IMG/VR virus record: IMGVR_UViG_3300023296_000874
Location: 1 to 64,000 of that record
Strand: one strand, 5' to 3'
Length of the DNA: 64,000 nucleotides
This document shows positions 1 through 64,000 of this stretch, piece by piece. The position numbers and the translations under genes were made by a program. The notes under the pieces were generated by a model. It had not been told where the DNA came from and searched no databases. It worked only from the letters and a program-made list of their open reading frames with translations. Each line of letters begins with the position of its first letter. The first letter of the stretch is position 1.

Positions 1-204
1 GATGAGATTCGGTGGGGCACACGCGGCGAGATGAACGAGCCCGGATCAGAGACCCTGACCGCCACGTTCGACACCCGAGGCGACGCTGAGAAGTTCAGGC
101 GGCTCGCCATTCGGTTCGGCTTCGCGGCAGACGTTGTGGAGCAGACCAACGTCACTGAGTACGAAGGAATGGACTTCGTAGTGACAATTCGCCACCTCAC
201 CTGA
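1..204 (+). CDS. hypothetical protein, 5' truncated by window edge
   Basis: Frame 1 open from base 1 (DEIRWGTRGEMNEPG...VTIRHLT) to TGA 202-204. Confidence 0.6.
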   Translation, partial: DEIRWGTRGEMNEPGSETLTATFDTRGDAEKFRRLAIRFGFAADVVEQTNVTEYEGMDFVVTIRHLT

Positions 205-224
205 TTCTCATTGTCCGAAAGGAC

Positions 225-554
225 ATGATTGACCCCCGCCAGCTTGACCTTGTTCAACTCTCCACCCTTCCGGAGGAGACTTGGATGGGGTTGTTCGTGT
301 ACCACCCCATGCTCCAGATGGGTGACACGCCCTACTGGCACACAGGTGACTACACCGGCATCAATGCCGAGCTGCTCGATGACGATGAACGTGACATGCT
401 TGCCTACGATGAAGGCACAGTGTTGAGCACGTTCTATCAGGACTTCGAAGGGTGGCCCAAGGAAGACCTACTCCGTGTACGTTTCGGAGACGGTTCTTGG
501 GCAGGGCTGCATTACAGTCCTTGCAACATTTGGACCCTACGACCTGGAGCCTGA
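225..554 (+). CDS. hypothetical protein
   Basis: 109-aa ORF, AAAGGAC before ATG, followed immediately by ATG 556. Confidence 0.7.
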   Translation: MIDPRQLDLVQLSTLPEETWMGLFVYHPMLQMGDTPYWHTGDYTGINAELLDDDERDMLAYDEGTVLSTFYQDFEGWPKEDLLRVRFGDGSWAGLHYSPCNIWTLRPGA

Positions 555-555
555 T

Positions 556-798
556 ATGCCTTTCGCCACATCCCCCCGTGACCGTGTTGTCGTCGAGCAT
601 ACGCAGATCGACACCATCTACGAGCTGACCGAACGCCGGATCGAAGCCCTGGGCGGCTTGCTTGCCGGTGAGCAGCCCGCGTTCATCTCGGATGTTCAGT
701 GGGGTTTGCTACAGCAGCAGCGCCCCATCATGGAGAACTGCTCAGTAGACCTCCTCGAGTACCGTGAGGTTCTCGAGGCCCGCCTCAATGCCTGGTAG
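556..798 (+). CDS. hypothetical protein
   Basis: ATG at 556 directly after TGA 552-554, in frame of track ORF 475..798 (MPFATSPRDRVVV...). Confidence 0.6.
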   Translation: MPFATSPRDRVVVEHTQIDTIYELTERRIEALGGLLAGEQPAFISDVQWGLLQQQRPIMENCSVDLLEYREVLEARLNAW

Positions 799-961
799 GG
801 TCAGCCGCTTCCCGCCGCTGCTCCTTCTCTGACACTCGAGCCTTCTTCTCCTGATTCGTCTGGTGAGTGAGAGATCCCTTGCATCCGTTGGCCTTGTGGG
901 GCTTACAGAGCAGGCATCCGCCTCGACGGTTCTTGGGACGACGGCGCTTGTGGTTTGCCAT
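785..961 (-). CDS. small basic Cys/His protein
   Basis: MANHKRRRPKNRRGGCLLCKPHKANGCK; GAGGTGA SD before ATG 961. Confidence 0.6.
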   Translation of the reverse strand: MANHKRRRPKNRRGGCLLCKPHKANGCKGSLTHQTNQEKKARVSEKEQRREAADPTRH

Positions 962-1058
962 GACGATCACCTCTATGTTCACCCCGTCGCGTAGTTGCGG
1001 CGGGGCAGAGTATGATCGTCATGGTGATGTACCTCTATAACGCATAGGACATACGACA

Positions 1059-1403
1059 ATGAATGACGCTGAAAGTGTAGAAGTCACCTGGCAAGGTGAC
1101 GAAGTAATGGGATGGACCGGGTACATCAACGGCAGTGTTGTAGCCCGCGTAGGTCGGATTGAGGACACTGCTTGGGGCAAAGACCCCGACCTGGTGTGGG
1201 GTTGGCGCGTGGACTACGCAGGCGACAACATTCAGGCTCTCCATCTCCTCATCTCGCCCGATGCCGCTCGGGAAAAGGCGGCGAAGCGGTTGGGAGACCT
1301 CATCCGGAAGGTAGACTCAGGACATGCCTCAAGACCATTCAGAGCGACGGGTTCGACTCCTATGGGGGGAATCCATAGCTCCTTCCATTACCTGGGCCGG
1401 TAG
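1059..1403 (+). CDS. hypothetical protein, paralog of 1324..1668
   Basis: Shares TWxG...VARVxR...WxW...SxDxARxxAxxxL pattern with next ORF. Confidence 0.65.
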   Translation: MNDAESVEVTWQGDEVMGWTGYINGSVVARVGRIEDTAWGKDPDLVWGWRVDYAGDNIQALHLLISPDAAREKAAKRLGDLIRKVDSGHASRPFRATGSTPMGGIHSSFHYLGR

Positions 1404-1668
1404 CCCGGAGCGTGGGTACGAATTCAGGTACCGAGGCGAGCGCGTAGCTCGTGTGTGGCGTTCTGCGCCTCCGAGAGCCCGTCAGCCCGGCACGCTCTCA
1501 GGCCACTTCCCAGGCGCTAACCGAACTGTGACGGTGCGAACCGCGTGTTGGTGGTGGGAGATTCGGTGGAACGGTGAGCACATCATTGCGAAGAATGCAA
1601 TGGGGTCAGCGGACCAAGCTCGAGACCGTGCAACTAACAAGCTGACTGCTATGTCCTGGGACACATGA
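1324..1668 (+). CDS. hypothetical protein, paralog of 1059..1403 (start uncertain)
   Basis: Same pattern as previous ORF; ATGA coupling to 1665. Confidence 0.6.
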   Translation: MPQDHSERRVRLLWGESIAPSITWAGSPERGYEFRYRGERVARVWRSAPPRARQPGTLSGHFPGANRTVTVRTACWWWEIRWNGEHIIAKNAMGSADQARDRATNKLTAMSWDT

Positions 1669-1910
1669 ATCGTAAGAAGCTCCTTGAGCACATCCGCAAA
1701 ATCGTCTACAAGCAAGCGCAGCTCGCTCAGACCGGTGCGGACGGCACTGGATCGGTTGAGGTGAACCGGGACTGGCTTGTGGAGCTGTCTAAAGAACTCG
1801 GCGTGCTTGCCCGTGATCTATCCACACTGCTTGAAACCGACAGCAAGGGCAGCGAGGAGGTTGATACCTCGCGCCTGACCATGTTGATGGATGATGAGGC
1901 TGACGGATGA
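1665..1910 (+). CDS. small hypothetical protein with C-terminal SRLTMLMDDE tag
   Basis: ATGA overlaps at both ends; paralog of 1907..2161. Confidence 0.8.
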   Translation: MNRKKLLEHIRKIVYKQAQLAQTGADGTGSVEVNRDWLVELSKELGVLARDLSTLLETDSKGSEEVDTSRLTMLMDDEADG

Positions 1911-2161
1911 AGCGTGCAGAGTTGTTGAAGATGATACGGACCATGTCACGTCTGGGAGGGAACCTATCCGCCCACGGAGGGAACGGAGAGGGCAACTTCA
2001 CCACGACAAAGTCGTGGATGAAGTCTCACGGCAAGTCACTCGATGAGTGGGCGGAGAACCTCTCGACCCTCCTCGACCAAGACTCCGTAGGCAGCGAGGA
2101 CGTTGATACCTCACGTCTGACCATGCTGATGGATGATGAGGCTGAAGAGGCCGGATCCTAA
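1907..2161 (+). CDS. small hypothetical protein with C-terminal SRLTMLMDDE tag
   Basis: Near-identical tail to 1665..1910. Confidence 0.8.
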   Translation: MKRAELLKMIRTMSRLGGNLSAHGGNGEGNFTTTKSWMKSHGKSLDEWAENLSTLLDQDSVGSEDVDTSRLTMLMDDEAEEAGS

Positions 2162-2487
2162 GAGTGCATGGAGTCGAAGCCCACGTAGGGTCTCAAGTAC
2201 TCCTTCTCATGATGGTCGCCGCATAGCGGGGCGATACCCATAGGGAAGAACGTAGCTGCGAGGTGAGTGTCTTCGCCACACTCCCGGCACTTCATAGCCC
2301 GCTGCATCTCAACGCCGAAGCGCGCCCGGTCCAGAACGTAGTCCCGGTAGTGCTCCCGAGCTTCATCAGCGGTGGCATGTCCCTCACACTCTTCAGCGCA
2401 GTTGCCGATGGGGCGAATGACCTTGTCGTTCATGGTGGTGAAATGCCACTTGCCGTCAGCCTTCTGTCGTGGTTCGTCGTAGTTCAC
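2158..2487 (-). CDS. Cys/His-rich hypothetical protein
   Basis: GTG start at 2487 after GAGGTGA SD, just downstream of endolysin stop; CxxC and CxxH motifs. Confidence 0.65.
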   Translation of the reverse strand: MNYDEPRQKADGKWHFTTMNDKVIRPIGNCAEECEGHATADEAREHYRDYVLDRARFGVEMQRAMKCRECGEDTHLAATFFPMGIAPLCGDHHEKEYLRPYVGFDSMHS

Positions 2488-2494
2488 AATCACC

Positions 2495-3352
2495 TCAGCG
2501 TAGTAGAGCAGCCCATGTGTTCCCGCCAACCCATCCGTCAGGGGTAAGGCCCGCCGCCTTCTGAAACTGTACAACGGCAGCAGAGGTTCCCCCACGCCAG
2601 TCTCCATCAATCCCGGTGGCTACGCCCTTCGCCTTGAGCAGACGCTGTAGCTCTGCAACCCAGCCGTTCTTCATCCCCATCACGAGGGTCGGGCGGTAGT
2701 CCCAGCCGTACTGCACGAAGCGGAAGAGGTCGATTGCGCGCCAGATCGTCACTCTGACGGCTCGCTTGTCTTCGGAGTGGATGTTCACAAGCTGAATGAA
2801 CTTCTGGTAGTTGGAGCCGTCGAAGCCGCCCGCGATGTTGATGCAGCCCGCGCTCCACCGTCCCACGTACATCGTCTTGCCGCCCGCATGTACGTTCACG
2901 CCTGCGTAGCTCTGAACCACTGACTCGCCGATGTCGGGCTGGAAGTTGCCGTTGCGGTCACGCCACAAGCGGTTCAACTCATTGAGGGAGCGCAGGGCGG
3001 GGTAGCCCTTGTGCTGTCCCGCCGTGTAGAGATGCTGTCCGAAGGTGAGGTGGGCAGCACCGTCACGTCCCATGGGGTTCTCGGTGTAGTAGCGTCCGGG
3101 GTCAGTCGTTCCGGGGGCGAGGATCACGCCCTTCCGAAGGTCTTCGCCACGATGCACCAACGCGACGGTGTCGTTGTAGATGTCGGGGGCATTGTTGTTG
3201 AGGGCCAGTTGTCCGAGCTCGTCGGGCAGTGCGCCTTGGAGGCAGAGCAGGTTCAAGTCACCGGCTTCGGTGTCTGCTCCTACCTTGAGGAACGAGAGGA
3301 ACTCGGTCGCGAGGTCGTAGGTCAAGTTGACCCGCGTCGGAAGTGAGGACAT
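2495..3352 (-). CDS. endolysin-like protein: L,D-transpeptidase-like catalytic domain plus C-terminal peptidoglycan-binding domain
   Basis: C-terminal VAELQRLLKAKG...IDGDWRGGTSAAVVQFQKAAGLTPDGWVGGNTWAAL is a PG_binding_1 pattern; NVHAGG...WSAGC resembles the YkuD HxG...SxGC motif. Confidence 0.75.
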   Translation of the reverse strand: MSSLPTRVNLTYDLATEFLSFLKVGADTEAGDLNLLCLQGALPDELGQLALNNNAPDIYNDTVALVHRGEDLRKGVILAPGTTDPGRYYTENPMGRDGAAHLTFGQHLYTAGQHKGYPALRSLNELNRLWRDRNGNFQPDIGESVVQSYAGVNVHAGGKTMYVGRWSAGCINIAGGFDGSNYQKFIQLVNIHSEDKRAVRVTIWRAIDLFRFVQYGWDYRPTLVMGMKNGWVAELQRLLKAKGVATGIDGDWRGGTSAAVVQFQKAAGLTPDGWVGGNTWAALLR

Positions 3353-3433
3353 GTTGACTCCTGATTTGGGGTTCCCGCCGCAAGTTGGCCGTCCTACTCA
3401 GGGCGGGGCTCTTACGCGGGCCACAAAAGAATC

Positions 3434-3991
3434 ATGACTGGAGGCAATGTGATCGTAGGAATTACCGGGAAAAAGGGCCACGGCAAGGATACCGTCGGCG
3501 AAGTGTTCACCAAAGCGGGGTACCTTCGGGACTTCTTCGCGGCACCCATCAAGGAAGCAGTGAAGCTTGCCTTGAACATGACGGACGAGCAGGTACACGG
3601 CACCGTCGACGTCAAGGAAACCATCGACCCGCGCTACGGCATCACTCCGCGCTGGGCGATGCAGAGCATGGGGACGGAATGGGGACGGAACCTCATCAAC
3701 AAGGACGTCTGGGCCATCGCGTGCCTCAGCCGCATTGAGAACTCCGGCGCACTGAACTGGGTCATCACCGACACCCGGTTCACCAACGAAGCAGACATCA
3801 TCAAGGAGAAGGGAGGCATCATCGTCAAGGTGGTCCGTCCCAACGCAGACACTGGATCGTTCGAAGACCACCCTTCCGAGCTACAGATCGATCTCATCGA
3901 GCCCGACTACACCATCACCAACGACGGCACGCTTGACGAGCTTGTGACTCAAGTGAAGGCGTTGGTGGAGCAGCTCAAGAGCAGACCATGA
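3434..3991 (+). CDS. deoxynucleoside monophosphate kinase
   Basis: P-loop GITGKKGHGKDTV, FAAPIKEA, PRWAMQSMGTEWGR, VITDTRFTNEA (T4 gp1-like). Confidence 0.9.
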   Translation: MTGGNVIVGITGKKGHGKDTVGEVFTKAGYLRDFFAAPIKEAVKLALNMTDEQVHGTVDVKETIDPRYGITPRWAMQSMGTEWGRNLINKDVWAIACLSRIENSGALNWVITDTRFTNEADIIKEKGGIIVKVVRPNADTGSFEDHPSELQIDLIEPDYTITNDGTLDELVTQVKALVEQLKSRP

Positions 3992-4563
3992 ACTACTACG
4001 AATCGGAAGCCTACACCTACTTCCAGAACACTGTGGACATCAACGTGAGCGCCGTGCTCTCGCCGTTCACTGATCTACTCCCTGACAGGGCGCGGGTACT
4101 GGATGCAGGGTGCGGCAGTGGGCGCGACGTGCGGTTCTTCAAGCAACAGGGCTTCAGGGTAGACGCGTTTGACGCGAGCTTTGCGCTGGTGGCTTTGGCA
4201 TCTGATCACAGCGGGGTGACCGTCACCCGTCAGAGGTTCCAGGACTTCCACTACGACCACCTGTTCGACGGCATCTGGTGTTGTGCTTCTCTGCTCCACG
4301 TACCCAAGGCCGAGCTGAATCACATCATGGCGAGGCTGAGGGAGCAGCTTGTTCCAGGTGGCGTGCTGTACGTGTCGTTCAAGCACGGCGACTTCGAGGA
4401 GCGTTTGGATGGCTACCGGGTGTTCACCGACATGAACGAGGTCAACCTCGAAATCATGTTTGAGAGGCTCCGCATGGACGTCGTCCGCATGTGGCAGACC
4501 CCCGACTACCGTCCAGACAATGACACACAGTGGCTCAATGCCGTAGCCCGGAGGGAGCTCTAA
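3988..4563 (+). CDS. class I SAM-dependent methyltransferase
   Basis: VLDAGCGSGRD motif I, VDAFDAS, FDGIWCCASLLH. Confidence 0.9.
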   Translation: MNYYESEAYTYFQNTVDINVSAVLSPFTDLLPDRARVLDAGCGSGRDVRFFKQQGFRVDAFDASFALVALASDHSGVTVTRQRFQDFHYDHLFDGIWCCASLLHVPKAELNHIMARLREQLVPGGVLYVSFKHGDFEERLDGYRVFTDMNEVNLEIMFERLRMDVVRMWQTPDYRPDNDTQWLNAVARREL

Positions 4564-4925
4564 TGGGATCACGTACCGTAGACGTGCTGGCTGACGTAGG
4601 TCACGAGCGCGTGAAGCAGGATGCGAAGTGGGGCAGGTCTGATCACGCAGACGGCACACACGCCAACTACATGTCCAAGGCTGAGGAGCTCAAGTCACTC
4701 GCCACCGAACAGGCGATGCAGAACAACATCACCTGGAACACCATCCTCCAAGAGGAAGTCTTTGAAGCTCTGTCCACTGGCGAGCCTGACATCCTACGGG
4801 CTGAGCTGGTGCAGGTAGCGGCGGTCGCGGTCGCTTGGATTGAGGCTCTCGATGCTCGCCAAGCTGAGTACGACGAGCTGCATCCATCAGTCGATGAGGA
4901 TCTCGACCCGGCTGATGGTGGGTAG
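4563..4925 (+). CDS. MazG-like nucleotide pyrophosphohydrolase
   Basis: ERVKQDAKWG...ILQEEVFEAL...ELVQVAAVAVAWIEALD; TAATG coupling. Confidence 0.75.
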   Translation: MGSRTVDVLADVGHERVKQDAKWGRSDHADGTHANYMSKAEELKSLATEQAMQNNITWNTILQEEVFEALSTGEPDILRAELVQVAAVAVAWIEALDARQAEYDELHPSVDEDLDPADGG

Positions 4926-5624
4926 CTGAACAACCTCCTGCTCTACGAACAGAGGGAGCAGCGGATCTCCCTGTCCAACCCGCCGCCTCACCTTCGCGGG
5001 TAGGTCTGGTAGGTCTTCCAGCAAGAGAAGCATTCGGTTGATGCGGTAGGGGTAAGCACATGCCCACTCAACGTTCATTCCACTCCACACAAGACGATAG
5101 TCGAGTGGGGTGAAGTGGCCGGAGTGCCTACCGATCAGAGCAGGCTCACCGACTCCAAGGTTCCCAAGCGCCGCGATGAACTGGTCGAACCGGATCAGGT
5201 ACCGCGTGAACTGCTCGTCCCCCGCGATGCCAAGTTCAGCCAGGAACTGGTAGTGCGCCCGGAGCTTCACACGGTTGCGACCTCTACGGTCGGCCAGCCC
5301 TTGGACAAGTCGGGTCTCGTCCTCCTGCCACAGGATGTTCCCACGCGGCACACGGGCGAGGTACGCCATGAGGTTCTCAAGCATCACCTCGTGGTCTACG
5401 TCCAGCTCACGCATATGGGATTGAGCTACGAACTCCCGTGCTCCCATCTGCCAGATGTTTCGCTGCTCCCCAGCCAGAATGATCACAGATTCGGGAGGGG
5501 GAGCCGTACCATCCATCAGCGCCGGGATGATTGCTGTCACAATCCCTGTCGCGACGTACACATCACCAATCGACGCAATGCCGTGGTCACTGACGTATCG
5601 TAGATGGCCGTAATCGCTCATCAC
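4887..5624 (-). CDS. hypothetical protein (tag-like NRMLLLLED and terminal SRVEILID)
   Basis: 245-aa ORF, GTGA/ATGA coupling to upstream phosphoesterase. Confidence 0.7.
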   Translation of the reverse strand: MMSDYGHLRYVSDHGIASIGDVYVATGIVTAIIPALMDGTAPPPESVIILAGEQRNIWQMGAREFVAQSHMRELDVDHEVMLENLMAYLARVPRGNILWQEDETRLVQGLADRRGRNRVKLRAHYQFLAELGIAGDEQFTRYLIRFDQFIAALGNLGVGEPALIGRHSGHFTPLDYRLVWSGMNVEWACAYPYRINRMLLLLEDLPDLPAKVRRRVGQGDPLLPLFVEQEVVQLPTISRVEILID

Positions 5625-6382
5625 ACCTGTATGATCTCCCTACTGGGTAGCACGATGGCGGTCAACGTGTACGGCGGTTTGGTGCCGCAACCGGTGTCCA
5701 ATGCTATCCACCTGTCTTCCAGCATAGGCTGCTTCAGGCATTGATGTCCAAAGACCTGTGTACCATTCTCGAACTCATATAGCTCTCCGCGCTTGAGGTT
5801 CGGGTAGCCGAAATATACCTGATCAGGATGCCAGGTGATGAGGTGTCCGATGATCTGTTCGTCAGTCTGGACCTCGATGCCCTTGACTCCCTCAGCGGCT
5901 TGCGTGGAGATGCCGGAGTGGGTGATCCAGTACCTGTTGCCGTCTACGTCCACCCGCAGGCAGTACTGGAAAGCATTCTCGAAGTAGTCCTTGTGGTGTT
6001 GCGGCATGTTGGCGCGCATGGAGAAGAACACGCGGCTGGGGTCCTTGGTCTTGCACCCGTATGAGCGTACCGTTGCCCAGGCTCCCCAGATGGGGCTCCA
6101 CACATCTGCCACCTTGCCCGTCTGGAGCATGTTGATGACCCAGAAGTCGTGGTTGCCCACGCAGGGTACGACGCCCTCCTTGATGCAGAGCTCAATCACG
6201 CCCTTGCTGTCGGGACCACGGTCAATCAGGTCACCAACGCTGACAATGTCCACGTCGGTTCCGAACCGGTCTCTGATGAGGGCGATGAGCTTCTTGAGCT
6301 TCTTGAGATCGCCGTGTACGTCACCGAACACGACACAAGGGTTGTCTGACATATAGGCTCCAGGGCTACTCTCGATAGACAC
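5621..6382 (-). CDS. calcineurin-like metallophosphoesterase (Ser/Thr phosphatase/ApaH-like)
   Basis: GDVHG, GDLIDRGPDS, GNHD, THSG, FGH, LDTGCG motifs. Confidence 0.9.
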   Translation of the reverse strand: MSIESSPGAYMSDNPCVVFGDVHGDLKKLKKLIALIRDRFGTDVDIVSVGDLIDRGPDSKGVIELCIKEGVVPCVGNHDFWVINMLQTGKVADVWSPIWGAWATVRSYGCKTKDPSRVFFSMRANMPQHHKDYFENAFQYCLRVDVDGNRYWITHSGISTQAAEGVKGIEVQTDEQIIGHLITWHPDQVYFGYPNLKRGELYEFENGTQVFGHQCLKQPMLEDRWIALDTGCGTKPPYTLTAIVLPSREIIQV

Positions 6383-6393
6383 CGGAGTATGGG

Positions 6394-6984
6394 TCAGTAG
6401 GCCAAAATCCGCTTGAGATGATCTCGTCTTTTGCCCCAGCGAGTACCGAACTCTTCGATACTGTCCGGTGCGGGGTCTGTCATCAGCTCGAGCCAGTGGT
6501 CCTCAACCCCCGCCCCGAAGTTTCGGATGTGTCCGTCCTCGATGAGTTGTCGTGCGAACAGTAGGGTCCGAAGGCTGTGCCACACCTTCTTCCGGGCCTT
6601 GTCTGGGTCCGCTTGTATCAGCTTGACACCCTTGGCGAAGTCAGCATCGCTTGACGCCACGACACGGGCCTTGAGCTTGTCGCCGTTCAGGGTCCATGCC
6701 CACGCCCGCGTACATACCATCCGGTGCGACTCGGGTGCCCAGAGCGCCTCCAGTGCGTAGAGACTCTGCTCGTTGAGGGCAAGCTGGTATTCCAACGGGT
6801 TGTAGAGCGTGACGTTGTAGTCCCTGCCGAACAGAAGGTTCTTGATGACCGGCTCTTCGACCACCGCCACGAAGTCCGTGTCACTCCCTTGCGTGGAGCA
6901 GCCGTACACCTGTGAGCCAACCCGCGCCGCAAAGACGATGGTCTTCCCAAAGAGGATCCGCTGTAGGTCAGTCGTCGTCAACAT
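6394..6984 (-). CDS. predicted nucleotidyltransferase (Pol-beta superfamily)
   Basis: GSQVYG...SDTDF signature, helical C-terminal region. Confidence 0.75.
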   Translation of the reverse strand: MLTTTDLQRILFGKTIVFAARVGSQVYGCSTQGSDTDFVAVVEEPVIKNLLFGRDYNVTLYNPLEYQLALNEQSLYALEALWAPESHRMVCTRAWAWTLNGDKLKARVVASSDADFAKGVKLIQADPDKARKKVWHSLRTLLFARQLIEDGHIRNFGAGVEDHWLELMTDPAPDSIEEFGTRWGKRRDHLKRILAY

Positions 6985-7693
6985 CGAACAAAATGTCCCA
7001 GATGGTCAGGGGTGGAGGTGGTAGTAGGCTACACGGTGTTCCAGGTCCAAGGCTGATCTCGCCACAAGGGTTTCCACCGGGTCCACTCACGTAGCTGACT
7101 CTCGGAGGTCCGCCAAGGACGCCCCAGTTGTTTGTCCTCTGCCGCTCCCTCAGCCTTTGGACAAAGGATGCGCGCTCGTTCTGGTCGGCTGCCTCCTCTG
7201 CCCGTGCCTCCTGCGTGATCCTCATCTCTTCGAAGCGCTCGCTGAGGCTTACTTGGTGCGCGGGCATGTCACGGTTCATGAGTGGCTGGATGTTCAGAGC
7301 CTCTCGTATCCCCTCAAGGGTCAGGGGTTCGTGCTCTTCATTCGACACCGTGTTGTTCCAGGGGGAGTCCTCCCCCGAAGGGGTGACGGTGTTTTCCCAC
7401 GAGCTCCCCACATCTACGTCGACGTTGATGAAGGCCTCCGCATACCTCTCCATCTCGTCGTGTAGGGCCGCGAAGTTTGCTTGCACGTCGATGGTCGCTT
7501 CAACCAGCGCCTCCATCCTATTGCGGATCAGTGCCGCGACCTCCTCATCCGCTGAGCGAGGGCTGAGATCAACCCAGTAGGCTATCTCGTCATGGACGGT
7601 GGAGGCGATTGGGGTGATCTCAACGGTAGCTGGGTCGTAGAACCCATTGAGTCCGTAGCCGTCGTCTACGTCGTCATCACCCGGCATCGTCAT
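6968..7693 (-). CDS. acidic hypothetical protein
   Basis: 241-aa ORF overlapping both neighbours; ends PPPPLTIWDILFDVDDD. Confidence 0.65.
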   Translation of the reverse strand: MTMPGDDDVDDGYGLNGFYDPATVEITPIASTVHDEIAYWVDLSPRSADEEVAALIRNRMEALVEATIDVQANFAALHDEMERYAEAFINVDVDVGSSWENTVTPSGEDSPWNNTVSNEEHEPLTLEGIREALNIQPLMNRDMPAHQVSLSERFEEMRITQEARAEEAADQNERASFVQRLRERQRTNNWGVLGGPPRVSYVSGPGGNPCGEISLGPGTPCSLLPPPPLTIWDILFDVDDD

Positions 7694-8435
7694 TCATCAG
7701 CATTCCCAGGCGCGAGCCGGGCAGTGGGTCGGCGTCGGGGTTCATCACCCGGTGAGCGTAGTTCTCCTTCATGCGGCGGATGGATGCTGCTGAGCACTCG
7801 TCCGGGTGGCGTCCGGCGAGCAGCTCACCTTCCATGTTGAACACCTCGGTGTTCCAGGCTTCGAGCTCTGCCTGGCTACGGGTCTCGTGTCCACGGTACT
7901 CAGCGGGGACGTAGTCGAGGGCGAGGAAGAGGCGGTTGCGGGTCTTCACGATGGCCTTGTGGAACTCAGCGAAGCGCATGAGGAAGCGGAAGAGCATGAT
8001 GTTGCCGATGCCCCAAGCAACCACCATCGCCACAACCCAGCCGTAGCTCTCAGGCTGGGCGGTCGTCATCAGGTAGGCTTCCGCAACAATGACGCCGATG
8101 TCGATCACCTTCTTGACGTAGTAGCCCACGGTGTAGAGCTCGTAGCGGCTACGCCATTGGATGATGTTCTCGTCGTACACCATGTTGATGCGCCACGGAC
8201 GTCCACGTTCGGCGAGGAGCGGAAGGATCCACTCCTTCACCATGCTGTTCTTGACTCCGTCGTTGAGGTATCGCTCGGCGGCGTCCCACTGCTCCCGGTC
8301 GAACAGGCTACCCAGATCGTTGGACACCTTCGTTGGATCGATCTTGGTGATGGCGAGGATGAGTGCCAAACACGCGATGATCAATACGTGCATGACCACG
8401 TAGAACTTAGCGACGGTGATGAAGGTGATGACCAC
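7677..8435 (-). CDS. membrane protein with C-terminal SRLGMLMNDD tag
   Basis: About three hydrophobic segments; GTG start after GGAGAAG. Confidence 0.7.
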   Translation of the reverse strand: MVITFITVAKFYVVMHVLIIACLALILAITKIDPTKVSNDLGSLFDREQWDAAERYLNDGVKNSMVKEWILPLLAERGRPWRINMVYDENIIQWRSRYELYTVGYYVKKVIDIGVIVAEAYLMTTAQPESYGWVVAMVVAWGIGNIMLFRFLMRFAEFHKAIVKTRNRLFLALDYVPAEYRGHETRSQAELEAWNTEVFNMEGELLAGRHPDECSAASIRRMKENYAHRVMNPDADPLPGSRLGMLMNDDAG

Positions 8436-8570
8436 GATGTACTTCTCCGATTGAGGGCTTGATTACTGGAACACGATGATGAGCCCATTCATGCAGAGGC
8501 TTCGACACTTCAGAATCCTTTTATAGTTCTTGATGGTGCCTATCGTGGCGAGCCCAATCAAGGAGAAGGC

Positions 8571-8885
8571 ATGGCTGAAGACAAGACATCGACAGGGGTA
8601 GTGATTCCCAAGTGGCTCTTCGGCATTGTGACCTCCGTGGGTACGGTTGTGTTCCTCGCCCTTGGAGGCTGGGTAGTAAATACCTGGGACAACCCCGCCA
8701 AGATTGAGAGCCTCGAAGCCCGTATCGTTGTGCTGGAGTCTGACCGGACGGAGGCAAAGCTCGAGCGCCAGGCCTCGTTGGGCAAGCTGAACACCACCAT
8801 CGCCCTCATGCAGAGTGACGTGAACAGGCTGGCTGAATCCAACGCCGAGCTCCGTCCGCTCATCTTGGAGGCGATTGCACGATGA
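8571..8885 (+). CDS. single-TM coiled-coil protein
   Basis: N-terminal hydrophobic helix then heptad-rich segment; AAGGAG SD. Confidence 0.75.
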   Translation: MAEDKTSTGVVIPKWLFGIVTSVGTVVFLALGGWVVNTWDNPAKIESLEARIVVLESDRTEAKLERQASLGKLNTTIALMQSDVNRLAESNAELRPLILEAIAR

Positions 8886-9289
8886 GAAACGTACTACCGC
8901 TTGCTCTGTTGGCCCTCATGCTGACCTCCTCAAGCGTGAGAGCACAGGAGGAAACCCCTCCCGCATACGCCGAGCAACGTGAGCAGGTTGAGGCGGTCGC
9001 AGAACAGACCAAGGTGGTCGCAGAACAGACCAGCGCTCTCATCTGCTACCTGAAGGACAAGCGTGCCATCGACCTGAAGGAATGCGACATCCCTGACGGA
9101 TGGGTCCAGCCCGTGCTCGACGTCTACGACGTTGAGGGAGCTACCTGCTCACAGATCCCTGCCCGCAAGGCTTCAGAGCTGATTGCCCGTGCTGCCATCG
9201 AGGCTGACATCGTAGCGGTTCAGGCAGCCTGGACCGTAGAAGAGATCTGGAACAATAAGGGTGGACCGCCGCCCGTACTGCCCGAATAG
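8882..9289 (+). CDS. secreted protein with signal peptide
   Basis: MRNVLPLALLALMLTSSSVRA-QEE; ATGA coupling. Confidence 0.75.
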   Translation: MRNVLPLALLALMLTSSSVRAQEETPPAYAEQREQVEAVAEQTKVVAEQTSALICYLKDKRAIDLKECDIPDGWVQPVLDVYDVEGATCSQIPARKASELIARAAIEADIVAVQAAWTVEEIWNNKGGPPPVLPE

Positions 9290-9299
9290 GAAGGACATC

Positions 9300-10091
9300 A
9301 TGATCTCAAAGGACATCCAGAAGCTCGCTCGCAACGTGACGGGTGGTGGAAGTGGAATCGACGGCTACGTGCCCATCAGCCGTGCCACATCGGCTGAGAA
9401 AGCTCATCGTCTACTGGTAGATGATGACCCCAACCGAGGGAGCTACTCGGGCGGGTGGTCCACGGTGAGCTACTACGGCAGGACTCACCGTGAGCCCATG
9501 ACGCTGGACGCTGCCCGAGACTTCTCCGAGCAGCGAATGGATCGGATGGACAAGGGGGACGCCGAGGGCATCAAGATCATCGAATCCTCGGTGGTAGATG
9601 AGCGCTCAGAGGTTGTCAAGGTGAAGGCTGGGAACGCGGGTGATGCCCGTATGCTGGGCGTTGCCAAGGTGAAAAAGAGCCTTCGCGCCCGCAAGAACGT
9701 GGTAGACACTCTCCACGCGGCTCATAGAGCTACGAAGCTTCGGGACGGCGGACGTACTCCCATGGTGGCAGCGGATTGGGGCAAGAGCGGATGGATTGTC
9801 CTGCACACCACTCACGGCTTCCGGTCCAACACCATCTCCGGACAGTTCCTCGCAGGCGGTGCTGTTTTGTCCAAGGCGAAAGCCAAGCAAGCAATTCAGG
9901 AGCACTACGAGACGGACCACTACGCAGGAAAGACCCAGTACCTGATGGTTGACGTGTATCCCGGTGCCGTACTCACGCCTTCAGGCACAGCATCCGCACT
10001 ACCCACCTGGGAAGTGACGGTGTACATCAAGCGAGTGAAGACGGGCACCAAGCCAATCGGCTGGTACATCTTCGGCATCGCTTCAACATAG
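9300..10091 (+). CDS. hypothetical protein
   Basis: ATG 9300 after AGGAAGGA; in frame of track ORF 9261..10091. Confidence 0.75.
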   Translation: MISKDIQKLARNVTGGGSGIDGYVPISRATSAEKAHRLLVDDDPNRGSYSGGWSTVSYYGRTHREPMTLDAARDFSEQRMDRMDKGDAEGIKIIESSVVDERSEVVKVKAGNAGDARMLGVAKVKKSLRARKNVVDTLHAAHRATKLRDGGRTPMVAADWGKSGWIVLHTTHGFRSNTISGQFLAGGAVLSKAKAKQAIQEHYETDHYAGKTQYLMVDVYPGAVLTPSGTASALPTWEVTVYIKRVKTGTKPIGWYIFGIAST

Positions 10092-10101
10092 GAAGACACA
10101 C

Positions 10102-10395
10102 ATGCCAATCAAGTACATTGATATCGCTGAGTTCACCCGGCTGGGCTACCTACAAGAGCTGAACCGTCAGTTCCTACATCCCCTGGGCATGGCCCTCGAG
10201 GTTGTGGTTGAGGATGACGGCACTGAGCGCCTGGGTGGTGTTTGGGACTACAGAGACGACCCGGACGGAATGGCCTACGGTGAAGTAGATTCCGGCAAGG
10301 TCGCAATGGTGGAAGCCATCCTCCGCGAGAAGCTCCCGAAGCGGATGGCCCGGATGGGCTTCGTAGTGCAGCCGCCAAGCGCCGTAGTCGATTAG
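10102..10395 (+). CDS. hypothetical protein of a type common in phages
   Basis: IDIAEFTRLGYLQELNRQFLHPLGMALEV; recalled resemblance to phage hypotheticals, not searched. Confidence 0.75.
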   Translation: MPIKYIDIAEFTRLGYLQELNRQFLHPLGMALEVVVEDDGTERLGGVWDYRDDPDGMAYGEVDSGKVAMVEAILREKLPKRMARMGFVVQPPSAVVD

Positions 10396-10658
10396 GCCGA
10401 AGGCACCTCAGTCACTACAACACCGTCGGGGTCAATGGCCTCAACGACGGGTAGGTCGATCTCCACGAAGCGGATGCTCTGGATGGTGTCTTGGTACTTC
10501 TCCAAGCCAGCCGCAGCGATGACGGCCTTGCGCATGTGCTGTCCTTGGGTGTCGATGTCGGCCCCGTCCCAGCCCACAATGGCAAGGCGGATGTCATCGC
10601 CGTCGAGGTACTGAAGCACGCAGGTCAGAACGGTTACGGGTGCCATGGGAATCTCCAA
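10392..10658 (-). CDS. hypothetical protein
   Basis: 88-aa ORF co-directional with and adjacent to 10667. Confidence 0.55.
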   Translation of the reverse strand: MEIPMAPVTVLTCVLQYLDGDDIRLAIVGWDGADIDTQGQHMRKAVIAAAGLEKYQDTIQSIRFVEIDLPVVEAIDPDGVVVTEVPSA

Positions 10659-10666
10659 CTCGTCGA

Positions 10667-11164
10667 TTAGATCGTGAGGCCCTTGAGGCCCAAGGAGCGA
10701 GCAAAGCGGTTGAGGTCGCGCATGTCGCGGCGAAACGCACGCTCTTCCTTGTCACCGCGCCACACCGCTTCAGCGTGTGCCGGATCCCGCTTCACAAGCA
10801 GGCAACCCTTGGGGTGGAGGCGTACAGCCTCCGTGGGGCTCTTGGTGTCCGAGAGGCACCACATGGCGGCGAGGATCAGGATGTCCTCTTCGGCGGCGAG
10901 CTTCTCTGCGGCTTCCAACTCGCGGCGAGCCTGAGCAGAGGCAAGCTGGCGAGCTTCGATGTCGGCCATGGCGTTGAGCACACGCACCTGATCCTCACTG
11001 AGGTCAGCAGCGTCAACTTCATCGTCCATCTCTTCCCAGGCTTGCCCGTTGGGTACGGTGCGTCCAGTGGGAAGAATGAGTGCGCCGTCATCCAAGCTAA
11101 CAGCCATGAGGCCGCGCCGGTTGCGGTAGCCAATGATGCTGTCGATGTCTGCTGTAAGGGTCAT
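10667..11164 (-). CDS. hypothetical protein
   Basis: ATG 11164 with GGAGAGG SD, downstream of motif at 11188-11215. Confidence 0.75.
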   Translation of the reverse strand: MTLTADIDSIIGYRNRRGLMAVSLDDGALILPTGRTVPNGQAWEEMDDEVDAADLSEDQVRVLNAMADIEARQLASAQARRELEAAEKLAAEEDILILAAMWCLSDTKSPTEAVRLHPKGCLLVKRDPAHAEAVWRGDKEERAFRRDMRDLNRFARSLGLKGLTI

Positions 11165-11187
11165 GTTCCTCTCCGTGCTACTCAACC

Positions 11188-11215
11188 AACGAGTTGAGGG
11201 CAGAGAGAGTCAGAG
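11188..11215 (-). promoter_or_regulatory. putative phage promoter CTCTGAC-N17-CGTT
   Basis: Repeated bipartite motif with fixed spacing upstream of ATG 11164. Confidence 0.7.
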
Positions 11216-11229
11216 CCTTTTGCAGAAAA

Positions 11230-11622
11230 TCAGTTGGACGTCGTTGCACTCACCGGGTCGGGTGCGGTCGCCGGGTGTACCGAACGGATCATGTCCGGGT
11301 AGAAGTCGTGCGTGGAGCCAGCCGGGTGCAGCTTCTTGGTGCCACGGTCCTCGAGCAGTTCCACCTTGACGCGCTTCTTGTTCACGGTGAGCACTCGGAC
11401 ACGGGTCTTCTGCCCGTGAGAGGTACCGATCATCAGCTCGTCGCCGGAGTTGATCTCAGCGAGGTTCACCGTGGGAGTTGCCTCCGCGCCGATGATGCCG
11501 GGGTGTCCCAAGGCGCGTAGCTTGCGGTCTGCCTTCTTGCAGATCTTCGCGAGCATGTCTTGGTCTTCGATGCCGCCGACGGCATACAGGATGCCTTCCA
11601 GAACCTTGTCCATTGTCTTCAT
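11230..11622 (-). CDS. hypothetical protein with SH3/KOW-like C-terminal region
   Basis: INSGDELMIG...RVRVLTVNKKRVKVEL beta pattern. Confidence 0.65.
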   Translation of the reverse strand: MKTMDKVLEGILYAVGGIEDQDMLAKICKKADRKLRALGHPGIIGAEATPTVNLAEINSGDELMIGTSHGQKTRVRVLTVNKKRVKVELLEDRGTKKLHPAGSTHDFYPDMIRSVHPATAPDPVSATTSN

Positions 11623-11711
11623 CCTTTTCGGGGGGTTGAGGCATTGTGCCTCTGGTCATGTCCATCAACACTCACATGATGGCTGGAGTGTGAGTTCGAG
11701 TCTCTCGAAAC

Positions 11712-13259
11712 CTACGGAAGTCTGAGAATGTTGATGCCGTCGTCCGTGTGGCGCACCACCTCGTACCCGTGGCTGATGTAGTAGTCCTTCACCTTGCACA
11801 GGTCATGGGCAGCCACCGTGAGTCGCCTTGCAACAAAGGTCTCGGCTACGTGCTTGCCCACACCCATCCCACGGTAACCAGGTAGCAGGTACGCGGAGTT
11901 CCAGTCCTCATACTGAGCCACGAGCCCGGCGATTCTGCCCCATGCGATCACGGGCGTCAGCTTGCTCTCGGCAAGGATCTCTTCCTGTCCTACGTCACGG
12001 ATGTGCTGAGCCCATTCGAGCTTCACGTCTTCCCATTCCGAGCGCATGAACGCTACGTCACCATCACCGAACCCGATGAGCGTGCCGTGGTTCACAAGGT
12101 CCAGGGTCCAGCTCTGGGAGAGGCGGTACGGTCCGAGGCAGTGCAAGATCTCCTGCGCCTCTTGCACCGTTCCGCACGGGTACGGGTAGACGGTCTTGGT
12201 GTGCGGTACGACGTAGCCACCGTGGAAGTGCAGCAGCGCCTTGAGTCCCTTCATGTCGTGATAAAGGCGCGCGTGTACCGAGCAGTCGATGGAAGGCTTG
12301 ACAGTGCCATGAGCGCGCGTCAAACGATCAGAGATGTCAGCACTCGCAAAGATGAACTCGTCCGGCTTCACGTCACCCTTCTGCACACCGCGCGGGGTAG
12401 CCCAGAAGTGGGTGGGGATGGAGCTGATGAGCTGGGTCACGTTGCCGTCAGAGCTGTCAAGGAGGTTGGCCTCTTGAGCGAAGGCGAGCAGGGCTTGTGC
12501 CTCCTCCAAGGAGTCCACGAAGGTGTCCTTGGGGTCAACACCAGGGTAGAGCACGTCTTCGTCGTACAGCTCGGTCCTGCTCCACTGCACAGCTTGACGG
12601 TTGATGCAGAGGTCGACAATGGCTGCGGAAACATCCGTCTTGGAGCCTTCAAGCGGTATGGCCCCTCCCTCTGGGGTCACCGCGTAGCACGGATGCAGTC
12701 CCTTGTTCTCGGGGAGGCTGAGCTTGCTCCAATCGTTCGCGATGGTCAGGTTGATGCGACAGCTCTTCACCTGCGCCAGTGCCACGCTGATCAACTCATC
12801 GTCAGTCACGTCGCTCAGGAGCTTCCACCCTACGATGAAGGGACGGTTGGGCACCCACTCCCTCAGGTTGGCGAGGATCTTGGGCGTGCGCTTGAGGACG
12901 AGCGTCTGCTCGTCGTTCTTGGAGCGGATCTTCCCTTCCACGGGGACGGGAGCGTAGTCGCTGATGGCAGCGGGCATCAGGATGAAGTCGAAGTCACCCG
13001 TGTTTGCCAGGTCCTTCACTTGGTCGTAGAGCTCTTGGTACGTGCGGAACGTGTAGATGCCGCTCACGCCTCCGACGGTGTCCCCGTACATGCTCAAGGT
13101 GCGTTCAGCGGCGAGAAGCGTCACGTTGACACCCCTCGCCGCGAACAGATTGGCGACGGTACACCCGAACCGACCCTTGGAGCGGTTGGTGATGACGCGG
13201 ACGTCGTCGATGTCGACTTCCGTGCCTCCGGTCACGACAAGGGCTCTCAGTTCAGGCAT
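11712..13259 (-). CDS. CoaB (phosphopantothenate-cysteine ligase)-like domain fused to class II aldolase-like and GNAT-like domains
   Basis: VTGGTEVDIDDVRVITNRSKGRFG, AAISDY, LKRTPKIL, VGWKL, IAND (CoaB/DFP); GNVT...ATPRG...KPSIDCSVHARLY...LLHFH (aldolase II); YLLPGYRGMGVG (GNAT motif A). Confidence 0.8.
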   Translation of the reverse strand: MPELRALVVTGGTEVDIDDVRVITNRSKGRFGCTVANLFAARGVNVTLLAAERTLSMYGDTVGGVSGIYTFRTYQELYDQVKDLANTGDFDFILMPAAISDYAPVPVEGKIRSKNDEQTLVLKRTPKILANLREWVPNRPFIVGWKLLSDVTDDELISVALAQVKSCRINLTIANDWSKLSLPENKGLHPCYAVTPEGGAIPLEGSKTDVSAAIVDLCINRQAVQWSRTELYDEDVLYPGVDPKDTFVDSLEEAQALLAFAQEANLLDSSDGNVTQLISSIPTHFWATPRGVQKGDVKPDEFIFASADISDRLTRAHGTVKPSIDCSVHARLYHDMKGLKALLHFHGGYVVPHTKTVYPYPCGTVQEAQEILHCLGPYRLSQSWTLDLVNHGTLIGFGDGDVAFMRSEWEDVKLEWAQHIRDVGQEEILAESKLTPVIAWGRIAGLVAQYEDWNSAYLLPGYRGMGVGKHVAETFVARRLTVAAHDLCKVKDYYISHGYEVVRHTDDGINILRLP

Positions 13260-13273
13260 GTCTCTCTCCGTGG

Positions 13274-13951
13274 CTACTCGCCGTCCATGATCATGTCGAG
13301 CCGTGCGTGTCCGGGCTCAGGCCAGTAGGCATCGACGCTCTCCCAGTCCGGGTAGTTCGTGTCGAGGTACTCCTTGCACTGCCCCTTCATCCAGTCGTTC
13401 GTGGTCTTCTCGCGCTGGTACGCGGGGTCGCCGTAGGTGACGGTCAGGGGGATGTCGGGAGGGCACTCTGCACGGTTCACCGTGAGCAGCACCGTGTCAC
13501 CGTCCACCACCTTGCAGGTGAGGTCGTCGCTGTAGTCGTAGTCGATGCTGTAGCGACGGCAGAGGTTTCCACGGGCGTAGCGGTCGTAGGACGCTGCCTT
13601 GTAGAAGGTCGTGATGCGGGTGCGCCCGTCCTCGTCGACGATCTTGCCTGCTCGAGAGTCTTCTCCGCGCTCACGCTTCCACCCCGGAGGGAGCTGCGCA
13701 TCCTGGAAGATGGGGTCGCTGCCGGGGGACACCTTGATGCCCCACTTGGCGAGGGTCTTGAGTGCGTCGGCCCCACCGATGTCCACCGGGAGTTGAGTGG
13801 AGTTGAGGAACTCTCGGTTGCCTCGTGCTTCCTGAGCGAGGATGGCGTCCGAGCCCCTCCCGCCGATGAAGGTGTTGAGCATGGTCTCGCGGGCGAGCCG
13901 GGCTACTTCTTCCTTGGAGGTGGTGTCACCTACCTTGCGGTGTCCGGCCAT
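13274..13951 (-). CDS. hypothetical protein with C-terminal ARLDMIMDGE tag
   Basis: ATG 13951 in ATGA overlap with upstream stop. Confidence 0.75.
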   Translation of the reverse strand: MAGHRKVGDTTSKEEVARLARETMLNTFIGGRGSDAILAQEARGNREFLNSTQLPVDIGGADALKTLAKWGIKVSPGSDPIFQDAQLPPGWKRERGEDSRAGKIVDEDGRTRITTFYKAASYDRYARGNLCRRYSIDYDYSDDLTCKVVDGDTVLLTVNRAECPPDIPLTVTYGDPAYQREKTTNDWMKGQCKEYLDTNYPDWESVDAYWPEPGHARLDMIMDGE

Positions 13952-14190
13952 CAGATCAGCCCCGCGTTGTTGAGCAACTCGTAGACGAGCCACAAGAAGC
14001 CGATGAAGCCTACGAGGCCTCCAAACGAGCCAACGCCAGCGATCTTGCCGTGACGCTTGAAGGTGGTGTCGAAGCTGGAAAAGGCGTCACCGCCCTTGGA
14101 GAAGCTCGAGGTGACGTTGCTGAAGCCAGCGATGCCTGCCCCGATGGCGATGAAGGCTCCAACAGCCATCAAGATAAAGGGTCCGATCAT
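13951..14190 (-). CDS. small two-TM membrane protein
   Basis: Two hydrophobic helices; ACGGAGAG SD. Confidence 0.7.
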   Translation of the reverse strand: MIGPFILMAVGAFIAIGAGIAGFSNVTSSFSKGGDAFSSFDTTFKRHGKIAGVGSFGGLVGFIGFLWLVYELLNNAGLI

Positions 14191-14248
14191 GGTGCTCTCC
14201 GTTCTTGGTTCATCACCTCAAACGTGAGATCAGGCCTCGAAGGTAAAC

Positions 14249-14812
14249 CTATTCGAGGTCTTCCGCACAATGGTCACAAGTCCGCTCACCCTTGATGTCC
14301 TTGGAGCAGTTGCCGCACACGGGGTCACCACACCCATAGCAGGTGTAGTCAGCCGCTTCGGTACCGTCGATAACTCCACCGCCGCTCATGTAGCCAGCAG
14401 GGGCCTCGCAGCCATAGTTCACCACGTTGCACGGGTCGCCCACGGGCTCGAAGTCGCCCTGAGCCTCACGCATCTCCCGGAAGGAGTCGTACACGGGAGC
14501 GTCCATGTCGAGTTCGGAGGGTTTGTAGAGGCCGAGGCGCTCTGCGATCCGCATCATCTGGTTGGGCGCGTTGCTCTTCTCGAGAAGGATCATGGCACCG
14601 GCACAGTGCTGCGCGTTGGGGCCGTCCACCATGTTCGAGGAGCCGTCTTCGTCATCCTCGCCAGCGACGGTGGTCTTGTGGCAGGTGAATGAGCGCTGCT
14701 GCCCAATGAGCTCGGCCTCCATCTCCTGAACGCGTCCTACACGGAGGTAGGGCGTGACGTCAGTGCGGAAAGGGCAGTTACTGCACGGCTTCTTCAGGGA
14801 ATATTCGCTCAC
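14249..14812 (-). CDS. Cys-rich metal-binding hypothetical protein
   Basis: KKPCSNCPFR, FTCHKT, HCAGA plus C-terminal CxxC pairs; GTG 14812 after ACGGAGG. Confidence 0.75.
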   Translation of the reverse strand: MSEYSLKKPCSNCPFRTDVTPYLRVGRVQEMEAELIGQQRSFTCHKTTVAGEDDEDGSSNMVDGPNAQHCAGAMILLEKSNAPNQMMRIAERLGLYKPSELDMDAPVYDSFREMREAQGDFEPVGDPCNVVNYGCEAPAGYMSGGGVIDGTEAADYTCYGCGDPVCGNCSKDIKGERTCDHCAEDLE

Positions 14813-14834
14813 GTAGCCTCCGTCATATCGTATC

Positions 14835-14862
14835 AACGGAGGCTACGGGCAAATAGTCAGAG
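14835..14862 (-). promoter_or_regulatory. putative phage promoter CTCTGAC-N17-CGTT inside 11-bp inverted repeat covering the SD
   Basis: GTAGCCTCCGT (14813-14823) / ACGGAGGCTAC (14836-14846) perfect inverted repeat. Confidence 0.75.
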
Positions 14863-14863
14863 C

Positions 14864-15292
14864 TCAGTCTTCCTTGTCCTTGATCGCCTTGATGAGGTCT
14901 TTGGCGTCGTACACAGGGATGCCATTCTCTTCGAGCTCTTCCTCTGCAAGAGCCTCCGCAATCATGGCCTCTTCGTCCACAGGCTCGAAGATCACGTCAA
15001 GCTTCACCCGCACTTGGTAGACGCCGGGCATGAGGCTTTCATTGGCGAGGTAGGCAGTCTCTTCGTCGGCATCAACCCACAACGCAGTCAGAGCTGTCGC
15101 GCCGGACATCATCTGACGGAGAGTGGTACCCTCCATGAACTGTCCCTTGAAGGTGTAGCCGAGCTGTCCACGCTCGTGACCACCGATCACCTCTTCCTCT
15201 TCGTCCTCGTCGAGAATGGACTCTACGGCGGTGCGGAGAACGTACTTGGTCACACGATGGAACTGAGTCTTGATTAGATCTCGCAACTTCAT
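14864..15292 (-). CDS. acidic hypothetical protein
   Basis: 142-aa ORF, CCGGAG SD. Confidence 0.7.
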   Translation of the reverse strand: MKLRDLIKTQFHRVTKYVLRTAVESILDEDEEEEVIGGHERGQLGYTFKGQFMEGTTLRQMMSGATALTALWVDADEETAYLANESLMPGVYQVRVKLDVIFEPVDEEAMIAEALAEEELEENGIPVYDAKDLIKAIKDKED

Positions 15293-15400
15293 GAGTACTC
15301 CGGGGTTGGTGCTTACACACAGAAGAGTAGCCTCTGATCCTGCAGCCTCCGACCCGGAGATTCAATCAATGCGGGGTGTCCGCTCCCCGAGCCGTGCAGC

Positions 15401-15694
15401 TCAACCCGTCGCTTCATCAGCGGCAACCTGAGGCTGTGCTGACATGCGAATGGCATAAGCGGGACTGATGAAGGGGCTGAACCCCGTAAGGTCCGCCAGA
15501 TTGATGCCCGCTCCGGAGCCGGACGTGAAGATGCGCGGTGGCGGCTTGTTGGGGATGCCGGTCATGCTTGCACGCTCGTTGCTCTCCCACTCATCGAGAG
15601 CTTCCCACGCAGTCAGGAGGTCCCGTCCCTCGTCGGTATCCATCTCGAAGAACCGTTGTGCGCCCGCTCTGTAGGTGGCTTGGTAGACTGGCAT
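15401..15694 (-). CDS. hypothetical protein
   Basis: 97-aa ORF, GGAGAG SD. Confidence 0.65.
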   Translation of the reverse strand: MPVYQATYRAGAQRFFEMDTDEGRDLLTAWEALDEWESNERASMTGIPNKPPPRIFTSGSGAGINLADLTGFSPFISPAYAIRMSAQPQVAADEATG

Positions 15695-15795
15695 TAGCTC
15701 TCCATCGTTGGTGACTGTGTGTCGACCTACAACACCAGACGCTCATCTTCGCCCGTTTGTGCTGATGGAGTGATTTCTAAATGCTCAAGTTTATC

Positions 15796-15990
15796 TCAGC
15801 GACGCCAAGGCTGTCGAGCCCCGTCCCGTCGCCCGTCTCGCTTGGCGTTGCCCTCGAGGGTCTGGATGAATCGCCACATCTCTTGAGCAGCTCCTTCACT
15901 CATGTCGTCGACGGCCTTGAGGAGCTCAGGCTTGCGGCCCGCACCTTCCCGCGCGATTTTTGCCTTGAGTGCTTGCTTGATGCTGCCCAT
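15796..15990 (-). CDS. small hypothetical protein
   Basis: 64-aa ORF, ACGGAG SD, motif upstream. Confidence 0.7.
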   Translation of the reverse strand: MGSIKQALKAKIAREGAGRKPELLKAVDDMSEGAAQEMWRFIQTLEGNAKRDGRRDGARQPWRR

Positions 15991-16011
15991 GTGTGTCTCC
16001 GTTGTTCAGGC

Positions 16012-16039
16012 AACGTAACGAACAGCTTGATAGTCAGAG
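16012..16039 (-). promoter_or_regulatory. putative phage promoter CTCTGAC-N17-CGTT
   Basis: Motif in divergent intergenic gap upstream of ATG 15990. Confidence 0.7.
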
Positions 16040-16102
16040 TCCGTCTCGGGTTTGACCGTGGCCGGGGCTACTCTTGTCACCGAACACTCACGGAGGTGCC
16101 CA

Positions 16103-16714
16103 ATGTCACGATACAACAAGGAAGCCTGGGATAAGCTGGTTGAGACCATGAAGGCCGACATCCCCGGCTTTGAAGTAGGCTACAAGGACGAGAGCAAGCT
16201 CCAGAAGGTGATCGCCAAGATCTCGTTCTGGAACAAGTACGAGGACTACATCACCACGATGTACCCGAAGGTCTACTTCCCCAACAGGGAGTACGTTGAG
16301 ACGCATCTGCCCGTGCCCACTCTTGAGCACGAGTGGGTTCACCTCAAGGACCAGAAGACCTTCTTCGGGTTGCTGCCCAAGCTGCCCGCATGGCTCAACA
16401 TGACGCTGTTCAGCTTGCTCTACATCTCGCCGCAGATCTTCGCGCTTGGTGCCGTGCTCGCCGTGTTCAGCCCTTGGTGGCTACTATGCCTGCTGTTCCT
16501 TGCGCCTCTGCCCGCTCCGGGCCGCGCATGGGCCGAGGTCCGTGCCTACCGCCGCAGCCTCGAGCACGGTTCGGACATCGAGCGTATCGCAGACGCGTAC
16601 GTCGGTGCTGGCTACTACTTCATGTGGCCCTTCCGCAAGCACGTCCTGAAGTGGCTCGATGCCAAGCCTTCGCCCTACGTGCTGGAGATGGACACCTACA
16701 TCGCTAAGGACTGA
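16103..16714 (+). CDS. membrane-associated HExxH zinc metallopeptidase-like protein
   Basis: TLEHEWVHLKD, hydrophobic stretch, RAWAEVRAY third-ligand motif; ACGGAGG SD. Confidence 0.7.
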   Translation: MSRYNKEAWDKLVETMKADIPGFEVGYKDESKLQKVIAKISFWNKYEDYITTMYPKVYFPNREYVETHLPVPTLEHEWVHLKDQKTFFGLLPKLPAWLNMTLFSLLYISPQIFALGAVLAVFSPWWLLCLLFLAPLPAPGRAWAEVRAYRRSLEHGSDIERIADAYVGAGYYFMWPFRKHVLKWLDAKPSPYVLEMDTYIAKD

Positions 16715-17010
16715 GGGTGGCTTTCCACCACGATGGCTCGGACGGAGTCCTCGTGGATGTAGATGTCAGAGCGTAGAGGGCCTGTACCCTTGCGCCGCCC
16801 ACACCAGTTCTGACGGATGTACCTGCCCTTGAAGGCGACGATCATGTCAAGACCGTTGCCTTCAAGGTGCCAGTCTTCTACGGCCTCCAGCTTGAGGCGG
16901 TTGCCCTTGAAGGTGACCCATATGTCCTCTTCCCCAGCCTCAAGACGGCGGATAGCGTCTGCCATGTTGGCACGCTCTCTACCCTTCAGAGGGTTCGCTT
17001 TCTGTCCCAT
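16696..17010 (-). CDS. hypothetical protein
   Basis: 104-aa ORF in minus-strand run. Confidence 0.55.
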   Translation of the reverse strand: MGQKANPLKGRERANMADAIRRLEAGEEDIWVTFKGNRLKLEAVEDWHLEGNGLDMIVAFKGRYIRQNWCGRRKGTGPLRSDIYIHEDSVRAIVVESHPQSLAM

Positions 17011-17368
17011 TGGATATCTCTCGGTAAGCGATCCGCTCAGGGTCCTCGAAGGAGGATGTCTCTCCGAGGGTATCTATGAAGCAGGTCCGGTGGACGGCTG
17101 TCCAATAGGAGCTATCAAGAGCGTGGTGGGGCATGACGGCAATCACATCCCCCGCCCGGAGCGTGGCTTGACAGTACAGGCACTCCCAAAACTCCAAGAG
17201 CGCGGGGTGCCCGTCTGCAAGCTGAACCGGGTGGAACCAACCGCCAGAGTGGTCCTCCATGATGACGGAGATCCACTCTGGCGTCACCAACACTCTCCCA
17301 GTTTCAGGTACAAGGAGGATGGGGTGAGGCTCCCTGATGCGCACATCGAGGGTAGCCTTCACTTTCAT
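16979..17368 (-). CDS. hypothetical protein
   Basis: ATGA coupling to AAA+ ATPase stop. Confidence 0.65.
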   Translation of the reverse strand: MKVKATLDVRIREPHPILLVPETGRVLVTPEWISVIMEDHSGGWFHPVQLADGHPALLEFWECLYCQATLRAGDVIAVMPHHALDSSYWTAVHRTCFIDTLGETSSFEDPERIAYREISNGTESEPSEG

Positions 17369-19659
17369 CCCACTGCCTGCCCGCGAGTGAACATCTGGTG
17401 GCTCTGCGCGTAGGTGGTGCGGCAGACGTTGATCTGCTGCCTGATGGCCGCGTTCCCGAGCGTGCTCGTCAGAGCCGCTTCCACGAGATCAGGAGTGACG
17501 CAAGTCTTCTCCGCAACGTGAGCCATCACGGTAGCCTTGACGCCGTCCTGCAAGTCGAACACGTTCATGCCGTCGAGCATTGCTACCGCCTCCTTGGCGT
17601 GCTCCGTGTGGTCCACGATGTAGTTCCGCATCATGGTGAGCCACACCTCGTCGATCACCTTCCGGATCACGTCGCCGCACGCACCTTCCAAGAGCTCAGC
17701 CCACAGCTCGTAGTGCTGGTCCAGGCCGTCCTCAACGGGGAGGAAGTTCTCGATGTAGTGCCGAAGGGTGTTGGTCCGGTCCTCGAGCGTCATCTCACCC
17801 ACGATCTCAACGCGGCTGAAGCGGCGCAACATGGGCGTCGGGATGCGCTGCGGGTGGTTGGTGGCTCCCCAGATCGTGATGCCGGGGTACGCAACCACAC
17901 CGTCCATGAGGTTCTGGAACTCCAGGCTCAGGTCAACGCGGCGGCTCAGGTCACCCTGGTCGCTCAGCACCATGTCGATCTCGTCAATCAGGATGTGAAC
18001 CTGCTTGCCGCTCTGCTTCCGGATCTTGATGGCGTGGTCGAAGAGCCGCTTCGGGTTCTTCTGCGCCTCGCCCATCCAGCAGGTCAGGAAGTCGGAGCCC
18101 ACCGCGAAGATCGAGATGCTGTCCTCGTGGGTAGCCATGGCCCGCATCACCTGCGTCTTGCCACAGCCCTGAGGGCCAACGAGAAGGATGTTGTTCTTGT
18201 CCGTGCTGCCGGAGGGCGAGGTGATGAGGAAGAGGTTGCCCCACTCGGTCGCGTCCTTCTGTCCTTCCACGAAGTCCCGTAGGTCGGCATAGCCGGAGCC
18301 CCAGATGTTCTCGAGGCTCACGTTGGGACGCTCGCCGGGGATCACCTCGAGTGCGCCGGGTGCTTCGCCGCCGAACTGGTTGCCAGTGCCAATCTTGCAC
18401 ACGAAGAAGCCGTTGGTGTCGTACAGGAACTTCCGCTCGTCCATCTTGAGGGTGAGTACCTGCTCCACGATGGCCTTGAGGTCGTCCCCGGTCCAGAGGC
18501 ACTCGGCTACGGCGCTGAGGCTCGTCTGGAGGTGCTCCTGGGCAAACAGGTCGGTCCGGCTGAGCATCTTGGTGCCTGGGCGTACCTGAATCTGGCTGAA
18601 GTCGAGCAACTCAAGCTCGTCCGCGAGGGTCCGGTACGACTCTCCGGTGCTCTTGCGGTGGATGCTCAGCCGGTAGAGGTCGATGCCGATGTTGTCCGCG
18701 CAAATCTTCGCCACCTCAGAGAGTGTGTCGAGGGTTTCGTGGAGCTGTCCGTAGAGCTGAAGCAGGGCGGCGATAGGCTCGAGCAGCAGGTTCCGGTTGA
18801 CGGGGTTGCGGATCGCTTCGCAGAGGTCAGCCAGCCGCTGCACGGTGAAGGCGGTCAGGTCCTCGCGGGAGGAGCCGTGGTCGATCTCACCCATCTTGTC
18901 GATGTTGTTCCACACCAGCAGAGCGAGGTCCGTGAGTACGGGGTCAGGGTCACGCCAAGTGGCCGTCACCATTGCGTGTCCGTCGGCGTGGCGCTTGCGG
19001 AGGAGCTGGAAGTAGTTGCTCACCGCCTGAGCAGTCTGCCGGGTGAGTCCGTCGTAGGCAGCCGGTGCCTGCAACAGCACGTGAACTCCCGCCACGAAGG
19101 AGGAGGTCGCGCCACGGTTGAGCTGCTGCTCAAGGGCGAGCTCTCGTAGAGCGTCACCACGTCCCTCGCCCAACTTCTTGAGCAGAGCGGCGGCGGTCTC
19201 TTCCTTGAGGCCCGCTTCGGCAACCTCGGTTCCGAGCTGGTCCATGGTGTCGTCGAAGCTGACGACGTTGGCACCGTTCATCAAGTCCACGGCGCGGATC
19301 ACACCGTCGTACATCACTTCCATGCCGGTGTACGCTTGGAGCAGGATGGACACGGGGCCGAAGGAGCTTGCGCCCGCACCCTTGAACATGTCCTCGGGCT
19401 CGCCGAAGGTCATCTGCTGGGTGCGTTGGGCGCTGCGGTTGTAGCTCTCGCTACCGAGCCGCTTGGCAATCGCCTCAAGGCTTTCCTTGCCGAGGCGGAT
19501 CTGGTCGACGGTGTTGGGCAGGTTGCCCAGCATGTCACGCAAGCCGCCCGCGATCCCCGACTTGATCACCTGAACGGTCCGGGCGTACCGGATGGGGTCA
19601 GAGATGGAGGCTTCGCGGGCCAGTACAGATGCGATGATGCTATCTACGTCGTTGTTCAA
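17365..19659 (-). CDS. AAA+ ATPase with ~450-aa uncharacterised N-terminal region
   Basis: Walker A GPQGCGKT, Walker B ILIDEID, SRH ATNHPQRIPTPMLRRF; TTG start after GGAGCACCAC. Confidence 0.9.
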   Translation of the reverse strand: MNNDVDSIIASVLAREASISDPIRYARTVQVIKSGIAGGLRDMLGNLPNTVDQIRLGKESLEAIAKRLGSESYNRSAQRTQQMTFGEPEDMFKGAGASSFGPVSILLQAYTGMEVMYDGVIRAVDLMNGANVVSFDDTMDQLGTEVAEAGLKEETAAALLKKLGEGRGDALRELALEQQLNRGATSSFVAGVHVLLQAPAAYDGLTRQTAQAVSNYFQLLRKRHADGHAMVTATWRDPDPVLTDLALLVWNNIDKMGEIDHGSSREDLTAFTVQRLADLCEAIRNPVNRNLLLEPIAALLQLYGQLHETLDTLSEVAKICADNIGIDLYRLSIHRKSTGESYRTLADELELLDFSQIQVRPGTKMLSRTDLFAQEHLQTSLSAVAECLWTGDDLKAIVEQVLTLKMDERKFLYDTNGFFVCKIGTGNQFGGEAPGALEVIPGERPNVSLENIWGSGYADLRDFVEGQKDATEWGNLFLITSPSGSTDKNNILLVGPQGCGKTQVMRAMATHEDSISIFAVGSDFLTCWMGEAQKNPKRLFDHAIKIRKQSGKQVHILIDEIDMVLSDQGDLSRRVDLSLEFQNLMDGVVAYPGITIWGATNHPQRIPTPMLRRFSRVEIVGEMTLEDRTNTLRHYIENFLPVEDGLDQHYELWAELLEGACGDVIRKVIDEVWLTMMRNYIVDHTEHAKEAVAMLDGMNVFDLQDGVKATVMAHVAEKTCVTPDLVEAALTSTLGNAAIRQQINVCRTTYAQSHQMFTRGQAVG

Positions 19660-19722
19660 GTGGTGCTCCGCACTTCAGGGTGTTGGCTCTATGACGCCAA
19701 GCAGTTCCTGATTCACGGTTTT

Positions 19723-20181
19723 CTATCTACGGGGGAGCCCCTGATAGAAGACAGCCAAGGGGCCAGTCAGCACGTCTGCTACATCGAACGCAGCCGAGGG
19801 TGGAGCAGGGAAGCCGTACATGCGCTCACGTAGGCAGGCATCCAACTCCGGCGACCAACGGCTTGTCACAATGTCCGCCATCTCCCTCCGGAGGTCAGCG
19901 TCAAGCGTGGGGTCGAGGATGGTGATGACGGAGTATAGAGCATTCTCTTGAAGCGACATGGTCTGCAAGGCAGCACCTACGTCCTCCAGGGTGTCGTACT
20001 CAAGGTCGTCAGTGACGAGCCTGTTGTGGGAGTTTGTCATGCGGATGTGCCGTGAGGCGGTCCGTTGGTCCACTCCACGCTCATACTCAACCACGCCGCT
20101 GCGGAGCCACACGAAGTCGAAGGTCTCACCTGTATCTACTACAGCGAGGCCACCGATCGCGTTGAAACCTGCCTTCATCAC
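19723..20181 (-). CDS. hypothetical protein
   Basis: 152-aa ORF following infC. Confidence 0.65.
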   Translation of the reverse strand: MMKAGFNAIGGLAVVDTGETFDFVWLRSGVVEYERGVDQRTASRHIRMTNSHNRLVTDDLEYDTLEDVGAALQTMSLQENALYSVITILDPTLDADLRREMADIVTSRWSPELDACLRERMYGFPAPPSAAFDVADVLTGPLAVFYQGLPRR

Positions 20182-20186
20182 TCACC

Positions 20187-20720
20187 TCAAGAAATGGGTA
20201 CCAACAGCGTACTCATGGAGTTGCCCTGGAACGAGATCTTGCTCTCCACCTTGGCAACGTCGGCCAGGGCCTCGATCACCTTCATCATCTGCGCTTGACC
20301 CACGTCGCGTCTACGCATCTCACGACGGCGGAAGCGTACTTCGACCTTCACCCGACTGCCCTCGCTGATGAACTGTCGGATCTTGCGGACCTTGGTGTCA
20401 AAGTCGTGGGTGTCCGTAGTGGGACGGAACTTGATCTCACGCACGGAGTTGGCAGCAGAGTTCCTCCGCTGCTCCTTCTTGGCCTTCTGGCTCGCGTACC
20501 GCATCTTCCCGAAGTCGACAATCTTGCAGACGGGCGGGGTGGCATCGGGGGACACTTCAACAAGGTCAAGCCCTGCGTCCTGCGCGCGGTTGTACGCGTC
20601 ACGGGTCATGAAGATGCCAAGTTGGCGTCCCGTCTCGTCAATGAGACGTACGCGGGTTGCTCGGATTTCTCGATTGCGGCGAGGCCCATTATCGGGACTC
20701 TTATCACGGCGAGGGGGCAC
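20187..20720 (-). CDS. infC: translation initiation factor IF-3
   Basis: NREIRATRVRLIDE...GLDLVEVSPDATPPVCKIVDFGKMRY...VREIKFRP...KVKVEVRFRRRE-type signatures; GTG start after AGGAG. Confidence 0.95.
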   Translation of the reverse strand: MPPRRDKSPDNGPRRNREIRATRVRLIDETGRQLGIFMTRDAYNRAQDAGLDLVEVSPDATPPVCKIVDFGKMRYASQKAKKEQRRNSAANSVREIKFRPTTDTHDFDTKVRKIRQFISEGSRVKVEVRFRRREMRRRDVGQAQMMKVIEALADVAKVESKISFQGNSMSTLLVPIS

Positions 20721-20802
20721 GAATTCTACTCCTATGTGTCCATCTCACACCCACAGGTGAATCCTGTCGAGTGGGGGATGGTTTTGGTGTGGTTGCAGTC
20801 TC

Positions 20803-21618
20803 TCACGAACTTGCACCAGAGAACACCTGCTGAGGGTTCTCGATGATGCGGCGTTGCCAGGGAGGGATGTGCGTAGCGGTTACCCAGTGAAGGGAGATCA
20901 TGATGAGGATTGCGCCGACGTCGTGTGGGCAAAAGTAGTGGATCCAATGTGGGTCCGGTACAGCATACCCGGCGAATATCGCACTCAGGCGGATCAGAGT
21001 AACGGCTATGAAAGAAAGTACCACGACAAACAGGAAGAAGGTGCGCTGTCCCACTGCGCCCCACACTACCTTCTGGTCTTTCTGACTGATCGCTCCGTTG
21101 TAGTTGGCCTCACCCTCATCCTCGAAGGCGCGGCGGTAGAGGTACCTCAGCTCGTCCTTGAGAATAATGGGCCAGATGATCATGGTGAAGATGGTCAGGC
21201 CCCGGACGTATGGCTCTGCACTGATTGACAGGGGTCCGAACACCCACAACAGCAGTCCAGTCACCAGCGTCCCGAAGGCAATCACCCACTTCGACAGTGT
21301 GGTCACCTTCTGGAGAAACGTCGCCACCTTGTCGAGCTGAACGTTGATCTTCACGTCCAGAGAAAGGACCGGCACCAACACCTTGAAGATGAAGAAGTAG
21401 AACGCCTTCTCGCGGAGAGTGTGCGGTACGAGCTGCTCTGTGCCGTTCTCAAGCAACAGGTACGGCTTCTCGCACGCCGGACACTCGAGTTTGATCGCGC
21501 GCACCTTGCCATCGGGTGCGCTGCCTTTGAAGGCTTCTGGACAGTCGAACTTGATCTGAACTTTGCACCGGGGGCACTCGGCCCCTACGTGTCCATCCTC
21601 GTGGAAGCGGAGCATCAC
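20803..21618 (-). CDS. Zn-ribbon plus multi-TM membrane protein
   Basis: CPRC...CPAC at N-terminus then 4-5 hydrophobic helices. Confidence 0.7.
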   Translation of the reverse strand: MMLRFHEDGHVGAECPRCKVQIKFDCPEAFKGSAPDGKVRAIKLECPACEKPYLLLENGTEQLVPHTLREKAFYFFIFKVLVPVLSLDVKINVQLDKVATFLQKVTTLSKWVIAFGTLVTGLLLWVFGPLSISAEPYVRGLTIFTMIIWPIILKDELRYLYRRAFEDEGEANYNGAISQKDQKVVWGAVGQRTFFLFVVVLSFIAVTLIRLSAIFAGYAVPDPHWIHYFCPHDVGAILIMISLHWVTATHIPPWQRRIIENPQQVFSGASS

Positions 21619-22298
21619 TCACCTTCGTAGATGTAGCCCTTGTCCTGCTTGCCTTCGATCAGCCGAATGCCGCAGTTCTTGGGGTTGGGTTCGGCGTTGA
21701 GCCATTCAGGGGAGAGGTGCAGCCACATCATCACGAAACAGCGAAGCGTCGTGCCGTGACACACCACGATGATGTTGTCGATTCCGTGCCTGTCGCAGTC
21801 ACGGTGGAACGTGCCGAAGCTCTGATGCACACGAACTGCCACGTCGAAGCGGCTTTCACCACCCCAGGGGCGAGCGTAGAGCCTGCCTTCAGATGCGAGG
21901 CAGCGGTCGTAGTCGTCTGCGATGTGGGGGAAGTGGTCGCGGGTGCTCTCGGAGGCAATGCCGTTGAGGGCTCCGAACTGCTGCTCAACCAAGAGCAGGT
22001 TCTCACGTCGGTCGATGACGTGCTTGGGGTCAAGGCCGCGAACGATGGTGTCCGCCGTCTGACGGGCACGGGCGTAGGGGCTGTTCCACACGCGGTAGCG
22101 GTTGAGGTTGGGCCGCTCATCAAAGCCCTGGCTCTGAGGGTTCTCAGCAAGCCAGGTGTTCAGAGCAACACGGGCGCGCATAGCCTGAGCCACCCCTTCC
22201 TCACTGAGGTCGATGGCGTTGTCGGCAACTCGTCGATACAGCGTCGGGTCGACGTTGCCCTCTGATTCACCGTGACGGATCAGCAAAATACGCTTCAT
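21615..22298 (-). CDS. histidine phosphatase (phosphoglycerate mutase family)
   Basis: LIRHGESEGN, SPYARARQTA, GGESRFDV, VVCHG. Confidence 0.9.
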   Translation of the reverse strand: MKRILLIRHGESEGNVDPTLYRRVADNAIDLSEEGVAQAMRARVALNTWLAENPQSQGFDERPNLNRYRVWNSPYARARQTADTIVRGLDPKHVIDRRENLLLVEQQFGALNGIASESTRDHFPHIADDYDRCLASEGRLYARPWGGESRFDVAVRVHQSFGTFHRDCDRHGIDNIIVVCHGTTLRCFVMMWLHLSPEWLNAEPNPKNCGIRLIEGKQDKGYIYEGE

Positions 22299-22320
22299 GC
22301 AAGTTTCCTCTTGTCGGAGC

Positions 22321-22348
22321 AACGAGTGGTCGCCGTGTGTACTCAGAC
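22321..22348 (-). promoter_or_regulatory. putative phage promoter GTCTGAG-N17-CGTT
   Basis: Motif upstream of ATG 22298 in divergent gap. Confidence 0.65.
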
Positions 22349-22368
22349 ACCGAACCCAAGGAGGAAGC

Positions 22369-22593
22369 GTGAAAAGCTCGAAACGTCTCGCAGTCGTACT
22401 TACCGATCTGGTGCCCCAACGGGTGTTCCTCTACAAGCTGGACGCCATCACCCTCGAGGTGAAGCAACAGCTCCGGGCAGACGTGCGCCTCCGCTTGGCT
22501 GAGACAGGACTCATCAGCTCCTTTGTGATCCCTACCAACATCTCCAAGATTTGCGACGACATCATGTACGTGAAGACCGAGGACATCCTATGA
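22369..22593 (+). CDS. hypothetical protein
   Basis: GTG after AAGGAGG SD; ATGA coupling to 22590. Confidence 0.65.
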   Translation: MKSSKRLAVVLTDLVPQRVFLYKLDAITLEVKQQLRADVRLRLAETGLISSFVIPTNISKICDDIMYVKTEDIL

Positions 22594-22913
22594 GAATCCC
22601 CCTGTTCGCCTTCCACACTCAGCCCGACTTCCCTCAACAGCAGCGCGATCTCGGCTACCCAGTGTTCGCGGCGGTTGTCCCCACGGACGTCGGCCTGGTT
22701 GTCGGACGTGGCTACCGCATCTACAAGGTGGGTGCGGGCAAGTTCCAGGGCACCTGGCAAGCCGTCAACTTTGTTGAGGGTGCCTGGCTCGAGGAGGGTG
22801 ACGAGCTCAGCCTCGGGAAGGCCGTCTGGAACGATGACCGGGACGTGTGGACGTGTGAAGACGAGCCACCCGACGTAGACCAACACCGCGCAGCAATGGA
22901 CGCCTCCGAATGA
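22590..22913 (+). CDS. hypothetical protein
   Basis: ATGA overlaps at both ends. Confidence 0.7.
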   Translation: MRIPLFAFHTQPDFPQQQRDLGYPVFAAVVPTDVGLVVGRGYRIYKVGAGKFQGTWQAVNFVEGAWLEEGDELSLGKAVWNDDRDVWTCEDEPPDVDQHRAAMDASE

Positions 22914-23548
22914 AGCTCAAGCACATCCAGATTCGTATCGAGCAGTGCCTTGCACTCTCCAAAGCCTCCAACTGCCCACGCCGCAAGTTCGGAGCCCTCC
23001 TACTCGACCCTGAGCGCAATGTCATCCTGATGGACGGCTACAACGGTGCTGCTCGTGGCGGCGGCAAGCTGTGTGGGGGAGATTGGTGCCACCGAGACGG
23101 ACTCAAGCCCGAGGACCTGACAGTACACGGCAACGGCGGGGACGATGACATTGAAGACTGCTACATCAAGCAGTTCGGTGAGCACATCTGCCTTCCTGAC
23201 GGCCGTCCGATCTACTGGCGTAAGGACGCCAACGAGCACCGTGCCCATCTGCTCGAGAAGTACGCCCCCATCCAGTCGGGCACTCACATGGAAGTGGGCT
23301 GCCACCATGCAGAGATGAACGTCATCTGCAACTCGGCTGCGAGCGGTACGGCTTCCAACGGTGCCTGGCTCATCGTCACCGGGGAGCCCTGCCTGATGTG
23401 CAGCAAGCTCATCCACCACGCCGGGATCGCCAAGGTGATCGTCGTCGCGAATGGCTACATGGGAGCCAACGGGGTAGAGTACCTCAAGCAGCACGGTGTC
23501 GAAGTGCAGGCCGTTGAAGGACCGACCGACCCACGCTTGGAAACATGA
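22910..23548 (+). CDS. dCMP deaminase family protein with internal insertion
   Basis: SNCPRRKFGA, GYNG, HHAEMNVI, EPCLMC zinc-deaminase motifs. Confidence 0.85.
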   Translation: MKLKHIQIRIEQCLALSKASNCPRRKFGALLLDPERNVILMDGYNGAARGGGKLCGGDWCHRDGLKPEDLTVHGNGGDDDIEDCYIKQFGEHICLPDGRPIYWRKDANEHRAHLLEKYAPIQSGTHMEVGCHHAEMNVICNSAASGTASNGAWLIVTGEPCLMCSKLIHHAGIAKVIVVANGYMGANGVEYLKQHGVEVQAVEGPTDPRLET

Positions 23549-23549
23549 C

Positions 23550-23957
23550 ATGAATGACGCGACGCTGGATGTCACCGTTGCCCACGTCTTCGAGACGTGG
23601 GGTGACAAGCTCCACTCCAGACACGGGGCGAAGCCCTGCTTCATCTGTAAGACGGATACCGAGTGGATCGACATCAGCTTCGAGTGTCGCTTGTGCTCCC
23701 CCGAGTGCGATCGGACCCTGACCCGCCAATGGGCAGAGGACTACAACGCGGCGACGGAGGAGTATGGTCCACCCACGATGGAGGACGCCTTCGACGCCCT
23801 GTTCGAGCTCACCGTGGAAGTGCTAACGGACGAGTCAACGGACCTCGATGGCGAGGCCGTAGACGTGCTGCCGTCCAGTCCACCCGTTGATGCCGCCCCG
23901 GTTGTTCCCAATCTGGAACTCGGCGTCACCGCCCCGGACACCCTTGATGAGGTGTAG
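23550..23957 (+). CDS. hypothetical protein with Zn-finger-like segment and acidic tail
   Basis: CFIC...CRLCSPEC; ATG right after deaminase stop. Confidence 0.6.
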   Translation: MNDATLDVTVAHVFETWGDKLHSRHGAKPCFICKTDTEWIDISFECRLCSPECDRTLTRQWAEDYNAATEEYGPPTMEDAFDALFELTVEVLTDESTDLDGEAVDVLPSSPPVDAAPVVPNLELGVTAPDTLDEV

Positions 23958-24149
23958 GTAGACCTTGCCCTTCACCTTGACGAGGACGATGTCGCCCTTG
24001 CTCAGCTCGGTGTCTGCCGTGATGGGGGTCAACTCCACCTCAGCTCCGTCCTTCACCTTCGGGTGCATGGAGCTACCGCGTGGATGAATGACGGCGTTGG
24101 CTCCCGTCCCCAGCTTCTCAATCGCTGCTTGTGCCCAATTCCTGCCCAT
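23835..24149 (-). CDS. stand-alone S24/S26 peptidase-like domain protein
   Basis: RGSSMHP Ser motif, GDIVLVKV...YLHLIK, GNNRGGINGW. Confidence 0.7.
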   Translation of the reverse strand: MGRNWAQAAIEKLGTGANAVIHPRGSSMHPKVKDGAEVELTPITADTELSKGDIVLVKVKGKVYLHLIKGVRGGDAEFQIGNNRGGINGWTGRQHVYGLAIEVR

Positions 24150-24864
24150 CTTCGTCCTCCTCTACACCCAACAGCAATGTCATGCGGTCGGGTGGGTCAG
24201 CTACGGGACCCTCGGCGCGTAGCACCTCAGCCAGTAGTCTGTTCAGTTCATGCGCCCCATCGTCAACGGGGGCCGATGTTGCCACTTCGTCAAGCAGTGC
24301 CGAGCTGATGTTCCTGAGCAGGTTGTTCGCCTGATCAGATCCAAGGTCGAACCTGTAGGTCTGCCCCTCAAGGCTCGCCGTGACGCGGTTGCGCTCATTC
24401 AGTACCCCATTGAGTCTTAGGATCTCTTCTTGGAAGCGGGTGTTGCGTTGACGTAGTCCTTGGTTCTCACCCGCATACCGCGCCAGTGCCTCAGCGTTCG
24501 GGGTAGCGTTCTCACGCAGCGATCTCACCTCTTCAGCAAGCTCATCACCGCGAGAGGCCTCAGCGTCAGCGCCGGAGACGTAGCCCCGTACCTCCATGGC
24601 GAGTCGTGCATCGGGAACGTTCCCGCCGAGTGCTTCACGCACGGCAGCGAGAGTCCCAATCGCCAACTGGGTCTCTACTACGGAGTCCTCATACCGGTTC
24701 ATCGCGGACTGAGCTTCCTCGGTCCACAGACTCAGCTCGCTCTGGTGGCGGGCCAGTGCTTGCGTGTGCCTTCGGTCTGAGATCCGGTACTTCACGTACC
24801 AGAACACCAACGCGCACGTCGCAATCCCGTAGATGATCCAGTAACCGTTAGACACCTCCTCCAT
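24118..24864 (-). CDS. N-terminally anchored coiled-coil protein with C-terminal DRMTLLLG tag
   Basis: TM helix at residues ~8-26 then long heptad region. Confidence 0.75.
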   Translation of the reverse strand: MEEVSNGYWIIYGIATCALVFWYVKYRISDRRHTQALARHQSELSLWTEEAQSAMNRYEDSVVETQLAIGTLAAVREALGGNVPDARLAMEVRGYVSGADAEASRGDELAEEVRSLRENATPNAEALARYAGENQGLRQRNTRFQEEILRLNGVLNERNRVTASLEGQTYRFDLGSDQANNLLRNISSALLDEVATSAPVDDGAHELNRLLAEVLRAEGPVADPPDRMTLLLGVEEDEDGQELGTSSD

Positions 24865-24890
24865 ATCAGTCCTCCATATCAGTCCTCCAT
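24857..24890 (-). repeat. 13-bp tandem repeat (~2.6 copies) forming two M-E-D-stop mini-ORFs before the 24864 start
   Basis: Minus strand reads ATGGAGGACTGAT ATGGAGGACTGAT ATGGAGGAG. Confidence 0.85.
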
Positions 24891-25009
24891 CAAGAGGGCT
24901 TCACGGCTCAAGGCCACAGGCTCTCTTGCGGGTTAGTACCCCGCGTCCTGGGTGTGAGGATATCGCACCATTCGGTAGTAGAGAATCAGGAAGACCGGAA
25001 CCCAGAGCG

Positions 25010-25642
25010 CTACCGTGCCAGCCGCAACCACAGGCCTCGAAGCGAGCTTCGCGCCTTTGCAAACAACCTTCCGAAGAGTCCGGACCATGTGTCCTCCATG
25101 AGATAGTCGTATACCTCAACCATGCGATCGACATCAGTAAGTGCGTCGTGCGCTCCATCATTGGAAACGCCGTAGTAGGCGCACACATTCCTCAAGGACA
25201 CCGACTTCATGCCGTTGGTGGAGTCGAAATACGGTACCCAGGCCAGAGTCACAGTGTCAATCTTGTGGTAGTCCCCGGTCCACTCTACGCCCTCGTGCCG
25301 GTCCCACTCCTTCTCGAGCATTCCCCAGTCGAAGGTGATGTTGTGGGCTACGAAGATTGCACCGGCAGTCATCTCGCAGTACTCACGCATCGCCGTCTCG
25401 TGGCTGACAACGCCGTGCGCTTCCCAAGCCGCGTGCGTGTACCCATTGATCTCCAGCGCCTTGCTGTCGGCCTTGTCCGGCCACCGAGGGTGCATGAACC
25501 ACTCCTTGCGGTGGAGCTGTTCACCGGAGGGTGAGCGGACTACTACGCCGATGCTGATGATCTCATGCTCGACCGGATCGAGGCCCGTGGTTTCAGTGTC
25601 TGTGAATGCAAGGTTGCGGTCCCGTGCAGCGATGTACGCCAT
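25010..25642 (-). CDS. DEDDh 3'-5' exonuclease (DnaQ-like)
   Basis: FTDTETTGLDP, EIISIG, VAHNITFD, HDALTDV. Confidence 0.9.
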   Translation of the reverse strand: MAYIAARDRNLAFTDTETTGLDPVEHEIISIGVVVRSPSGEQLHRKEWFMHPRWPDKADSKALEINGYTHAAWEAHGVVSHETAMREYCEMTAGAIFVAHNITFDWGMLEKEWDRHEGVEWTGDYHKIDTVTLAWVPYFDSTNGMKSVSLRNVCAYYGVSNDGAHDALTDVDRMVEVYDYLMEDTWSGLFGRLFAKARSSLRGLWLRLAR

Positions 25643-25649
25643 GTGTGTG

Positions 25650-25673
25650 TCCTCTTTGTTGTTTGAAAGAGGA
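25650..25673 (-). promoter_or_regulatory. 8-bp stem-loop occluding the exonuclease SD
   Basis: TCCTCTTT-N8-AAAGAGGA; 3' arm on minus strand is the SD of ATG 25642. Confidence 0.55.
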
Positions 25674-25703
25674 ACATGGAGTTTCAGCCGACCGCAGCGA
25701 TTC

Positions 25704-26174
25704 TTAGATCTCCGCTGCGCGTGGGTGGTTGCACACGAGCCTGTTCCCTGTCAGCTCAGATCGGAAGGGGCAGGAAGCACAGGTCAAGTCGACGAGTACA
25801 AACAAGGGTCGCCCGCTCTCTTCAGCGGTCTTGGGGCAGCGCACGCAGTGGAGGAGGGTCATGTCGGTACCCTCGCCTACCTCAAGCTGGCTCAGCTCGT
25901 CGAGGATCTGCTGCCTACGTTCGGAGCTCTCAGGGAACAGCACCGAGATGTCCACGTTGAGGCGGTCAGCCATACGCTGAGGAGCTGCCCGCCAGTTGCC
26001 GGTGGAGGTGATGGGGTCCTGCTCGCCAATCATGTAGCGCTCGACAGTGCCGTGCCCCGGTCGGGAGAACTTGCGGACGTAGTCCCGTGCGTTGAAAATG
26101 CCTTGCTTTTCCATCTCAAGAACCAGCGTGTTCTTATCCATCATGCAGCCGCCTTTTCGTTGGTGCCAAAGCAC
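25704..26174 (-). CDS. possible HTH plus Zn-binding protein
   Basis: RMADRLNVDISVLF HTH-like segment; CVRC, CASC, CNHP; GTG after AGGAGG. Confidence 0.6.
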   Translation of the reverse strand: MLWHQRKGGCMMDKNTLVLEMEKQGIFNARDYVRKFSRPGHGTVERYMIGEQDPITSTGNWRAAPQRMADRLNVDISVLFPESSERRQQILDELSQLEVGEGTDMTLLHCVRCPKTAEESGRPLFVLVDLTCASCPFRSELTGNRLVCNHPRAAEI

Positions 26175-26521
26175 CGGGGTTTCCTCCTAAAACGCTGTCC
26201 GGCCCAGGTTCAGGTCCCAGAAATGGAGGAAAAGGCAGCGGGTGGAAAGTCAGACCCACAGCGACGAAACCTCACCGGAAAACCCATGAGGTTTGTACAT
26301 CACATGCCGAAGCACACGCTTTCCGGCACCTATACAGATGTATGAATATGGAACGGCCTGCGAGCGGATGTGACCTCTGATTAGTCATTCCAGAGGTCAT
26401 GTGCCGCGCCGATTGTAGCCGGTTCGTCGGGGAAGGACGGACCACGAACGCAGAAGCCGCTCCGTCCACCAGTGCAGGTGGGTTTCGGAGCGGCTTCTTG
26501 GGTATTTTGGGTTTTCCCGGT

Positions 26522-26710
26522 CTACATCTGGATGGTGTAGTCAACTTCGGTGACGGCAGGCTTCTTGATGCGCTGCGTCTCTTCGTAGTCGTGGCGGCGG
26601 TCTTCCTGATCGATCCACCACTGAGGGGCGAGTGGGATCTGAATCTGAACAGGCGCTCTGCGGCTCTGCTCTTGCTTACGGCGCTGCTCGATGATGTAGG
26701 CGTCCAACAT
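26522..26710 (-). CDS. small protein with MLDAYIIE N-terminus
   Basis: 62-aa ORF, ACGGGAG SD, motif upstream. Confidence 0.75.
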   Translation of the reverse strand: MLDAYIIEQRRKQEQSRRAPVQIQIPLAPQWWIDQEDRRHDYEETQRIKKPAVTEVDYTIQM

Positions 26711-26734
26711 GCTGTGCTCCCGTTCTAATGGGTC

Positions 26735-26762
26735 AACGTAGCCACGCGCTTCTATCTCAGAT
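26735..26762 (-). promoter_or_regulatory. putative phage promoter ATCTGAG-N17-CGTT
   Basis: Motif upstream of ATG 26710. Confidence 0.7.
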
Positions 26763-26813
26763 GGTATGTGTAGATGCCTGCCCTCCCTTTCAGTATAGGG
26801 AGGTGATCTGTTG

Positions 26814-27140
26814 CTACGCCAGGATGAGAGCTGCTTTCTCTACCAGGCCCATCACCGGCAGAATCTCTTCTGGTACGACAATCACGTGGGAGAAGGGGTC
26901 GACGTCCACATAGGCGTGCTTCACCTTGCGCACCTGAATGTTCATGGCCTCACCGACAGGCACCTTGAAGTAGATCTTGTCGAAGTTGTTCTGGCAGATG
27001 ACACGCACGGTGAGCGCGTGGTCTTTCACTTCGACCACGCGCCCGAACCGTTGGCGTCCGTACTTCTTGCCTGATCCCGCCTTGGAGTAGAAGAGGATCC
27101 AAGCCCCAACACTCAAGGTGATGTCGTTGAAGCTCTTCAT
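26814..27140 (-). CDS. SH3-like hypothetical protein
   Basis: LSVGAWILF...FGRVVEVKDHALTVRV; ATGA coupling. Confidence 0.65.
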   Translation of the reverse strand: MKSFNDITLSVGAWILFYSKAGSGKKYGRQRFGRVVEVKDHALTVRVICQNNFDKIYFKVPVGEAMNIQVRKVKHAYVDVDPFSHVIVVPEEILPVMGLVEKAALILA

Positions 27141-27913
27141 CGGTTCTCTTCCGTTCGCAGGGTGTACTTGGAGTTGTAGGTGTCCTCAGCCTTCACCGTG
27201 ATGCAGTCCACCTCCGCGCCCGTCTCATCAACGATCACGGCGCAGAGCCACCCACCAAATGCACACGCCAGGTCGATGCCCGTTGCGTACACGTCGCGGA
27301 TAGGCTCAGGCTGCTTGTACGGCTGGTGGCCGTAGTACACATGTCCGAGGTAGCCGTCGTAGTTGATGGCCCAGAACTCCAGGCCCGGCTTCATGCTGAA
27401 CGTGCTGCCCACCATCTTGCCCGTTTCCGAGTCGATGTAGCGCACAAACCAGAGCTGGTTGTACTTGCCCTGACGCTTGCGGGAGTAGCCGTCGATGTCC
27501 CCTTGCGGAGGCAGGAAGGTCACGTCACGCGGCAGTCCGGCATGAACAACGAGCACGTTGCCCGGCAGCTTGATGTAGTGCGGGAAGGCAGCCATCCAGT
27601 CCTGGTCCTCTGTGGAGAGGGCAGCGGAGATGGTCGTGATCTCTTGGGAGTTGTGCTCGGGTGCCGGGCGTCCGTGCGCCACTTCCTGACGTCCTCGCCG
27701 AACGTGCCGAACATGCTTGTGGTCGTGGTTGCCCATGACGCACTCAGCTCCAAGGGAGCGGGCCAGCTTCACAACAGCGGGGCTGTCGGGGCCACGGTCT
27801 ACGAGGTCACCTGCGAACACGATCCGGCAGCCCTTGGGCAGCAGAGTGAGCAGAGTCTCGAGTTCGGCGATACATCCGTGGACGTCGCCAATGATTGCAG
27901 TGAGTTGTCCCAT
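27137..27913 (-). CDS. calcineurin-like metallophosphoesterase (second copy)
   Basis: GDVHG, GDLVDRGPDS, GNHD, VHAG, YGHQP, IDLACAFGG. Confidence 0.9.
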   Translation of the reverse strand: MGQLTAIIGDVHGCIAELETLLTLLPKGCRIVFAGDLVDRGPDSPAVVKLARSLGAECVMGNHDHKHVRHVRRGRQEVAHGRPAPEHNSQEITTISAALSTEDQDWMAAFPHYIKLPGNVLVVHAGLPRDVTFLPPQGDIDGYSRKRQGKYNQLWFVRYIDSETGKMVGSTFSMKPGLEFWAINYDGYLGHVYYGHQPYKQPEPIRDVYATGIDLACAFGGWLCAVIVDETGAEVDCITVKAEDTYNSKYTLRTEENR

Positions 27914-27921
27914 GTGTCTCT

Positions 27922-27949
27922 AACGCTCCGAGCTGGTCGGAAGTTAGAG
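27922..27949 (-). promoter_or_regulatory. putative phage promoter CTCTAAC-N17-CGTT, palindromic, possibly leaderless
   Basis: CTCTAAC/GTTAGAG and TCCGA/TCGGA inverted repeats; CGTT ends 8 nt before ATG 27913. Confidence 0.7.
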
Positions 27950-27954
27950 AGGTT

Positions 27955-28182
27955 CTACAACTCTTCTTCCGTCGGCTCTCTAAAGAAATCGTCGTGGTAC
28001 CCGTACAGCACACGACCGTCCTTGAGGGCAATGATGTAGTGCCCCTTCATATTCTTGATCTCCCCCAGCACAAGAACCGTGTCCCCCGCCTTGAAGGGGT
28101 ACTTGTCCTCGTACCCCTTGGGGAGGGTGTCCACGATCATGAGCACCCGTTCAAGGGGCGGCGAGGTGCCTACGTGGCTCAT
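27955..28182 (-). CDS. small SH3-like hypothetical protein
   Basis: PFKAGDTVLVLGEIKNMKGHYIIALKDGRVLYGYH; TGATG-type coupling at 28182. Confidence 0.7.
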   Translation of the reverse strand: MSHVGTSPPLERVLMIVDTLPKGYEDKYPFKAGDTVLVLGEIKNMKGHYIIALKDGRVLYGYHDDFFREPTEEEL

Positions 28183-28925
28183 CAGGTCCCTACAACCACA
28201 ACAGCGTCGACGGAGGTGTCGATGTCGACATGCTTGTCGGTGGATGTTACGCGCCATCCATCCGTGGTCTCAGTGAGTCGGAGGGTCGCCCATCCAGTTC
28301 CAACCAGGATGCCGTCACCGTCTGCTACCACGCGGCTCGCGGTGCTGAACATGTGTCGTACAGCGCTCTGAGTGCATCCGAACTGACGCTTGACGCCCTT
28401 GCTTGCAGCGAACAGCTCGTACTGGCTTTGAACGGCAACAGCACGCGCCCAGGTCGCCGCAGGATCAAGCGGTGGGGCCTCGGGTGCCTCAGCGTGGCGG
28501 TAACGAGTTACGGTGGCCGGAGGGGCGTACTTCAGGTACTGGTTGAAGGCCCACTGCTCCATGTTGGTGGTCGGAGGCCAGTGCTTCCAAGCGAAGTCCT
28601 CTTGCTCCCCACCGAACCGGAGGTAGGTGATCACAACTGCAACCATCTCGCCTGTCTCGTTGTGTGGCGAGTGAACGCACACAAACTCACCACGTCGGTC
28701 ACGGGCAAGGCGGAAGTAGCTGGTACCTTGGTCCTGTCGTGTGGTCCAGAACCTGCCACACATGGCGCGGCCAATGTCCTCCCCAACGGGAACGGCGTCG
28801 ATGAATGCCATGCGGCACCCACGATAGCCTGCGTTGGGCTGATGGATTCGGAACTGGTCTCGTGCGTGAGCCGTGATGATCACCGACATCTCGTGCTCTT
28901 CTACGCTTCTTCCATCGTTGGACAT
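28182..28925 (-). CDS. hypothetical protein
   Basis: ATG 28925 after GGGAGG SD. Confidence 0.7.
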   Translation of the reverse strand: MSNDGRSVEEHEMSVIITAHARDQFRIHQPNAGYRGCRMAFIDAVPVGEDIGRAMCGRFWTTRQDQGTSYFRLARDRRGEFVCVHSPHNETGEMVAVVITYLRFGGEQEDFAWKHWPPTTNMEQWAFNQYLKYAPPATVTRYRHAEAPEAPPLDPAATWARAVAVQSQYELFAASKGVKRQFGCTQSAVRHMFSTASRVVADGDGILVGTGWATLRLTETTDGWRVTSTDKHVDIDTSVDAVVVVGT

Positions 28926-28960
28926 TGACTTAGCCTCCCGTACCTCGAATTGTACCAGCC

Positions 28961-30172
28961 CTATGCGGCTGGAGCGACTGCCCATCCGATTTGCGGGGTC
29001 AGGTAGCGTCCCACAAACTCACTTCCCAGTACACCGGAGATCAGCTTCATGTTGCGTTCTGGAATTCCGGAAGGTCCGTCGGCATCGATGATGAACTCAA
29101 CCTGGCTCACGTTGGCCGGGTAGCTGTTGGCGACGTAGCGGAGATCTACTCCCTCTTGGACGTCGGGTACCGCGCGGTCGTACTGCTCGGCGTAGGCTTG
29201 AACCGCAGCCTCGTCGAAGGTCTGACGCATCTCGGAGGGGTACTGGGCCACGCCGGGGATCTGCCAGGGCTCGTCGGGGTTGTCGTAGCTGTAGTTGGGG
29301 TTCCGAACCATGGCGGTGCCGGGGCGCGGGGAGTGAGCGAAGAAGGCGTTGATCCATCCGGAGATGTACGGGCCACCCGATCCTCCGTGCTCCTTGAAGA
29401 AGGAGCGCCAGAAGGTCAGATCCTCTTCGCCGTTGGCCGCAGCCTTGAGCTTGGCAGTCACACCACCGAGGGTCTCTACCCACCGCGCGAGGCCGGGGAA
29501 CTTGGTCCCGATGGTCTTGACGCCGTCGTGGATCTTGTCCCAATCCTCGGGAGTTCCGCCAAGGTTGAAGGCCGGGATGCCGCACATGGTCCCGCCACGG
29601 TACTCGAAGTAGTCGCTGGCGACGTCCATGAAGGTGATGAGCAGAGCGGTCCGGCTCTCGTCGGTGTCGGTGCTGAAGGAGGGGAGCAGGTCATCGCTGA
29701 ACCCGCCCGGCACCTTCTCACGGAGGAGGTCACGGAACACGGGGATGGTCGCGGCCCAATCGGGCGTCAGGGTGCCGAAACTGTCGTCGAGCACCTTCAG
29801 AACCTGCTTCTCGCCGGGCTTGGTGGTGAAGAGGTGTGCGCAGGCCTCCGTGTTGAGGTGAACGTGGATTGCCACCTCGTGAAGGATCATGTACCACACA
29901 ACCTCGGGGTCGATGCCGAAGGGGATGTGTTGGTCGAAGGCGTGATGCGCGGCCTGCACGAACACGGAGGTCTTGGGGGCACCACGGTAGTGCTCACGGG
30001 CCTCGATGAAGGTCTGGTTCGGGCGGCTCACAAACACGGGCGTCAGGCCGGTGATGCCGTTGATGAAGTCTGCCGTCGACTCGGTCGCGGGCTTCCAGCT
30101 CTTCTCGTCTTCCCACAGAAGGGTCAGACGGGAGTCGGACTCAACGGATGGATCGGTGATCACTACGGACAT
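28961..30172 (-). CDS. DUF4419-like protein
   Basis: AFDQHIPFGIDPEVVWYMI, PSFSTDT, MD...YFEY, CGIP...LGGTPEDW, ISGWINAFF match my recollection of this family. Confidence 0.75.
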   Translation of the reverse strand: MSVVITDPSVESDSRLTLLWEDEKSWKPATESTADFINGITGLTPVFVSRPNQTFIEAREHYRGAPKTSVFVQAAHHAFDQHIPFGIDPEVVWYMILHEVAIHVHLNTEACAHLFTTKPGEKQVLKVLDDSFGTLTPDWAATIPVFRDLLREKVPGGFSDDLLPSFSTDTDESRTALLITFMDVASDYFEYRGGTMCGIPAFNLGGTPEDWDKIHDGVKTIGTKFPGLARWVETLGGVTAKLKAAANGEEDLTFWRSFFKEHGGSGGPYISGWINAFFAHSPRPGTAMVRNPNYSYDNPDEPWQIPGVAQYPSEMRQTFDEAAVQAYAEQYDRAVPDVQEGVDLRYVANSYPANVSQVEFIIDADGPSGIPERNMKLISGVLGSEFVGRYLTPQIGWAVAPAA

Positions 30173-30247
30173 TAGCGCGCCTCGGTAAGTTGGGGTCTAC
30201 ATCCCTCCAACCACTATGAGCCCTAAGTCGTGCGGTTCGGAACCGAA

Positions 30248-30745
30248 TCAACCGTAGTCGAGCCAGTAGAGCTCAAGGGAGTCATCAGGGCAGAAGATCA
30301 CCCGCGCCGCTTCCATCTGAGCCACGTTCGAGCACCAGTGGTCGAAGTGGTAGTGGTACTGACACCGGAAGGTGTGGCGTGGCTGGTCGGGCTTGCACCA
30401 CTCGTTCCAGATGCGCGCTGCGTCCTCTACGGTCCCGTCTCCGTAGGCCACCTGACGGCTACGGTCACATCCACCATTGGTGAGGAGTCCTTTGGAATGG
30501 CCGTAGGGACAGACGTTGACGTACATCTTGCCGTCCACGATCTCGATGCCGATCCAGTAGGTGTGGGTCTCCCAATCCCACCACGCCATGAGGCAGCGCG
30601 GCCCACTGCCGGGGTCCTGGTCAGGCTTGTCCCACCGCTCCTGTAGATCCGCTCCCGTCATCAACGGGCGAGGCTTGATCTGTACCTTGTCGAACATCCA
30701 CTGCGGGGGTGCTCTGTAGGTCTCAGGCTCGGAGGTTTCTGCCAT
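30248..30745 (-). CDS. Trp/Cys/His-rich hypothetical protein
   Basis: ATG 30745 coupled to NUDIX stop. Confidence 0.65.
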   Translation of the reverse strand: MAETSEPETYRAPPQWMFDKVQIKPRPLMTGADLQERWDKPDQDPGSGPRCLMAWWDWETHTYWIGIEIVDGKMYVNVCPYGHSKGLLTNGGCDRSRQVAYGDGTVEDAARIWNEWCKPDQPRHTFRCQYHYHFDHWCSNVAQMEAARVIFCPDDSLELYWLDYG

Positions 30746-31140
30746 CAGGACACAAGTTCCCGTACTCGCTGGTTGTACTGAGCGAAGGGGCCACGGGCCA
30801 ACACGTCCCAGCCAACCCAATCCACCTTCCCCTCGGAGGGGTCGGTGGGAATCCAGGTGGCACGCTTCAGGTCCAGGTACTCCACCCGGAAGGTGACGCA
30901 GTCGTAGTCCTGATCTCCCTCACACACCGCGCGGTACACCTCGGTCAGCTCGGTGTCGATGGGGAGTTGGTAGCCGGTCTCCTCAGCGGCTTCACGGAGT
31001 GCTGCCTGCTCGGGGGTCTCTCCGGGGTCCACCTTCCCACCAGGCAGTCCGAAGGCGGTGTGGTCGTTGCGTCGGCTACAGGCCAGCACCTCACCCTCGG
31101 GGTTGACAACGATGATGCAAACGGCAATCGGTAGGCTCAT
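30745..31140 (-). CDS. NUDIX hydrolase
   Basis: [25 protein letters not shown] Nudix box. Confidence 0.9.
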
Positions 31141-31439
31141 GGGGCGTCCTTCTTCTTCGGTGGGATCAAGCCCACCAGGTCCCAGTACACTGAATGTGTT
31201 CGGTTGTGGTTGATTTCCAGCCACACGCGGAAGCACTCAGTGTCCAGAGCGAATCGCCCTCCTCTGAGTACTTTCCCGTCGCGGGTGATCTCCATGGTAC
31301 GTCCACCCTTGAGCTTCCTACCCCGGCTCGCTGCCACACGACGCACGAACATGATGTCGCGCTCGGCCTTGAGTACCGTCTCGGTTCCCTTGGGTCCGTG
31401 GATGTAGAGGCAGTAGGAGTAGTTCTTGGGCACGCTCAC
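31137..31439 (-). CDS. hypothetical protein
   Basis: GTGA and ATGA coupling on both sides. Confidence 0.65.
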
Positions 31440-31807
31440 CCCATAGGCTGTGGGTTGATGGTCGGAGGGCGGTCCCACTCGTCAGGCACGGTGCCCAACT
31501 GTTCCGTCCAATCAACGCCTCGAGCTATGCAGACGTCAGAGTAGTTCTTGAGGTAGTAGGGAGCCATCAGGGGGCTGATCCACGGAAGGTTGTCGGCCAC
31601 GTCTTTCGCGTCCTTCATGCCCATCCCCAGGTCCCGCATGGTCCGGATGACTTCCATCCGGTCACCGCCTGTGATGGTGACCGTTCCACGGTCGTCAGGG
31701 ACCATCTTCTGAACCCAGCCACGCTGGAGCACCTCGTTGCAGAGGTCGGTCATCTCCTCGAAATCGAGGGTGGCAAGGTAGTCTGCTACTTCTTCACGGG
31801 TCGGCAT
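31436..31807 (-). CDS. divergent ribosomal protein bL12 (L7/L12)-like protein, copy 2
   Basis: [23 protein letters not shown] (NTD-like); [29 protein letters not shown] (CTD-like). Confidence 0.65.
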   Translation of the reverse strand: [123 protein letters not shown]

Positions 31808-31810
31808 GGT

Positions 31811-32248
31811 TCAGCCCTCGTCGAATAGAAGAGTGGTTCGGTTCAGCGGTCCGGGCTCAACGTACTCAGCCTCGGCCTCGGGGATTTGTCCCTGTTCACC
31901 ACCCGGCGTCAGGTCGTAGCGCGCACCGATCCTGTCGAGGATCCCAACAATCTCCGGCTCACGGTCTACACCGTCTCGGTCCGTAGGGATCGGGAAAGTC
32001 CAGGGGTTGCGGGCAAGGTCCTCGGAGCGTACCTTGGATTCCTTGAGGCCCTCTCCAGTCACGGATCGGATCAGCTTGATGAGCTGGATCTTGTTGTCAC
32101 CGAAGGTGTGTACCGTGAGGGTGGTCGGACCGAACTTCTTCACCTTGATCTGCTGCCACCCCGCGCGGATAGCCTCGTTGCAGATGTCCTCGATGTCGAG
32201 GATCTCACACTGAGCGAGGTAGCTGACCACTTCTTCACGGGTTGTCAT
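31811..32248 (-). CDS. divergent bL12 (L7/L12)-like protein, copy 1, with terminal [10 protein letters not shown]
   Basis: [23 protein letters not shown] versus canonical [34 protein letters not shown]. Confidence 0.75.
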   Translation of the reverse strand: [145 protein letters not shown]

Positions 32249-32497
32249 CTACATAGTCCAGAGGAAGAAGGAGCCGGACGCCAGGATGGTGAACACCAGA
32301 CGCCAGCCCCAACCCAACGTGACGAGGGCCTGCGTGCGCTGGTAGAAGGTCACGTTGCGGAAGGATGCGGGCTGGTTGGAGTGCAGCCATGCGTAGGCGA
32401 AGAAGCTGAACAGGTAGGAGGCGAGGATCACCGCGAAGATTTGAGCATCCGAGGCTCCAGCAGTGATTTGGGTGGCGGTGTCTAAGTCCATGTCCAT
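32249..32497 (-). CDS. small two-TM membrane protein
   Basis: Two hydrophobic helices. Confidence 0.6.
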   Translation of the reverse strand: MDMDLDTATQITAGASDAQIFAVILASYLFSFFAYAWLHSNQPASFRNVTFYQRTQALVTLGWGWRLVFTILASGSFFLWTM

Positions 32498-32499
32498 GT

Positions 32500-32745
32500 C
32501 TACCTCATCAGAGCTGATGCGCTCATTCGGGTGCGGATGCGGCCCCAACGGGCCTTCTGGAATTTGTAGGAGGCAGCGATGTAGTCGGTACAGAGCTCGC
32601 GCACCACGTCGTATCCGAGGTCGAACGCCGCTGCCCCCTGCCATGCCTCGTCGGCCTTGCGCATTGCTGCGTGGAGATCGAGGAGGGTCTGGTCGCCACC
32701 GAAGTAGGCGAGGTCTCGAGGTGCGATGGCGGTGTACTTATACAA
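32500..32745 (-). CDS. hypothetical protein
   Basis: TTG start after ACGGAG; motif upstream. Confidence 0.65.
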   Translation of the reverse strand: MYKYTAIAPRDLAYFGGDQTLLDLHAAMRKADEAWQGAAAFDLGYDVVRELCTDYIAASYKFQKARWGRIRTRMSASALMR

Positions 32746-32768
32746 TTCGTGCTCCGTGCTACTCCTTC

Positions 32769-32796
32769 AACGCCTTTCGTAGCGTGAAAGTCAGAG
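32769..32796 (-). promoter_or_regulatory. putative phage promoter CTCTGAC-N17-CGTT
   Basis: Motif overlapping upstream stop codon. Confidence 0.7.
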
Positions 32797-33297
32797 CCTT
32801 TCGGAATAGATTGCGACACTGGCTCGAACAGCGTCTTCTTCGTCCGCCCGTCGGAGGGTGAGCAGTAGGCGGACGTGACCATCTACATGCCCTTTGAATC
32901 CACTTGCCTGATCGGCTTCTTTCCGGGCACTGATGAGCGCGTTAGCCATCCCACGGGAGGTCTCGCCACGCAAGGAGCGTATAGAGATCATGAGGACTGA
33001 GTGGGCTCCACGCACCCGTTCGAACTTACCGATACTGAATCCCTTCAGGTTACTTGAGTCCCACCCGTCGATGAGTAGCTCCCTTCGGTCCACGGATATC
33101 AGGGAGATAGCCCATGAGGTGTGAGTGTACGCTTCGAGCTTCGCCCACACCTCAACCTGACGCAGCAACCCGCTGAGCTTCAGGGCAGTCAAGGGCGGCG
33201 TGAACACAAGGTCTGGGAACTCTGGAGGCGGGACGGGCTCGCCGTCTTCCCCCATCAGCTCTTCGAGCCTCGCATGTTGCTCTGATTCTTCAGGCAT
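32791..33297 (-). CDS. hypothetical protein, N-terminal ARLEELMG tag, paralog of 33305
   Basis: ATG 33297 after GAGGA; shares FPDL...VExW...RRELxxxGWD with neighbour. Confidence 0.75.
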   Translation of the reverse strand: MPEESEQHARLEELMGEDGEPVPPPEFPDLVFTPPLTALKLSGLLRQVEVWAKLEAYTHTSWAISLISVDRRELLIDGWDSSNLKGFSIGKFERVRGAHSVLMISIRSLRGETSRGMANALISARKEADQASGFKGHVDGHVRLLLTLRRADEEDAVRASVAIYSERL

Positions 33298-33304
33298 GTG
33301 GTCC

Positions 33305-33784
33305 TCAATAGAGTGGCTTGGATCCGAAGCCCACGAAAGCGGGGCGCACTTCTTCCTCGTCCCTTGCCACGTAGAGCAGGAGTCGGGGGTGTGGATACTT
33401 CTCAAGGTCTGGGGGCTTGTCTCTCTTGGACTTAGCCGTCAGGGCTCGCACGGCGGCTTTCGCCTTGGGGTCCTTGTAGAGGCTGGTGCGAACGGCAAGA
33501 TAGAACCGGTTGGCTGCCGATGACCATGCCAGCTCACCAAGGCCGGGGAGGGTCAGTAGGCGTTCCTCATCCCATCCCGCCACTACCAACTCACGGCGAA
33601 TCGCGTTGGGCATTCCCACCTTGAAGTTCAAGCTACGTCCAGTCCAGAGCTCCACCTCGTAAAGGATCGCAAGGAGCTGCTCGATGGTCATGGGAGACGT
33701 GTAGCGAAGATCGGGGAACGGATGGGGATCCGGGGTGTCGCCCATCAACTCGTCGAGTCGACTATGCTGTTCGGTCTCTTCCAT
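33305..33784 (-). CDS. hypothetical protein, N-terminal SRLDELMG tag, paralog of 32791
   Basis: As above. Confidence 0.75.
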   Translation of the reverse strand: MEETEQHSRLDELMGDTPDPHPFPDLRYTSPMTIEQLLAILYEVELWTGRSLNFKVGMPNAIRRELVVAGWDEERLLTLPGLGELAWSSAANRFYLAVRTSLYKDPKAKAAVRALTAKSKRDKPPDLEKYPHPRLLLYVARDEEEVRPAFVGFGSKPLY

Positions 33785-33792
33785 GTGAGCTC

Positions 33793-33820
33793 AACGTGCC
33801 TACTTGCACGGAACTCAGGC
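33793..33820 (-). promoter_or_regulatory. putative phage promoter GCCTGAG-N17-CGTT, possibly leaderless
   Basis: CGTT ends 8 nt before ATG 33784; CGTGC/GCACG inverted repeat. Confidence 0.6.
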
Positions 33821-34240
33821 AGCCATTTCATCTCTTGCTTCGGCGTAGTGGAGCGGGCACTCAACCACGCCATACACGGGGTCGCACCGGACGTAGCCCA
33901 TGTCGGAGGTCGGGTTGATGGTCAGCGACACGCCGAACAGGGTGCTTGCCGCCGCGTCCGTGAACTCTACGAACCGGTTCTCGTCAGAGTTGACGAGATC
34001 GCGATACATGCGGGAGCTGAGCTCCACGGAGTCCACACGGAGGTCCCACCGCTCAATCTGAGCGAATGCGGTAGCCATCACCTCAACGGTCAGAACATCA
34101 AAGACCATCGGGTCAGGACGGCGCTCCAACTCCCGAATCAGGGCGCGGCGGGTGTCGCTCATTGGAGGCTGGTTCAGGTATACGGCAGGGGAAGGGACCG
34201 TCTGCCGTACTTGAACATCTATGCTGACTACAGAGTACAT
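33815..34240 (-). CDS. hypothetical protein resembling a fragment of a major capsid protein
   Basis: AFAQIERWDLRVDSVELSSRMYRDL...LFGVSL recalls HK97-type capsid P-domain sequences; unverified. Confidence 0.55.
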   Translation of the reverse strand: MYSVVSIDVQVRQTVPSPAVYLNQPPMSDTRRALIRELERRPDPMVFDVLTVEVMATAFAQIERWDLRVDSVELSSRMYRDLVNSDENRFVEFTDAAASTLFGVSLTINPTSDMGYVRCDPVYGVVECPLHYAEARDEMAA

Positions 34241-34279
34241 GAGCCCTCGAACAGCCCATGCACCCCGCAGCCCGCAAAT

Positions 34280-35467
34280 CTACACGGAGAGTTCTGGGCG
34301 CTCACCCTCGGGGATCGCCCTCCAGTGCCTCTTGATGGTAGCTACCAGCGCCGAGTCGTCGAAGTTGGTGTACTTCTCAGGGTAGTCGGCGGCGAGCTTG
34401 TGGAGCCTACCGAGGTACTCAACGGTCTGGTCGTAGAGCTTCCGCGCGGGCGGGCGCTCCCACAGCACGGAGATCTTGCGACGCTCTGCCTCAGAGGTGT
34501 CACCCTCGTCCACCATATCCTCGAGCCGGTCGTACTCCTCGTCGGTGATGATGCGGTTGCCGTCCGCGTCCTCAAGGTCGTGGTCGTAGGCCGTCTCGAC
34601 ATCCACCTCATCGCTCAGGCGGATGAGGCGTGTGGCACCCACAAGGAAGGATGCGTCGTCCTCCTGCCACCCGTGACACTCCTCGTGCTCACCGCTGTTG
34701 CCGATGGGCATGGGTGGCATGGTCATGTCGGTCCAGTCGTAGAACTGCACGAAGTAGGGTCCGCCCCAATGGCATCCTTCAGCCGCAATCATGGTGCCGT
34801 CCTTGTTGGGCGTAGCGTTCACCCAGCAGAAGCCGCCACCGAAGTAGGCTTCGGAAGGGCTGAAGCTGTACTTCTCGTGCGTTGCGAGGTTGATGGACGT
34901 CTGTCCCATGTAGCTCTCGCCGCTGAGCAGCCAGTTCCCATCCTCGCGGTACACCCACTCATGCCACAGGCTCGAGTAGTTCCGGCGCACCTCGTTGACG
35001 TAGAGCCACGTCCCGAGTGCCATCTTGAACACGGTGCCCTTGGTGTAGGCCCAGCATCCGGGCGTGGTCTTGTGGCTGGTGATGACAATCTTGTAGGCAC
35101 CGTCCGGGCTCAGTACCTCCTTGGGGTCATCCGAGGCGTTGGCATCGCTGAAGTAGAAGTCGTTCCACGCGGCGTCGTACTTCTCCTTCTCGTCCTTGCT
35201 GACGATCAGGGTCCAGAGCTCCTTCAGGCTGTCACGCCAAGGGCTTCCGCTACGTGCGGCAGATGCAGCCTCGTACTCCACCCGGCGAGGGTCGTCCTCG
35301 GGGAGGCTGCTGCTGTTGGTGATGCCATTGTCGAAGATGGCAGAGCGAGCGGTGTTGAAGCGCTCGTACTTGGCTTGCGCGTCTGCTCGGCTCTCGAGCT
35401 TGTGCTTGTGGTACTGAGCCAGTGGAAGGCTCATCTTGAAGTCAAAGTGCGGGGTCAGGTTGTCCAT
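34280..35467 (-). CDS. hypothetical protein (395 aa)
   Basis: Long ORF with coding-type codon usage; ACTACGGAG SD. Confidence 0.8.
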   Translation of the reverse strand: MDNLTPHFDFKMSLPLAQYHKHKLESRADAQAKYERFNTARSAIFDNGITNSSSLPEDDPRRVEYEAASAARSGSPWRDSLKELWTLIVSKDEKEKYDAAWNDFYFSDANASDDPKEVLSPDGAYKIVITSHKTTPGCWAYTKGTVFKMALGTWLYVNEVRRNYSSLWHEWVYREDGNWLLSGESYMGQTSINLATHEKYSFSPSEAYFGGGFCWVNATPNKDGTMIAAEGCHWGGPYFVQFYDWTDMTMPPMPIGNSGEHEECHGWQEDDASFLVGATRLIRLSDEVDVETAYDHDLEDADGNRIITDEEYDRLEDMVDEGDTSEAERRKISVLWERPPARKLYDQTVEYLGRLHKLAADYPEKYTNFDDSALVATIKRHWRAIPEGERPELSV

Positions 35468-35550
35468 TAGGATCTCCGTAGTTGGTTGAGTGTTCTCAGC
35501 GTTTTTCGGGTGGAGATCCTCGGGAGGGTCTCGAGCTTAGGTGTGGGGCA

Positions 35551-35847
35551 TCAGTCATCCTCAAACAGCACGAAGGGCTGCCAGTCAGCGGCGTGGAACT
35601 TGGAGTGAAGGGTCTGTTCGTAGCAGGGAGGGCTACAGCGCCCACACCTGCCGCTCGTCACCCACACCTTGTAGACACCAGGCTTGGTGAACTCAAAGTC
35701 GGTGAAGTCTGCGTAGTGGTCAATGCTGCGGAAATCAGCCTTGGAGCTGAAGCGGTAGAGCCGGTGCTCGCCTGTCTGCAAGCTGTCGTTCTCCCAATCT
35801 TCCTCGTCTTCGTTGGTTTCCCACGAGCTGTCGTACAAGGGCTTCAC
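35551..35847 (-). CDS. hypothetical protein
   Basis: GTGA coupling with upstream ORF. Confidence 0.6.
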   Translation of the reverse strand: MKPLYDSSWETNEDEEDWENDSLQTGEHRLYRFSSKADFRSIDHYADFTDFEFTKPGVYKVWVTSGRCGRCSPPCYEQTLHSKFHAADWQPFVLFEDD

Positions 35848-36236
35848 GATGTGCTCCCGTACTTGCGCTGAAGGGTGGCGAGCTGGCTACGCTCACGGCG
35901 CTCCTCGGCTTTCTTCTGGTCAGCCGCACGCTGCTCCCTCTCCTCTTGTGCCTTGCGCTCACGGGCCTCTCTCGCGACGTGAGCACGCTGCATGTCGTGG
36001 TCGAGCAGGTCAGCGATGCTGATGTACTCGGTACGGGTCTCGGGTCCACAACAGGAGCACTGGTACTCCTGAGTGGTCAGCGTGGCTCCACCCTCGTCAA
36101 TCTCGTCGATGTCCCAATAGGCAGGGAACTCACTGTCGACGTCGTGGCGTGTGCGGGTGTAGCTCTGGATGAGAGTGTCGAGATCGGAGGCGGCTTGGAA
36201 CATCGCCTCGAGCTGGGCTTCGGTGTGGATGCTCAC
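35844..36236 (-). CDS. hypothetical protein with CxCC and charged C-terminal helix
   Basis: GTG 36236 in GTGA overlap after GGAGG. Confidence 0.7.
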   Translation of the reverse strand: MSIHTEAQLEAMFQAASDLDTLIQSYTRTRHDVDSEFPAYWDIDEIDEGGATLTTQEYQCSCCGPETRTEYISIADLLDHDMQRAHVAREARERKAQEEREQRAADQKKAEERRERSQLATLQRKYGSTS

Positions 36237-36871
36237 TTCGCACCTCCACTCAGAGCCTGCCGAATGGCCTGGCTGTCGAGATCCTCTTCGAGGAGCATCT
36301 CGAGGCGCTGCATGTTGCCGGGGTTGCCGAGGATCGCGTTGGCGGCTGCTGCCGCTCCAGTACCACAAGCCTCGTTCAACCGGCCACGGAGGGCGTACTC
36401 ATCGTCGCACCCGTCGAGCAACTCCTCGAGCTTGGCGCTCTTCATGGAGGCACGGGCAAGCTGAGCTGCGGTACGTCCGAAGGCTTGGCGCACTTGCTCA
36501 CGGATGAGCTCGCGCATCTCGGTCTTGATCCACTGTTCGTTCGCGATCGTGCTCAAGGAACCCCACCGGCTACCGATCTCTCGGGTCAGCTTGTCCTTGG
36601 CAGCCTTTTCGGCATCCTTCGTGGCTTGGGAGATCGCGTCGGTGGTGGCGGTGTTGATCCGCTTGGTGGCTTCGGCAACGGCCTCCGTGCGGAGGGTGCG
36701 AAGCTCGGAGCGCGCCTCGGAGCTCTCAGCGAGGGTTTCGTTGCGGTAGTCCGCACCGATGTCCTTCTTGAGTTCGTCCCAGAACTGGCGGCTCTTACAG
36801 AGGTTGGCAGAGATGTCGGCGGCAGCGAGAGTTTCGATCTTGTCGCTGTCGAGGGTGAAGTTGGCGTCCAT
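36233..36871 (-). CDS. helical coiled-coil protein with QRLEMLLEED tag near C-terminus
   Basis: 212-aa ORF. Confidence 0.75.
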   Translation of the reverse strand: MDANFTLDSDKIETLAAADISANLCKSRQFWDELKKDIGADYRNETLAESSEARSELRTLRTEAVAEATKRINTATTDAISQATKDAEKAAKDKLTREIGSRWGSLSTIANEQWIKTEMRELIREQVRQAFGRTAAQLARASMKSAKLEELLDGCDDEYALRGRLNEACGTGAAAAANAILGNPGNMQRLEMLLEEDLDSQAIRQALSGGAK

Positions 36872-36951
36872 TTTGAAGTATCCGTAGTAGTGAGTGAAGG
36901 TGTAGCTTGTGAAAACTGCACGATCCTCTACGGAGGCTTCTTGTGGGGTCC

Positions 36952-36975
36952 TTACGTCTCTGCGATCCGGGTCAT
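36952..36975 (-). other. 7-codon upstream mini-ORF MTRIAET
   Basis: AAGAGG SD, ATG 36975, TAA 36952; lies between promoter motif and ATG 36871. Confidence 0.45.
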
Positions 36976-37002
36976 TGGTCTGCCTCTTGTTGTGTCCCCT
37001 CT

Positions 37003-37030
37003 AACGGGGAGCGGCACTCAGAAGTTAGAG
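37003..37030 (-). promoter_or_regulatory. putative phage promoter CTCTAAC-N17-CGTT, palindromic
   Basis: CCTCTAAC/GTTAGAGG inverted repeat spans the motif. Confidence 0.7.
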
Positions 37031-37054
37031 GCCGTTCACGAAGTTCGAACTCTT

Positions 37055-37309
37055 TCAGGGTAGCGCGGCGATCTCTTCATCGTTCAGGAAGAGGCTGCAC
37101 CCGTCAGAGTCCCACCCGAGCTTCCGAAGCGCCTCTTCGGTCTCAAGGTGGATGGTCACACGGTCCTCAAGAGAGCCACCCGCTATGAAGGCGTGGATCC
37201 TGTCGGAGTGTTGGCCCGCGTCGGAAGGGTCGTCGGGGTCGCGCTGAACGCACTCCGCTCCAATGCCTTCCTTGCACCGTGGGCAAGCAATGTGGTCTGA
37301 AATCGGCAT
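37055..37309 (-). CDS. small Cys/His hypothetical protein
   Basis: CPRC...C...H; abuts 37310. Confidence 0.65.
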   Translation of the reverse strand: MPISDHIACPRCKEGIGAECVQRDPDDPSDAGQHSDRIHAFIAGGSLEDRVTIHLETEEALRKLGWDSDGCSLFLNDEEIAALP

Positions 37310-37531
37310 CTATCCCTCAGCCACCGCGCCACTGATGAGCACGATGGGACACAGGTTGCACTGCTTGATGTTCACTATGTCACCTTCAGGCCCGAAGTTG
37401 ATCTCCCAGCGAGTGCCCGTGGGCTCCGCTACGACACGACGTTGGCTGATGGCGCTGAAGTGGTGTACGCCGGTCCGCTTGAGTTCTTCGGCGGTCCAGT
37501 GATGGCCGCATCCTTGGCATGTAGTGGTCAT
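37310..37531 (-). CDS. small Zn-finger-like protein
   Basis: CQGC...CNLC. Confidence 0.65.
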   Translation of the reverse strand: MTTTCQGCGHHWTAEELKRTGVHHFSAISQRRVVAEPTGTRWEINFGPEGDIVNIKQCNLCPIVLISGAVAEG

Positions 37532-37549
37532 GGTCTCTCAAACAAGCTG

Positions 37550-37822
37550 TCAGGCTGAAGGTTGCGTGCCGCCCGGCTTTTCTTGCTCCACCAGCTTGTA
37601 GTGCTTCATGTTCGTCATGAAGTTGTTGTAGAGAGCCCAGTTGTCCTGCTTGGACTTGATAAGGGTTCGCTCTTTCATCCGCTTGATCAAACCGGCAATC
37701 TCGGGCCTTGTGAGTGGCCGGTCGAAGTGCGTCTGCGCCGCCATGACGTTTCCGAAGATGATGGCGTTGATTGAGCGTGCTGATTTGAACGGCGACGGGC
37801 CGCTGATCCAGAAGGTTTTCAT
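37550..37822 (-). CDS. stand-alone copy of the repeat domain of 37901..39652
   Basis: FWISGPSPFK...INAIIF...LTRPEI...IKSKQ...LYNNFMTNMKHY aligns with the repeats. Confidence 0.7.
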   Translation of the reverse strand: MKTFWISGPSPFKSARSINAIIFGNVMAAQTHFDRPLTRPEIAGLIKRMKERTLIKSKQDNWALYNNFMTNMKHYKLVEQEKPGGTQPSA

Positions 37823-37900
37823 CGTTTTCTACTCCCTGTTGGTCGTAGAACGTGTGAACCTCCATGAGATCGGCGAACCCGGTTCGCGGTCATACTGGTT

Positions 37901-39652
37901 TCAGGCTGCAGCCGCCGCCACACACTGCTCGGGGTACCACTTGCGGAGCGTGTTGAGGAACTGGTAGCTGAGTTGGTCAGCGGGGCGTCGGCTCTTCGCC
38001 ATGCCGGAGGCAACCACCGCAGCGGCAATCCGCTCCACGTCGGCTTCCGTCCACGCGCCTTGGGTCACGAGGGTCACCCAGATGCTGTGGTTGATGCCGC
38101 GCCTGTAGGGGTTCTCACCCTTCAGGAGGTAGGAGGCAGAGGCCGGGTCAACAGCCGCAACGGGCGGGGCAGCAACCGGCTTGTCGCCGTCCACTTCCTT
38201 GTAGAGGCCCGCGTAGTCCTTGAGGTTGTTGTAGAACTGGTACCCGATCTGGTCAGCGGGTCGCCGGGTCTTGATCGTGCCCGCGTCAATCAACTGCTGA
38301 GTCACCGCGTCCACGTCGTCCCGTGTCCACGTACCCAGCGCAACCAACGCAGCCCAGATGCTGAAGTTGATGCCCCGTCGGTACGGGCTCGCTCCACAGA
38401 AGGCGTAGCGCACGGGCGTCGGCACGTTCACCGCGAGGCCTGTGATCACGGTCGCACGGGTCACCGCTGCTGCAACCACGTCACCCGGCATCACCGGGTT
38501 CTCTTCGGCACGCTCGATGGCCTTGTAGCCACGGGCGGTCTCGATGAACCCCCAGGCAATGCCGTCAGCCGGGCGTCGGGATTTGATCGCGCCGCTGTCG
38601 AGCAGTGCGTCCACCGTGGTCAGGAGGTCGTTGAAGTCGAAGGTGCCACGGGTCACGAGGGCGTCGTAGATGGGGTGGCTACCTGCCCAATGCTTGTACG
38701 GGTTCGGGATGCCTACGAAGCGGTAGCGTGTGCGCGCAGCGTGCTGAACTGCGCGGCCCCCTCGGGTATTACCGTTGGGGGCCGCTGTCTCTCCGATTGC
38801 TTCCTTCTCAAGTGCCACTGCCACGAAGGTTCCAGCTACCTCTTCGGGGCTGCGGCGGGAGGCGAACTTGCCTTGATCCATCAGTCGCCCGGTGATCACC
38901 ACAATCTCCCGCATCGTCACTGGGTTCCCGATGGCGTTCAGGGTGTCCCACAACACGTAGCACGAGCCTCGCTGGAAGGGGTTGTCGCCCTTCACGAGGT
39001 ACACCGGGCCGACGGAGGTGCTTGTGCGCTTCCGCTTGCTCGGCTTGGCTCCGTCCCTGGTCACCGCGAGGTACTCGGTGATGAGGGCGTGGAGGCTCTT
39101 CACGCGGTAGTGGATGGTCTCCTTGCGCTTGCCGATGATCCGGCTGATGTCTGCCGGGCGGTAGCCCATGGTCCGCAGGATGAAGGTGGGGAGGAACGCG
39201 GGCTTGCGCTCCGCGATGTACCGAATGAGATCCGATTCCACCACCTCTGCCGGAATGCTGAGCTCCGAGAGGTTGCTGGTCTGCTGCAACCGGTCGAGGT
39301 CCACCGTGCCGCGAGCGGGCTCGGAGTCGTCCGAGGGCACCGAGAGGCTCATGGCGTTGGTGTTGGCGTCCCGGTTGTCCTTCTTCCAGCCGTTCACGAG
39401 GCAGTTCCGGATGGTCGTACCGAGGTACGAACGGAACTGACGCGGAGTCATCAGCCCCGCATCTACCTTCTCCTTCACACGGGGGAAGAAGTTGGACGCC
39501 ATGCAGTGAATGATGATGTCCTGGAACTTGTCGTCGATGTCCTCTTCGGGAACCTTCTGTCCACGCAGTCCACCGATGATGTACTTGCGGAATGCCATGA
39601 GCTGGTTGACGTCCGTCGGGACGAAGTCCGTCTCGGTGTGTGTGCGTGCCAT
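37901..39652 (-). CDS. ECF sigma70-like factor fused to four ~70-aa repeats
   Basis: Region 2-like DDKFQDIII...FRSYLGTTIRNCLVNGWKK; region 4 HTH GYRPADISRIIGKRKETIHYRVKSL; four G-x-[NS]P[YF]...[KA][ST]RR[PS] repeats. Confidence 0.75.
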   Translation of the reverse strand: MARTHTETDFVPTDVNQLMAFRKYIIGGLRGQKVPEEDIDDKFQDIIIHCMASNFFPRVKEKVDAGLMTPRQFRSYLGTTIRNCLVNGWKKDNRDANTNAMSLSVPSDDSEPARGTVDLDRLQQTSNLSELSIPAEVVESDLIRYIAERKPAFLPTFILRTMGYRPADISRIIGKRKETIHYRVKSLHALITEYLAVTRDGAKPSKRKRTSTSVGPVYLVKGDNPFQRGSCYVLWDTLNAIGNPVTMREIVVITGRLMDQGKFASRRSPEEVAGTFVAVALEKEAIGETAAPNGNTRGGRAVQHAARTRYRFVGIPNPYKHWAGSHPIYDALVTRGTFDFNDLLTTVDALLDSGAIKSRRPADGIAWGFIETARGYKAIERAEENPVMPGDVVAAAVTRATVITGLAVNVPTPVRYAFCGASPYRRGINFSIWAALVALGTWTRDDVDAVTQQLIDAGTIKTRRPADQIGYQFYNNLKDYAGLYKEVDGDKPVAAPPVAAVDPASASYLLKGENPYRRGINHSIWVTLVTQGAWTEADVERIAAAVVASGMAKSRRPADQLSYQFLNTLRKWYPEQCVAAAAA

Positions 39653-39688
39653 TGAATCTGTACCCCTTTTTCGGTCTTGTCACAGCGT

Positions 39689-39717
39689 AACGAACTGAGC
39701 CTACGAGAAACTCAGAG
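39689..39717 (-). promoter_or_regulatory. putative phage promoter CTCTGAG-N18-CGTT upstream of the sigma-like gene
   Basis: Same motif with 18-nt spacer. Confidence 0.6.
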
Positions 39718-39815
39718 CCTTTATTGCCCAACCACAGGCATCGTCACACAGGTTTGTCGGGTGGCGCAGTATTGTAACGGCATGACCCGTTTCACAAAAG
39801 CGCATTCTATGAAGT

Positions 39816-40055
39816 CTACTGAAGTTTCACCCCTTGTGCAACCCAAAAACCGGCACGCCAGTTCTCGATGGACAGGGCCTTGATCTCTCTGCCTGTCTCG
39901 AGTGGGAAGTCCAAGCCGTCCGCAAGCAATGTGGGCACGAATACCCGGTAGAGCTTGGTGAAGGATTGAAGGTTCAGGAACACACCATCGTCGGCGGAAT
40001 CTACCTTGACGATGTTGCCCTTGATTTCGATCGGGTTCGAGTGCTTGGTTGGCAT
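39816..40055 (-). CDS. small hypothetical protein (OB-fold-like beta pattern)
   Basis: 79-aa ORF abutting 40056. Confidence 0.55.
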   Translation of the reverse strand: MPTKHSNPIEIKGNIVKVDSADDGVFLNLQSFTKLYRVFVPTLLADGLDFPLETGREIKALSIENWRAGFWVAQGVKLQ

Positions 40056-40937
40056 TCAGTCGTTCTCCACTACGTTGAGCCTGCCCAGCGCAGCCTTCTT
40101 CTTACCCTCTTCGAGGATCCGCGCCTTTTCGATGTTGGCGGGAGCTGCGTAGCAGTAGGTGCAGGCGTGTGGGCAGGCAAGTGATGTCTGGGTAGCTACC
40201 TCAATGGCGGCTGAGCAACGGCAGTCGTCAACCTTGGGGTGCATCAGCCCCAGGTTGTCTATACCATAGATCTGGTCGATCCAGTAGGCGTTGACACACG
40301 TAGCCGGTCCAAAGTTGTCCGCAACTCCCCTGAAGGAGTCGTCGTCCCAGCACCCGAGGAGCATCATGTCGTGCTTGTCGAGGATGGCGCACATCTGCCG
40401 CAAGATCTCCCGGCGCTCGTTTTCGTCACGGGTCTCGGGGATCGCGGTCTCGCTGTGGAGGAAGCTGAAGTAGCACTCCCGCACGCCCAGGTCGGCCATG
40501 AATTGAGCCACCCGCTCGAACTCGCTCCAGTCAGCAGGCACGGGGGAGTAGCGCCACTGCATCTTCTCGACGCCGTACTCTGCCACCATGTCAGCGAAGC
40601 ACTGGAGCTGAATGTCCAGCGCAGGCACCTTGAGCTCGGTGGAGGGGTCGCCGCAGATGGTCATCGCAAAGAACTGTCGGTAGTTCGCGTCCAGCTCGGC
40701 GCGTCGTGGGTTCTTGAGGAAGCGTCGGTAGTCCTTGGAGTACCAGAACAGGGAGTGCATGTCCTCGGGAGCGAGGCTCCACCGTGCGGGCATCCCAGTC
40801 TGAGGGTGTGGCGCGTCGATGTACCCACGGTCCAACCACCGGAAGAATCGCTTCATCCAGAAGGCGGGGATGTCGGTGTTGCGGCTCAAAGTGATGGGGA
40901 ATCCCCACTCGAGCGGCTTCAGGATTTCGGTTGACAT
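40056..40937 (-). CDS. DUF1848-like protein (radical-SAM/photolyase-related)
   Basis: ITLSRNTDIPAF, FWYSKD, QWRYSP, CPHACTYCYA. Confidence 0.8.
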   Translation of the reverse strand: MSTEILKPLEWGFPITLSRNTDIPAFWMKRFFRWLDRGYIDAPHPQTGMPARWSLAPEDMHSLFWYSKDYRRFLKNPRRAELDANYRQFFAMTICGDPSTELKVPALDIQLQCFADMVAEYGVEKMQWRYSPVPADWSEFERVAQFMADLGVRECYFSFLHSETAIPETRDENERREILRQMCAILDKHDMMLLGCWDDDSFRGVADNFGPATCVNAYWIDQIYGIDNLGLMHPKVDDCRCSAAIEVATQTSLACPHACTYCYAAPANIEKARILEEGKKKAALGRLNVVEND

Positions 40938-40959
40938 GGCACCTCCGTTACCTCATGAT

Positions 40960-40987
40960 AACGTACCCAAGGGGGAGGTACTCAGAG
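40960..40987 (-). promoter_or_regulatory. putative phage promoter CTCTGAG-N17-CGTT
   Basis: Motif upstream of ATG 40937; TACCTC/GAGGTA inverted repeat. Confidence 0.7.
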
Positions 40988-41197
40988 GCTTTTCACGATT
41001 TCAAGTAGAAGAAGCACGGTGGCTCCTACACCTATTACCACGAACACGGCGGCGAACAGGAACCTGCCCCGTTTCTCCTTGGCGATCTCCTCATGGAACA
41101 TCGCGTCGGTGATGTAGCCGTTGGCGGTGTTACCGAGCTCATCGAGCTGTCGCTTAACGGCCCGGTCCCAGCACCCTTGGTAGCCTCGGGCTTCCAT
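40982..41197 (-). CDS. small C-terminally anchored membrane protein
   Basis: Hydrophobic C-terminal helix; TAATG coupling. Confidence 0.6.
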   Translation of the reverse strand: MEARGYQGCWDRAVKRQLDELGNTANGYITDAMFHEEIAKEKRGRFLFAAVFVVIGVGATVLLLLEIVKSL

Positions 41198-41775
41198 TAT
41201 ACCGTCATCATCGCGAGGATTGCCATGCCGTCACGCACGATGTCCCCGTGGTCGAAGCCGAAGATGATCTTGCCGGAGCGGATGTCCTCCTCATGGATCC
41301 AGGCGGTCCAGAAGGCGTCGTCGTCTCCCCGAGCCTTGCGGGCCTCAGCGGGCGTCACACGGCAGCAGTAGGCGAGGCTGACAACGTGGCGGCGGGGGTC
41401 ACGGTCGGTGGCTCCGTACACGTCGATGAGCGTCATGAAGTCCCGCTCGAGGCCGGTCTCTTCCTTGAGCTCGCGCGGGGCACAGTCCTTGGGGTCCTCG
41501 CCGTAGTCCACGAACCCGCCCGGAGTGCAGACGAAGCCGTCGGTGTGGCAGTAGGGAGGGTTCGCACGCCCGATGAGCAGGAAGTGTCGTCCCGCGCGGG
41601 TGGGAGCGGGGCCACGACGGTCCACCATCGTGTCGCCCAGCAGAGCGCGTCCCTCTTCCTGCCAGCCCTCCCAGTTGGGCAGGTCGTCCTCGGGGATGTC
41701 GGTAGCGACGAGGATGTCGGTGCAGAGGCTGGAGGTGCGGTAGGTCGGAGCTTCGAGCTGTTCAACGGTTGGCAT
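41197..41775 (-). CDS. NUDIX hydrolase (ADP-ribose pyrophosphatase/NrtR-like)
   Basis: PGGFVDYGED...RELKEETGL, VYGATDRDPRRHVVSLAY. Confidence 0.85.
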   Translation of the reverse strand: MPTVEQLEAPTYRTSSLCTDILVATDIPEDDLPNWEGWQEEGRALLGDTMVDRRGPAPTRAGRHFLLIGRANPPYCHTDGFVCTPGGFVDYGEDPKDCAPRELKEETGLERDFMTLIDVYGATDRDPRRHVVSLAYCCRVTPAEARKARGDDDAFWTAWIHEEDIRSGKIIFGFDHGDIVRDGMAILAMMTV

Positions 41776-42316
41776 TGTAGTCCTTGATGTTCAGGTTCTT
41801 CTGGTCGAAGATGTGTGCGTAGGGGCTGTCAGGCGGTAGGGCTTGAGCCTTGATTGATGCTGCCTTGAAGGCTCTCTCCATGTGGGAGCTCTCGTCGAGC
41901 GCATCGGAGCAGAGTACAAGGATGAAGCGGTCCGTCAGGGGGATACCAGGGCGTGCGGGGATCGCGGCCCACATCTGGAGGAAGGTGCGAGCACTGAGCG
42001 TCCGGAAGAGGGTCTCCTGATGGTAGTACCCCATGTCCATTTCCATGTAGTCGCTCTTGCGGAGGCTCGGGGCCGCATCAATACCCTTGGTCTTGAAGTC
42101 CTTCAGGGTGAAGTCGGCCGTCGGAATGTAGTGGGCTTGAGTCCGGTACTGATGCCAACTACGAGAGCTTGAAACCTCCATGCTCTCGGTGTCGAGGCTG
42201 TGCGAGGTGGTTGTCCACCGCATTTCACCCCACACCATCTCTTCACGGCTGATCCAGATGTTGAGCCACCGTCCGTCAAGGGACGCACTCCTACCTCGAT
42301 ACACACTCGAACCCAT
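41762..42316 (-). CDS. hypothetical protein
   Basis: 184-aa ORF, AGGAGG SD. Confidence 0.65.
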   Translation of the reverse strand: MGSSVYRGRSASLDGRWLNIWISREEMVWGEMRWTTTSHSLDTESMEVSSSRSWHQYRTQAHYIPTADFTLKDFKTKGIDAAPSLRKSDYMEMDMGYYHQETLFRTLSARTFLQMWAAIPARPGIPLTDRFILVLCSDALDESSHMERAFKAASIKAQALPPDSPYAHIFDQKNLNIKDYNANR

Positions 42317-42328
42317 GTTCCTGGCCTC

Positions 42329-43228
42329 CTATGACCCACTAACGAGGCTGATGCCGAATTCCTCAACTGCAATCTCAGAGTTTGCCGGGGTGCCAGGTCC
42401 GCCACCGCCGATGCGGAACACTGCCTGCCCCATCACACGGGAGCCGAGCATCACCCTGACGCCCCAGTTGCCGGGCTCCGAGGATGGGAAGTGGTCTTCC
42501 ACCATCACCTTGTAGCCAGCAAGGCGAGCAAGCGGTCCGGTCTCGGTGTAGTAGATCCCGCCCGAACCGGGTCGGTGAATCTCCATTGAGAACTCGATGC
42601 CGTCCGTGTCGAAGTCATCAGGGATGTCAGGCCACAGCACCGCAATGCAGAAGTCCTCCACATCGGGGCCGTACATCGGCTCCTCATTCGGAGGTCCGGG
42701 CTGGATGGCGATGCACCCCAGCCGGTCCAGCACTCCATCAGCTTCTGCAAACCGGATGTCCACCCGTCCGAGGGATTCGGCCAACCACTCCACGCTGAGC
42801 TCAAGCTCGAAGTCGGAGGTGTGGAGCAGGCTCATGTCCGTGGCGTCCAACAGCGTCGCCGTCCACGTCCCGTGCTTCTGAGTGATGTCGGTCACCGGAA
42901 TGACCACGTTCCGCTCGGCCACCTTCGCGCCATACACACCATCACTGTCGGAGTGGGTGAGGAACACGATGTAGGTGGTGTCCGTGTTGTTGAGGATCTC
43001 CACATGCACGCCATCGGGCGTGGGAGTGGTAGTCACGCGCAAGGACTCGTGCCGTGTCTGCGCTGGCTTGGGAGCCGGGGCCGGTGTCCGCCCGTCAGCA
43101 ACAGGGGCGACAGGCGCGGGTTCTGGGGCCGCTGTGGGCACGTCCACGTCAAGGTCAATCTCTACCTTGACCTTGCGGGGGCGGACTGCGCCAGGGCGGA
43201 CGGGAGTGCGGGAATTCCACTTGGGCAT
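42329..43228 (-). CDS. beta-rich hypothetical protein with Pro/Ala linker
   Basis: ATG 43228 after AAAGAGG SD. Confidence 0.7.
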   Translation of the reverse strand: MPKWNSRTPVRPGAVRPRKVKVEIDLDVDVPTAAPEPAPVAPVADGRTPAPAPKPAQTRHESLRVTTTPTPDGVHVEILNNTDTTYIVFLTHSDSDGVYGAKVAERNVVIPVTDITQKHGTWTATLLDATDMSLLHTSDFELELSVEWLAESLGRVDIRFAEADGVLDRLGCIAIQPGPPNEEPMYGPDVEDFCIAVLWPDIPDDFDTDGIEFSMEIHRPGSGGIYYTETGPLARLAGYKVMVEDHFPSSEPGNWGVRVMLGSRVMGQAVFRIGGGGPGTPANSEIAVEEFGISLVSGS

Positions 43229-43295
43229 TGTTGGTCCTCTTTCAGTCAAAAGACAAAGCTGGACCAAGAAAGGGCGAGGAGTTCGAAACCCTCAC

Positions 43296-43691
43296 CTACG
43301 CTTCAAGAAGCAGCTCGATCCGGTCCACGTCAGTTTCGTTCCACGGGTTGATGTCCACGTCTTGAATCAGACGCCACCTACGCGGAGGCCAGTTGGTGGC
43401 GACACGTCCATAGTCGCAGCCACCTTCATCGTTGCGCTCAAACGTGTAGATGTTCCGGGCGGTTACGCACGCTCCAGTCCGATAGGACCCAGAGGGAGCC
43501 ACGTGAGTCACAATGCCGTAGCCTTCACCGTATCCGGTCCCCATGAACCACATCTGTCCGGGGCGGGGTAGGTCGGTGAACTCAGGAGCGCGGGAGCAGA
43601 GCTCGAACCTCTCTTGAGGCATGGCGTCCCGGTGCTTGTTGCAGAACACACAGGTCCAATCTGTCGATCGGATGTGGTGGGGTCCTCTCAT
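43296..43691 (-). CDS. hypothetical protein with terminal DRIELLLEA tag
   Basis: CxxC...C then SH3-like region; ATGA coupling. Confidence 0.7.
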   Translation of the reverse strand: MRGPHHIRSTDWTCVFCNKHRDAMPQERFELCSRAPEFTDLPRPGQMWFMGTGYGEGYGIVTHVAPSGSYRTGACVTARNIYTFERNDEGGCDYGRVATNWPPRRWRLIQDVDINPWNETDVDRIELLLEA

Positions 43692-44011
43692 TCAGGGTCC
43701 TCCGAGCGTTTCGGCCACTTGAGCCAGTAGATGACTTGAACAAAGGCAACGACAAGCAGCGGTAGGCTGAACACCATCCGATTCTCTTCCATGATGGTCG
43801 CTCGGTCGTTCCCGCGCAAGTCGTCCAGACGCAGCATCACCACCAAATAGAACACCGTCAGAAGGGCTATGGGCACTGCGAGTCCCGCTACTACCTGCCA
43901 GGGCAAAAGCTCTACGACATACACGAAGCCGAAGAGAGACAGGACGAGCATCCCGATGCACCAAACGGTCCGGCACGCGATGATCAGCGTTTTGGCCAGG
44001 AACTCGGTCAT
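43688..44011 (-). CDS. three-TM membrane protein
   Basis: Hydrophobic helices; ATGA coupling. Confidence 0.7.
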   Translation of the reverse strand: MTEFLAKTLIIACRTVWCIGMLVLSLFGFVYVVELLPWQVVAGLAVPIALLTVFYLVVMLRLDDLRGNDRATIMEENRMVFSLPLLVVAFVQVIYWLKWPKRSEDPE

Positions 44012-44487
44012 GCCGAGGCTTCTCCGTAGGCAGTGCAGAAGTGCTGGATGAGGCTGGTGATCGCAACCTGCTGGATGTCGGGGCAGCTACCCCACACGGG
44101 ACACCACTGGTGACACGGGTGTCCGACCTTGCCGTAGTCGGGGGCGTAGAAGGAGGCGATCTTCACGAGTGCCTCTGCCACGTCAGCGACGGTGTTCACG
44201 TCCGATACCTGACGCCTGAACCTCCGGATGTTGAACTTGCGCCCGACACCCTTCTGCTGGCCGTCAACCACCCGGATGGAAGTCACCTCGACGCCTTGAA
44301 GGTCGGGCTCGTAGTCGGTCACCATTCCGAGCAGCGTGGCGCGTACCACGTCACGGGTCATGGGAGCCGCAACCTCAAACTCCTCGGGGAGGTCCAGGTT
44401 CTGTTCACGTCCCGCGAGTAGCCGGTCAATCTCCTTGGGGAGCTCACCGTGCCAAAATGCGGGTCCTGTCATGCCGTTGATGCGCAT
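44008..44487 (-). CDS. hypothetical protein
   Basis: 159-aa ORF; C-terminal Cys cluster. Confidence 0.7.
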   Translation of the reverse strand: MRINGMTGPAFWHGELPKEIDRLLAGREQNLDLPEEFEVAAPMTRDVVRATLLGMVTDYEPDLQGVEVTSIRVVDGQQKGVGRKFNIRRFRRQVSDVNTVADVAEALVKIASFYAPDYGKVGHPCHQWCPVWGSCPDIQQVAITSLIQHFCTAYGEASA

Positions 44488-44490
44488 AGC

Positions 44491-44862
44491 TCATCCTTCC
44501 ATCAGTAGTGTCATCCTATCAGGATGAGACGCTTCTTGAGCGCGGTTCGCGGCTACGAGATAGTGAGCGTAGTCGCCGCCAGCCCTCTCGATGATTCCAA
44601 CCCAATCGCCGTGATAGATCACAGCCGCCCTTCGGTACGCCTCATCCTTCTTCATGAGCCGGGTGACTGTACCGGGAACGGTGCGCCACTCGCAGCTCTC
44701 GGGTCCGGTGTCCCACCTACACTCAATCCGAAGGTTGAGCAGGTCCTCGTGACCCATGTGAGCGTAGCGGTTGCGGATGATCACCCGGACGATGTTGTTC
44801 GCCCCCCGGATGTGCCAACGCTTCTCGGTGATGTCAGGATTCTCAGGTAAGTCCAAGGGCAT
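44491..44862 (-). CDS. hypothetical protein with terminal DRMTLLMEG tag
   Basis: ATG 44862 after AGGAGAG. Confidence 0.7.
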   Translation of the reverse strand: MPLDLPENPDITEKRWHIRGANNIVRVIIRNRYAHMGHEDLLNLRIECRWDTGPESCEWRTVPGTVTRLMKKDEAYRRAAVIYHGDWVGIIERAGGDYAHYLVAANRAQEASHPDRMTLLMEG

Positions 44863-45091
44863 CAACTCTCTCCTGTTCGGCTTCGTCATCCCAGTGCATG
44901 TGCAGAAGGCGGCGGGAAGGGCTTGACTCATCGAGCCCTTTGGCGTCCATCTCCTCCACCATTGCCCAGGTGAAGCTGCATGTGCCGTGTCCTTCTGCAT
45001 ACACGGTCACACCCTCGGGAATCTCCTCGATGATCTCTGCCATCACGAAGTCGTTGATGGGGTTCCAGAACACCCGTACCATTCGTGCCAC
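44843..45091 (-). CDS. small hypothetical protein
   Basis: GTG immediately after upstream stop. Confidence 0.65.
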   Translation of the reverse strand: MARMVRVFWNPINDFVMAEIIEEIPEGVTVYAEGHGTCSFTWAMVEEMDAKGLDESSPSRRLLHMHWDDEAEQERVDALGLT

Positions 45092-45322
45092 TCAAACCTC
45101 CATCAACAGTTCAAGACGGTCGACGGGGTCAGCCCACCCTATGAACTCCCAGCCGTGCTCATAGTTCCCCATGGGCAGGTCACCTACGCACCAGTAGTCA
45201 CCGTTCGCATCCCTAATCCGAGCACCGAAGTTCTCGGGATAGGTCAACACGACTGTTCCGGTAAGGTCGTGCCATGGTCCCACGAAGTGAATGATCATGC
45301 CCACCTCAGGTCCACGCTCCAT
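45092..45322 (-). CDS. small SH3-like protein with terminal DRLELLMEV tag
   Basis: PEVGMIIHF...GTVVLT...; abuts both neighbours. Confidence 0.75.
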   Translation of the reverse strand: MERGPEVGMIIHFVGPWHDLTGTVVLTYPENFGARIRDANGDYWCVGDLPMGNYEHGWEFIGWADPVDRLELLMEV

Positions 45323-45799
45323 TCAGTCCTCCTCGTCGTCAGCGAACAGCATCTTCAGCCTGAAGGCGTTGCCGTCCCGACATGCGGTACAGAGGCCTTC
45401 ACCATCGTCCATGAAGGTCGTGCCGCACTTGCACTCGTTGATCTCGAGTCTTGTGGATCGGGCAGCACGTAGACGTGGCTCGAAGGGGTGCTTGTTGTAC
45501 GGGCCTGGCTTCCACTCAGAGTCTCCGCACTCGTGCTTGTCAGAGTTGAAGATGGTCTCGTTGCAGAGCTCACACTCCCTGACGTTGATGCCTACCGCCG
45601 TGCGGATCTGATAGAACTTCTGGCACTTGCCGCAGTACCCGTTCTCCACGTCGCCGGGTGACCATGAAGTCATCTTGCAGACGCCACAAAGGATAGCCTG
45701 CCCATCCTCAACGATTGTCATCCAATCGTCGTAGGGCTGCCGTCCCAGAGATTGCACCATGAAGGGTCTTCGCCTTCGGTGTGGTGGGTCGTTGGGCAT
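45323..45799 (-). CDS. multi-Zn-ribbon protein with terminal FRLKMLFADDEED
   Basis: CGVC, CGKC, CELC, CKCG, CTAC. Confidence 0.7.
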   Translation of the reverse strand: MPNDPPHRRRRPFMVQSLGRQPYDDWMTIVEDGQAILCGVCKMTSWSPGDVENGYCGKCQKFYQIRTAVGINVRECELCNETIFNSDKHECGDSEWKPGPYNKHPFEPRLRAARSTRLEINECKCGTTFMDDGEGLCTACRDGNAFRLKMLFADDEED

Positions 45800-45800
45800 C

Positions 45801-46094
45801 TCAGAACTCGTTCCCGAATCGGCTCCGTCGGTTGCGTTGAGCCTCTTCGTGGTCACGGGCGCGCTCTGCCTTCTCTTCAGCGGCTTCGGCTGCAGCCGCT
45901 TCGACGGCCTCAAGGCCGGGCCAGTTGAGGATCTGCCCGGTAGCAGCGTTGATCTCCAGCTCGAGGTAGTCACCGCCACCGATGCCAATGCCAGAGGGCA
46001 CGTAGCCGTCATGGTCACTGCCATCGGGCCAGGTGATGCCGCACATGTCGCTCACCTTGCCGTTCACATGAATGGTCTTGATCTCGTCGCTCAT
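45801..46094 (-). CDS. hypothetical protein
   Basis: KVSDMC...HDGYVPSGIGIGGGDYLELEINAATGQILNW; ATGA coupling. Confidence 0.75.
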   Translation of the reverse strand: MSDEIKTIHVNGKVSDMCGITWPDGSDHDGYVPSGIGIGGGDYLELEINAATGQILNWPGLEAVEAAAAEAAEEKAERARDHEEAQRNRRSRFGNEF

Positions 46095-46822
46095 CCTCTC
46101 ACCTCAGCGGGCAGTCCTGCGGGGATGCCCAGAAGGTCGCAGAGCTCACTCTCGGAGCTCACGACGTTGACGCCCCATGCTGGAAACACGTTGCGAAGGA
46201 AGTTGTTGTGGTGGATGCGCTTGAAGTCACCCACCAGGAAGCTGGGCACCACAACCTGATAGCCCATGGCGGTCGCCCGCTGCACGATGGAGCTCACCAC
46301 GATGTGCGTCACGAAGCCGCCCACAACCACGCACACCTGGAGCGGGTGAAGGCCTTCATGCAAGCCCTCGAGCTGCTCCTTCAGGTCGGTCTCGAAGAAG
46401 CTGTCGAAGGTGGTCTTGGCGATTCGGTAGTCGATGTAGGGCGCAACGGCGTCCACCACTTCGGCCTCGAAGGAGTTCTCGTCAGCGTGCTCGCCGTACA
46501 CGGCAAGCTCCTTCATCTGGAGCGGGTCGTTCCAGTTGTGGCTGTCGATGGTGGCGAGCTGGGGAATGTCCGCACGCTTCAACGTCTGCGCCCACACCCC
46601 GAGGTGGTCACCCATCAGAGCGAGGTTGCGCTCACCGATGTGGAGCGCCGGGTAGCCGTCACCGCGCATCTTGCTCTTCTCAGAGTCAGGGATCTCAGCA
46701 GCGGTGCAAGCGAACGCCTTGGTGGCATCTGCCCAAACCATGATGGTCATCTGCGGGCTCACCGGCCCACCCATGGAGGGGATGTTGAGGTCGGGGAAGT
46801 ACTCAGCGTTGGGCGTGGGCAT
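46091..46822 (-). CDS. isochorismatase/nicotinamidase-fold protein lacking the canonical Cys
   Basis: VWADATKAF, IAKTTFDSFFET, VVGGFVTHIVVSS, GYQVVV. Confidence 0.7.
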   Translation of the reverse strand: MPTPNAEYFPDLNIPSMGGPVSPQMTIMVWADATKAFACTAAEIPDSEKSKMRGDGYPALHIGERNLALMGDHLGVWAQTLKRADIPQLATIDSHNWNDPLQMKELAVYGEHADENSFEAEVVDAVAPYIDYRIAKTTFDSFFETDLKEQLEGLHEGLHPLQVCVVVGGFVTHIVVSSIVQRATAMGYQVVVPSFLVGDFKRIHHNNFLRNVFPAWGVNVVSSESELCDLLGIPAGLPAEVRG

Positions 46823-46830
46823 TGTTGCTC

Positions 46831-47088
46831 CTACAGCAGTTCGGTGAGGAACCGTGGATCTTCGTTGTCGGTTTTGGGTGAAGGGAACTCCACCTCTACA
46901 TCCAGGGACACCTGGATGATGGAGATTCGGGAGGGGTCAACCTCTTCGAAAGCTTCAGAATCGAAGTGACGCCCGTTCTGCTCCTCGAGGTAGTGCTCCA
47001 AAGGAGTGCGAGTGCCATGCACCACACGCCCCTTCACACGGATGAGGTCTCGGGTCTTCAGGTCGATGAGTGCGTAGCCGTCAGTCAT
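46831..47088 (-). CDS. small hypothetical protein
   Basis: ATGA coupling; ends DPRFLTELL. Confidence 0.7.
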   Translation of the reverse strand: MTDGYALIDLKTRDLIRVKGRVVHGTRTPLEHYLEEQNGRHFDSEAFEEVDPSRISIIQVSLDVEVEFPSPKTDNEDPRFLTELL

Positions 47089-47360
47089 TCGAATTCCACC
47101 TCGTTGTCGGCATTCTCAGCCCACAACTCTGCAATCTCAGCACGGTCTTCAGCAGACAGGCCGAGGGTTTCCCACAAAGACTCCGGTACAGAGTCCAGCT
47201 CTTCGCCCTCACCGCTGTCGTAGATGTTGTCAAGCAACGACCACTCCGAAACTTGTAGGTGATTGGGGTCTTCATCAACACACCACCCCTGACGGAGGTA
47301 AGCCCTTCCGGCATCTGATAGTGCATCCAGCCCGAATACGAGCTTCTTGCTACGTGACAT
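47085..47360 (-). CDS. small acidic hypothetical protein
   Basis: ATG 47360 after GAGGGAAG. Confidence 0.65.
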   Translation of the reverse strand: MSRSKKLVFGLDALSDAGRAYLRQGWCVDEDPNHLQVSEWSLLDNIYDSGEGEELDSVPESLWETLGLSAEDRAEIAELWAENADNEVEFE

Positions 47361-47367
47361 GCTTCCC

Positions 47368-48114
47368 TCAGTCGTGGCAGGTTGCTCCGAGATCAACGAG
47401 GATCTCTTCCATCTCAGCATCCGCGCCGCCCTCGCGGAGCTCATCAGCGTACTCGTCCAGTCCGCCACCGGCAGCCTTGGCTACGGCGATCATCGTGGTC
47501 GCGAGGTTGTTGATGTTGCGGATGTCGATCATCACGCCACCGGAGTCGGTAGCCATCGTGGTCCACGTCGCCCGAGCCGCTGGGTCAGGACCACACAGCG
47601 CCATGTAGAAGGTCGCATCGTCCTTGACGGCGGCGAGCTCTGTCTGCCAGTTGAGGCCGTGGGGGTTGTTCCCGTAGGGTCCATTGCTCAGCGCGTGCGG
47701 AGGTGCGTCGCCTACCCACATGACGATCAGCTCGTCGCCCGCAGCCTTGGCGTGGGGCACATGGTAGGAGCGGAGGTAGCGGAGCACGTACTCCACGCAC
47801 TCAGGGTGGTCACCGCCGCTGGTCGAGCGGTTGGCGGCGAGCCAGCGCTCGATGGAGCTCGAGTCGTAGAAGAAGCTCAGGTCTGCGGTCTCTGCCTCGC
47901 CCGGTACCTGTCCCGTGTAGGAGAAGGATGGGTTGGTGGAGTCCTGGATCATGTTGGTCCGGTCGCAGTAGTCACCGTAGGCCAGGAAGCCTACCTCTGC
48001 ATCTTCATCCTCGTCGAGGACACGGCCAGCGATCAGTGCGACGTTGTTGCGCACCTCTCGGATCCAGGAGTTCATGGAACCCGTGGTGTCGAACACAAAC
48101 AGAAAGCGTCTCAT
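47368..48114 (-). CDS. von Willebrand factor type A domain protein
   Basis: FVFDTTGSM MIDAS, VGFLAYGDY, GGDHPE, VGDAPPH. Confidence 0.85.
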   Translation of the reverse strand: MRRFLFVFDTTGSMNSWIREVRNNVALIAGRVLDEDEDAEVGFLAYGDYCDRTNMIQDSTNPSFSYTGQVPGEAETADLSFFYDSSSIERWLAANRSTSGGDHPECVEYVLRYLRSYHVPHAKAAGDELIVMWVGDAPPHALSNGPYGNNPHGLNWQTELAAVKDDATFYMALCGPDPAARATWTTMATDSGGVMIDIRNINNLATTMIAVAKAAGGGLDEYADELREGGADAEMEEILVDLGATCHD

Positions 48115-48437
48115 GAAACTACCTCGTCGCGGGTCGCCAGCACATGGGTAGCCGCCTTGATCTTGAACAGGGAGATGTCACGCAGCTCATCGGGGAGCTG
48201 CTCGGCCTTGGTGCAGAAGTAAGCCGACACGGTGTCAAGGTCCTTGCCCGTGATCGCGCGGCTGTTCTCCAGCAGTGTGAGCTCGTCGCGGAGTGCGTCC
48301 ACCACAATCTCACCAAAGGTCTTCTGAGGGTCGCCAATGGAAGGCTTCCCTTCCAGGCTACCGGTCACTTGTCCGAAGATCAGGCTGTGATAGCAGTTGG
48401 CGGGCGTCATTTCCCGCACGGTCTTGTAGTCGAGCAC
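48111..48437 (-). CDS. hypothetical protein
   Basis: ATGA coupling to vWA gene. Confidence 0.65.
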   Translation of the reverse strand: MLDYKTVREMTPANCYHSLIFGQVTGSLEGKPSIGDPQKTFGEIVVDALRDELTLLENSRAITGKDLDTVSAYFCTKAEQLPDELRDISLFKIKAATHVLATRDEVVS

Positions 48438-48477
48438 ATGGCCTCCATTTGGTCACAGGACGTGCCTGACTTGCGTT

Positions 48478-49164
48478 TCAGGCCTCGAATTCTGCGTTGT
48501 GATCGTACTCGGGGCTACCCGGAGGGTGGCTGGCCTCGATGATCTGCTGCAAAGCGTTCGGCTCGATCTCATAGACGGGGTCGTGGATGATCACGGTCAC
48601 CACACGCCGTCCACCGAACCAGCGCGCCTTCTTCTGAGTGGGCTCACCGTCCTTGCGGCTCCAATGCGAGCCCCACAACCCTGAGATCGTCACCGGGAGC
48701 ACTGGGGCCACGTATCCGCCGTCGTGCATGGTGGGTCTCATGTAGTTGTAGCCCTGTCGCATCTGCTGGATGCCCGTAGCCTCCTCTCGGAGCCCGCCTT
48801 CGGGGAACACCACGATGCACTCACCGTCCATCAGGCGCTCTTGGGCAGTCTGGATGGTCTGGTTGCAGAGGAACCGGTCCACGCTTCGGGGCACAGCGGG
48901 TAGACAGCCAGCCAAGGAGAACAGCCACTTGGCTCGGTCGTAGTGGACGTGCCACAAGAGCGAGGTGACGGGTACCTTGAAAGCTGCCATCACGAACAAG
49001 AAGTCCGCGTAGGTGACGTGGTTCGGCGCAATGACGAACGGACGCCCCTTGGGAACCTTGTCCCGCCCCTTGACGTCCACCTTGTAGAAGGGGATCATGA
49101 GCAGTCGAAGTACGGGCCACACCATCCAGAAGAAGGCGAGACGTGCAAAGCGGCGTCGGTCCAT
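48478..49164 (-). CDS. lysophospholipid/1-acyl-glycerol-3-phosphate acyltransferase (PlsC family)
   Basis: APNHVTYAD (HxxxxD), VFPEGG, PVTISG. Confidence 0.9.
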   Translation of the reverse strand: MDRRRFARLAFFWMVWPVLRLLMIPFYKVDVKGRDKVPKGRPFVIAPNHVTYADFLFVMAAFKVPVTSLLWHVHYDRAKWLFSLAGCLPAVPRSVDRFLCNQTIQTAQERLMDGECIVVFPEGGLREEATGIQQMRQGYNYMRPTMHDGGYVAPVLPVTISGLWGSHWSRKDGEPTQKKARWFGGRRVVTVIIHDPVYEIEPNALQQIIEASHPPGSPEYDHNAEFEA

Positions 49165-49170
49165 GATCTC

Positions 49171-49359
49171 TCAGTCTCCTTGAACAATCAACAGCAGAGC
49201 AGCAAGCGAAGAGAAGGGGATGTGGCCCTCCTCACAGTCCTTGACTGAGTTCCGTATGAGGAGGGCAACGCCACCCCCATGAACCACAGCCCGCTTCTCA
49301 AGGAGCGACAAGATGGCCTCGTTGGATACCACCACAAGTTCGGTGCCGGTCTCAATCAC
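49171..49359 (-). CDS. small hypothetical protein
   Basis: GTG 49359 overlapping Pnk stop. Confidence 0.45.
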   Translation of the reverse strand: MIETGTELVVVSNEAILSLLEKRAVVHGGGVALLIRNSVKDCEEGHIPFSSLAALLLIVQGD

Positions 49360-50323
49360 CGAAGAAGTCCTTCGCCCACTCGAACTGGAAGCCCGCCCGT
49401 GCCGCAAAGGTCTGGTCGCTCTTCATGTCGCCCACGTAGATGCAGGCGTCCGGGTTGAGCTTGTACTTCTCGATGAACACGACGCCCATGCCTGCCATCG
49501 GCTTGCGCCAGTAGGAGCTCGGGGGTCCACCACGGTCAGGGGCGAACAGGTACTCGATGTCATGTCCGAGCTGCCGGTTGGTCTCATCGAAGCAGTCGCG
49601 GCAGGTGACGTCGCTGACGTACTTGGGGCTGTCCGAGGCTTGGCTCACACCGCTCTGGTTGCTGATGCCCAGGATCCGGTAGCCCTTGTCGATGTACTCC
49701 TGGATGATGGCGGTACGTCCCTCCAGAGCGCGCACGTCCCCGATCTCCTTGGGGTAGTGGTCACCACTGTTGGTCAGGCGCAACGTGCCGTCGTAGTCGA
49801 GCAGCAGAGCCTTCCCCGTGTACTCGGAGCCGAAGTCGGTCACCACGTCCACTTCTTCGATGCTGTCGAAGCCCTCGGCCATGGTCGGGTCTTCGAACTG
49901 CTTCCAGTACGCAAACTGAGCCATGGGCGGGAACATGTTCGGGTTCTTGCGGTGCTTCTTGTACTCGGCCTTGCCGAAGAGCACACCGAACTTCTGGATC
50001 TGACGCCGGGCCGCAAAGAGCTGAGCCTGCTCACGGGTGGTCTGTAGCCACAGCACGCGGACAGGTAGGTTGAGCTGCCTTGCGTTCACCATCAGGCCCC
50101 GGCGTGCGGCGACGTTCCGGTAGGTGTTGTCAAGCACGAAGCGGCGCTTCCCGCGCTTGTACTGCTCCTGCATCACCTTGTAGATCTTGCTGTCGGGACT
50201 GTTCAGCTTCCCGCCGATCTCGTCACGGTTGATGCGGGTGTAGCCCTGCTTCACGAGGGATTGGACGTGCGTGGTCTTCCCGCCGCCCGGAGGTCCCATG
50301 ACAATGACGATTTCGTGTTCCAT
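49352..50323 (-). CDS. polynucleotide kinase/3'-phosphatase-like protein (P-loop kinase plus HAD domain)
   Basis: GPPGGGKTT, INRDE, VLDNT; LLDYDGTL, ISNQSG, RKP, YVGD...D...A. Confidence 0.85.
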   Translation of the reverse strand: MEHEIVIVMGPPGGGKTTHVQSLVKQGYTRINRDEIGGKLNSPDSKIYKVMQEQYKRGKRRFVLDNTYRNVAARRGLMVNARQLNLPVRVLWLQTTREQAQLFAARRQIQKFGVLFGKAEYKKHRKNPNMFPPMAQFAYWKQFEDPTMAEGFDSIEEVDVVTDFGSEYTGKALLLDYDGTLRLTNSGDHYPKEIGDVRALEGRTAIIQEYIDKGYRILGISNQSGVSQASDSPKYVSDVTCRDCFDETNRQLGHDIEYLFAPDRGGPPSSYWRKPMAGMGVVFIEKYKLNPDACIYVGDMKSDQTFAARAGFQFEWAKDFFGD

Positions 50324-50581
50324 TCAATCCTCGAGTAGTAGCGCGAGCCTGTCCACTTCTTGTACAGGTGGTTCAACAACCTCAGGAGCCAGTTCGCGCG
50401 GTTCGTAATAGCCCGTCGTCCCGTCGTCATGACGGACGGTGAACACCGCGCCGTGCCCGTTCTTCAATCGGGTGATAATTCCGTACACGCCCCACTTCCT
50501 CGAGAGGAGTGCTTCGGGCATCCAGTCATTCGATATGGACTCAGGGCGCACGGTGAGCACGCGGTCGTTCACGGCAATCAT
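50324..50581 (-). CDS. small SH3-like protein with terminal DRLALLLED tag
   Basis: VNDRVL...GIITRL...VRHDDG...YEPREL. Confidence 0.75.
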   Translation of the reverse strand: MIAVNDRVLTVRPESISNDWMPEALLSRKWGVYGIITRLKNGHGAVFTVRHDDGTTGYYEPRELAPEVVEPPVQEVDRLALLLED

Positions 50582-51000
50582 ACTCCAATCTCCAGGTATG
50601 GGTTCTGAGGATCATTCGTGTTGGTGATGGCGATGATGCCGTCCAAATCTCTGAAAATGGTAGCCATCACTTCGTCGTAGGTGTTCCGGTTGATGATCTG
50701 GTCCCTGTGCTTGAGGCACTGACCCTCCGCGAGGAGGATGTCAGGGGTGTACCGCTCCATGGTGGAGGGCCTCCTGTCCAAGACGAGGAGCAGCCTCTTG
50801 TCCTCGTTGTTCGCCAGTTCGCGCCACCGAAGCAGGTACGCTGACCGGACCTGGTACATGGACAGCAACGAGGTCATTTCGACGTTGAGGTCTGCCCTTG
50901 CAGCCTCGGTAGCTGCAAGGGTTTGCATGGCTCCTTCTGACACCCCCTCTTCCGGAGGGGGGTCAATCTCAAGTAGGAGGTGAAGCCTATCGAGAGCCAC
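50578..51000 (-). CDS. hypothetical protein with N-terminal DRLHLLLEID tag
   Basis: Likely GTG start at 51000 overlapping prs end; ATGA coupling at 50578. Confidence 0.65.
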   Translation of the reverse strand: MALDRLHLLLEIDPPPEEGVSEGAMQTLAATEAARADLNVEMTSLLSMYQVRSAYLLRWRELANNEDKRLLLVLDRRPSTMERYTPDILLAEGQCLKHRDQIINRNTYDEVMATIFRDLDGIIAITNTNDPQNPYLEIGV

Positions 51001-51973
51001 CCCAGCCTCGCGGGAGGTGGTGAAGCACGGAGTCCACCAACACCGGAGCGCATCGCATGATGCGGAAGATGCCGGAGGTGCCTGGCTTGTCAAGGGTGTT
51101 CACCATCTTCACGGCGCGCGGGTGGCTGTCAAAGGAGTACACCGCGTCGAGTACGCCGTCGAACATGGCGTGCGTGTCGGCGGGGCTCTTGGTGTAGACG
51201 CCGTGGCTCAGGATCGCGCTGACGCCAATGGCACCCGCGTCCATGTAGCTCTTCGCTCCACCCACGAGGCTGCTACCGCTCCGGGTCATGTCGTCCACGA
51301 GGATCACGTACTTGCCCTTGACGTCGGCGCTGACGTTGGTCACCTCGGTGGTCCCGCCGTCGATGCGTCGCTTGCCGATGAAGGCCGGGAGCCAGCCACC
51401 CATCTCGGAGGCGATGTACTCCACACGCTTCGCACCACCGGCATCAGCGGAGCCAATCACGGCATCAGCGACGCCCTGCTCAGCCACGATCTCGCGGATC
51501 GCGTCGAGGATGATCGGCTGTCCACGAGAGTGGATCTGGTGGGCTCGGTCTCCGAAGTAGTGGGGGATGCCCTCTGCATGGAGATCGAGGAACACGATCC
51601 GGTTGCCGTTGTAGGCCTCGGGGATGGCGCTGAGCAGCCGGGCGCGCGTCTTGGCAGTCACCACCTCACGCGTCTTGGGCTTGGCGCGCTCCATGGTGCT
51701 GTACCCGAAGTAGGGGATCACGATGGTCAGAGAGCGAGCTCCGTAGGCCACAATCGCGCAGCAAGCGTCGAACATCTCCATCGTGTCGTTGTCGTTGATG
51801 GTGCCGCCGAGGTACACCACGTCACGGTCACGCACTGAGGTTTCGATGCGCTGGTACCGCTCCCCGTCAGGGAAGGTCTTGATCAGCACCTCGCCCCGGT
51901 CGAAGCAGGGGTCTACGTCAACAAACGTAGGGGCGAGGTACTCGTAGCTTCGGGTAGCAAAGAGAAGAGGCAC
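50987..51973 (-). CDS. prs: ribose-phosphate pyrophosphokinase family protein
   Basis: FPDGE, VIPYFGYS, DLH, SADAGGAKR, VDDMTRSGSS, SHGV. Confidence 0.9.
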   Translation of the reverse strand: MPLLFATRSYEYLAPTFVDVDPCFDRGEVLIKTFPDGERYQRIETSVRDRDVVYLGGTINDNDTMEMFDACCAIVAYGARSLTIVIPYFGYSTMERAKPKTREVVTAKTRARLLSAIPEAYNGNRIVFLDLHAEGIPHYFGDRAHQIHSRGQPIILDAIREIVAEQGVADAVIGSADAGGAKRVEYIASEMGGWLPAFIGKRRIDGGTTEVTNVSADVKGKYVILVDDMTRSGSSLVGGAKSYMDAGAIGVSAILSHGVYTKSPADTHAMFDGVLDAVYSFDSHPRAVKMVNTLDKPGTSGIFRIMRCAPVLVDSVLHHLPRGWGGSR

Positions 51974-51986
51974 GTTGGTTCTCCTT

Positions 51987-53174
51987 TTAGAGGACGCTCT
52001 CTACGATACGAACGTAGAGGTCATCCAGCTTGTCCATGTCGGGGCTGTAAGGTAGCACGGGAGTGAGCTCGGGAAGGGGCTCGAGGCCCTTCTTCACCCG
52101 CGCAGTCACACGCTGCTTCTCGGTACCGTAGTACGATGTGTAGATGTCACCGAGAGCGGCGTTCTCGCGATCAGCCCAGTCCACCAACTCGTCGTAGGTC
52201 CAGGCACCCTTGCGGATAGCGAGGAGCTCTTCACGGTCGATCCCGCCGCGCCACACATGCACCTTGCCCGTCGTCAAGATCTCCCGTCCCATGCGGAGCA
52301 GGCGAACGAGGTGGGCACCGTGCTTGGTGTCGTAGCCGGAGGCAGCTTCCAGCGCAGCCCGCTTGGGGTTCCGCTGACGCTTCCAGGTCTCGAAGCTCTT
52401 CCAGTTCTTTTGGGCGTCCTTGTACCGCTTCTCACCCTTGAGGGCCTCGAGCAGTCCTTCGTCGATCCCGATGGAGCGTGCGGCAGCAATCCACAGTTCA
52501 TCGTCGGTGGTCACGCCGATGGTGGCGAGGGTCTCAGCGATGTTGTCCTTGGCGCGGATCTTCTCGCTGTCGGCCATTTCGCCGAAGTCCCACTTCCACT
52601 CGTCAAGCTGCTTGTCGATGGCGGCGAGGAGCACGTTGCGCTGATGCTGCGTCACCACTTCCTCACCGAGGCCAAACTCCTCGCGGGTCGGCTTGTGGGT
52701 CGGAGGGTTGAGCAACCAGGCCCGGTGTCCCTTGATGCGCTTGAGCTGCTGGAAGGCGTAGCCGGTGAAGCGGTGCTTGGCGGCTCCACTCAGGAAGAGG
52801 TCCCGGTGTTCGCGGAGCAACTGCCCGGCCCAGTTGTGCATGAGCAGCTCTTCGTCGCGGCAGAAGAGCACGTCGAGCATTCCGGGGTTGCAGTCGGCGG
52901 TCAGCTTCATGAACTTGCCGAGGCCGTACACGACGCCCTCGAGCTTCTCGCGTTCGGCGGCGTCCATCTGCTCGGCGTCGAGGTACTTGCGGAAGGGTTC
53001 CATCTGCCCAGGCTTGTCGCACTGGTCGAAACGCTTGCGGAAGGTCAAGTGGTACGGACGTGGAGGTAGGCAGACGCCCTTGAGGTCTACGTCCGAAGTG
53101 TCGGTGTGGAGCCCGTAAGCTCGGGAACCAGCCACTCCAACGAGGATCGCAGAGTCATGTAGGTCGAAATCCAT
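51987..53174 (-). CDS. predicted nucleotidyltransferase (Pol-beta superfamily, PF10127-like)
   Basis: GSRAYGLHTDTSDVDLKGV, NPGMLDVLF, GYDTKHGAHLVRLL. Confidence 0.85.
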   Translation of the reverse strand: MDFDLHDSAILVGVAGSRAYGLHTDTSDVDLKGVCLPPRPYHLTFRKRFDQCDKPGQMEPFRKYLDAEQMDAAEREKLEGVVYGLGKFMKLTADCNPGMLDVLFCRDEELLMHNWAGQLLREHRDLFLSGAAKHRFTGYAFQQLKRIKGHRAWLLNPPTHKPTREEFGLGEEVVTQHQRNVLLAAIDKQLDEWKWDFGEMADSEKIRAKDNIAETLATIGVTTDDELWIAAARSIGIDEGLLEALKGEKRYKDAQKNWKSFETWKRQRNPKRAALEAASGYDTKHGAHLVRLLRMGREILTTGKVHVWRGGIDREELLAIRKGAWTYDELVDWADRENAALGDIYTSYYGTEKQRVTARVKKGLEPLPELTPVLPYSPDMDKLDDLYVRIVESVL

Positions 53175-53198
53175 TGTGGCCTCCTTGCACAGCTATAC

Positions 53199-53226
53199 AA
53201 CGCCACGAAGGCCCTGAAAGTCAGAT
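53199..53226 (-). promoter_or_regulatory. putative phage promoter ATCTGAC-N17-CGTT
   Basis: Motif upstream of ATG 53174; GGCCTTC can pair with SD GGAGGCC. Confidence 0.7.
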
Positions 53227-53238
53227 ACGTTCTTCTAT

Positions 53239-53748
53239 TCAGATGTGTCGCATGGTGTCAGTGTTGCGGCGCTTGGCTTCCGCCTCGTTGAAATCCCGGT
53301 TGCGCCAACTGAACTCGTAGATGCTGAGGCGGCGCTTCTTCTCGTTCTGTCCATCAGGCTGGATGGTCACCGTCTTGTTGGTGATGCCCGTGATGGTGCC
53401 GATGTAGCTGAGGTTGTAGCTGTGGTACTCGGCTCGGTCACCCACATGGAAGGTGCGGCGGTACTCAGCGGCCCCGTCTACGCGGTTGGAGTTGATGCCG
53501 TGTAGGCGGATGAAGGTGTACTCGTCCACGTAGGCGTGATGGCCTTCAGCCACTTCACCCACGATCATCACCCCACCGCTGCGCCGATTCTTGGCCCGCA
53601 CGTTGTAGATCTGGTACAGGCCGAGCTTGCGGCTGACGGTCAACATGCGGTGAGCGGGGTCGGCGCACTCTGCTGCTTCGGTGCGTCCGGCAACCTCGTT
53701 GTCGCGGTCGTCGTCATCATCCATCAGCAGTGCAAGTCGGTCGATCAT
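53239..53748 (-). CDS. hypothetical protein with N-terminal DRLALLMDDD tag and SH3-like domain
   Basis: FHVGDRAEY...IGTITGITNKTVTI; AGGAG SD. Confidence 0.75.
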   Translation of the reverse strand: MIDRLALLMDDDDDRDNEVAGRTEAAECADPAHRMLTVSRKLGLYQIYNVRAKNRRSGGVMIVGEVAEGHHAYVDEYTFIRLHGINSNRVDGAAEYRRTFHVGDRAEYHSYNLSYIGTITGITNKTVTIQPDGQNEKKRRLSIYEFSWRNRDFNEAEAKRRNTDTMRHI

Positions 53749-53769
53749 TGAGCGCTCCTATACTCGGAC

Positions 53770-53797
53770 AACGTAGCGACAGGGGGAGATCTCAGAG
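53770..53797 (-). promoter_or_regulatory. putative phage promoter CTCTGAG-N17-CGTT
   Basis: Motif upstream of ATG 53748. Confidence 0.7.
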
Positions 53798-53813
53798 AGG
53801 AACTCGCCCATTT

Positions 53814-53933
53814 TCACGCCTTGTCGCGGGTCACCTTCTTGTAGATGAGGCGGGCCATGGCTCCTCCGACACCTACGTCCTTGATTGGAGGGGCCTTGAG
53901 CGGCTTGGTGTTGGCGGGGATCTTAGCTGGCAT
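53814..53933 (-). CDS. possible small basic peptide
   Basis: MPAKIPANTKPLKAPP...KKVTRDKA, overlapping upstream stop. Confidence 0.35.
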   Translation of the reverse strand: MPAKIPANTKPLKAPPIKDVGVGGAMARLIYKKVTRDKA

Positions 53934-54357
53934 CTGGGCTCCAAACTGGAAGGAAGCGTGCTTCCTCAAAGGTGTAGTCCCCTTCGACGGGGATGTTGTA
54001 GTTGTGGCTGAAGTGCATGACGTTGATACGTCCACGCTCATCAGCACGTCGGTCGATGTTGGCCTGAGCAGCCTCAGGGTCGTTGGCGAAGTACACCCAC
54101 TCCCACTGGAAGCTCGTCCCTCGCGGGAGCCACTTCATGATGGAGCCGAGTGCCCGGCCACGGTGGAGCGGTCCGATGAGATGTGGGTCGGTGATCACCA
54201 CTCCGACACCTTCAGCGTAGGCGGTCAGAACCTCGGCGCGGACAACTGAGATGGTGCGGGGGTCGTCAATGAGGGTGTAGCCCTGCGTGACGTACTCGCG
54301 CCTTGCCAGTTCTGTCTTGCCGGAGCCCGGTAGGCCCACGATGAAGGTGACGTTCAC
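53923..54357 (-). CDS. small P-loop kinase-like protein
   Basis: FIVGLPGSGKT; GTGA coupling. Confidence 0.75.
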   Translation of the reverse strand: MNVTFIVGLPGSGKTELARREYVTQGYTLIDDPRTISVVRAEVLTAYAEGVGVVITDPHLIGPLHRGRALGSIMKWLPRGTSFQWEWVYFANDPEAAQANIDRRADERGRINVMHFSHNYNIPVEGDYTFEEARFLPVWSPDAS

Positions 54358-55007
54358 TCGATCCACCCCTTGTTCCGGAAGTAGGAGAACAGGTCCTCCA
54401 CCTTGCAGAGCTTGTAGGCGTAGTTGGTGCAGTTGCCGTAGTACTCGTTCTCTTCACGCGTCCCCGTCTTCACTACGGAGTGGAGCAGGCTCTTGTACTG
54501 CAAGAAGCTGAGATCAGGCTTGATCTCCTCAAGCACCTTGTCCAGAGCTACCAACTCTTCGGGCTGGTTGCCGGTGGAGTAGCCGGTCGATTCTGCATCA
54601 TCCCAGCACGAGCCCCCACTCATGCCTCCGGTCTCCCATTCACAGAACAGGTACGCATCCTTCGTGGTCTTGGTCGCCTTGCGTCCATAGCCGTAGGATG
54701 CCCGGAAGGTGGGGTCCTGCTCACGGAAGCCGTTGCCCCAGTTGCCGACACTGATGTCAGCCTCCTCGCAGATCCGCTTCACACGGGTCACGAACACAGC
54801 GAGTGGGGACATGCTCCGGGTACTGACGTCCAGCCAGCCTTCGGAGACGCAGTAGTCCCTACCCTGTTCGGTCAGGACGCCGTCGTCGGTGATGAGGCAC
54901 TTGCGAACGAGCGCGTCCTTGGTCGCCTTGGGAGCGTCGAAAACGTCTCCCTCACACAACCGTCGCAGGATGCGGTCTTGTGCGTCTGTGGTCTTGATTC
55001 GCGGCAT
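54354..55007 (-). CDS. hypothetical protein
   Basis: 217-aa ORF, GGAGG SD. Confidence 0.75.
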   Translation of the reverse strand: MPRIKTTDAQDRILRRLCEGDVFDAPKATKDALVRKCLITDDGVLTEQGRDYCVSEGWLDVSTRSMSPLAVFVTRVKRICEEADISVGNWGNGFREQDPTFRASYGYGRKATKTTKDAYLFCEWETGGMSGGSCWDDAESTGYSTGNQPEELVALDKVLEEIKPDLSFLQYKSLLHSVVKTGTREENEYYGNCTNYAYKLCKVEDLFSYFRNKGWIE

Positions 55008-55028
55008 AGTGTCCTCCAGAGTCCTTCC

Positions 55029-55055
55029 AACACTTTTCGTCCTTGGAAGTTAGAG
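55029..55055 (-). promoter_or_regulatory. putative phage promoter variant CTCTAAC-N16-TGTT
   Basis: Variant of motif; CTTCCAA/TTGGAAG inverted repeat. Confidence 0.55.
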
Positions 55056-55064
55056 GGCTTCCAA

Positions 55065-55442
55065 TCAGATGAGTCCGGCCTTCACGGTCGCTACGGGAAA
55101 CTTGTACTTGCCGCCGCGCGGCCCAGTAGCACTCACCGGGTACTTGTAGCGGGTGAGCTTGAAGCCGGTCACCGTGTAGGTGGTCGGCCCCGATTTGAAC
55201 GTCCGGCCCATGAGGTCCTCGGGGAGGCCAAAGCCACGGCACGCGCTCAGGAAGGCTGCGCTAACGGCGGGCTTCCCATCATCACCGTTCACGGCGATGG
55301 TTTCGATGCGGAACTTGGCAGTGAGGCTGTCGAGGCCCAAGCTGCCACCGTCCGAAGTGATCGTCACCCCATGCTTGCGAGCAACCTCGGCGCAGGCGGC
55401 TTCCATATCTGCGGTGATCATGCGGGCGATTGCTCTGTTCAT
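55065..55442 (-). CDS. hypothetical protein
   Basis: 125-aa ORF, ACGGAG SD. Confidence 0.75.
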   Translation of the reverse strand: MNRAIARMITADMEAACAEVARKHGVTITSDGGSLGLDSLTAKFRIETIAVNGDDGKPAVSAAFLSACRGFGLPEDLMGRTFKSGPTTYTVTGFKLTRYKYPVSATGPRGGKYKFPVATVKAGLI

Positions 55443-55477
55443 GTGGTGCTCCGTGCGTGGTTGCTTGCTACATACCT

Positions 55478-55505
55478 AACGCCCGCTGCCCCCACGAACT
55501 CAGAG
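55478..55505 (-). promoter_or_regulatory. putative phage promoter CTCTGAG-N17-CGTT
   Basis: Motif upstream of ATG 55442. Confidence 0.7.
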
Positions 55506-55511
55506 AGGACT

Positions 55512-55724
55512 CTAAGCCGAGCCGTACTTGTACGACTTGAACATCTGGTACTCGGTGTCCTCAATGAAGCCAAGCGCCCCGAGGGCCTTCTTGTCCTCGT
55601 CACTCACCGAGTCGTACTCCACGCCCACCTGCATCACGTCGTGTTCACAGTGAGTGGGCCACTTCGTGTCGGTGTACTTCCCAAAGATGGTGAAGGCAGC
55701 GATCAGTTCTTCGCATCCGGTCAT
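55512..55724 (-). CDS. small hypothetical protein
   Basis: ATGA coupling; PTHCEHD motif. Confidence 0.7.
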   Translation of the reverse strand: MTGCEELIAAFTIFGKYTDTKWPTHCEHDVMQVGVEYDSVSDEDKKALGALGFIEDTEYQMFKSYKYGSA

Positions 55725-56542
55725 GGCGAGATCTCCTCAGTCACTCGGTTCACCTCTGCTACGAGCAGGTCAGTGTCACAGGCGTAGAGGCCTGCGGAGC
55801 TGAAGCTGCCCACTTCGAGGATGTGGTAGTTGCCCGCCTTGGTCTGACACATGTCGAGCACCCAAACGTGGTCAGGCTCGTACTTCTGCTCCAAGCAGTA
55901 GTCCACGAACTCCTGGCCACGTCGTAGGGCGTCAGCCGTGGCAAGCTCGCGGGGGTGGTTGTACCCGCGTCGATACAGAGAGCCGGTGACAACGCGCCCC
56001 TGGGCCACGAAGAAACGCCACTCCACCTCTACGTTGATGGGTCGAGCGACAACCACCATCGTTTCGGGCTTCACCACGTCGTCGTAGAAGCCCATCAGCT
56101 CGATGTCCCTGTCCCACGTCTCCCTCTTCAACAACTGTCCGCTGAAGAGCTTCCGGTTGCTGTCAGGGCGCACGAACAGGCACCCGTCCTCGCCCAACGC
56201 GGCGAAGAGCATCTCCTTGTGTGCAGTCAGGAGGCCGAACGGCATGAAGATGTGGTCGCGGTTGAGCAGACGGTCCCTGATGCGCGGGTAGTAGAAGGAG
56301 CACATGAGCTGGTCGGCGTTCTCGTAGACCGTCCATCCTTGCTCCCGCGCCATTTCCACTGCCTGAAGAGAGCCGTGGAACACCATCGGGTAGACGCCGT
56401 TCGTGGCGGCGAGCATCTCGAACCCTCCGTCCATCGGCATGAACTTGGGAGCGTAAACACTCCACCCCAATGCCTCAGCGGAGGCAGCGAGCTTGCTCTC
56501 GTACTCAGGCTCGATGCCCGTTTCGATCACCCAACCGGGCAT
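55721..56542 (-). CDS. ATP-grasp domain protein (DUF4343/R2K-like)
   Basis: FVRPDSNRKLFSG, EWRFFV, VLDMC, ILEVGSFSSAGLY. Confidence 0.8.
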   Translation of the reverse strand: MPGWVIETGIEPEYESKLAASAEALGWSVYAPKFMPMDGGFEMLAATNGVYPMVFHGSLQAVEMAREQGWTVYENADQLMCSFYYPRIRDRLLNRDHIFMPFGLLTAHKEMLFAALGEDGCLFVRPDSNRKLFSGQLLKRETWDRDIELMGFYDDVVKPETMVVVARPINVEVEWRFFVAQGRVVTGSLYRRGYNHPRELATADALRRGQEFVDYCLEQKYEPDHVWVLDMCQTKAGNYHILEVGSFSSAGLYACDTDLLVAEVNRVTEEISP

Positions 56543-56560
56543 GTAAGACTCCGTAGTAGT

Positions 56561-56593
56561 TTCTCGCCCTCAAACGGCGGCAGAGGGCGAGAA
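56561..56593. terminator. perfect 11-bp stem-loop (terminator-like or processing hairpin)
   Basis: TTCTCGCCCTC-N11-GAGGGCGAGAA between 56600 stop and 56542 start; no clear U-tract. Confidence 0.4.
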
Positions 56594-56599
56594 GTGCAA

Positions 56600-58813
56600 T
56601 CAGCTCTTGAACATGTCGTAGCTCATGTTCTTATCTACATCGCTCAGGAAGTGAGTGATGGCCGTCTCCACGGAGTCCCACTCAAGCGCTGCACCTTGAC
56701 GCCCTTCGAGGTTCGCCTGAATGTACTCAGCCGCCTCCTTGAAGGAGCTCGCCTCGATGAGGGCCAGTGCCTCCCTGAAGGCGCTCACTGTGATGAACTC
56801 CAGCCGTCCGGCTTGCATCAGGATGTCGCTGATGCCGATGTGGCGGTACTCCTGACCCCGCTTCTTGGAGTACTCGGGGAGCAGGTTCGGGTCGGCGAAG
56901 TACCACTCAAAAGAGCCTGGGTTCTCGTACAGCAGCACCTCGTCGGGTCGGGAGGGGTCGTCGAGCTGGTAGTTCAGCACCCAAGTCATCCAGCACCCGC
57001 CGTTCATCCACCGGTCGAAGGCCACGTCCATCACGGGGACGTCAGGGTTGCGCTCGCGGAGCCTCAGGTACGTCACGGCTGCCAGGAACATCCGCTTGCG
57101 CACGGGAGCTACCCAGCGTGCCGTGGGCTTGACACCCTCGTCGTTCTTGTCCCACTCGTAGCCCTCGCTCTCACGGGGGGTGACGCCGTAGCTCAGAATC
57201 GATTGGAGCACGTTGTAGCTGAGGCGGATCCAGTCCGGGTGGAGCTTGTCGCCCGCTGTGCCGAACCTCATCGAAGTCCTGAGTCCGGCAGCGATTGTGG
57301 GCATACAGAAGCCCGCACTGTCGCAGGTGCTCCAATGGCTCTGCTGGAAGAGGAACTGAGGGATCTCGTACTCGGGGAGGTCGAACTCGGGTGCTTCGTA
57401 CCGAGGCTGTCCGGTCTCGTGCCAATCGTCCTCGCGGGAGTTGAGGATGCGGTCCGCCGAGTAGGCAAGGCTCTGAGCCTTGGCGTCGTCGTCCATGGCA
57501 TTCCACTTCGCCAGGATCTCCTCGCGGGGCTTGTCGCGGAAGCTGTACCCGTTGAAGAACGCGGCCACAAGCACCTTCTCGGGCGGTGCCTCGAGTCCTG
57601 CTTCGCGGGTCACATAGTCGGTCAACTCGTCCGGGGCACGCACCCACTCGAAGGTCGCGTACTCGGTGGTGTCGTCGTCACGGGCGTTGTTGTGAACGAA
57701 CTTGTAGACGCCTGGCTTCACGTCCACGACGCTCACGGTCCACCCGTCGAGCTCTTCCTTCACACGCCTCGCTGAATCCTCGCCAAACACGAACGCGCTG
57801 CGCCGGATGTACTCGTCGTAGTCCACGATGCTGTACCACCACAGGTCCGTACAGATGGAAGCCACATCCTCGCCCATGGCCTCTACGGCAGCTTCGTACT
57901 CGCCTTCAGCCCACTCCACGTTCTCGTACTTGTACTCGTCACCTTCTTTGCCGAGGTACGTGCTGCTCTTGTACTCCTCGGGCACGCCTCCGGAGATGGT
58001 GTAGTGCTCTGCGTCCCTGCGGTACACGCTGGGGCAGGAGTTGCCGACGCTTGCGTGGCTCATGCCTACACGGCTGTAGGCCAGGGCGGTCTCGTGCTGT
58101 CCGAGGATCATGTTCACGGAGCTGACGGACTCGCTCATGGGGAACACGTCCCGCAGGTCGTTGGCGACAACGAGCTTGCCGCTTGGGACGTTGAGTTCCC
58201 AGGTGGTCGTGGGCAGTCCCTCGGGGTACTTGCAGGGAGCGCCCACTACCTTCCAGGTGCCGTCGAAGGACACCTTGTAGCCTTTGCCGCAGTAGGTGCA
58301 TTCGCTCGACATGCCGATGCGGATGATCTCAGGCTCGAGGGTCCACTCTCCGGTGTCGATGAAGTGCTGGTAGGCTACTGCCTGCTCCTTGGTGATCACC
58401 CGGAACCGGAAGTCCTCCTTGAGGCCACGGTCCAGCCAGAACTCCTTGCTGTAGGAGGAGATTGGCAGAGCCGTTCCGGAACCCCAGTGACCATTCCAGT
58501 CCTTGCACTCCAGCAGGGATGGCATCTTCTCCATCAGTGCTGCGCTCAGCGTCAAAGCCTCCGCGAAGTCGAGGAGCGGGCTGTCACCGCGCGCCTCCTT
58601 CTCCGCTTCACGCTTGGCTGCTCGAGCGATGCCGTCAGGGCTTTCCTTCTCTTTCTCAAGCCACGAACGTCGGTCGGTGGCAAGGGCGGGACGCACGAAA
58701 CGGTCGTGGGGGAAACTCTCCCCATTGACTACAATCATGCCATCGACCACCGCCTCAACGAGCACGTCGCACTTGAGGAGTAGGTCGTAGGCGGTTTCAC
58801 CGGATCTAAGCAA
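56600..58813 (-). CDS. large hypothetical protein (737 aa)
   Basis: Long ORF, TTG after GAGGTGA; one CxxC...C motif; no family recognised. Confidence 0.85.
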   Translation of the reverse strand: MLRSGETAYDLLLKCDVLVEAVVDGMIVVNGESFPHDRFVRPALATDRRSWLEKEKESPDGIARAAKREAEKEARGDSPLLDFAEALTLSAALMEKMPSLLECKDWNGHWGSGTALPISSYSKEFWLDRGLKEDFRFRVITKEQAVAYQHFIDTGEWTLEPEIIRIGMSSECTYCGKGYKVSFDGTWKVVGAPCKYPEGLPTTTWELNVPSGKLVVANDLRDVFPMSESVSSVNMILGQHETALAYSRVGMSHASVGNSCPSVYRRDAEHYTISGGVPEEYKSSTYLGKEGDEYKYENVEWAEGEYEAAVEAMGEDVASICTDLWWYSIVDYDEYIRRSAFVFGEDSARRVKEELDGWTVSVVDVKPGVYKFVHNNARDDDTTEYATFEWVRAPDELTDYVTREAGLEAPPEKVLVAAFFNGYSFRDKPREEILAKWNAMDDDAKAQSLAYSADRILNSREDDWHETGQPRYEAPEFDLPEYEIPQFLFQQSHWSTCDSAGFCMPTIAAGLRTSMRFGTAGDKLHPDWIRLSYNVLQSILSYGVTPRESEGYEWDKNDEGVKPTARWVAPVRKRMFLAAVTYLRLRERNPDVPVMDVAFDRWMNGGCWMTWVLNYQLDDPSRPDEVLLYENPGSFEWYFADPNLLPEYSKKRGQEYRHIGISDILMQAGRLEFITVSAFREALALIEASSFKEAAEYIQANLEGRQGAALEWDSVETAITHFLSDVDKNMSYDMFKS

Positions 58814-58816
58814 TGG

Positions 58817-60310
58817 TCACCTCATTGTCGGGAACAGAATCACGTCCCGAATTGATTGTGTGTCTGTCAACAGCATCACGAGCCGGTCGATGCCAATCCC
58901 CTCACCGGAGGTGGGAGGCATACCGAAGCTCAACGCGTCGATGTAGTCCTGGTCGAAGTACATGGCTTCATCGTCCCCGCGTGCCTTGGCAGCAGCCTGG
59001 GCCTGGAAACGAGCAGCCTGCTCAACGGGGTCGTTCAGCTCTTGGAAGCCGTTGGCGATTTCCATACCGGCGATGTAGAGCTCGAAGCGGTCTGCTACCT
59101 CTGGGTCATCAGCAGATGCTCGAGAGAGTGGGCTGATGTCCAAGGGGAATCCGGTCACGAAGGTCGGCTGGATCAGCTTGTCCTCAACGTACTCGTCGAA
59201 GTAGAGCTGGAACCACCGCCCGATGGTCCGGGGGAGCTTGGTAGCGTCCGGGTGGTCCTGTACCCACCTCGAGCGCATCTCGGGCATGGAGAAGGGGTCG
59301 TTGATGCCCGCGTGCTCCATGATCAGGTCGGCCATGCTCACGCGCCTGAAGGTGGTCAGGTCAAGCTCGTGCCCGTCGTAGGTGCAGACGTCCATCGGAA
59401 GGAACTCGCCAACCCGGCAGGCTTCCTCGTAGATGACGCGGTTGTTGGCACCACGGATGATGGCTTCGGTGGTGTCCATCAGGTCAGCCGGTGTGGCGTG
59501 GGCCTGATAGAACTCCAGCATGGTGAACTCGGGGTTGTGCGTCCCGTCCACTCCCTCGTTCCGGAAGTTGCGGTTCAGCTCGAACACTCGCTCGTAGCCA
59601 CCCACGATGAGCCTCTTGAGGTAGAGCTCAGGGGCGATGCGTAGGTAGAGGTCCTTGTCGAGAGCGTTGTGGTGCGTCACGAATGGTCGTGCGTTCGCAC
59701 CGCCTGGGAGCGTCTGCATCATCGGCGTCTCCACCTCCATGAACCGATGGTCTTCAAAGTACCTCCGGATGTAGGATACGATGGTGCTGCGCGCACGGAA
59801 CCGGTCGCGAGTGTCTTGGCTCACGATGAGGTCGAGGTACCGCTGACGGCGCTGCTGCTCCACGTCGGTGAACCCCGCGTGCTTGTCCGGCAGGCTCTTG
59901 ATGCACTTGGAGTAGAGCGCAAGGCTGTCCACCTTGAGGCTCAGGTCACCGCGTCGGGTACGGATGAGCTGCGCTTCTGCGTACACCCAGTCGCCGATGT
60001 CCAACTTCTTCCACACGTCGGCGTACATGACGGGGCCGATGCCCGCACGGCGCACGAACAACTGCATCCGGCTTTCGCCATCCTCGATGAAGGCGAAGCC
60101 AATCTTGCCCATCTCGTTCTTCTGGACGATGCGTCCGGCCACACGGTAGACGGTGGTCTGCGCCTCCAACTCCTCCGCGCTCAGATCAGCACCGATGCGC
60201 AAGATCTCGAGCAGCCGGTGGCTGAGGTCCTTGGAGACGGGATAGGGATCTACGCCTTCAGCGCGTAGTGCGTCCAACTTTTCCAGCCGTGCTGGTTCAA
60301 ATTCGCTCAC
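58817..60310 (-). CDS. lysS: class II lysine--tRNA ligase
   Basis: N-terminal OB anticodon-binding domain; YLRIAPELYLKRL, FRNEG...HNPEFTMLEFY, GMPPTSGEGIGIDRLVMLLT. Confidence 0.95.
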   Translation of the reverse strand: MSEFEPARLEKLDALRAEGVDPYPVSKDLSHRLLEILRIGADLSAEELEAQTTVYRVAGRIVQKNEMGKIGFAFIEDGESRMQLFVRRAGIGPVMYADVWKKLDIGDWVYAEAQLIRTRRGDLSLKVDSLALYSKCIKSLPDKHAGFTDVEQQRRQRYLDLIVSQDTRDRFRARSTIVSYIRRYFEDHRFMEVETPMMQTLPGGANARPFVTHHNALDKDLYLRIAPELYLKRLIVGGYERVFELNRNFRNEGVDGTHNPEFTMLEFYQAHATPADLMDTTEAIIRGANNRVIYEEACRVGEFLPMDVCTYDGHELDLTTFRRVSMADLIMEHAGINDPFSMPEMRSRWVQDHPDATKLPRTIGRWFQLYFDEYVEDKLIQPTFVTGFPLDISPLSRASADDPEVADRFELYIAGMEIANGFQELNDPVEQAARFQAQAAAKARGDDEAMYFDQDYIDALSFGMPPTSGEGIGIDRLVMLLTDTQSIRDVILFPTMR

Positions 60311-60436
60311 GGAGCCCTCCGTAGGTCTGCATTACCCCTGGGACGGGGACAGAGTGTTATTCGTGCGAACCCTATCTCAGTCGAGCAGTAGACTGATCAC
60401 AGTAGTCTCTTCGCCATTCGAGTGTGATGTGTGGCA

Positions 60437-62008
60437 TTAGGCTGCCGCAGCCACCGCTTCCGCGCGGGCTCGGGTACACGTCTCGATCAAGCTCAGGGTG
60501 ATGCCGTCCACGGCGGGTCGGTGTTCGAAGCCGTCACGTCGCGCCGAGTCACCGGGTCCGTACACACGCCAGCCCTTCGGGAGGTTGCCGTACTGACACA
60601 CCATCGTAGCGGGTCCGTGTGAGGGGTGAGCAGCGTTCTCGCGCACGGCGAGTACCGGGATGCCGGGGAGGCTCTGCTTCCCGCTCCAACCCTCTTCCAG
60701 CTCATCGCCGAACTTCATGGTCGGTCCGTACTTGGACGTCCAGGCGAGCTTGTAAACCATGCTCACCAAGCCACGTCGGTAGCCGGTGGGCTCCGGGCGG
60801 TCGATGAAGTAGCCGCCCGCGCCAAACAGCGTCACCTCTTCGGGGTAGTCAACCTCGATGCGGAGCGCCTCGTACCGTGCAACGTCCTTGTCGTCGATGC
60901 CGTCTTCAAATACCCACGGGCGGGGTCGGATGCCGCGTGCCTTGATCTCGCTCACGATGTAGCGGAACTGCTCCTCAAGGGAGCCGCTGTCGGGTCGCAT
61001 CCCGTCGTTCCGGTCCGGAAACTCTTCCATGAGCTTCAGGGCGGTCGGGATGCCCACCTTCATCGTGTCGTTGGTGTCGAGCAGCATGATCACGAGGGGC
61101 ATTGCGGCGATGTGTGCGCGGAAGGCGCGTTCGTCGTTGCCACCGTGGCGCATGATGCCCTCATGGCCCAGCGTGCCAACTGCCTTGATGTCCAGCACGT
61201 AGGCACCGTAGGCGTTGGAGGTCAGCGTGAAGCCGAGGTCCTTCAGAGCCTTGAGCGCGATGAGGTGCTGCTCCATGCAGGTTGCGGCGCGGAGGCCAAC
61301 CTCGAAGATGCGGTTCGGGCTCACGCCGGAGGCCAGCATCTTGATGCCCTGCAACTGCACCGCGTTGTAGTAGCTGAGCTCGTCCACGGTGATGCCGTTT
61401 TCGATGTCCCGCAGCTCCTGTCGGAAGTCGGCATCGCCGAAGTCCCTGCCCTTGTGGGCACCGAGGATCGCCTCCATGGTGAGCTCCTTCTGGCGCTCAC
61501 AGGTCACGGTGCGGATGGTCTCGAGGAAGGCGGGCATCGTGTCGCCCTCGCGGGCCTTGATGTAGGCGGTCGCTACCTGCATCTGGTAGCTGAAGCGTCC
61601 CGAAACCAACGGCTCGAGCCAGCTTGCGATGGCCTGAGGAGCTCGCACGGTAGCCACGGGCTCACGGGGAGCAGCGTACTCGCCAAAGGGTGTCGCGTAG
61701 AGCACCTCAAGGCTGGAGCCGTCCACGGAGTCCCACAGCATCTTCTCGGTCACGTTGAAGCCGAAGTGCTGCAGTAGCGCGCACTCTTCCTTCACGGTCG
61801 CTGAGGTGGGGTTGGGGATCATCTCGCGGATCGCCGTCTCGGGATCCACAGGCATGAACATGAGCCCGCCGCGTCGGAAGCTCAGATAGAACACTTCCTT
61901 CTCTTCGGGGCGTCCGCCAGCCATCATGGGCCACTTGTAGCCGTCCGATCCGAGGGTGCTTTCGCGCCAGGATCGCTTGCCTGCAAGTAGTTGTCGTAGA
62001 ATGCTCAT
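60437..62008 (-). CDS. nicotinate/nicotinamide phosphoribosyltransferase family protein
   Basis: SDGYK, GTLGHE, LLDT, RPDSG, FEDG, FGAGG, VYKL. Confidence 0.8.
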   Translation of the reverse strand: MSILRQLLAGKRSWRESTLGSDGYKWPMMAGGRPEEKEVFYLSFRRGGLMFMPVDPETAIREMIPNPTSATVKEECALLQHFGFNVTEKMLWDSVDGSSLEVLYATPFGEYAAPREPVATVRAPQAIASWLEPLVSGRFSYQMQVATAYIKAREGDTMPAFLETIRTVTCERQKELTMEAILGAHKGRDFGDADFRQELRDIENGITVDELSYYNAVQLQGIKMLASGVSPNRIFEVGLRAATCMEQHLIALKALKDLGFTLTSNAYGAYVLDIKAVGTLGHEGIMRHGGNDERAFRAHIAAMPLVIMLLDTNDTMKVGIPTALKLMEEFPDRNDGMRPDSGSLEEQFRYIVSEIKARGIRPRPWVFEDGIDDKDVARYEALRIEVDYPEEVTLFGAGGYFIDRPEPTGYRRGLVSMVYKLAWTSKYGPTMKFGDELEEGWSGKQSLPGIPVLAVRENAAHPSHGPATMVCQYGNLPKGWRVYGPGDSARRDGFEHRPAVDGITLSLIETCTRARAEAVAAAA

Positions 62009-62036
62009 AATTCCTCGGGTGTCCAGTTACTCCATC

Positions 62037-62064
62037 AACGACGGATACCCCGAGGAAGTTAGAG
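62037..62064 (-). promoter_or_regulatory. putative phage promoter CTCTAAC-N17-CGTT with spacer pairing to the SD
   Basis: TTCCTCGGGT (62011-62020) versus ACCCCGAGGAA (62047-62057). Confidence 0.75.
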
Positions 62065-62084
62065 AGAACTTGTAGGTTTCGAAC

Positions 62085-63005
62085 TCAGCGGCGGGTACCA
62101 GTACGCACCATCAGGTTGAGGGTCTTCCCGCTCACTTTGAAGGTGGCTGTCTGTCCCCATGCGAACTCCAGCCGGTCAGATTCGATGCCGTCCCCGAAGA
62201 TGACTCCACCTTCCTGCATACGCGACGTCACCTTGAGAGGAGCATCCGGCTCCACATACCCTTGCTGGATTGAAACGCCTGAGAAGGGGCTGTCCCAAGC
62301 CTCTCTCACCTGAAAGATCAGCACTCCCTCTTCGGGATCTGGGAAGGGCAGAGGGTTCCGGCGCTGTGATGCGACGGAGCTTGCCCAACCCGTACAACCC
62401 GTACCGGAGCTGATGATCATACCAGAGGAGCTCTGGTACTCGGTGTGCTGCTCGTAGGCGATGTCGTACTTGGCGCTCTGATGGGAGTGGTGTCCGCAGA
62501 ACAGCTCGTTGAGGGCGATGATCTTCCGTCCCTCCTCTTGCGTTTCGTCGTCCTTGATCTCCACCTCCACCATTGAGCGGCGCTGAAGCTTGGCGGTGTT
62601 GTTCTTGAGGTAGCCGTAGAGCAAGGGGATCTCCCGCTCACGCCACACCATCATCTTCGCCTTGTAGGAGGTGTCGGGGTTGATCCCGGCGACAGTCTGC
62701 CCGTCCAGGTACTTGGCTACGTTCGGGACCAAGCCGTCCTGCCCCACAGCAACGATGATGTCACCGGGCTGAAAGACAAACCTGTCCAGATCGCTCCGGA
62801 GGCAGCTCGTCTTTCGCCAGGTGTGTGGTACATCGCGGAGGGCACGGGCAGCAACTTTCAAGGTGACGGCGTGCATCCGTTCCACCTTGTCCATCGACTG
62901 CCCCATCAGCTCAAGCCTGAACCTCGCCATCTGAACGGTCCCGTGCTCTACGAGCAGAGATTCGTACTCGGTGGTTCTGCGAACCACTACTACTCGAGGT
63001 TCCAC
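62085..63005 (-). CDS. NAD kinase-like protein (SPFH-associated type)
   Basis: GQDGLVPNVAKY, ALNELFCG, SSGMIISSGTGCTGW. Confidence 0.8.
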   Translation of the reverse strand: MEPRVVVVRRTTEYESLLVEHGTVQMARFRLELMGQSMDKVERMHAVTLKVAARALRDVPHTWRKTSCLRSDLDRFVFQPGDIIVAVGQDGLVPNVAKYLDGQTVAGINPDTSYKAKMMVWREREIPLLYGYLKNNTAKLQRRSMVEVEIKDDETQEEGRKIIALNELFCGHHSHQSAKYDIAYEQHTEYQSSSGMIISSGTGCTGWASSVASQRRNPLPFPDPEEGVLIFQVREAWDSPFSGVSIQQGYVEPDAPLKVTSRMQEGGVIFGDGIESDRLEFAWGQTATFKVSGKTLNLMVRTGTRR

Positions 63006-63014
63006 GGCTGCCTC

Positions 63015-64000
63015 CTACTTGCTGAGCTGCTGCACAGCTTCCAGCAGTCCGCCACCAATGGTCACGGAGCTGAGGTTGCTGAGGCCTGCGGGGATGCCCT
63101 GGATGGCCAGTGCGAGTGCGGCTTCACCCTTCTCCTCGAAGGCTGCGAGCTGAGCCTCAACCTCGGCCACGCGGGCTTCACCGAGCGCCTCTTCCTGAGC
63201 GACGGTCTGAGCGTCCACGGAGATCCGAATGGCGAGTGCCTGCTCGTCGGAAGCAGCCTTGTTCTCGAGGCGCTGGGCCTCGGCGTTGGCGGCGTCCTCG
63301 AGCTGACGTGCGGAGGTGAGCTCCTGAGCCCTGAGGTTGGCCTCAGTCTTCTTGCGCCCCTGCTCCAACTCGGCGTCCGTGCGGATGCTCACAACAGCAG
63401 CGGAGCTGGCTTCCGAGGCCTCACTGTTCACGCGGTCCTGAGCGATCAGGGCCTCGCGCTGCTTGGCGAGCAGAAGCTTGTTGTTCAGTGCCGCTTCCTC
63501 GATGGCACGCTCCTTCTCAGTAGCGTTGGCACGCCGGTCGAAGGTGGCCTCGTCAGCTTCCTGCTTGAGGCGCTCGTTGGTCTTGGTCTGGAGGGCCTGA
63601 GCAACGTCCCGGTTGGGCTTGATGCTGGTCACGCTTGCGGCGAACACCTCGATGCCGATGTCCAGCGCCTGGAGGGCGGCAAGCACAACGTCGGAGATGG
63701 CCTTGGGGTCATCCACAAGCAGCGGCTCGAGCTCCTGCTGGGAGATGTAGCTCCACGCCGCCTGCTGCGCCGTGTTGGTCAGCACCGTGGCGATGTCCGT
63801 GGAAGGGTCGCCCAGCGGAGTGCCGGTGTCGGTGTCCACAGCGAAGTTGAAGCGGGAGGCGATGTTGAGCGCCGCTTCAACTCCTACGCGCCACTGGCCC
63901 GTCGCGCTGACGGTGACGTCCTGGAAGTCCTTGGTGCGGCAGTTGAAGGTCAGCGGGACGGTCTGGTCCACGACTGGTACCTCAGAGAGGCTCGTGCCCT
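63015..64000 (-). CDS. SPFH/Band-7 domain protein, 5' truncated by window edge
   Basis: Frame open to window end (GTSLSEVPVVDQTVPLTFNCRTKDFQDVTV...) then Ala/Glu coiled coil. Confidence 0.85.
   Translation of the reverse strand, partial: GTSLSEVPVVDQTVPLTFNCRTKDFQDVTVSATGQWRVGVEAALNIASRFNFAVDTDTGTPLGDPSTDIATVLTNTAQQAAWSYISQQELEPLLVDDPKAISDVVLAALQALDIGIEVFAASVTSIKPNRDVAQALQTKTNERLKQEADEATFDRRANATEKERAIEEAALNNKLLLAKQREALIAQDRVNSEASEASSAAVVSIRTDAELEQGRKKTEANLRAQELTSARQLEDAANAEAQRLENKAASDEQALAIRISVDAQTVAQEEALGEARVAEVEAQLAAFEEKGEAALALAIQGIPAGLSNLSSVTIGGGLLEAVQQLSK

What the first reader, a model, noticed from the sequence alone, without database searches (positions are those of the whole stretch)
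11188..62064. Sixteen copies of a fixed-spacing bipartite promoter motif, with a candidate cognate sigma factor in the same window
Seen on the minus strand: NTCT[GA]A[CG]-N17-CGTT at 11188, 14835, 16012, 22321, 26735, 27922, 32769, 37003, 40960, 53199, 53770, 55478 and 62037. Variants: 33793 (GCCTGAG), 39689 (N18) and 55029 (N16-TGTT). All lie just upstream of a co-oriented start codon. Established: a short CGT-containing -10 with a 16-18-nt spacer is typical of ECF sigma promoters. The 39689 copy precedes the ECF-like gene 37901..39652, matching the usual ECF autoregulation. Inference: a phage-specific regulon covering the NAD salvage enzyme, a nucleotidyltransferase, phosphatases and many small genes. 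A host ECF sigma is an alternative reader.
Basis: partly seen in the sequence, partly recalled or inferred. Interest (0 to 1): 0.82.

Follow-up and report, generated by a model that had tools for sequence, protein, structure and literature searches.

The report
Jumbo-phage ECF-type sigma and its promoters
A 257-kb uncultured phage carries 17 copies of one sharply defined two-part promoter in front of its metabolic and small genes, together with a very divergent ECF-type sigma factor (with an unusual four-repeat tail) that most likely reads them and switches on its own gene.

Summary
TCTRAS-N17-CGTT has 14 exact matches, all on the minus strand, against 0.33 expected. The three variants at 33793, 39689 and 55029 are also real. 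A weight matrix splits sites cleanly (at least 20 bits versus at most 12). This is the top bipartite signal of the window, and 16 of 17 copies are intergenic.

I found a third element: a pyrimidine-A step 9 nt after CGTT. In seven cases, here and in relatives, that A is the A of the called ATG, so leaderless mRNAs are predicted. This places the start site where a -10 element requires it.

Residues 1-200 of the 583-aa protein (37901-39652, minus strand) are an ECF-type sigma by fold, though below the curated sequence cut-offs. The rest is four copies of an ~80-aa domain, and a free-standing copy is encoded just downstream.

The sigma family is rare, about 13 clusters among 1.84 billion representatives. 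It always lies beside DUF1848, usually with NUDIX, in phage contigs of 37-63% GC. The same motif recurs there (CGTC or N16 in two lineages), including upstream of the sigma operon.

I judge this a phage sigma regulon with positive autoregulation. No transcription data exist. A host ECF reader is not excluded.

The parts
11188..11214 (-). Promoter copy, TCTGAC-N17-CGTT; 24 nt to the ATG of gene 10667-11164
   Evidence: 23.2 bits
14835..14861 (-). Promoter copy; 23 nt to the GTG of gene 14249-14812 (DUF6283). An 11-bp perfect inverted repeat joins the -10 region to the ribosome-binding site
   Evidence: (duplex -25.6 vs -12.4 +/- 2.6 kcal/mol)
16012..16038 (-). Promoter copy; 22 nt to the ATG of ORF 15796-15990
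   Evidence: 25.5 bits
22321..22347 (-). Promoter copy before the histidine phosphatase gene 21615-22298
26735..26761 (-). Promoter copy before small gene 26522-26710
27922..27948 (-). Promoter copy before the metallophosphatase gene 27137-27913. The predicted +1 A is the A of the ATG (leaderless). The same arrangement occurs before the Metallophos gene in L004, and one base further (A of the ATG at +10) in L005
31514..31540 (-). Either an internal promoter or the one chance match
   Evidence: 20.8 bits, not in the training set
32769..32795 (-). Promoter copy before gene 32500-32745
33793..33819 (-). Variant copy (CCTGAG); the predicted +1 A is the A of the ATG of ORF 33305-33784 (leaderless)
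   Evidence: (20.2 bits)
37003..37029 (-). Promoter copy with a 132-nt leader before gene 36233-36871; C at the predicted +1
39689..39716 (-). N18 variant, 37 nt before the sigma gene start: the proposed autoregulatory promoter
37901..39652 (-). 583-aa sigma candidate. Residues 1-200 are ECF-type sigma2 plus sigma4, joined by a ~45-residue low-confidence linker. Residues 213-583 are four ~80-aa repeats of a domain with a possible winged-helix fold
37550..37822 (-). 90-aa free-standing copy of the sigma tail repeat, immediately downstream of the sigma gene (the position usually held by an anti-sigma gene); conserved in L001, L004 and L005
   Evidence: (hhalign probability 97.3%, E 2e-11)
40960..40986 (-). 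Promoter copy heading the operon DUF1848 (40056-40937) - small gene (39816-40055) - sigma
53199..53225 (-). Promoter copy heading a run of about 20 co-oriented genes with no further copy down to the next one at 40960 (RlaP nucleotidyltransferase, PRPP synthetase, polynucleotide kinase-phosphatase, isochorismatase, NUDIX)
53770..53796 (-). Promoter copy before gene 53239-53748
55029..55054 (-). Variant copy (N16, TGTT) before gene 54354-55007
55478..55504 (-). Promoter copy before gene 55065-55442
62037..62063 (-). Promoter copy before the NAMPT-like gene 60437-62008, followed by a class II tRNA synthetase and an ATP-grasp gene. The spacer pairs with the ribosome-binding site
   Evidence: (-21.6 vs -10.4 +/- 2.7 kcal/mol)

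Best explanation
The 17 sites are promoters of one class, with four elements: -35 cTCTGAsTT, a 17-nt non-conserved spacer, -10 CGTTR, and a pyrimidine-A start 9 nt after CGTT.

They are read by host core RNA polymerase carrying the phage's own ECF-type sigma, which is the N-terminal 200 residues of the 583-aa protein at 37901-39652. The sigma gene sits behind two such promoters (40960 and 39689), so it reinforces its own synthesis.

The regulon is a 51-kb co-oriented block. It includes NAD salvage (NAMPT-like enzyme, PRPP synthetase, isochorismatase, NUDIX), RNA-end repair enzymes, a tRNA synthetase, phosphatases and many small genes. A subset of its mRNAs is leaderless.

Shown by sequence and computation: the motif is real, strand- and position-specific, and conserved in relatives. 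The protein has an ECF sigma fold.

Inferred: the motif is a promoter, this sigma reads it, and transcription starts at the conserved A.

Unknown: what the four tail repeats and their free-standing paralogue do, and how the first sigma molecules are made.
For: (1) Non-random, strand-specific and intergenic distribution.

(2) Geometry identical to mapped ECF promoters, GGAACN-N16-CGTT.

(3) Nine nt after CGTT there is an A in 12 of 17 window sites and in 21 of 28 sites overall. It is a purine in 26 of 28, and the preceding base is a pyrimidine in 22 of 28. In the window (27922, 33793) and in L004, L005, L006 and L019, that A is the first base of the ATG, which in the loci was called independently. 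Transcription must therefore start within 9 nt of CGTT.

(4) Sigma fold: the top 25 Foldseek PDB hits are ECF sigmas covering both domains (best 9m9e_F, M. tuberculosis complex, E 7e-4, probability 1.0; annotated sigmas H, L, E, AlgU, CnrH, BldN and phiEco32 gp36 follow). BFVD hits are phage ECF-type sigmas. TIGR02937 matches nearly its whole length in all five family members tested (E 5e-4 to 9e-3). The family profile reaches P0031, which passes Pfam's Sigma70_r2 cut-off.

(5) Linkage across lineages. In relatives whose sigmas are 41-63% identical over the N-terminal domain, from contigs of 39-63% GC, the motif recurs on the coding strand only. Counts are L001 2, L004 1, L005+L006 6, L011 1, L012 1 and none on the other strand. 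L016 has TCTGAS-N17-CGTC before both DUF1848 and sigma. L014 has five copies of TCTGAC-N16-CGTCT, four of them exactly 30 nt before a start and one a tandem duplicate 62 nt upstream. In L019 the copies follow gene orientation on both strands.

(6) The sigma4 recognition helix GK(R/K)KETIHYR is the most conserved block of the protein, matching the invariant -35 element.

(7) No sigma70-type promoter enrichment in 26-45 kb and no second enriched dyad.
Against: No transcription or binding data exist.

Sequence-level support for 'sigma' is below the curated cut-offs (Pfam finds nothing at E <= 0.01 for the full protein; TIGR02937 scores 15.6 bits against a 42.9 cut-off). A profile search of PDB sequences found no sigma. 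Fold matches have low TM-scores (0.26-0.37) because the two domains are placed differently.

If every promoter of the sigma gene needs the sigma, something else must start the circuit. I found only a weak candidate by eye (TTGTGA-N15-TACAAT about 100 nt upstream), and it is not conserved in relatives.

My one attempt to link a sigma2 residue (G78 versus S) with CGTT versus CGTC failed.

Only contig positions 1-64000, plus about 2 kb more through L013, could be read. The distribution of the motif over the other 190 kb is unknown.
Confidence: 0.72

Rival explanations
1. The sites are ECF-type promoters, but a host ECF sigma reads them. The phage protein would recognise something else or have another role.
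For: The motif shares its geometry and its CGTT -10 with cellular ECF promoters. A host reader would solve the start-up problem for the sigma gene. The host is unknown, so its sigma repertoire could not be checked.
Against: The motif travels with the phage sigma family across contigs of 39-63% GC from groundwater, marine and other samples. These phages probably infect different hosts. No second enriched motif exists for the phage sigma to read. The -35 box begins TCT instead of the GG of cellular ECF promoters, and it is invariant across the phage lineages, as is the sigma4 recognition helix.
Confidence: 0.15
2. The sites are promoters read by a different phage-encoded polymerase or factor that lies outside the window, not by this sigma.
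For: About 190 kb of the contig could not be inspected, and some jumbo phages encode their own polymerases (PMC7824862).
Against: Bipartite boxes separated by a fixed, non-conserved 17-nt spacer are the signature of sigma-dependent recognition. According to the review read, jumbo phages that encode sigma factors lack their own polymerase, and those with their own multisubunit polymerase lack sigma factors. The motif lies upstream of the sigma operon in six lineages (window, L001, L004, L005/L006, L016).
Confidence: 0.06
3. The sites are not promoters. They would be an RNA-level signal (processing site, terminator, translation element) or an operator for a DNA-binding regulator.
For: An RNA signal would also be strand-specific and intergenic. 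Two copies (27922, 37003) happen to be palindromic, TCTAAC...GTTAGA. Two copies pair with the downstream ribosome-binding site.
Against: The two boxes are not complementary, and the 27-nt sites do not fold better than shuffles (mean z -0.26). Intrinsic terminators are not enriched. Fifteen of 17 copies are not palindromic. Rfam finds nothing. The fixed 8-nt distance to leaderless ATGs fits a start site.
Confidence: 0.04

Closest known systems
Cellular ECF (group 4) sigma factors of the SigH/SigE/SigR type and their promoters (GGAAC-N17-18-cGTT; PMC10012870)
   Same: Two-domain sigma2-sigma4 fold. Bipartite promoter with an A(A/G)C-type -35 and a CGTT -10 at the same spacing. The sigma's own gene lies behind its promoter, which is the usual ECF autoregulation (PMC7826278).
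   Different: The -35 box begins TCT rather than GG. The sequence is too divergent for Pfam or NCBIfam cut-offs. There is a 380-residue tail of four repeats, no recognisable anti-sigma, and the gene is phage-borne. No relative was found in one genome for each of 185,579 species.
Salmonella phage 7-11 gp47 and coliphage phiEco32 gp36 (phage-encoded sigma factors with mapped promoters; PMC8948821, PMC12276001)
   Same: A phage-encoded divergent sigma redirects host core polymerase to a phage-specific promoter class, with start sites 6-9 bp from the -10-like element. 7-11 gp47 uses a bipartite motif with a 16-nt spacer. phiEco32 gp36 (9m7y_F) is among the fold matches.
   Different: The motifs are unrelated (GTAAtg-N16-aCTA and tAATGTAtA). 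Those sigmas are about 200 aa without repeats, drive late or middle structural genes of 70-kb podophages, and are not reported as autoregulated. No sequence similarity was detected.
ECF groups with regulatory C-terminal extensions (ECF41, ECF42 and others; Casas-Pastor et al. 2021, PMC7826278)
   Same: An ECF core fused to a large C-terminal extension, in place of a separate classical anti-sigma.
   Different: To my knowledge, the extensions of the best-known groups are single SnoaL-like (ECF41) or TPR (ECF42) domains. Here the extension is 2-4 tandem copies of an unnamed ~80-aa domain with a possible winged-helix fold, plus a free-standing paralogue encoded next door. Whether it regulates the sigma at all is untested.
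T4 lysozyme (e), soc and I-TevI: late promoters that start inside a hairpin which hides the ribosome-binding site in longer early transcripts (from my own knowledge; not checked in the library)
   Same: At 14835 and 62037 the promoter spacer/-10 region pairs with the downstream Shine-Dalgarno sequence. Only transcripts started at that promoter would have a free ribosome-binding site.
   Different: This is significant at only 2 of 17 sites, so it is not a general property of the class.

Membership tests
Sigma-70 family, group 4 (ECF) sigma factors | Sequence match to the sigma2 and sigma4 models at curated thresholds (Pfam Sigma70_r2 / Sigma70_r4_2, TIGR02937) | tested here: not met
   Pfam finds no family at E <= 0.01 for the full protein. 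TIGR02937 scores 15.6 bits against a 42.9 cut-off, although the match is near full-length in all five family members tested. Sigma70_r2 reaches 13-16 bits in three homologues against a cut-off of 24. Indirect link: the family profile hits P0031 (E 1.8e-4), which itself passes Sigma70_r2 (29.7 > 24).
Sigma-70 family, group 4 (ECF) sigma factors | Two-domain fold: sigma2 helical bundle plus sigma4 helix-turn-helix, with no region 1.1 or region 3 | tested here: met
   The AF2 model of residues 1-205 has pLDDT 85-92 over both domains. The top 25 Foldseek PDB matches are all ECF sigmas, aligned over 175-207 columns, with probabilities 0.66-1.0 (mostly above 0.9) and best E 7e-4. The sigma4 domain alone matches SigC domain 4 at TM 0.71, rmsd 1.8 A.
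Sigma-70 family, group 4 (ECF) sigma factors | Binds core RNA polymerase and directs initiation | not testable with these tools
   Needs pull-down or in vitro transcription.
ECF-type promoter | Bipartite -35/-10 with a 16-18-nt spacer and a CGT-containing -10 | tested here: met
   TCTRAS-N17-CGTT in 15 copies, with one N18 and one N16 variant. The spacing equals that of GGAACN-N16-CGTT.
ECF-type promoter | Transcription starts a few bases downstream of the -10 element | tested here: inconclusive
   There is a conserved pyrimidine-A step at CGTT+8/+9, and seven start codons lie exactly there. This is a sequence inference only; no 5' ends have been mapped.
ECF autoregulatory circuit | The cognate promoter lies upstream of the sigma gene or operon | tested here: met
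   Window 39689 and 40960. L005 1252 and L006 3626 lie directly before sigma. L001 8837 and L016 1121 and 2028 lie before DUF1848 and sigma.
ECF sigma/anti-sigma pair | A co-transcribed anti-sigma with a recognisable anti-sigma domain (ASD/ZAS, RskA, NepR etc.) | tested here: not met
   I did not scan the downstream 90-aa gene against Pfam. Pfam hits precomputed for its orthologues in L001, L004 and L005 list none. It is instead a paralogue of the sigma's own tail repeat. ESM Atlas gives only weak winged-helix-like structural leads.

The most novel reading that the evidence does not exclude
The sigma's tail (2-4 tandem copies of an unnamed ~80-aa domain) and the free-standing single-copy paralogue encoded just downstream form a new kind of sigma control module. 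The tail would tether or gate the ECF core, through the host polymerase or another partner. The free copy would compete for the same partner and so act as a timer or anti-sigma by mimicry. On this reading, a small clade of jumbo phages carries a self-contained, self-amplifying transcription switch that is independent of host sigma factors and issues leaderless mRNAs.
Probability: 0.25. Interest if true: 0.75.

Novelty: new variant of a known kind. Interest (0 to 1): 0.58.

Why it matters
Phage-encoded sigma factors with mapped promoters are few: T4 gp55, SPO1 gp28 and gp34, phiEco32 gp36 and 7-11 gp47. The current ECF classification explicitly misses phage ECFs (PMC7826278).

This locus gives a complete, testable pair: a sharply defined promoter with a predicted start base, and a candidate sigma. 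It also comes with a natural series of relatives in which the -10 box (CGTT or CGTC) and the spacer (17 or 16 nt) vary.

It would explain how an uncultured jumbo phage without recognisable sigma70 promoters in this region drives its NAD-salvage and RNA-repair genes. It would also supply an orthogonal sigma/promoter pair for synthetic biology. The repeat tail with its free paralogue has no characterised counterpart that I know of among sigma factors.

Tried and rejected
- GenBank phage searches: DNA with 8 kb of the window and tblastn with the sigma found no match.
- PDB sequence searches, single sequence and profile, found no sigma. Only the fold searches found one.
- IMG/VR scan returned only the window's own contig. 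The genome-contig scan found no relative.
- Walking along the 257-kb contig failed. The look-up returned a 15.6-kb contig of a variant strain (L013) that reaches only about 2 kb past the window. It does carry one further copy there.
- General pairing of the promoter spacer with the Shine-Dalgarno sequence: mean z -1.0, significant at only 2 of 17 sites. Rejected as a property of the class.
- Hairpin within the motif: mean z -0.26. Rejected.
- Palindromic operator: only 2 of 17 copies. Rejected.
- A conserved element upstream of -35 that the tail repeats might bind: information content is 0.7 bit or less (only a weak A-rich patch at about -7 to -5), so no support.
- A second promoter class for the plus-strand genes and for the 1-10.4 kb region: none seen by eye or by the dyad scan. 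Sigma70-like sites are at or below chance.
- Covariation of sigma2 residue 78 (G versus S) with CGTT versus CGTC: contradicted by L019, which has S and CGTT.
- Structured RNA in the 132-nt leader at 37003: z -1.08, and Rfam finds nothing in the window.
- A conserved sigma70-type promoter upstream of the sigma genes of relatives: none.

Full report
**Observation**

The pattern TCTRAS-N17-CGTT has 14 exact matches in the 64-kb window, all on the minus strand. Shuffles give 0.33 on average and never more than 2. The fourteenth, 31514, was missed.

The three variants are as described: 33793 has CCTGAG, 39689 has an 18-nt spacer, and 55029 has a 16-nt spacer and TGTT. With one mismatch allowed, the plus strand yields 14 background hits and the minus strand six besides the two real variants, so the exact class stands far above noise.

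A weight matrix built from the intergenic N17 copies scores 15 minus-strand sites at 20-25.5 bits, including 31514, which was not used for training. Nothing else exceeds 12.1 bits on either strand. An unbiased count of every 5-mer/gap/4-mer dyad puts TCTGA-N18-CGTT first in the window, and no other dyad comes close.

Fourteen of the 15 exact N17/N18 sites lie outside called genes, although 83% of the window is coding (P = 2e-10). The extended consensus is c-TCTGA(C/G)T(T/A)c ... CGTT(G/A).

**Anatomy around the sites**

The window is positions 1-64000 of a 257,533-bp contig, IMGVR_UViG_3300023296_000874, also recorded as Ga0222664_1000010. It is 60% GC, has no tRNA genes and has no close relative among GenBank phages. 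From about 10.4 kb onward nearly all genes are on the minus strand.

The distance from CGTT to the start codon is 22-25 nt for nine sites, and 29-37 nt for three more. It is 9 nt for two sites, 75 nt for the intragenic 31514 and 132 nt for 37003.

Nine nt after CGTT there is an A in 12 of 17 window sites. Counting the copies in related phages, it is an A in 21 of 28 and a purine in 26 of 28. The base before it is a pyrimidine in 22 of 28. This is the classical pyrimidine(-1)/purine(+1) start step.

At 27922 (metallophosphatase) and 33793, this A is the A of the ATG. The same is true at independently called gene starts in L004 (17705), L005 (9558), L006 (864 and 2193) and L019. For those genes to be translated from this transcript, transcription must begin within 9 nt of CGTT. 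That is where a -10 element places it, and it predicts leaderless mRNAs.

The sites do not fold (mean z -0.26). Fifteen of 17 are not palindromic. Sigma70-like promoters and intrinsic terminators are not enriched nearby. Rfam finds nothing in the window.

**The candidate sigma**

The 583-aa product of 37901-39652 has no Pfam family and only a weak PHROG hit to a family annotated as sigma factor (phrog_1740, E 8e-5). Homologues are few. The word-indexed search found eight proteins. An exhaustive profile search of 1.84 billion cluster representatives found 32 with E <= 1e-3, of which about 13 are full-length family clusters.

Their alignment shows a conserved N-terminal ~195 residues with the pattern of an ECF sigma. 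There is a region-2-like block, FRAYLGTTIxNxLVN..K...R, then a variable acidic linker, then a region-4-like block ending in GK(R/K)KETIHYR.KAL.

TIGR02937 (sigma70-ECF) aligns over nearly its whole length in all five family members tested, but at 15-20 bits against a 42.9 cut-off. Membership by sequence threshold is therefore not met.

Membership by fold is met. AlphaFold models (pLDDT 85-92 over both domains) retrieve ECF sigmas as the top 25 PDB matches. The best is 9m9e_F, from an M. tuberculosis initiation complex (E 7e-4, probability 1.0). SigH, SigL, E. coli sigmaE, EcfG, AlgU, CnrH, BldN and SigK follow, with phiEco32 gp36 also in the list and SigW a few ranks lower. TM-scores are low (about 0.3) because the two domains are oriented differently. 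Domain 4 alone matches SigC domain 4 at TM 0.71.

BFVD matches are phage proteins annotated as ECF-type sigmas. ESM Atlas features (0.96-0.97) point to Sigma70_r2/r4_2 clusters. The family profile also reaches P0031, which passes Pfam's Sigma70_r2 cut-off.

**The tail**

Residues 213-583 are four copies of an ~80-aa unit, (Y/W)-x-x-x-G-x-NP(F/Y)...RG... followed by three helices and a strand. Homologues carry two to four copies.

The 90-aa gene immediately downstream (37550-37822) is a free-standing copy of this unit. The profile-profile comparison gives probability 97.3%, E 2e-11 over 72 columns. Reciprocal hmmsearch gives E of about 5e-6, and no other ORF of the window matches. This gene is conserved in the same position in L001, L004 and L005.

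The unit has no Pfam name, and the structural leads are winged-helix-like only. It also occurs as two copies behind unrelated N-termini in proteins of 240-305 aa. I found no conserved DNA element upstream of -35 that it might bind. Its role is unknown.

**Comparative evidence linking motif and sigma**

Every sigma homologue whose neighbourhood could be read lies just downstream of DUF1848, in most loci with a NUDIX gene nearby and, in several, a small gene between DUF1848 and sigma. The contigs are phage-like, reach up to 367 kb, have 37-63% GC, and come from groundwater, marine and other metagenomes.

Exact TCTRAS-N17-CGTT occurs in these loci on the coding strand only. The counts are L001 2, L004 1, L005 and L006 together 6 distinct, L011 1 and L012 1, with none on the other strand. 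I estimate about 0.3 expected per strand for the ~85 kb of non-redundant sequence. The copies include ones directly upstream of the sigma gene (L005 1252, L006 3626) and of the DUF1848-sigma operon (L001 8837).

More distant lineages show informative variation:
- L016 has TCTGAS-N17-CGTC before both DUF1848 and sigma.
- L014, a 245-kb marine contig whose sigma is 41% identical, has five copies of TCTGAC-N16-CGTCT. Four lie exactly 30 nt before a start and share a conserved leader. The fifth is a tandem duplicate 62 nt upstream of one of those starts.
- L019, a 367-kb contig, has TCTRAG-N17-CGTT on both strands, following gene orientation.

A strain variant (L013) has a different spacer and an extra small gene before the NAMPT-like gene, yet keeps both boxes. 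The -35 box is constant across all lineages, and so is the sigma4 recognition helix. I could not tie the CGTT/CGTC difference to a sigma2 residue, because G78/S fails in L019.

**Interpretation**

The geometry equals that of mapped actinobacterial SigH/SigE promoters. GGAACN-N16-CGTT compares with CT[AG]A[CG]T-N16-CGTT here. ECF sigmas typically drive their own genes (PMC7826278).

The simplest reading is a phage ECF-type sigma that recruits host core polymerase to a phage-specific promoter class and amplifies itself. According to the comparative review read, jumbo phages that encode sigma factors lack their own polymerase.

The regulon in the window spans 11-62 kb. It covers:
- a NAMPT-like enzyme, PRPP synthetase, isochorismatase and NUDIX, which together look like NAD salvage;
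- polynucleotide kinase-phosphatase and RlaP nucleotidyltransferase, which look like RNA repair;
- a class II aminoacyl-tRNA synthetase, histidine and metallo-phosphatases, an ATP-grasp enzyme and many small ORFs.

The region 1-10.4 kb (peptidoglycan-binding protein, dNMP kinase, methyltransferase) has no copy.

The main weakness is the absence of any transcription data. The second is start-up: both promoters ahead of the sigma gene are of its own class, and I found no convincing conserved sigma70 promoter there. A host ECF with overlapping specificity, read-through, or delivery of the protein with the DNA are all possible.

**Comparison and novelty**

Phage sigmas with their own promoters are known. 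7-11 gp47 uses GTAAtg-N16-aCTA and phiEco32 gp36 uses tAATGTAtA, so the kind is not new.

What is new:
- The family is absent from GenBank phages and from one genome for each of 185,579 species.
- It is invisible to curated sigma models.
- It has an ECF core followed by 2-4 tandem repeats, with a free paralogue in the anti-sigma position.
- The promoter class is conserved across lineages and is predicted to give leaderless starts.

I rate it a new variant of a known kind, of moderate to good interest.

Noticed in passing
window 37550-37822 (-): A 90-aa gene just downstream of the sigma gene is a single free-standing copy of the ~80-aa unit that is repeated four times in the sigma's tail (hhalign probability 97.3%, E 2e-11). 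It is conserved at the same position in L001, L004 and L005.
   Followed up: yes
window 39816-41775 (-); L001, L004, L006, L014, L016, L017, L019: The cassette DUF1848-(small gene)-sigma, usually with a NUDIX gene nearby, is conserved across phage contigs of 37-63% GC and up to 367 kb. The role of DUF1848 next to the sigma is unexplained.
   Followed up: partly
window 14812-14861 and 62008-62063 (-): The promoter spacer/-10 region is complementary to the downstream Shine-Dalgarno region: an 11-bp perfect repeat GTAGCCTCCGT/ACGGAGGCTAC at 14835, and TTCCTCGGG/CCCGAGGAA at 62037. Read-through transcripts would hide the ribosome-binding site and promoter-initiated ones would not, as described for T4 lysozyme. 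It is significant at only these 2 of 17 sites.
   Followed up: partly
window 41197-62008 (-): An apparent NAD-salvage set: NAMPT-like (60437-62008), PRPP synthetase (50987-51973), isochorismatase/nicotinamidase-like (46091-46822) and NUDIX (41197-41775). Next to it are a class II D/K/N-type tRNA synthetase (58817-60310), polynucleotide kinase-phosphatase (49352-50323) and RlaP nucleotidyltransferase (51987-53174).
   Followed up: partly
window 11712-13259 (-): A 515-aa fusion of a DFP C-terminal domain (phosphopantothenoylcysteine synthetase-like) with a class II aldolase/adducin domain, which is unusual for a phage.
   Followed up: no
window 36872-37002 (-): A 132-nt leader lies between the 37003 promoter and gene 36233-36871. 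It contains a 7-codon mini-ORF (ATGACCCGGATCGCAGAGACGTAA). Folding is not better than shuffles (z -1.08) and Rfam has no match.
   Followed up: partly
L014 2047-2110: A tandem duplication of a whole promoter (GACTTTTTGGGTGCTCGTGCGTCTCTTACCTG twice). All L014 copies share a conserved leader, GTACCCACTACGGAGAAAC, ending 30 nt after CGTC. L014 also encodes an IF3 homologue (13277-13804).
   Followed up: no
L013 3667-3990 versus window 62009-62084: A strain variant of the same phage has an extra 64-aa gene and a promoter with a completely different spacer before the NAMPT-like gene, yet keeps both boxes. L013 591-617 is one more copy, lying beyond the window's end (about 65 kb on the contig).
   Followed up: partly
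window 11690-11711, 14230-14248, 39800-39815, 50970-50986 (-): Several promoter-less intergenic regions begin, right at the stop codon, with TAGG(T/C)TT(T/C) or TAGACTTC. This may be stop-codon context or an unrecognised signal, and was seen only by eye.
   Followed up: no
P0016, P0018-P0026: The sigma-tail repeat also occurs as two copies behind unrelated ~50-85-residue N-termini in proteins of 240-305 aa with no Pfam family. The repeat is therefore a mobile domain and not restricted to sigmas.
   Followed up: partly

What the first reader, a model, noticed from the sequence alone, without database searches (positions are those of the whole stretch)
11712..13259. Three-domain CoaB - class II aldolase - GNAT fusion
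Seen: one 515-aa ORF with CoaB/DFP motifs (ITNRSKGRFG, AAISDY, VGWKL, IAND), then an aldolase-II/adducin-like region (GNVT, ATPRG, KPSID, HARLY, LLHFH), then a GNAT motif A (YLLPGYRGMGVG). The CoaC decarboxylase half is absent. I know of no described protein with this architecture. Inference: a pathway fusion making a cysteinylated/acylated metabolite or modifying CoA pools, possibly for nucleotide or protein modification.
Basis: partly seen in the sequence, partly recalled or inferred. Interest (0 to 1): 0.62.

Follow-up and report, generated by a model that had tools for sequence, protein, structure and literature searches.

The report
Phage CoaB–aldolase–GNAT fusion enzyme
A salt-lake jumbo phage encodes an intact coenzyme-A-pathway ligase (CoaB) fused to a metal-binding aldolase-fold domain and a small acetyltransferase-fold domain; it belongs to a rare, recurrent, uncharacterised enzyme family whose other members sit beside CoA-pathway genes and, in two bacterial loci, beside TANGO2.

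Summary
Window 11712-13259 (minus strand) is one 515-aa ORF with three domains: CoaB/DFP (Pfam E 2e-30), class II aldolase fold (Pfam E 4e-10; VIA Z 14) and a minimal GNAT (weak by Pfam, supported by family profile and fold). The AlphaFold model is confident (pLDDT 90.8).

The architecture is not unique. The aldolase-GNAT module defines a family of about 108 clusters at 50% identity. It is almost always fused to, or adjacent to, CoaB, and cellular members usually add a C-terminal NUDIX. It occurs in large phage-like contigs and is rare in the two phyla sampled (2/124 and 2/401 genomes). I found no paper describing it.

The CoaB signature residues match canonical CoaBC. In one Planctomycetia genome the fusion is the only CoaB beside PanK, CoaD and CoaE. 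Neighbours in relatives include CoaC-type flavoproteins, CoaD, CoaE, PanB, a CN-hydrolase and TANGO2. Phages with a stand-alone CoaB carry CoaC next to it; two phages with the CoaB-aldolase fusion have no CoaC.

Best reading: an auxiliary enzyme of CoA/4'-phosphopantetheine metabolism. It has a working CoaB step, a catalytic but unassigned metal domain, and a CoA/acetyl-CoA-binding GNAT. The exact chemistry of the last two domains is unknown.

The parts
11712..13259 (-). Whole gene: 515-aa CoaB / class II aldolase-fold / GNAT fusion (P0001), stop codon included
   Evidence: ORF list and translation. Full-length AlphaFold model has pLDDT 90.8 and pTM 0.87. Homologues at 32-46% identity cover 89-100% of the query.
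12597..13259 (-). Residues 1-221: CoaB (phosphopantothenate-cysteine ligase, DFP) domain
   Evidence: Pfam DFP E 2.3e-30. PDB sequence hits 2gk4 and 4qji. Foldseek TMt about 0.8 to 2gk4, 6th2 and 1u7z. Signature residues D18, R21, N25, G29, A98, D101, K110 and N175 are identical to canonical CoaBC B-domains.
11982..12596 (-). Residues 222-426: class II aldolase/epimerase-fold metal domain. Putative ligands D325, H344, H346, H391; phosphate-site motifs GN 272-273, TPR 288-290, KPS 321-323; family-specific FPYPCG-type motif with invariant C362
   Evidence: Pfam Aldolase_II E 3.7e-10. Profile against AraD 1jdi E 9e-13. VIA Z 12-14 to FucA, AraD and decarboxylases; Foldseek probability 1.0. The listed residues are invariant in alignments A1 and A2.
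11715..11981 (-). Residues 427-515: minimal GNAT domain with motif A (R463-x-x-G466-x-G468) and a motif-B-like YY-x-x-x-G-Y (493-499); C488 nearly invariant
   Evidence: Pfam Acetyltransf_7 E 0.06, below cut-off. Family profile against YjaB E 9e-5. GNAT structures at Z 5.7-7.4. Conservation in A1 and A2.
13264..13269 (-). Shine-Dalgarno-like GGAGAG, 4 nt before the ATG
   Evidence: Read directly from the sequence.
11230..11622 (-). Downstream 130-aa ORF of unknown function, conserved next to the closest homologue's gene
   Evidence: tblastn of the L039 downstream gene: 39.6% identity over 134 aa, E 2e-23. No Pfam, PHROG or PADLOC hit.
13274..13993 (-). Upstream 239-aa orphan ORF, 14-nt gap to the fusion; membership in the same unit is unproven
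   Evidence: No Pfam, PHROG or PADLOC hit. No usable Atlas hit and a low-confidence Atlas model. Not conserved in the syntenic contig L039.

Best explanation
The gene encodes an auxiliary enzyme of coenzyme A / 4'-phosphopantetheine metabolism, carried by a jumbo phage found in salt-lake metagenomes.

Step 1 (well supported). The N-terminal domain is a catalytically intact CTP-type phosphopantothenate-cysteine ligase. It activates the carboxylate of 4'-phosphopantothenate as the acyl-cytidylate and condenses it with L-cysteine.

Step 2 (inferred). The middle domain is joined directly to the C-terminal subdomain of CoaB. It is an AraD-like class II aldolase-fold metalloenzyme with an Asp plus three His metal site, a partly retained phosphate site with extra invariant Arg/Lys, and an invariant Cys. 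It most likely binds and chemically processes a phosphorylated pantothenate-derived intermediate: the CoaB substrate or product. In phages it appears where the CoaC partner is missing, so it may take over or bypass the step after CoaB.

Step 3 (inferred). The C-terminal minimal GNAT binds CoA or acetyl-CoA. It acts either as an end-product sensor or as an acyl donor site.

The phage would use the enzyme to sustain, repair or redirect the infected cell's 4'-phosphopantetheine/CoA supply.
For: Catalytic integrity of CoaB:
- All signature residues are shared with canonical CoaBC.
- The fold matches CoaB-CTP and CoaB-acyl-CMP complex structures.

Genuine CoaB role in relatives:
- In Planctomycetia genome G003 the fusion is the only DFP-domain gene, beside PanK-III, CoaD, CoaE and flavoproteins.
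- In five roughly 1-Mb Patescibacteria genomes it is the only DFP gene. One of them (G006) also has CoaC, directly downstream of the fusion, plus CoaD and CoaE.

CoA-pathway neighbours:
- CoaC-type flavoprotein adjacent in L031 and L034.
- PanB directly upstream in L007.
- Bona fide CoaD and CoaE on the 420-kb phage-like contig L002, and CoaE on L041.
- Amidohydrolases next to the module: TANGO2 in L034 and L043 and a CN-hydrolase in L028.
- An archaeal Atlas cluster fuses Flavoprotein, DFP and TANGO2.

Integration of the module with CoaB:
- About 108 clusters at E<=1e-30. In most, the module starts at residue about 215-225, behind a CoaB-sized N-terminus; every one of those scanned carries DFP.
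- Split versions keep a degenerate CoaB C-terminal remnant.

Likely catalysis by the middle domain: metal ligands, phosphate-site motifs and C362 are invariant across 23 sequences at about 35% mean identity.

Phage pattern:
- Stand-alone CoaB has CoaC adjacent in 5 of 7 phage records, plus a remnant in a sixth.
- The two phage records with a CoaB-aldolase fusion have no flavoprotein at all: G000 at 257 kb and LR745208.1 at 485 kb.
Against: - No biochemical data exist for any member.
- In this phage no other CoA-pathway gene was found: no CoaC, CoaD, CoaE or type III PanK; its nucleotidyltransferase is NadD-type. Immediate neighbours are orphans.
- Three bacterial genomes carry a canonical CoaBC in addition to the fusion, so the fusion is not simply the housekeeping enzyme there.
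- Several Patescibacteria carriers show no CoaC, CoaD, CoaE or PanK, though the MAGs are incomplete. That could mean a substrate outside the CoA pathway.
- NCBIfam CoaB equivalog scores are far below the curated cut-offs: 103 against 265, and 94 against 217.
- CoaC is adjacent to aldolase-bearing genes in L031 and L034, which argues against a simple CoaC replacement.
- The fused-versus-CoaC contrast in phages rests on 2 against 7 records and is not statistically significant.
Confidence: 0.45

Rival explanations
1. Flavin-independent replacement or bypass of CoaC. The aldolase-fold metal domain decarboxylates 4'-phosphopantothenoylcysteine, or otherwise yields 4'-phosphopantetheine, so that the fusion alone performs the CoaBC function.
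For: - Phages with the CoaB-aldolase fusion lack any flavoprotein (G000 and LR745208.1), whereas stand-alone phage CoaBs have CoaC adjacent in 5-6 of 7 records.
- G010 has the fusion plus CoaD and CoaE but no flavoprotein.
- The class II aldolase superfamily includes decarboxylases and oxidative decarboxylases among the structural hits: 2z7b, YgbL/6voq and NovR/9ryg.
Against: - CoaC-type genes lie directly beside aldolase-bearing genes in L031 and L034, and flavoproteins are present in G003.
- From general enzymology, decarboxylating an N-acyl-cysteine without first oxidising the thiol has no known non-redox route.
- The sample of phage genomes is tiny, and the MAGs and virus records are incomplete.
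Confidence: 0.15
2. A CoaB paralogue working outside CoA synthesis. The aldolase domain makes or binds a different phosphorylated carboxylate, CoaB attaches cysteine to it, and the GNAT acetylates the product. The result would be a distinct small thiol or modified metabolite; this is the first reader's 'cysteinylated/acylated metabolite'.
For: - The distribution is patchy and accessory-like: 2/124 and 2/401 genomes.
- The fusion coexists with a canonical CoaBC in three genomes.
- It is present in Patescibacteria with no other detectable CoA genes.
- The GNAT has motif A and a motif-B tyrosine, compatible with real acyl transfer.
- NCBIfam equivalog cut-offs are not met.
Against: - Every CoaB residue checked is unchanged from canonical enzymes.
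- In G003 the fusion is the only CoaB in an otherwise complete pathway.
- Neighbours, where informative, are CoA-pathway genes.
Confidence: 0.2
3. The two C-terminal domains are regulatory or scaffolding only. The GNAT senses CoA/acetyl-CoA, the aldolase fold provides oligomerisation, and together they give feedback control of a phage-borne CoaB.
For: - The GNAT is minimal, with an intact CoA pyrophosphate-binding motif.
- Class II aldolases are obligate oligomers, and CoaB of mycobacteria is allosterically regulated by CoA thioesters (general knowledge).
- The module is structurally joined to the CoaB C-terminal subdomain.
Against: Invariance of four metal ligands, the GN/TPR/KPS phosphate-site motifs and C362 across about 35%-identical sequences is hard to explain without catalysis or at least specific ligand binding.
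Confidence: 0.12
4. A counter-defence or RNA/NAD-centred enzyme. The fusion acts on nucleotide-linked molecules (ADP-ribose derivatives, CoA- or NAD-capped RNA) rather than supplying CoA.
For: - Phage-type copies lie among Thg1, Metallophos, NADAR, NUDIX, AlkB, Tad4, 2H and Rnl1 genes.
- Most family members carry a MutT-like NUDIX domain.
- This phage record has six NUDIX genes and, elsewhere in the window, RNA-repair genes.
Against: - No PADLOC hit to the core domains.
- No conserved defence or anti-defence partner. Those neighbours vary between contigs and are absent from this window's locus.
- Cellular members sit in housekeeping contexts.
Confidence: 0.08

Closest known systems
Monofunctional CoaB / PPCS (streptococcal type, PDB 2gk4; CoaB domain of CoaBC, PDB 1u7z, 6th2)
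   Same: Same fold (TMt about 0.8) and the same nucleotide-binding and catalytic signature residues: GGT, D-x-x-R-x-x-x-N-x-S-x-G, AA-x-x-D-Y/F, the GK lysine and the AND asparagine.
   Different: It carries about 290 extra C-terminal residues (aldolase fold plus GNAT). It has no fused or nearby CoaC. It scores well below the NCBIfam equivalog cut-offs. In my tree it lies outside the sampled canonical CoaBC B-domain clade, though the backbone is unresolved.
L-ribulose-5-phosphate 4-epimerase AraD and L-fuculose-1-phosphate aldolase FucA (class II aldolase superfamily)
   Same: Same fold (Z 13-14). Matching GN motif, KPS-x-D motif with Asp as in AraD, H-x-H, and a third His in an HG context.
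   Different: After the H-x-H the sequence diverges into a family-specific T-x-[FY]-P-[YFW]-P-C-G motif. It has extra invariant Arg/Lys (R290, K294, K321). The known acid/base residues of AraD and FucA could not be mapped. It is never free-standing: it always occurs with CoaB or a CoaB remnant.
Small GNAT acetyltransferases (Pfam Acetyltransf_7; E. coli YjaB, PDB 2kcw)
   Same: GNAT core strands and helices, motif A R-x-x-G-x-G, and a motif-B-like tyrosine.
   Different: About 90 residues. It borrows the last aldolase helix and lacks a typical N-terminal arm. It is below the Pfam cut-off in this protein. The acceptor is unknown.
Phage coaB-coaC gene pairs in large phages (IMG/VR records behind L053-L056; GenBank LR756501.1)
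   Same: Phage-borne CoaB with the same catalytic residues. This shows that large phages repeatedly acquire the middle of the CoA pathway.
   Different: Those CoaBs are stand-alone (229-261 aa) and have a CoaC-type flavoprotein next to them. Here the partner is the fused aldolase-GNAT module and no flavoprotein exists in the record.
Four-domain cellular form CoaB-aldolase-GNAT-NUDIX (e.g. P0018, annotated by NCBI only as 'NUDIX domain-containing protein')
   Same: Same family, with 35-41% identity over the first three domains.
   Different: The window's protein and its closest relatives (P0002-P0006) end after the GNAT and lack the MutT-like NUDIX domain.

Membership tests
CoaB / phosphopantothenate-cysteine ligase (Pfam DFP, PF04127) | Sequence match above the curated Pfam threshold | tested here: met
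   106.3 bits against 22, residues 4-179.
CoaB / phosphopantothenate-cysteine ligase | CoaB three-dimensional fold | tested here: met
   Foldseek top 50 hits are all CoaB/PPCS, E down to 6e-16, TMt 0.75-0.82.
CoaB / phosphopantothenate-cysteine ligase | Catalytic and nucleotide-binding signature residues (equivalents of E. coli R206, N210, A276, D279, K289 and the AND asparagine; the mapping to E. coli numbering is from my own knowledge) | tested here: met
   D18, R21, N25, G29, A98, D101, K110 and N175 are identical in the fusion family and in canonical CoaBC B-domains.
CoaB / phosphopantothenate-cysteine ligase | NCBIfam equivalog-level score (PRK06732, TIGR02114, TIGR00521) | tested here: not met
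   103.2 against 265; 94.3 against 217.2; 90.6 against 219.7. The protein is a diverged member, not an equivalog by NCBI's rule.
CoaB / phosphopantothenate-cysteine ligase | Enzymatic ligation of cysteine to 4'-phosphopantothenate | not testable with these tools
   Needs an enzyme assay or complementation.
Bifunctional CoaBC (Dfp) | N-terminal FMN-binding flavoprotein (CoaC) domain | tested here: not met
   No PF02441 match in the protein or in the whole 257-kb record.
Class II aldolase / adducin N-terminal superfamily (PF00596) | Sequence match above the Pfam threshold, and the fold | tested here: met
   40.4 bits against 22.2. Profile against AraD E 9e-13. VIA Z 14.1 to FucA and 13.3 to AraD.
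Class II aldolase / adducin N-terminal superfamily | Divalent-metal site: one acidic residue plus three histidines | tested here: met
   D325 aligns with the AraD KPSSD aspartate. H344, H346 and H391 are invariant in A1 and A2. Metal content itself was not measured.
Class II aldolase / adducin N-terminal superfamily | Known catalytic acid/base residues of a specific subfamily (FucA, AraD, MtnB) | tested here: inconclusive
   The profile match stops after the H-x-H. The region holding those residues is replaced by the family-specific PCG motif.
GNAT acyltransferases | Sequence match above the Pfam threshold | tested here: not met
   For this protein, Acetyltransf_7 scores 14.2 bits against 27, E 0.06. 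Homologue P0045 just reaches it, 27.1 against 27.
GNAT acyltransferases | GNAT fold with the acetyl-CoA motif A (R/Q-x-x-G-x-G/A) | tested here: met
   R463-G-M-G466-V-G468 is conserved. Family profile against YjaB E 9e-5. More than 30 GNAT structures at Z 5.7-7.4, which is middling.
CoaB-aldolase-GNAT(-NUDIX) family (uncharacterised, defined here) | Aldolase-GNAT module with the invariant GN, PR, K-x-S-I-D, H-x-H, PCG and HG motifs, behind a CoaB domain | tested here: met
   329 bits, E 1.9e-93 against the family profile. All invariant columns are present. It groups with the phage-type clade at 100/99 support.

The most novel reading that the evidence does not exclude
The aldolase-GNAT module is a new catalytic step of CoA / 4'-phosphopantetheine metabolism that works with CoaB. 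It would be either a flavin-independent route past the CoaC step, or part of a loop that replaces the thiol end of the cofactor. In that loop an amidohydrolase (TANGO2 or a CN-hydrolase) strips a damaged cysteamine end, CoaB re-adds cysteine, and the new module processes the intermediate. Phages, and apparently bacteria with small or predatory-lineage genomes, would carry it to keep the cofactor pool usable. The same prokaryotic linkage would give a testable substrate hypothesis for TANGO2, a human disease gene whose substrate is unknown.
Probability: 0.25. Interest if true: 0.85.

Novelty: new variant of a known kind. Interest (0 to 1): 0.6.

Why it matters
Three reasons:

1. It shows that large phages repeatedly carry the middle of the CoA pathway, either as coaB-coaC pairs or as this fusion. 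I found no paper treating this as an auxiliary function of phages.

2. It defines an uncharacterised enzyme family with about 100 clusters, conserved metal ligands and a conserved cysteine, always tied to CoaB. Such obligatory fusions usually mark a missing pathway step, here in one of the best-studied cofactor pathways.

3. Split versions of the family sit in apparent operons with TANGO2, and an archaeal cluster fuses CoaC, CoaB and TANGO2. TANGO2 deficiency in people responds to pantothenate and the protein binds CoA and acyl-CoA (PMC11179719, PMC11867700, PMC13044924), but its substrate is unknown. The prokaryotic linkage makes 'an amidase acting on pantetheine-type amides' directly testable.

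Tried and rejected
- Megablast of the region against deposited phages found nothing.
- tblastn against phages found only CoaB-domain matches. Two of the 'Bacteriophage sp.' fragments examined (L051, L052) have the CoaB domain in the C-terminal half of a roughly 400-aa frame, as in canonical CoaBC.
- A single-protein scan of IMG/VR found no relative. The alignment-based scan found only stand-alone CoaBs.
- PHROGs gave one weak hit of unknown function. PADLOC gave nothing for the core domains or neighbours.
- Neighbour annotation in the window was uninformative: orphans, DUF6283/phrog_5443.
- Word search with the aldolase-GNAT half alone returned only five proteins. The exhaustive profile search was needed.
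- I considered the fusion to be simply the housekeeping CoaB. I rejected this as a general rule because three genomes also have a canonical CoaBC.
- I considered TANGO2 a universal partner and rejected it: it is absent from the phage record and from 8 of 10 carrier genomes.
- I considered this phage's nucleotidyltransferase to be CoaD and rejected it: it is NadD-type.
- Whole-record searches of the ENA contigs behind L002 and L003 were not possible.
- The CoaB-domain tree did not resolve where the fused clade arose.
- Literature searches for the architecture, for phage DFP genes and for TANGO2 with phosphopantothenate-pathway fusions found no description.
- Read laying and complex prediction were not used. 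No RNA run holds the stretch, and no binding claim is made.
Full report
WHAT IS THERE

The stated coordinates hold one ATG-initiated ORF of 515 aa on the minus strand. A GGAGAG ribosome-binding site lies 4 nt upstream.

The window is the first 64 kb of a 257,533-bp IMG/VR virus record: CheckV 81% complete, GC about 0.60, no tRNA in the window. The same DNA occurs in salt-lake metagenomes from many studies. The record is therefore a jumbo phage, or possibly an archaeal virus, of hypersaline lakes.

DOMAINS

- CoaB. Pfam gives DFP/CoaB at residues 4-179 (E 2.3e-30). PDB sequence search hits streptococcal-type CoaB 2gk4 and mycobacterial CoaB. Foldseek's first 50 hits on the full-length model are all CoaB/PPCS.
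- Aldolase fold. Pfam gives Aldolase_II at residues 259-355 (E 3.7e-10). A profile of the C-terminal 290 residues across 23 family members hits L-ribulose-5-phosphate 4-epimerase AraD at E 9e-13.
- GNAT. Pfam gives only a sub-threshold match (E 0.06). The family profile hits the small GNAT YjaB at E 9e-5.
- Models. The full-length AlphaFold model built on the family alignment is confident: pLDDT 90.8, pTM 0.87. The C-terminal half folded alone gives pLDDT 95.5. It matches class II aldolase-fold enzymes at VIA Z 12-14: FucA, AraD, decarboxylases and the non-haem-iron members TqaM, NovR and pyruvic oxime dioxygenase. It then matches a long run of GNATs at Z 5.7-7.4.

The three-domain observation is confirmed; the GNAT is the weakest call.

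A FAMILY, NOT A SINGLETON

The word-index search found 40 homologues sharing the architecture. Alignment A1 shows a common core of CoaB, aldolase fold and minimal GNAT. Most cellular members add a C-terminal MutT-like NUDIX domain. The window's protein and its nearest relatives stop after the GNAT.

Invariant residues across about 35%-identical sequences:
- The CoaB signature.
- In the middle domain: G272-N273, P289-R290, K294, K321-x-S323-I-D325, H344-x-H346, T356, P361-C362-G363 and H391-G392.
- In the GNAT: G445, R463, G466 and G468, plus C488.

D325 aligns with the metal-binding Asp of AraD's KPSSD motif, and the H-x-H with AraD's H95/H97.

An exhaustive profile search of 1.84 billion cluster representatives found 108 clusters at E<=1e-30 and 723 at E<=1e-10. 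In most of them the module starts at residue about 215-225, behind a CoaB-sized N-terminus. A second subfamily of 550-590 aa is also DFP plus Aldolase_II.

The few proteins of about 430 aa that seem to lack CoaB carry a degenerate remnant of the CoaB C-terminal subdomain at their N-terminus (hhalign probability 95%). In both cases examined they have a separate CoaB gene in the same locus. The module is therefore structurally and evolutionarily tied to CoaB.

WHERE IT OCCURS

The GTDB pattern scan found fused copies in MAGs labelled Oligoflexia, Nannocystaceae, Polyangiaceae, Planctomycetia, Gammaproteobacteria and many Patescibacteria, and a split copy on a 3.26-Mb Bdellovibrionota contig.

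The family is rare where sampled: 2 of 124 genomes in one phylum and 2 of 401 sampled in another. The ESM Atlas lists viral (Uroviricota) clusters of DFP and DFP+Aldolase_II proteins with 50-125 members. In a tree of CoaB domains the phage-type fusions (P0001-P0005, P0011) form one well-supported clade (100/99). The deeper branching is unresolved.

FUNCTIONAL EVIDENCE FROM CONTEXT

(a) The CoaB residues D18, R21, N25, G29, A98, D101, K110 and N175 are identical to those of canonical CoaBC B-domains. From my own knowledge of E. coli CoaB, these correspond to the residues needed for both acyl-cytidylate formation and cysteine condensation.

(b) In Planctomycetia genome G003 the fusion is the only DFP-domain gene, while type III PanK, CoaD, CoaE and flavoproteins are present. 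There it must be the working CoaB.

(c) In five roughly 1-Mb Patescibacteria genomes it is the only DFP gene.
- G006 also has a CoaC-type gene directly downstream, plus CoaD and CoaE.
- G010 has CoaD and CoaE but no flavoprotein.
- The others show none of these.
- None shows PanK type I or III. The MAGs are incomplete, so absence is provisional.

(d) Three genomes (G001, G002, G004) have a canonical CoaBC as well. The fusion therefore also exists as an extra paralogue.

(e) Neighbours:
- PanB directly upstream in L007.
- CoaC-type flavoprotein adjacent in L031 and L034.
- A CN-hydrolase upstream in L028.
- A conserved divergent TrmB-like regulator in six Patescibacteria-type loci (L021, L023-L025, L031, L035) and in L043.
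- Genuine CoaD and CoaE (above NCBIfam cut-offs) on the 420-kb phage-like contig L002, and CoaE on L041.

(f) Two independent loci have the split genes in an apparent operon with TANGO2.
- L034: CoaC-like, CoaB-like, aldolase-GNAT, TANGO2.
- L043: TrmB | aldolase-GNAT | TANGO2 | CoaB.
- The Atlas also holds an archaeal cluster of 653-aa proteins with Flavoprotein, DFP and TANGO2 in one chain.
- TANGO2 is described as a Cys-Ntn amidohydrolase-fold protein of unknown substrate that binds CoA and acyl-CoA, and its deficiency responds to vitamin B5 (PMC13044924, PMC11867700, PMC11179719).

(g) Phage pattern:
- Stand-alone phage CoaBs (229-261 aa) have a CoaC-type flavoprotein gene immediately adjacent in four IMG/VR records, two of them complete genomes of 356 and 207 kb, and in GenBank LR756501.1. 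A remnant is present in LR756500.1.
- The five IMG/VR records and G000 were searched for CoaD, CoaE and type III PanK; none scored above the cut-offs.
- The two phage records with a CoaB-aldolase fusion, this one and LR745208.1, have no flavoprotein at all.

THE WINDOW'S OWN LOCUS

Immediate neighbours are uninformative:
- An orphan 239-aa ORF lies upstream.
- A 130-aa ORF lies downstream. It is conserved beside the closest homologue's gene on the syntenic contig L039.
- Next upstream of the orphan ORF lies a DUF6283/phrog_5443 gene at 14249-14836.

Elsewhere the window has a dCMP deaminase, a histidine phosphatase, a PNK, an RlaP nucleotidyltransferase, a class II aminoacyl-tRNA synthetase and a NAPRTase-like gene. 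The whole record has six NUDIX genes and a NadD-type adenylyltransferase. No CoaC, CoaD, CoaE, type III PanK or TANGO2 was found in the record.

INTERPRETATION

Shown:
- The three folds.
- Intact CoaB signature residues.
- An intact metal-site signature.
- An intact GNAT motif A.
- An obligatory association of the module with CoaB.
- Repeated association with CoA-pathway genes.
- Recurrent capture of CoaB by large phages.

Inferred:
- The N-domain makes 4'-phosphopantothenoylcysteine.
- The metal domain acts on a phosphorylated pantothenate-type intermediate. As a matter of chemistry rather than tool evidence, the phosphate-C-C-CH(OH)-C(=O) spacing of the 4'-phosphopantoyl unit is the same as phosphate-C5-C4-C3(OH)-C2(=O) in AraD's substrate. 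The extra invariant Arg/Lys would suit a substrate that also carries a carboxylate.
- The GNAT binds CoA or acetyl-CoA.

Which reaction the metal domain catalyses is open. The phage contrast (fusion without CoaC, stand-alone CoaB with CoaC) hints at a replacement or bypass of the CoaC step. CoaC genes beside aldolase-bearing genes in L031 and L034 argue against a simple replacement.

The amidohydrolase partners suggest an alternative. TANGO2 has an amidohydrolase fold, and the CN-hydrolase superfamily includes pantetheinase (general knowledge). The module could belong to a loop that removes and rebuilds the cysteamine end of the cofactor.

Both are hypotheses. I give 0.45 to the general CoA-pathway reading and list the specific variants as rivals.

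COMPARISON AND NOVELTY

The protein is a member of the DFP/CoaB superfamily by sequence, fold and residues, but not an NCBIfam equivalog. It is not a CoaBC.

The fused family has no functional annotation in the sources. Names given are 'hypothetical', 'NUDIX domain-containing', or 'phosphopantothenoylcysteine decarboxylase', although no flavoprotein domain is on record for that protein. I found no description of the architecture in the searchable literature, including a comparative survey of jumbo phages.

I rate it a new variant of a known kind: a CoA-pathway ligase with two undescribed obligatory partner domains.

Noticed in passing
L034:5032-8999 (3.26-Mb contig of a Bdellovibrionota-labelled MAG) and L043:5052-8221: Apparent operons joining a CoaC-like flavoprotein, CoaB-like gene, aldolase-GNAT gene and TANGO2. 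In addition, an ESM Atlas archaeal cluster (54 members, 653 aa) has Flavoprotein, DFP and TANGO2 in one protein. This is a prokaryotic genomic link between TANGO2 and the CoaB/CoaC steps that I did not find in the TANGO2 papers read.
   Followed up: partly
L053-L056 (IMG/VR records of 111-356 kb) and GenBank LR756501.1 (L048): Large phages carry a stand-alone coaB with a CoaC-type flavoprotein gene immediately adjacent. No CoaD, CoaE or type III PanK above cut-off was found in the IMG/VR records searched. The middle of the CoA pathway is a recurrent phage cargo.
   Followed up: partly
L021, L023, L024, L025, L031, L035, L043 (upstream of the family gene, opposite strand): A conserved TrmB-like regulator of about 260 aa is divergently transcribed from the fusion gene in these mostly Patescibacteria-labelled loci, suggesting dedicated regulation.
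   Followed up: partly
window 30769-31131 and 41281-41595; record G000 at 67040-67264, 168650-168973, 186306-186668, 216274-216597: The virus record encodes six separate NUDIX-domain genes, an unusually high number. One lies in a 697-aa open frame.
   Followed up: no
window 60437-62008 (-) and G000:238697-239212 (+): A diverged NAPRTase-like gene and a NadD-type nicotinate/nicotinamide mononucleotide adenylyltransferase. The phage appears to carry NAD salvage genes.
   Followed up: partly
window 49352-50323 (-), 51987-53174 (-), 58817-60310 (-): A polynucleotide kinase/3'-phosphatase, an RlaP-family (RNA-repair pathway) nucleotidyltransferase and a class II Asp/Lys/Asn-type aminoacyl-tRNA synthetase form an RNA-repair and translation cluster. 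No tRNA gene is present in the 64-kb window.
   Followed up: no
window 21615-23548; L039: Contig L039, which carries the closest homologue P0002, is syntenic with the window. A histidine phosphatase (21615-22322, -) and a dCMP deaminase (22910-23548, +) are about 55% identical, and several small ORFs are shared. It therefore looks like a fragment of a related phage.
   Followed up: partly
window 12003-13328 (+): A 441-aa open frame lies antisense to the fusion gene. It is the usual shadow ORF of a 60% GC gene, not a second gene.
   Followed up: partly
window 28961-30172 (-) and 14249-14836 (-): A DUF4419 protein (E 6e-52) and a DUF6283/phrog_5443 protein: conserved families of unknown function in a phage setting.
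   Followed up: no
L003:6013-13850 (phage-like contig carrying P0011): The NUDIX-bearing phage-type fusion sits in a co-directional run of Thg1, Metallophos, two unknown genes, a 287-aa GNAT-like gene, the fusion, NADAR, NUDIX and AlkB-like genes. Thg1 is also directly downstream of P0005 in L040. This is a possible RNA/ADP-ribose repair island whose relation to the fusion is unexplained.
   Followed up: no
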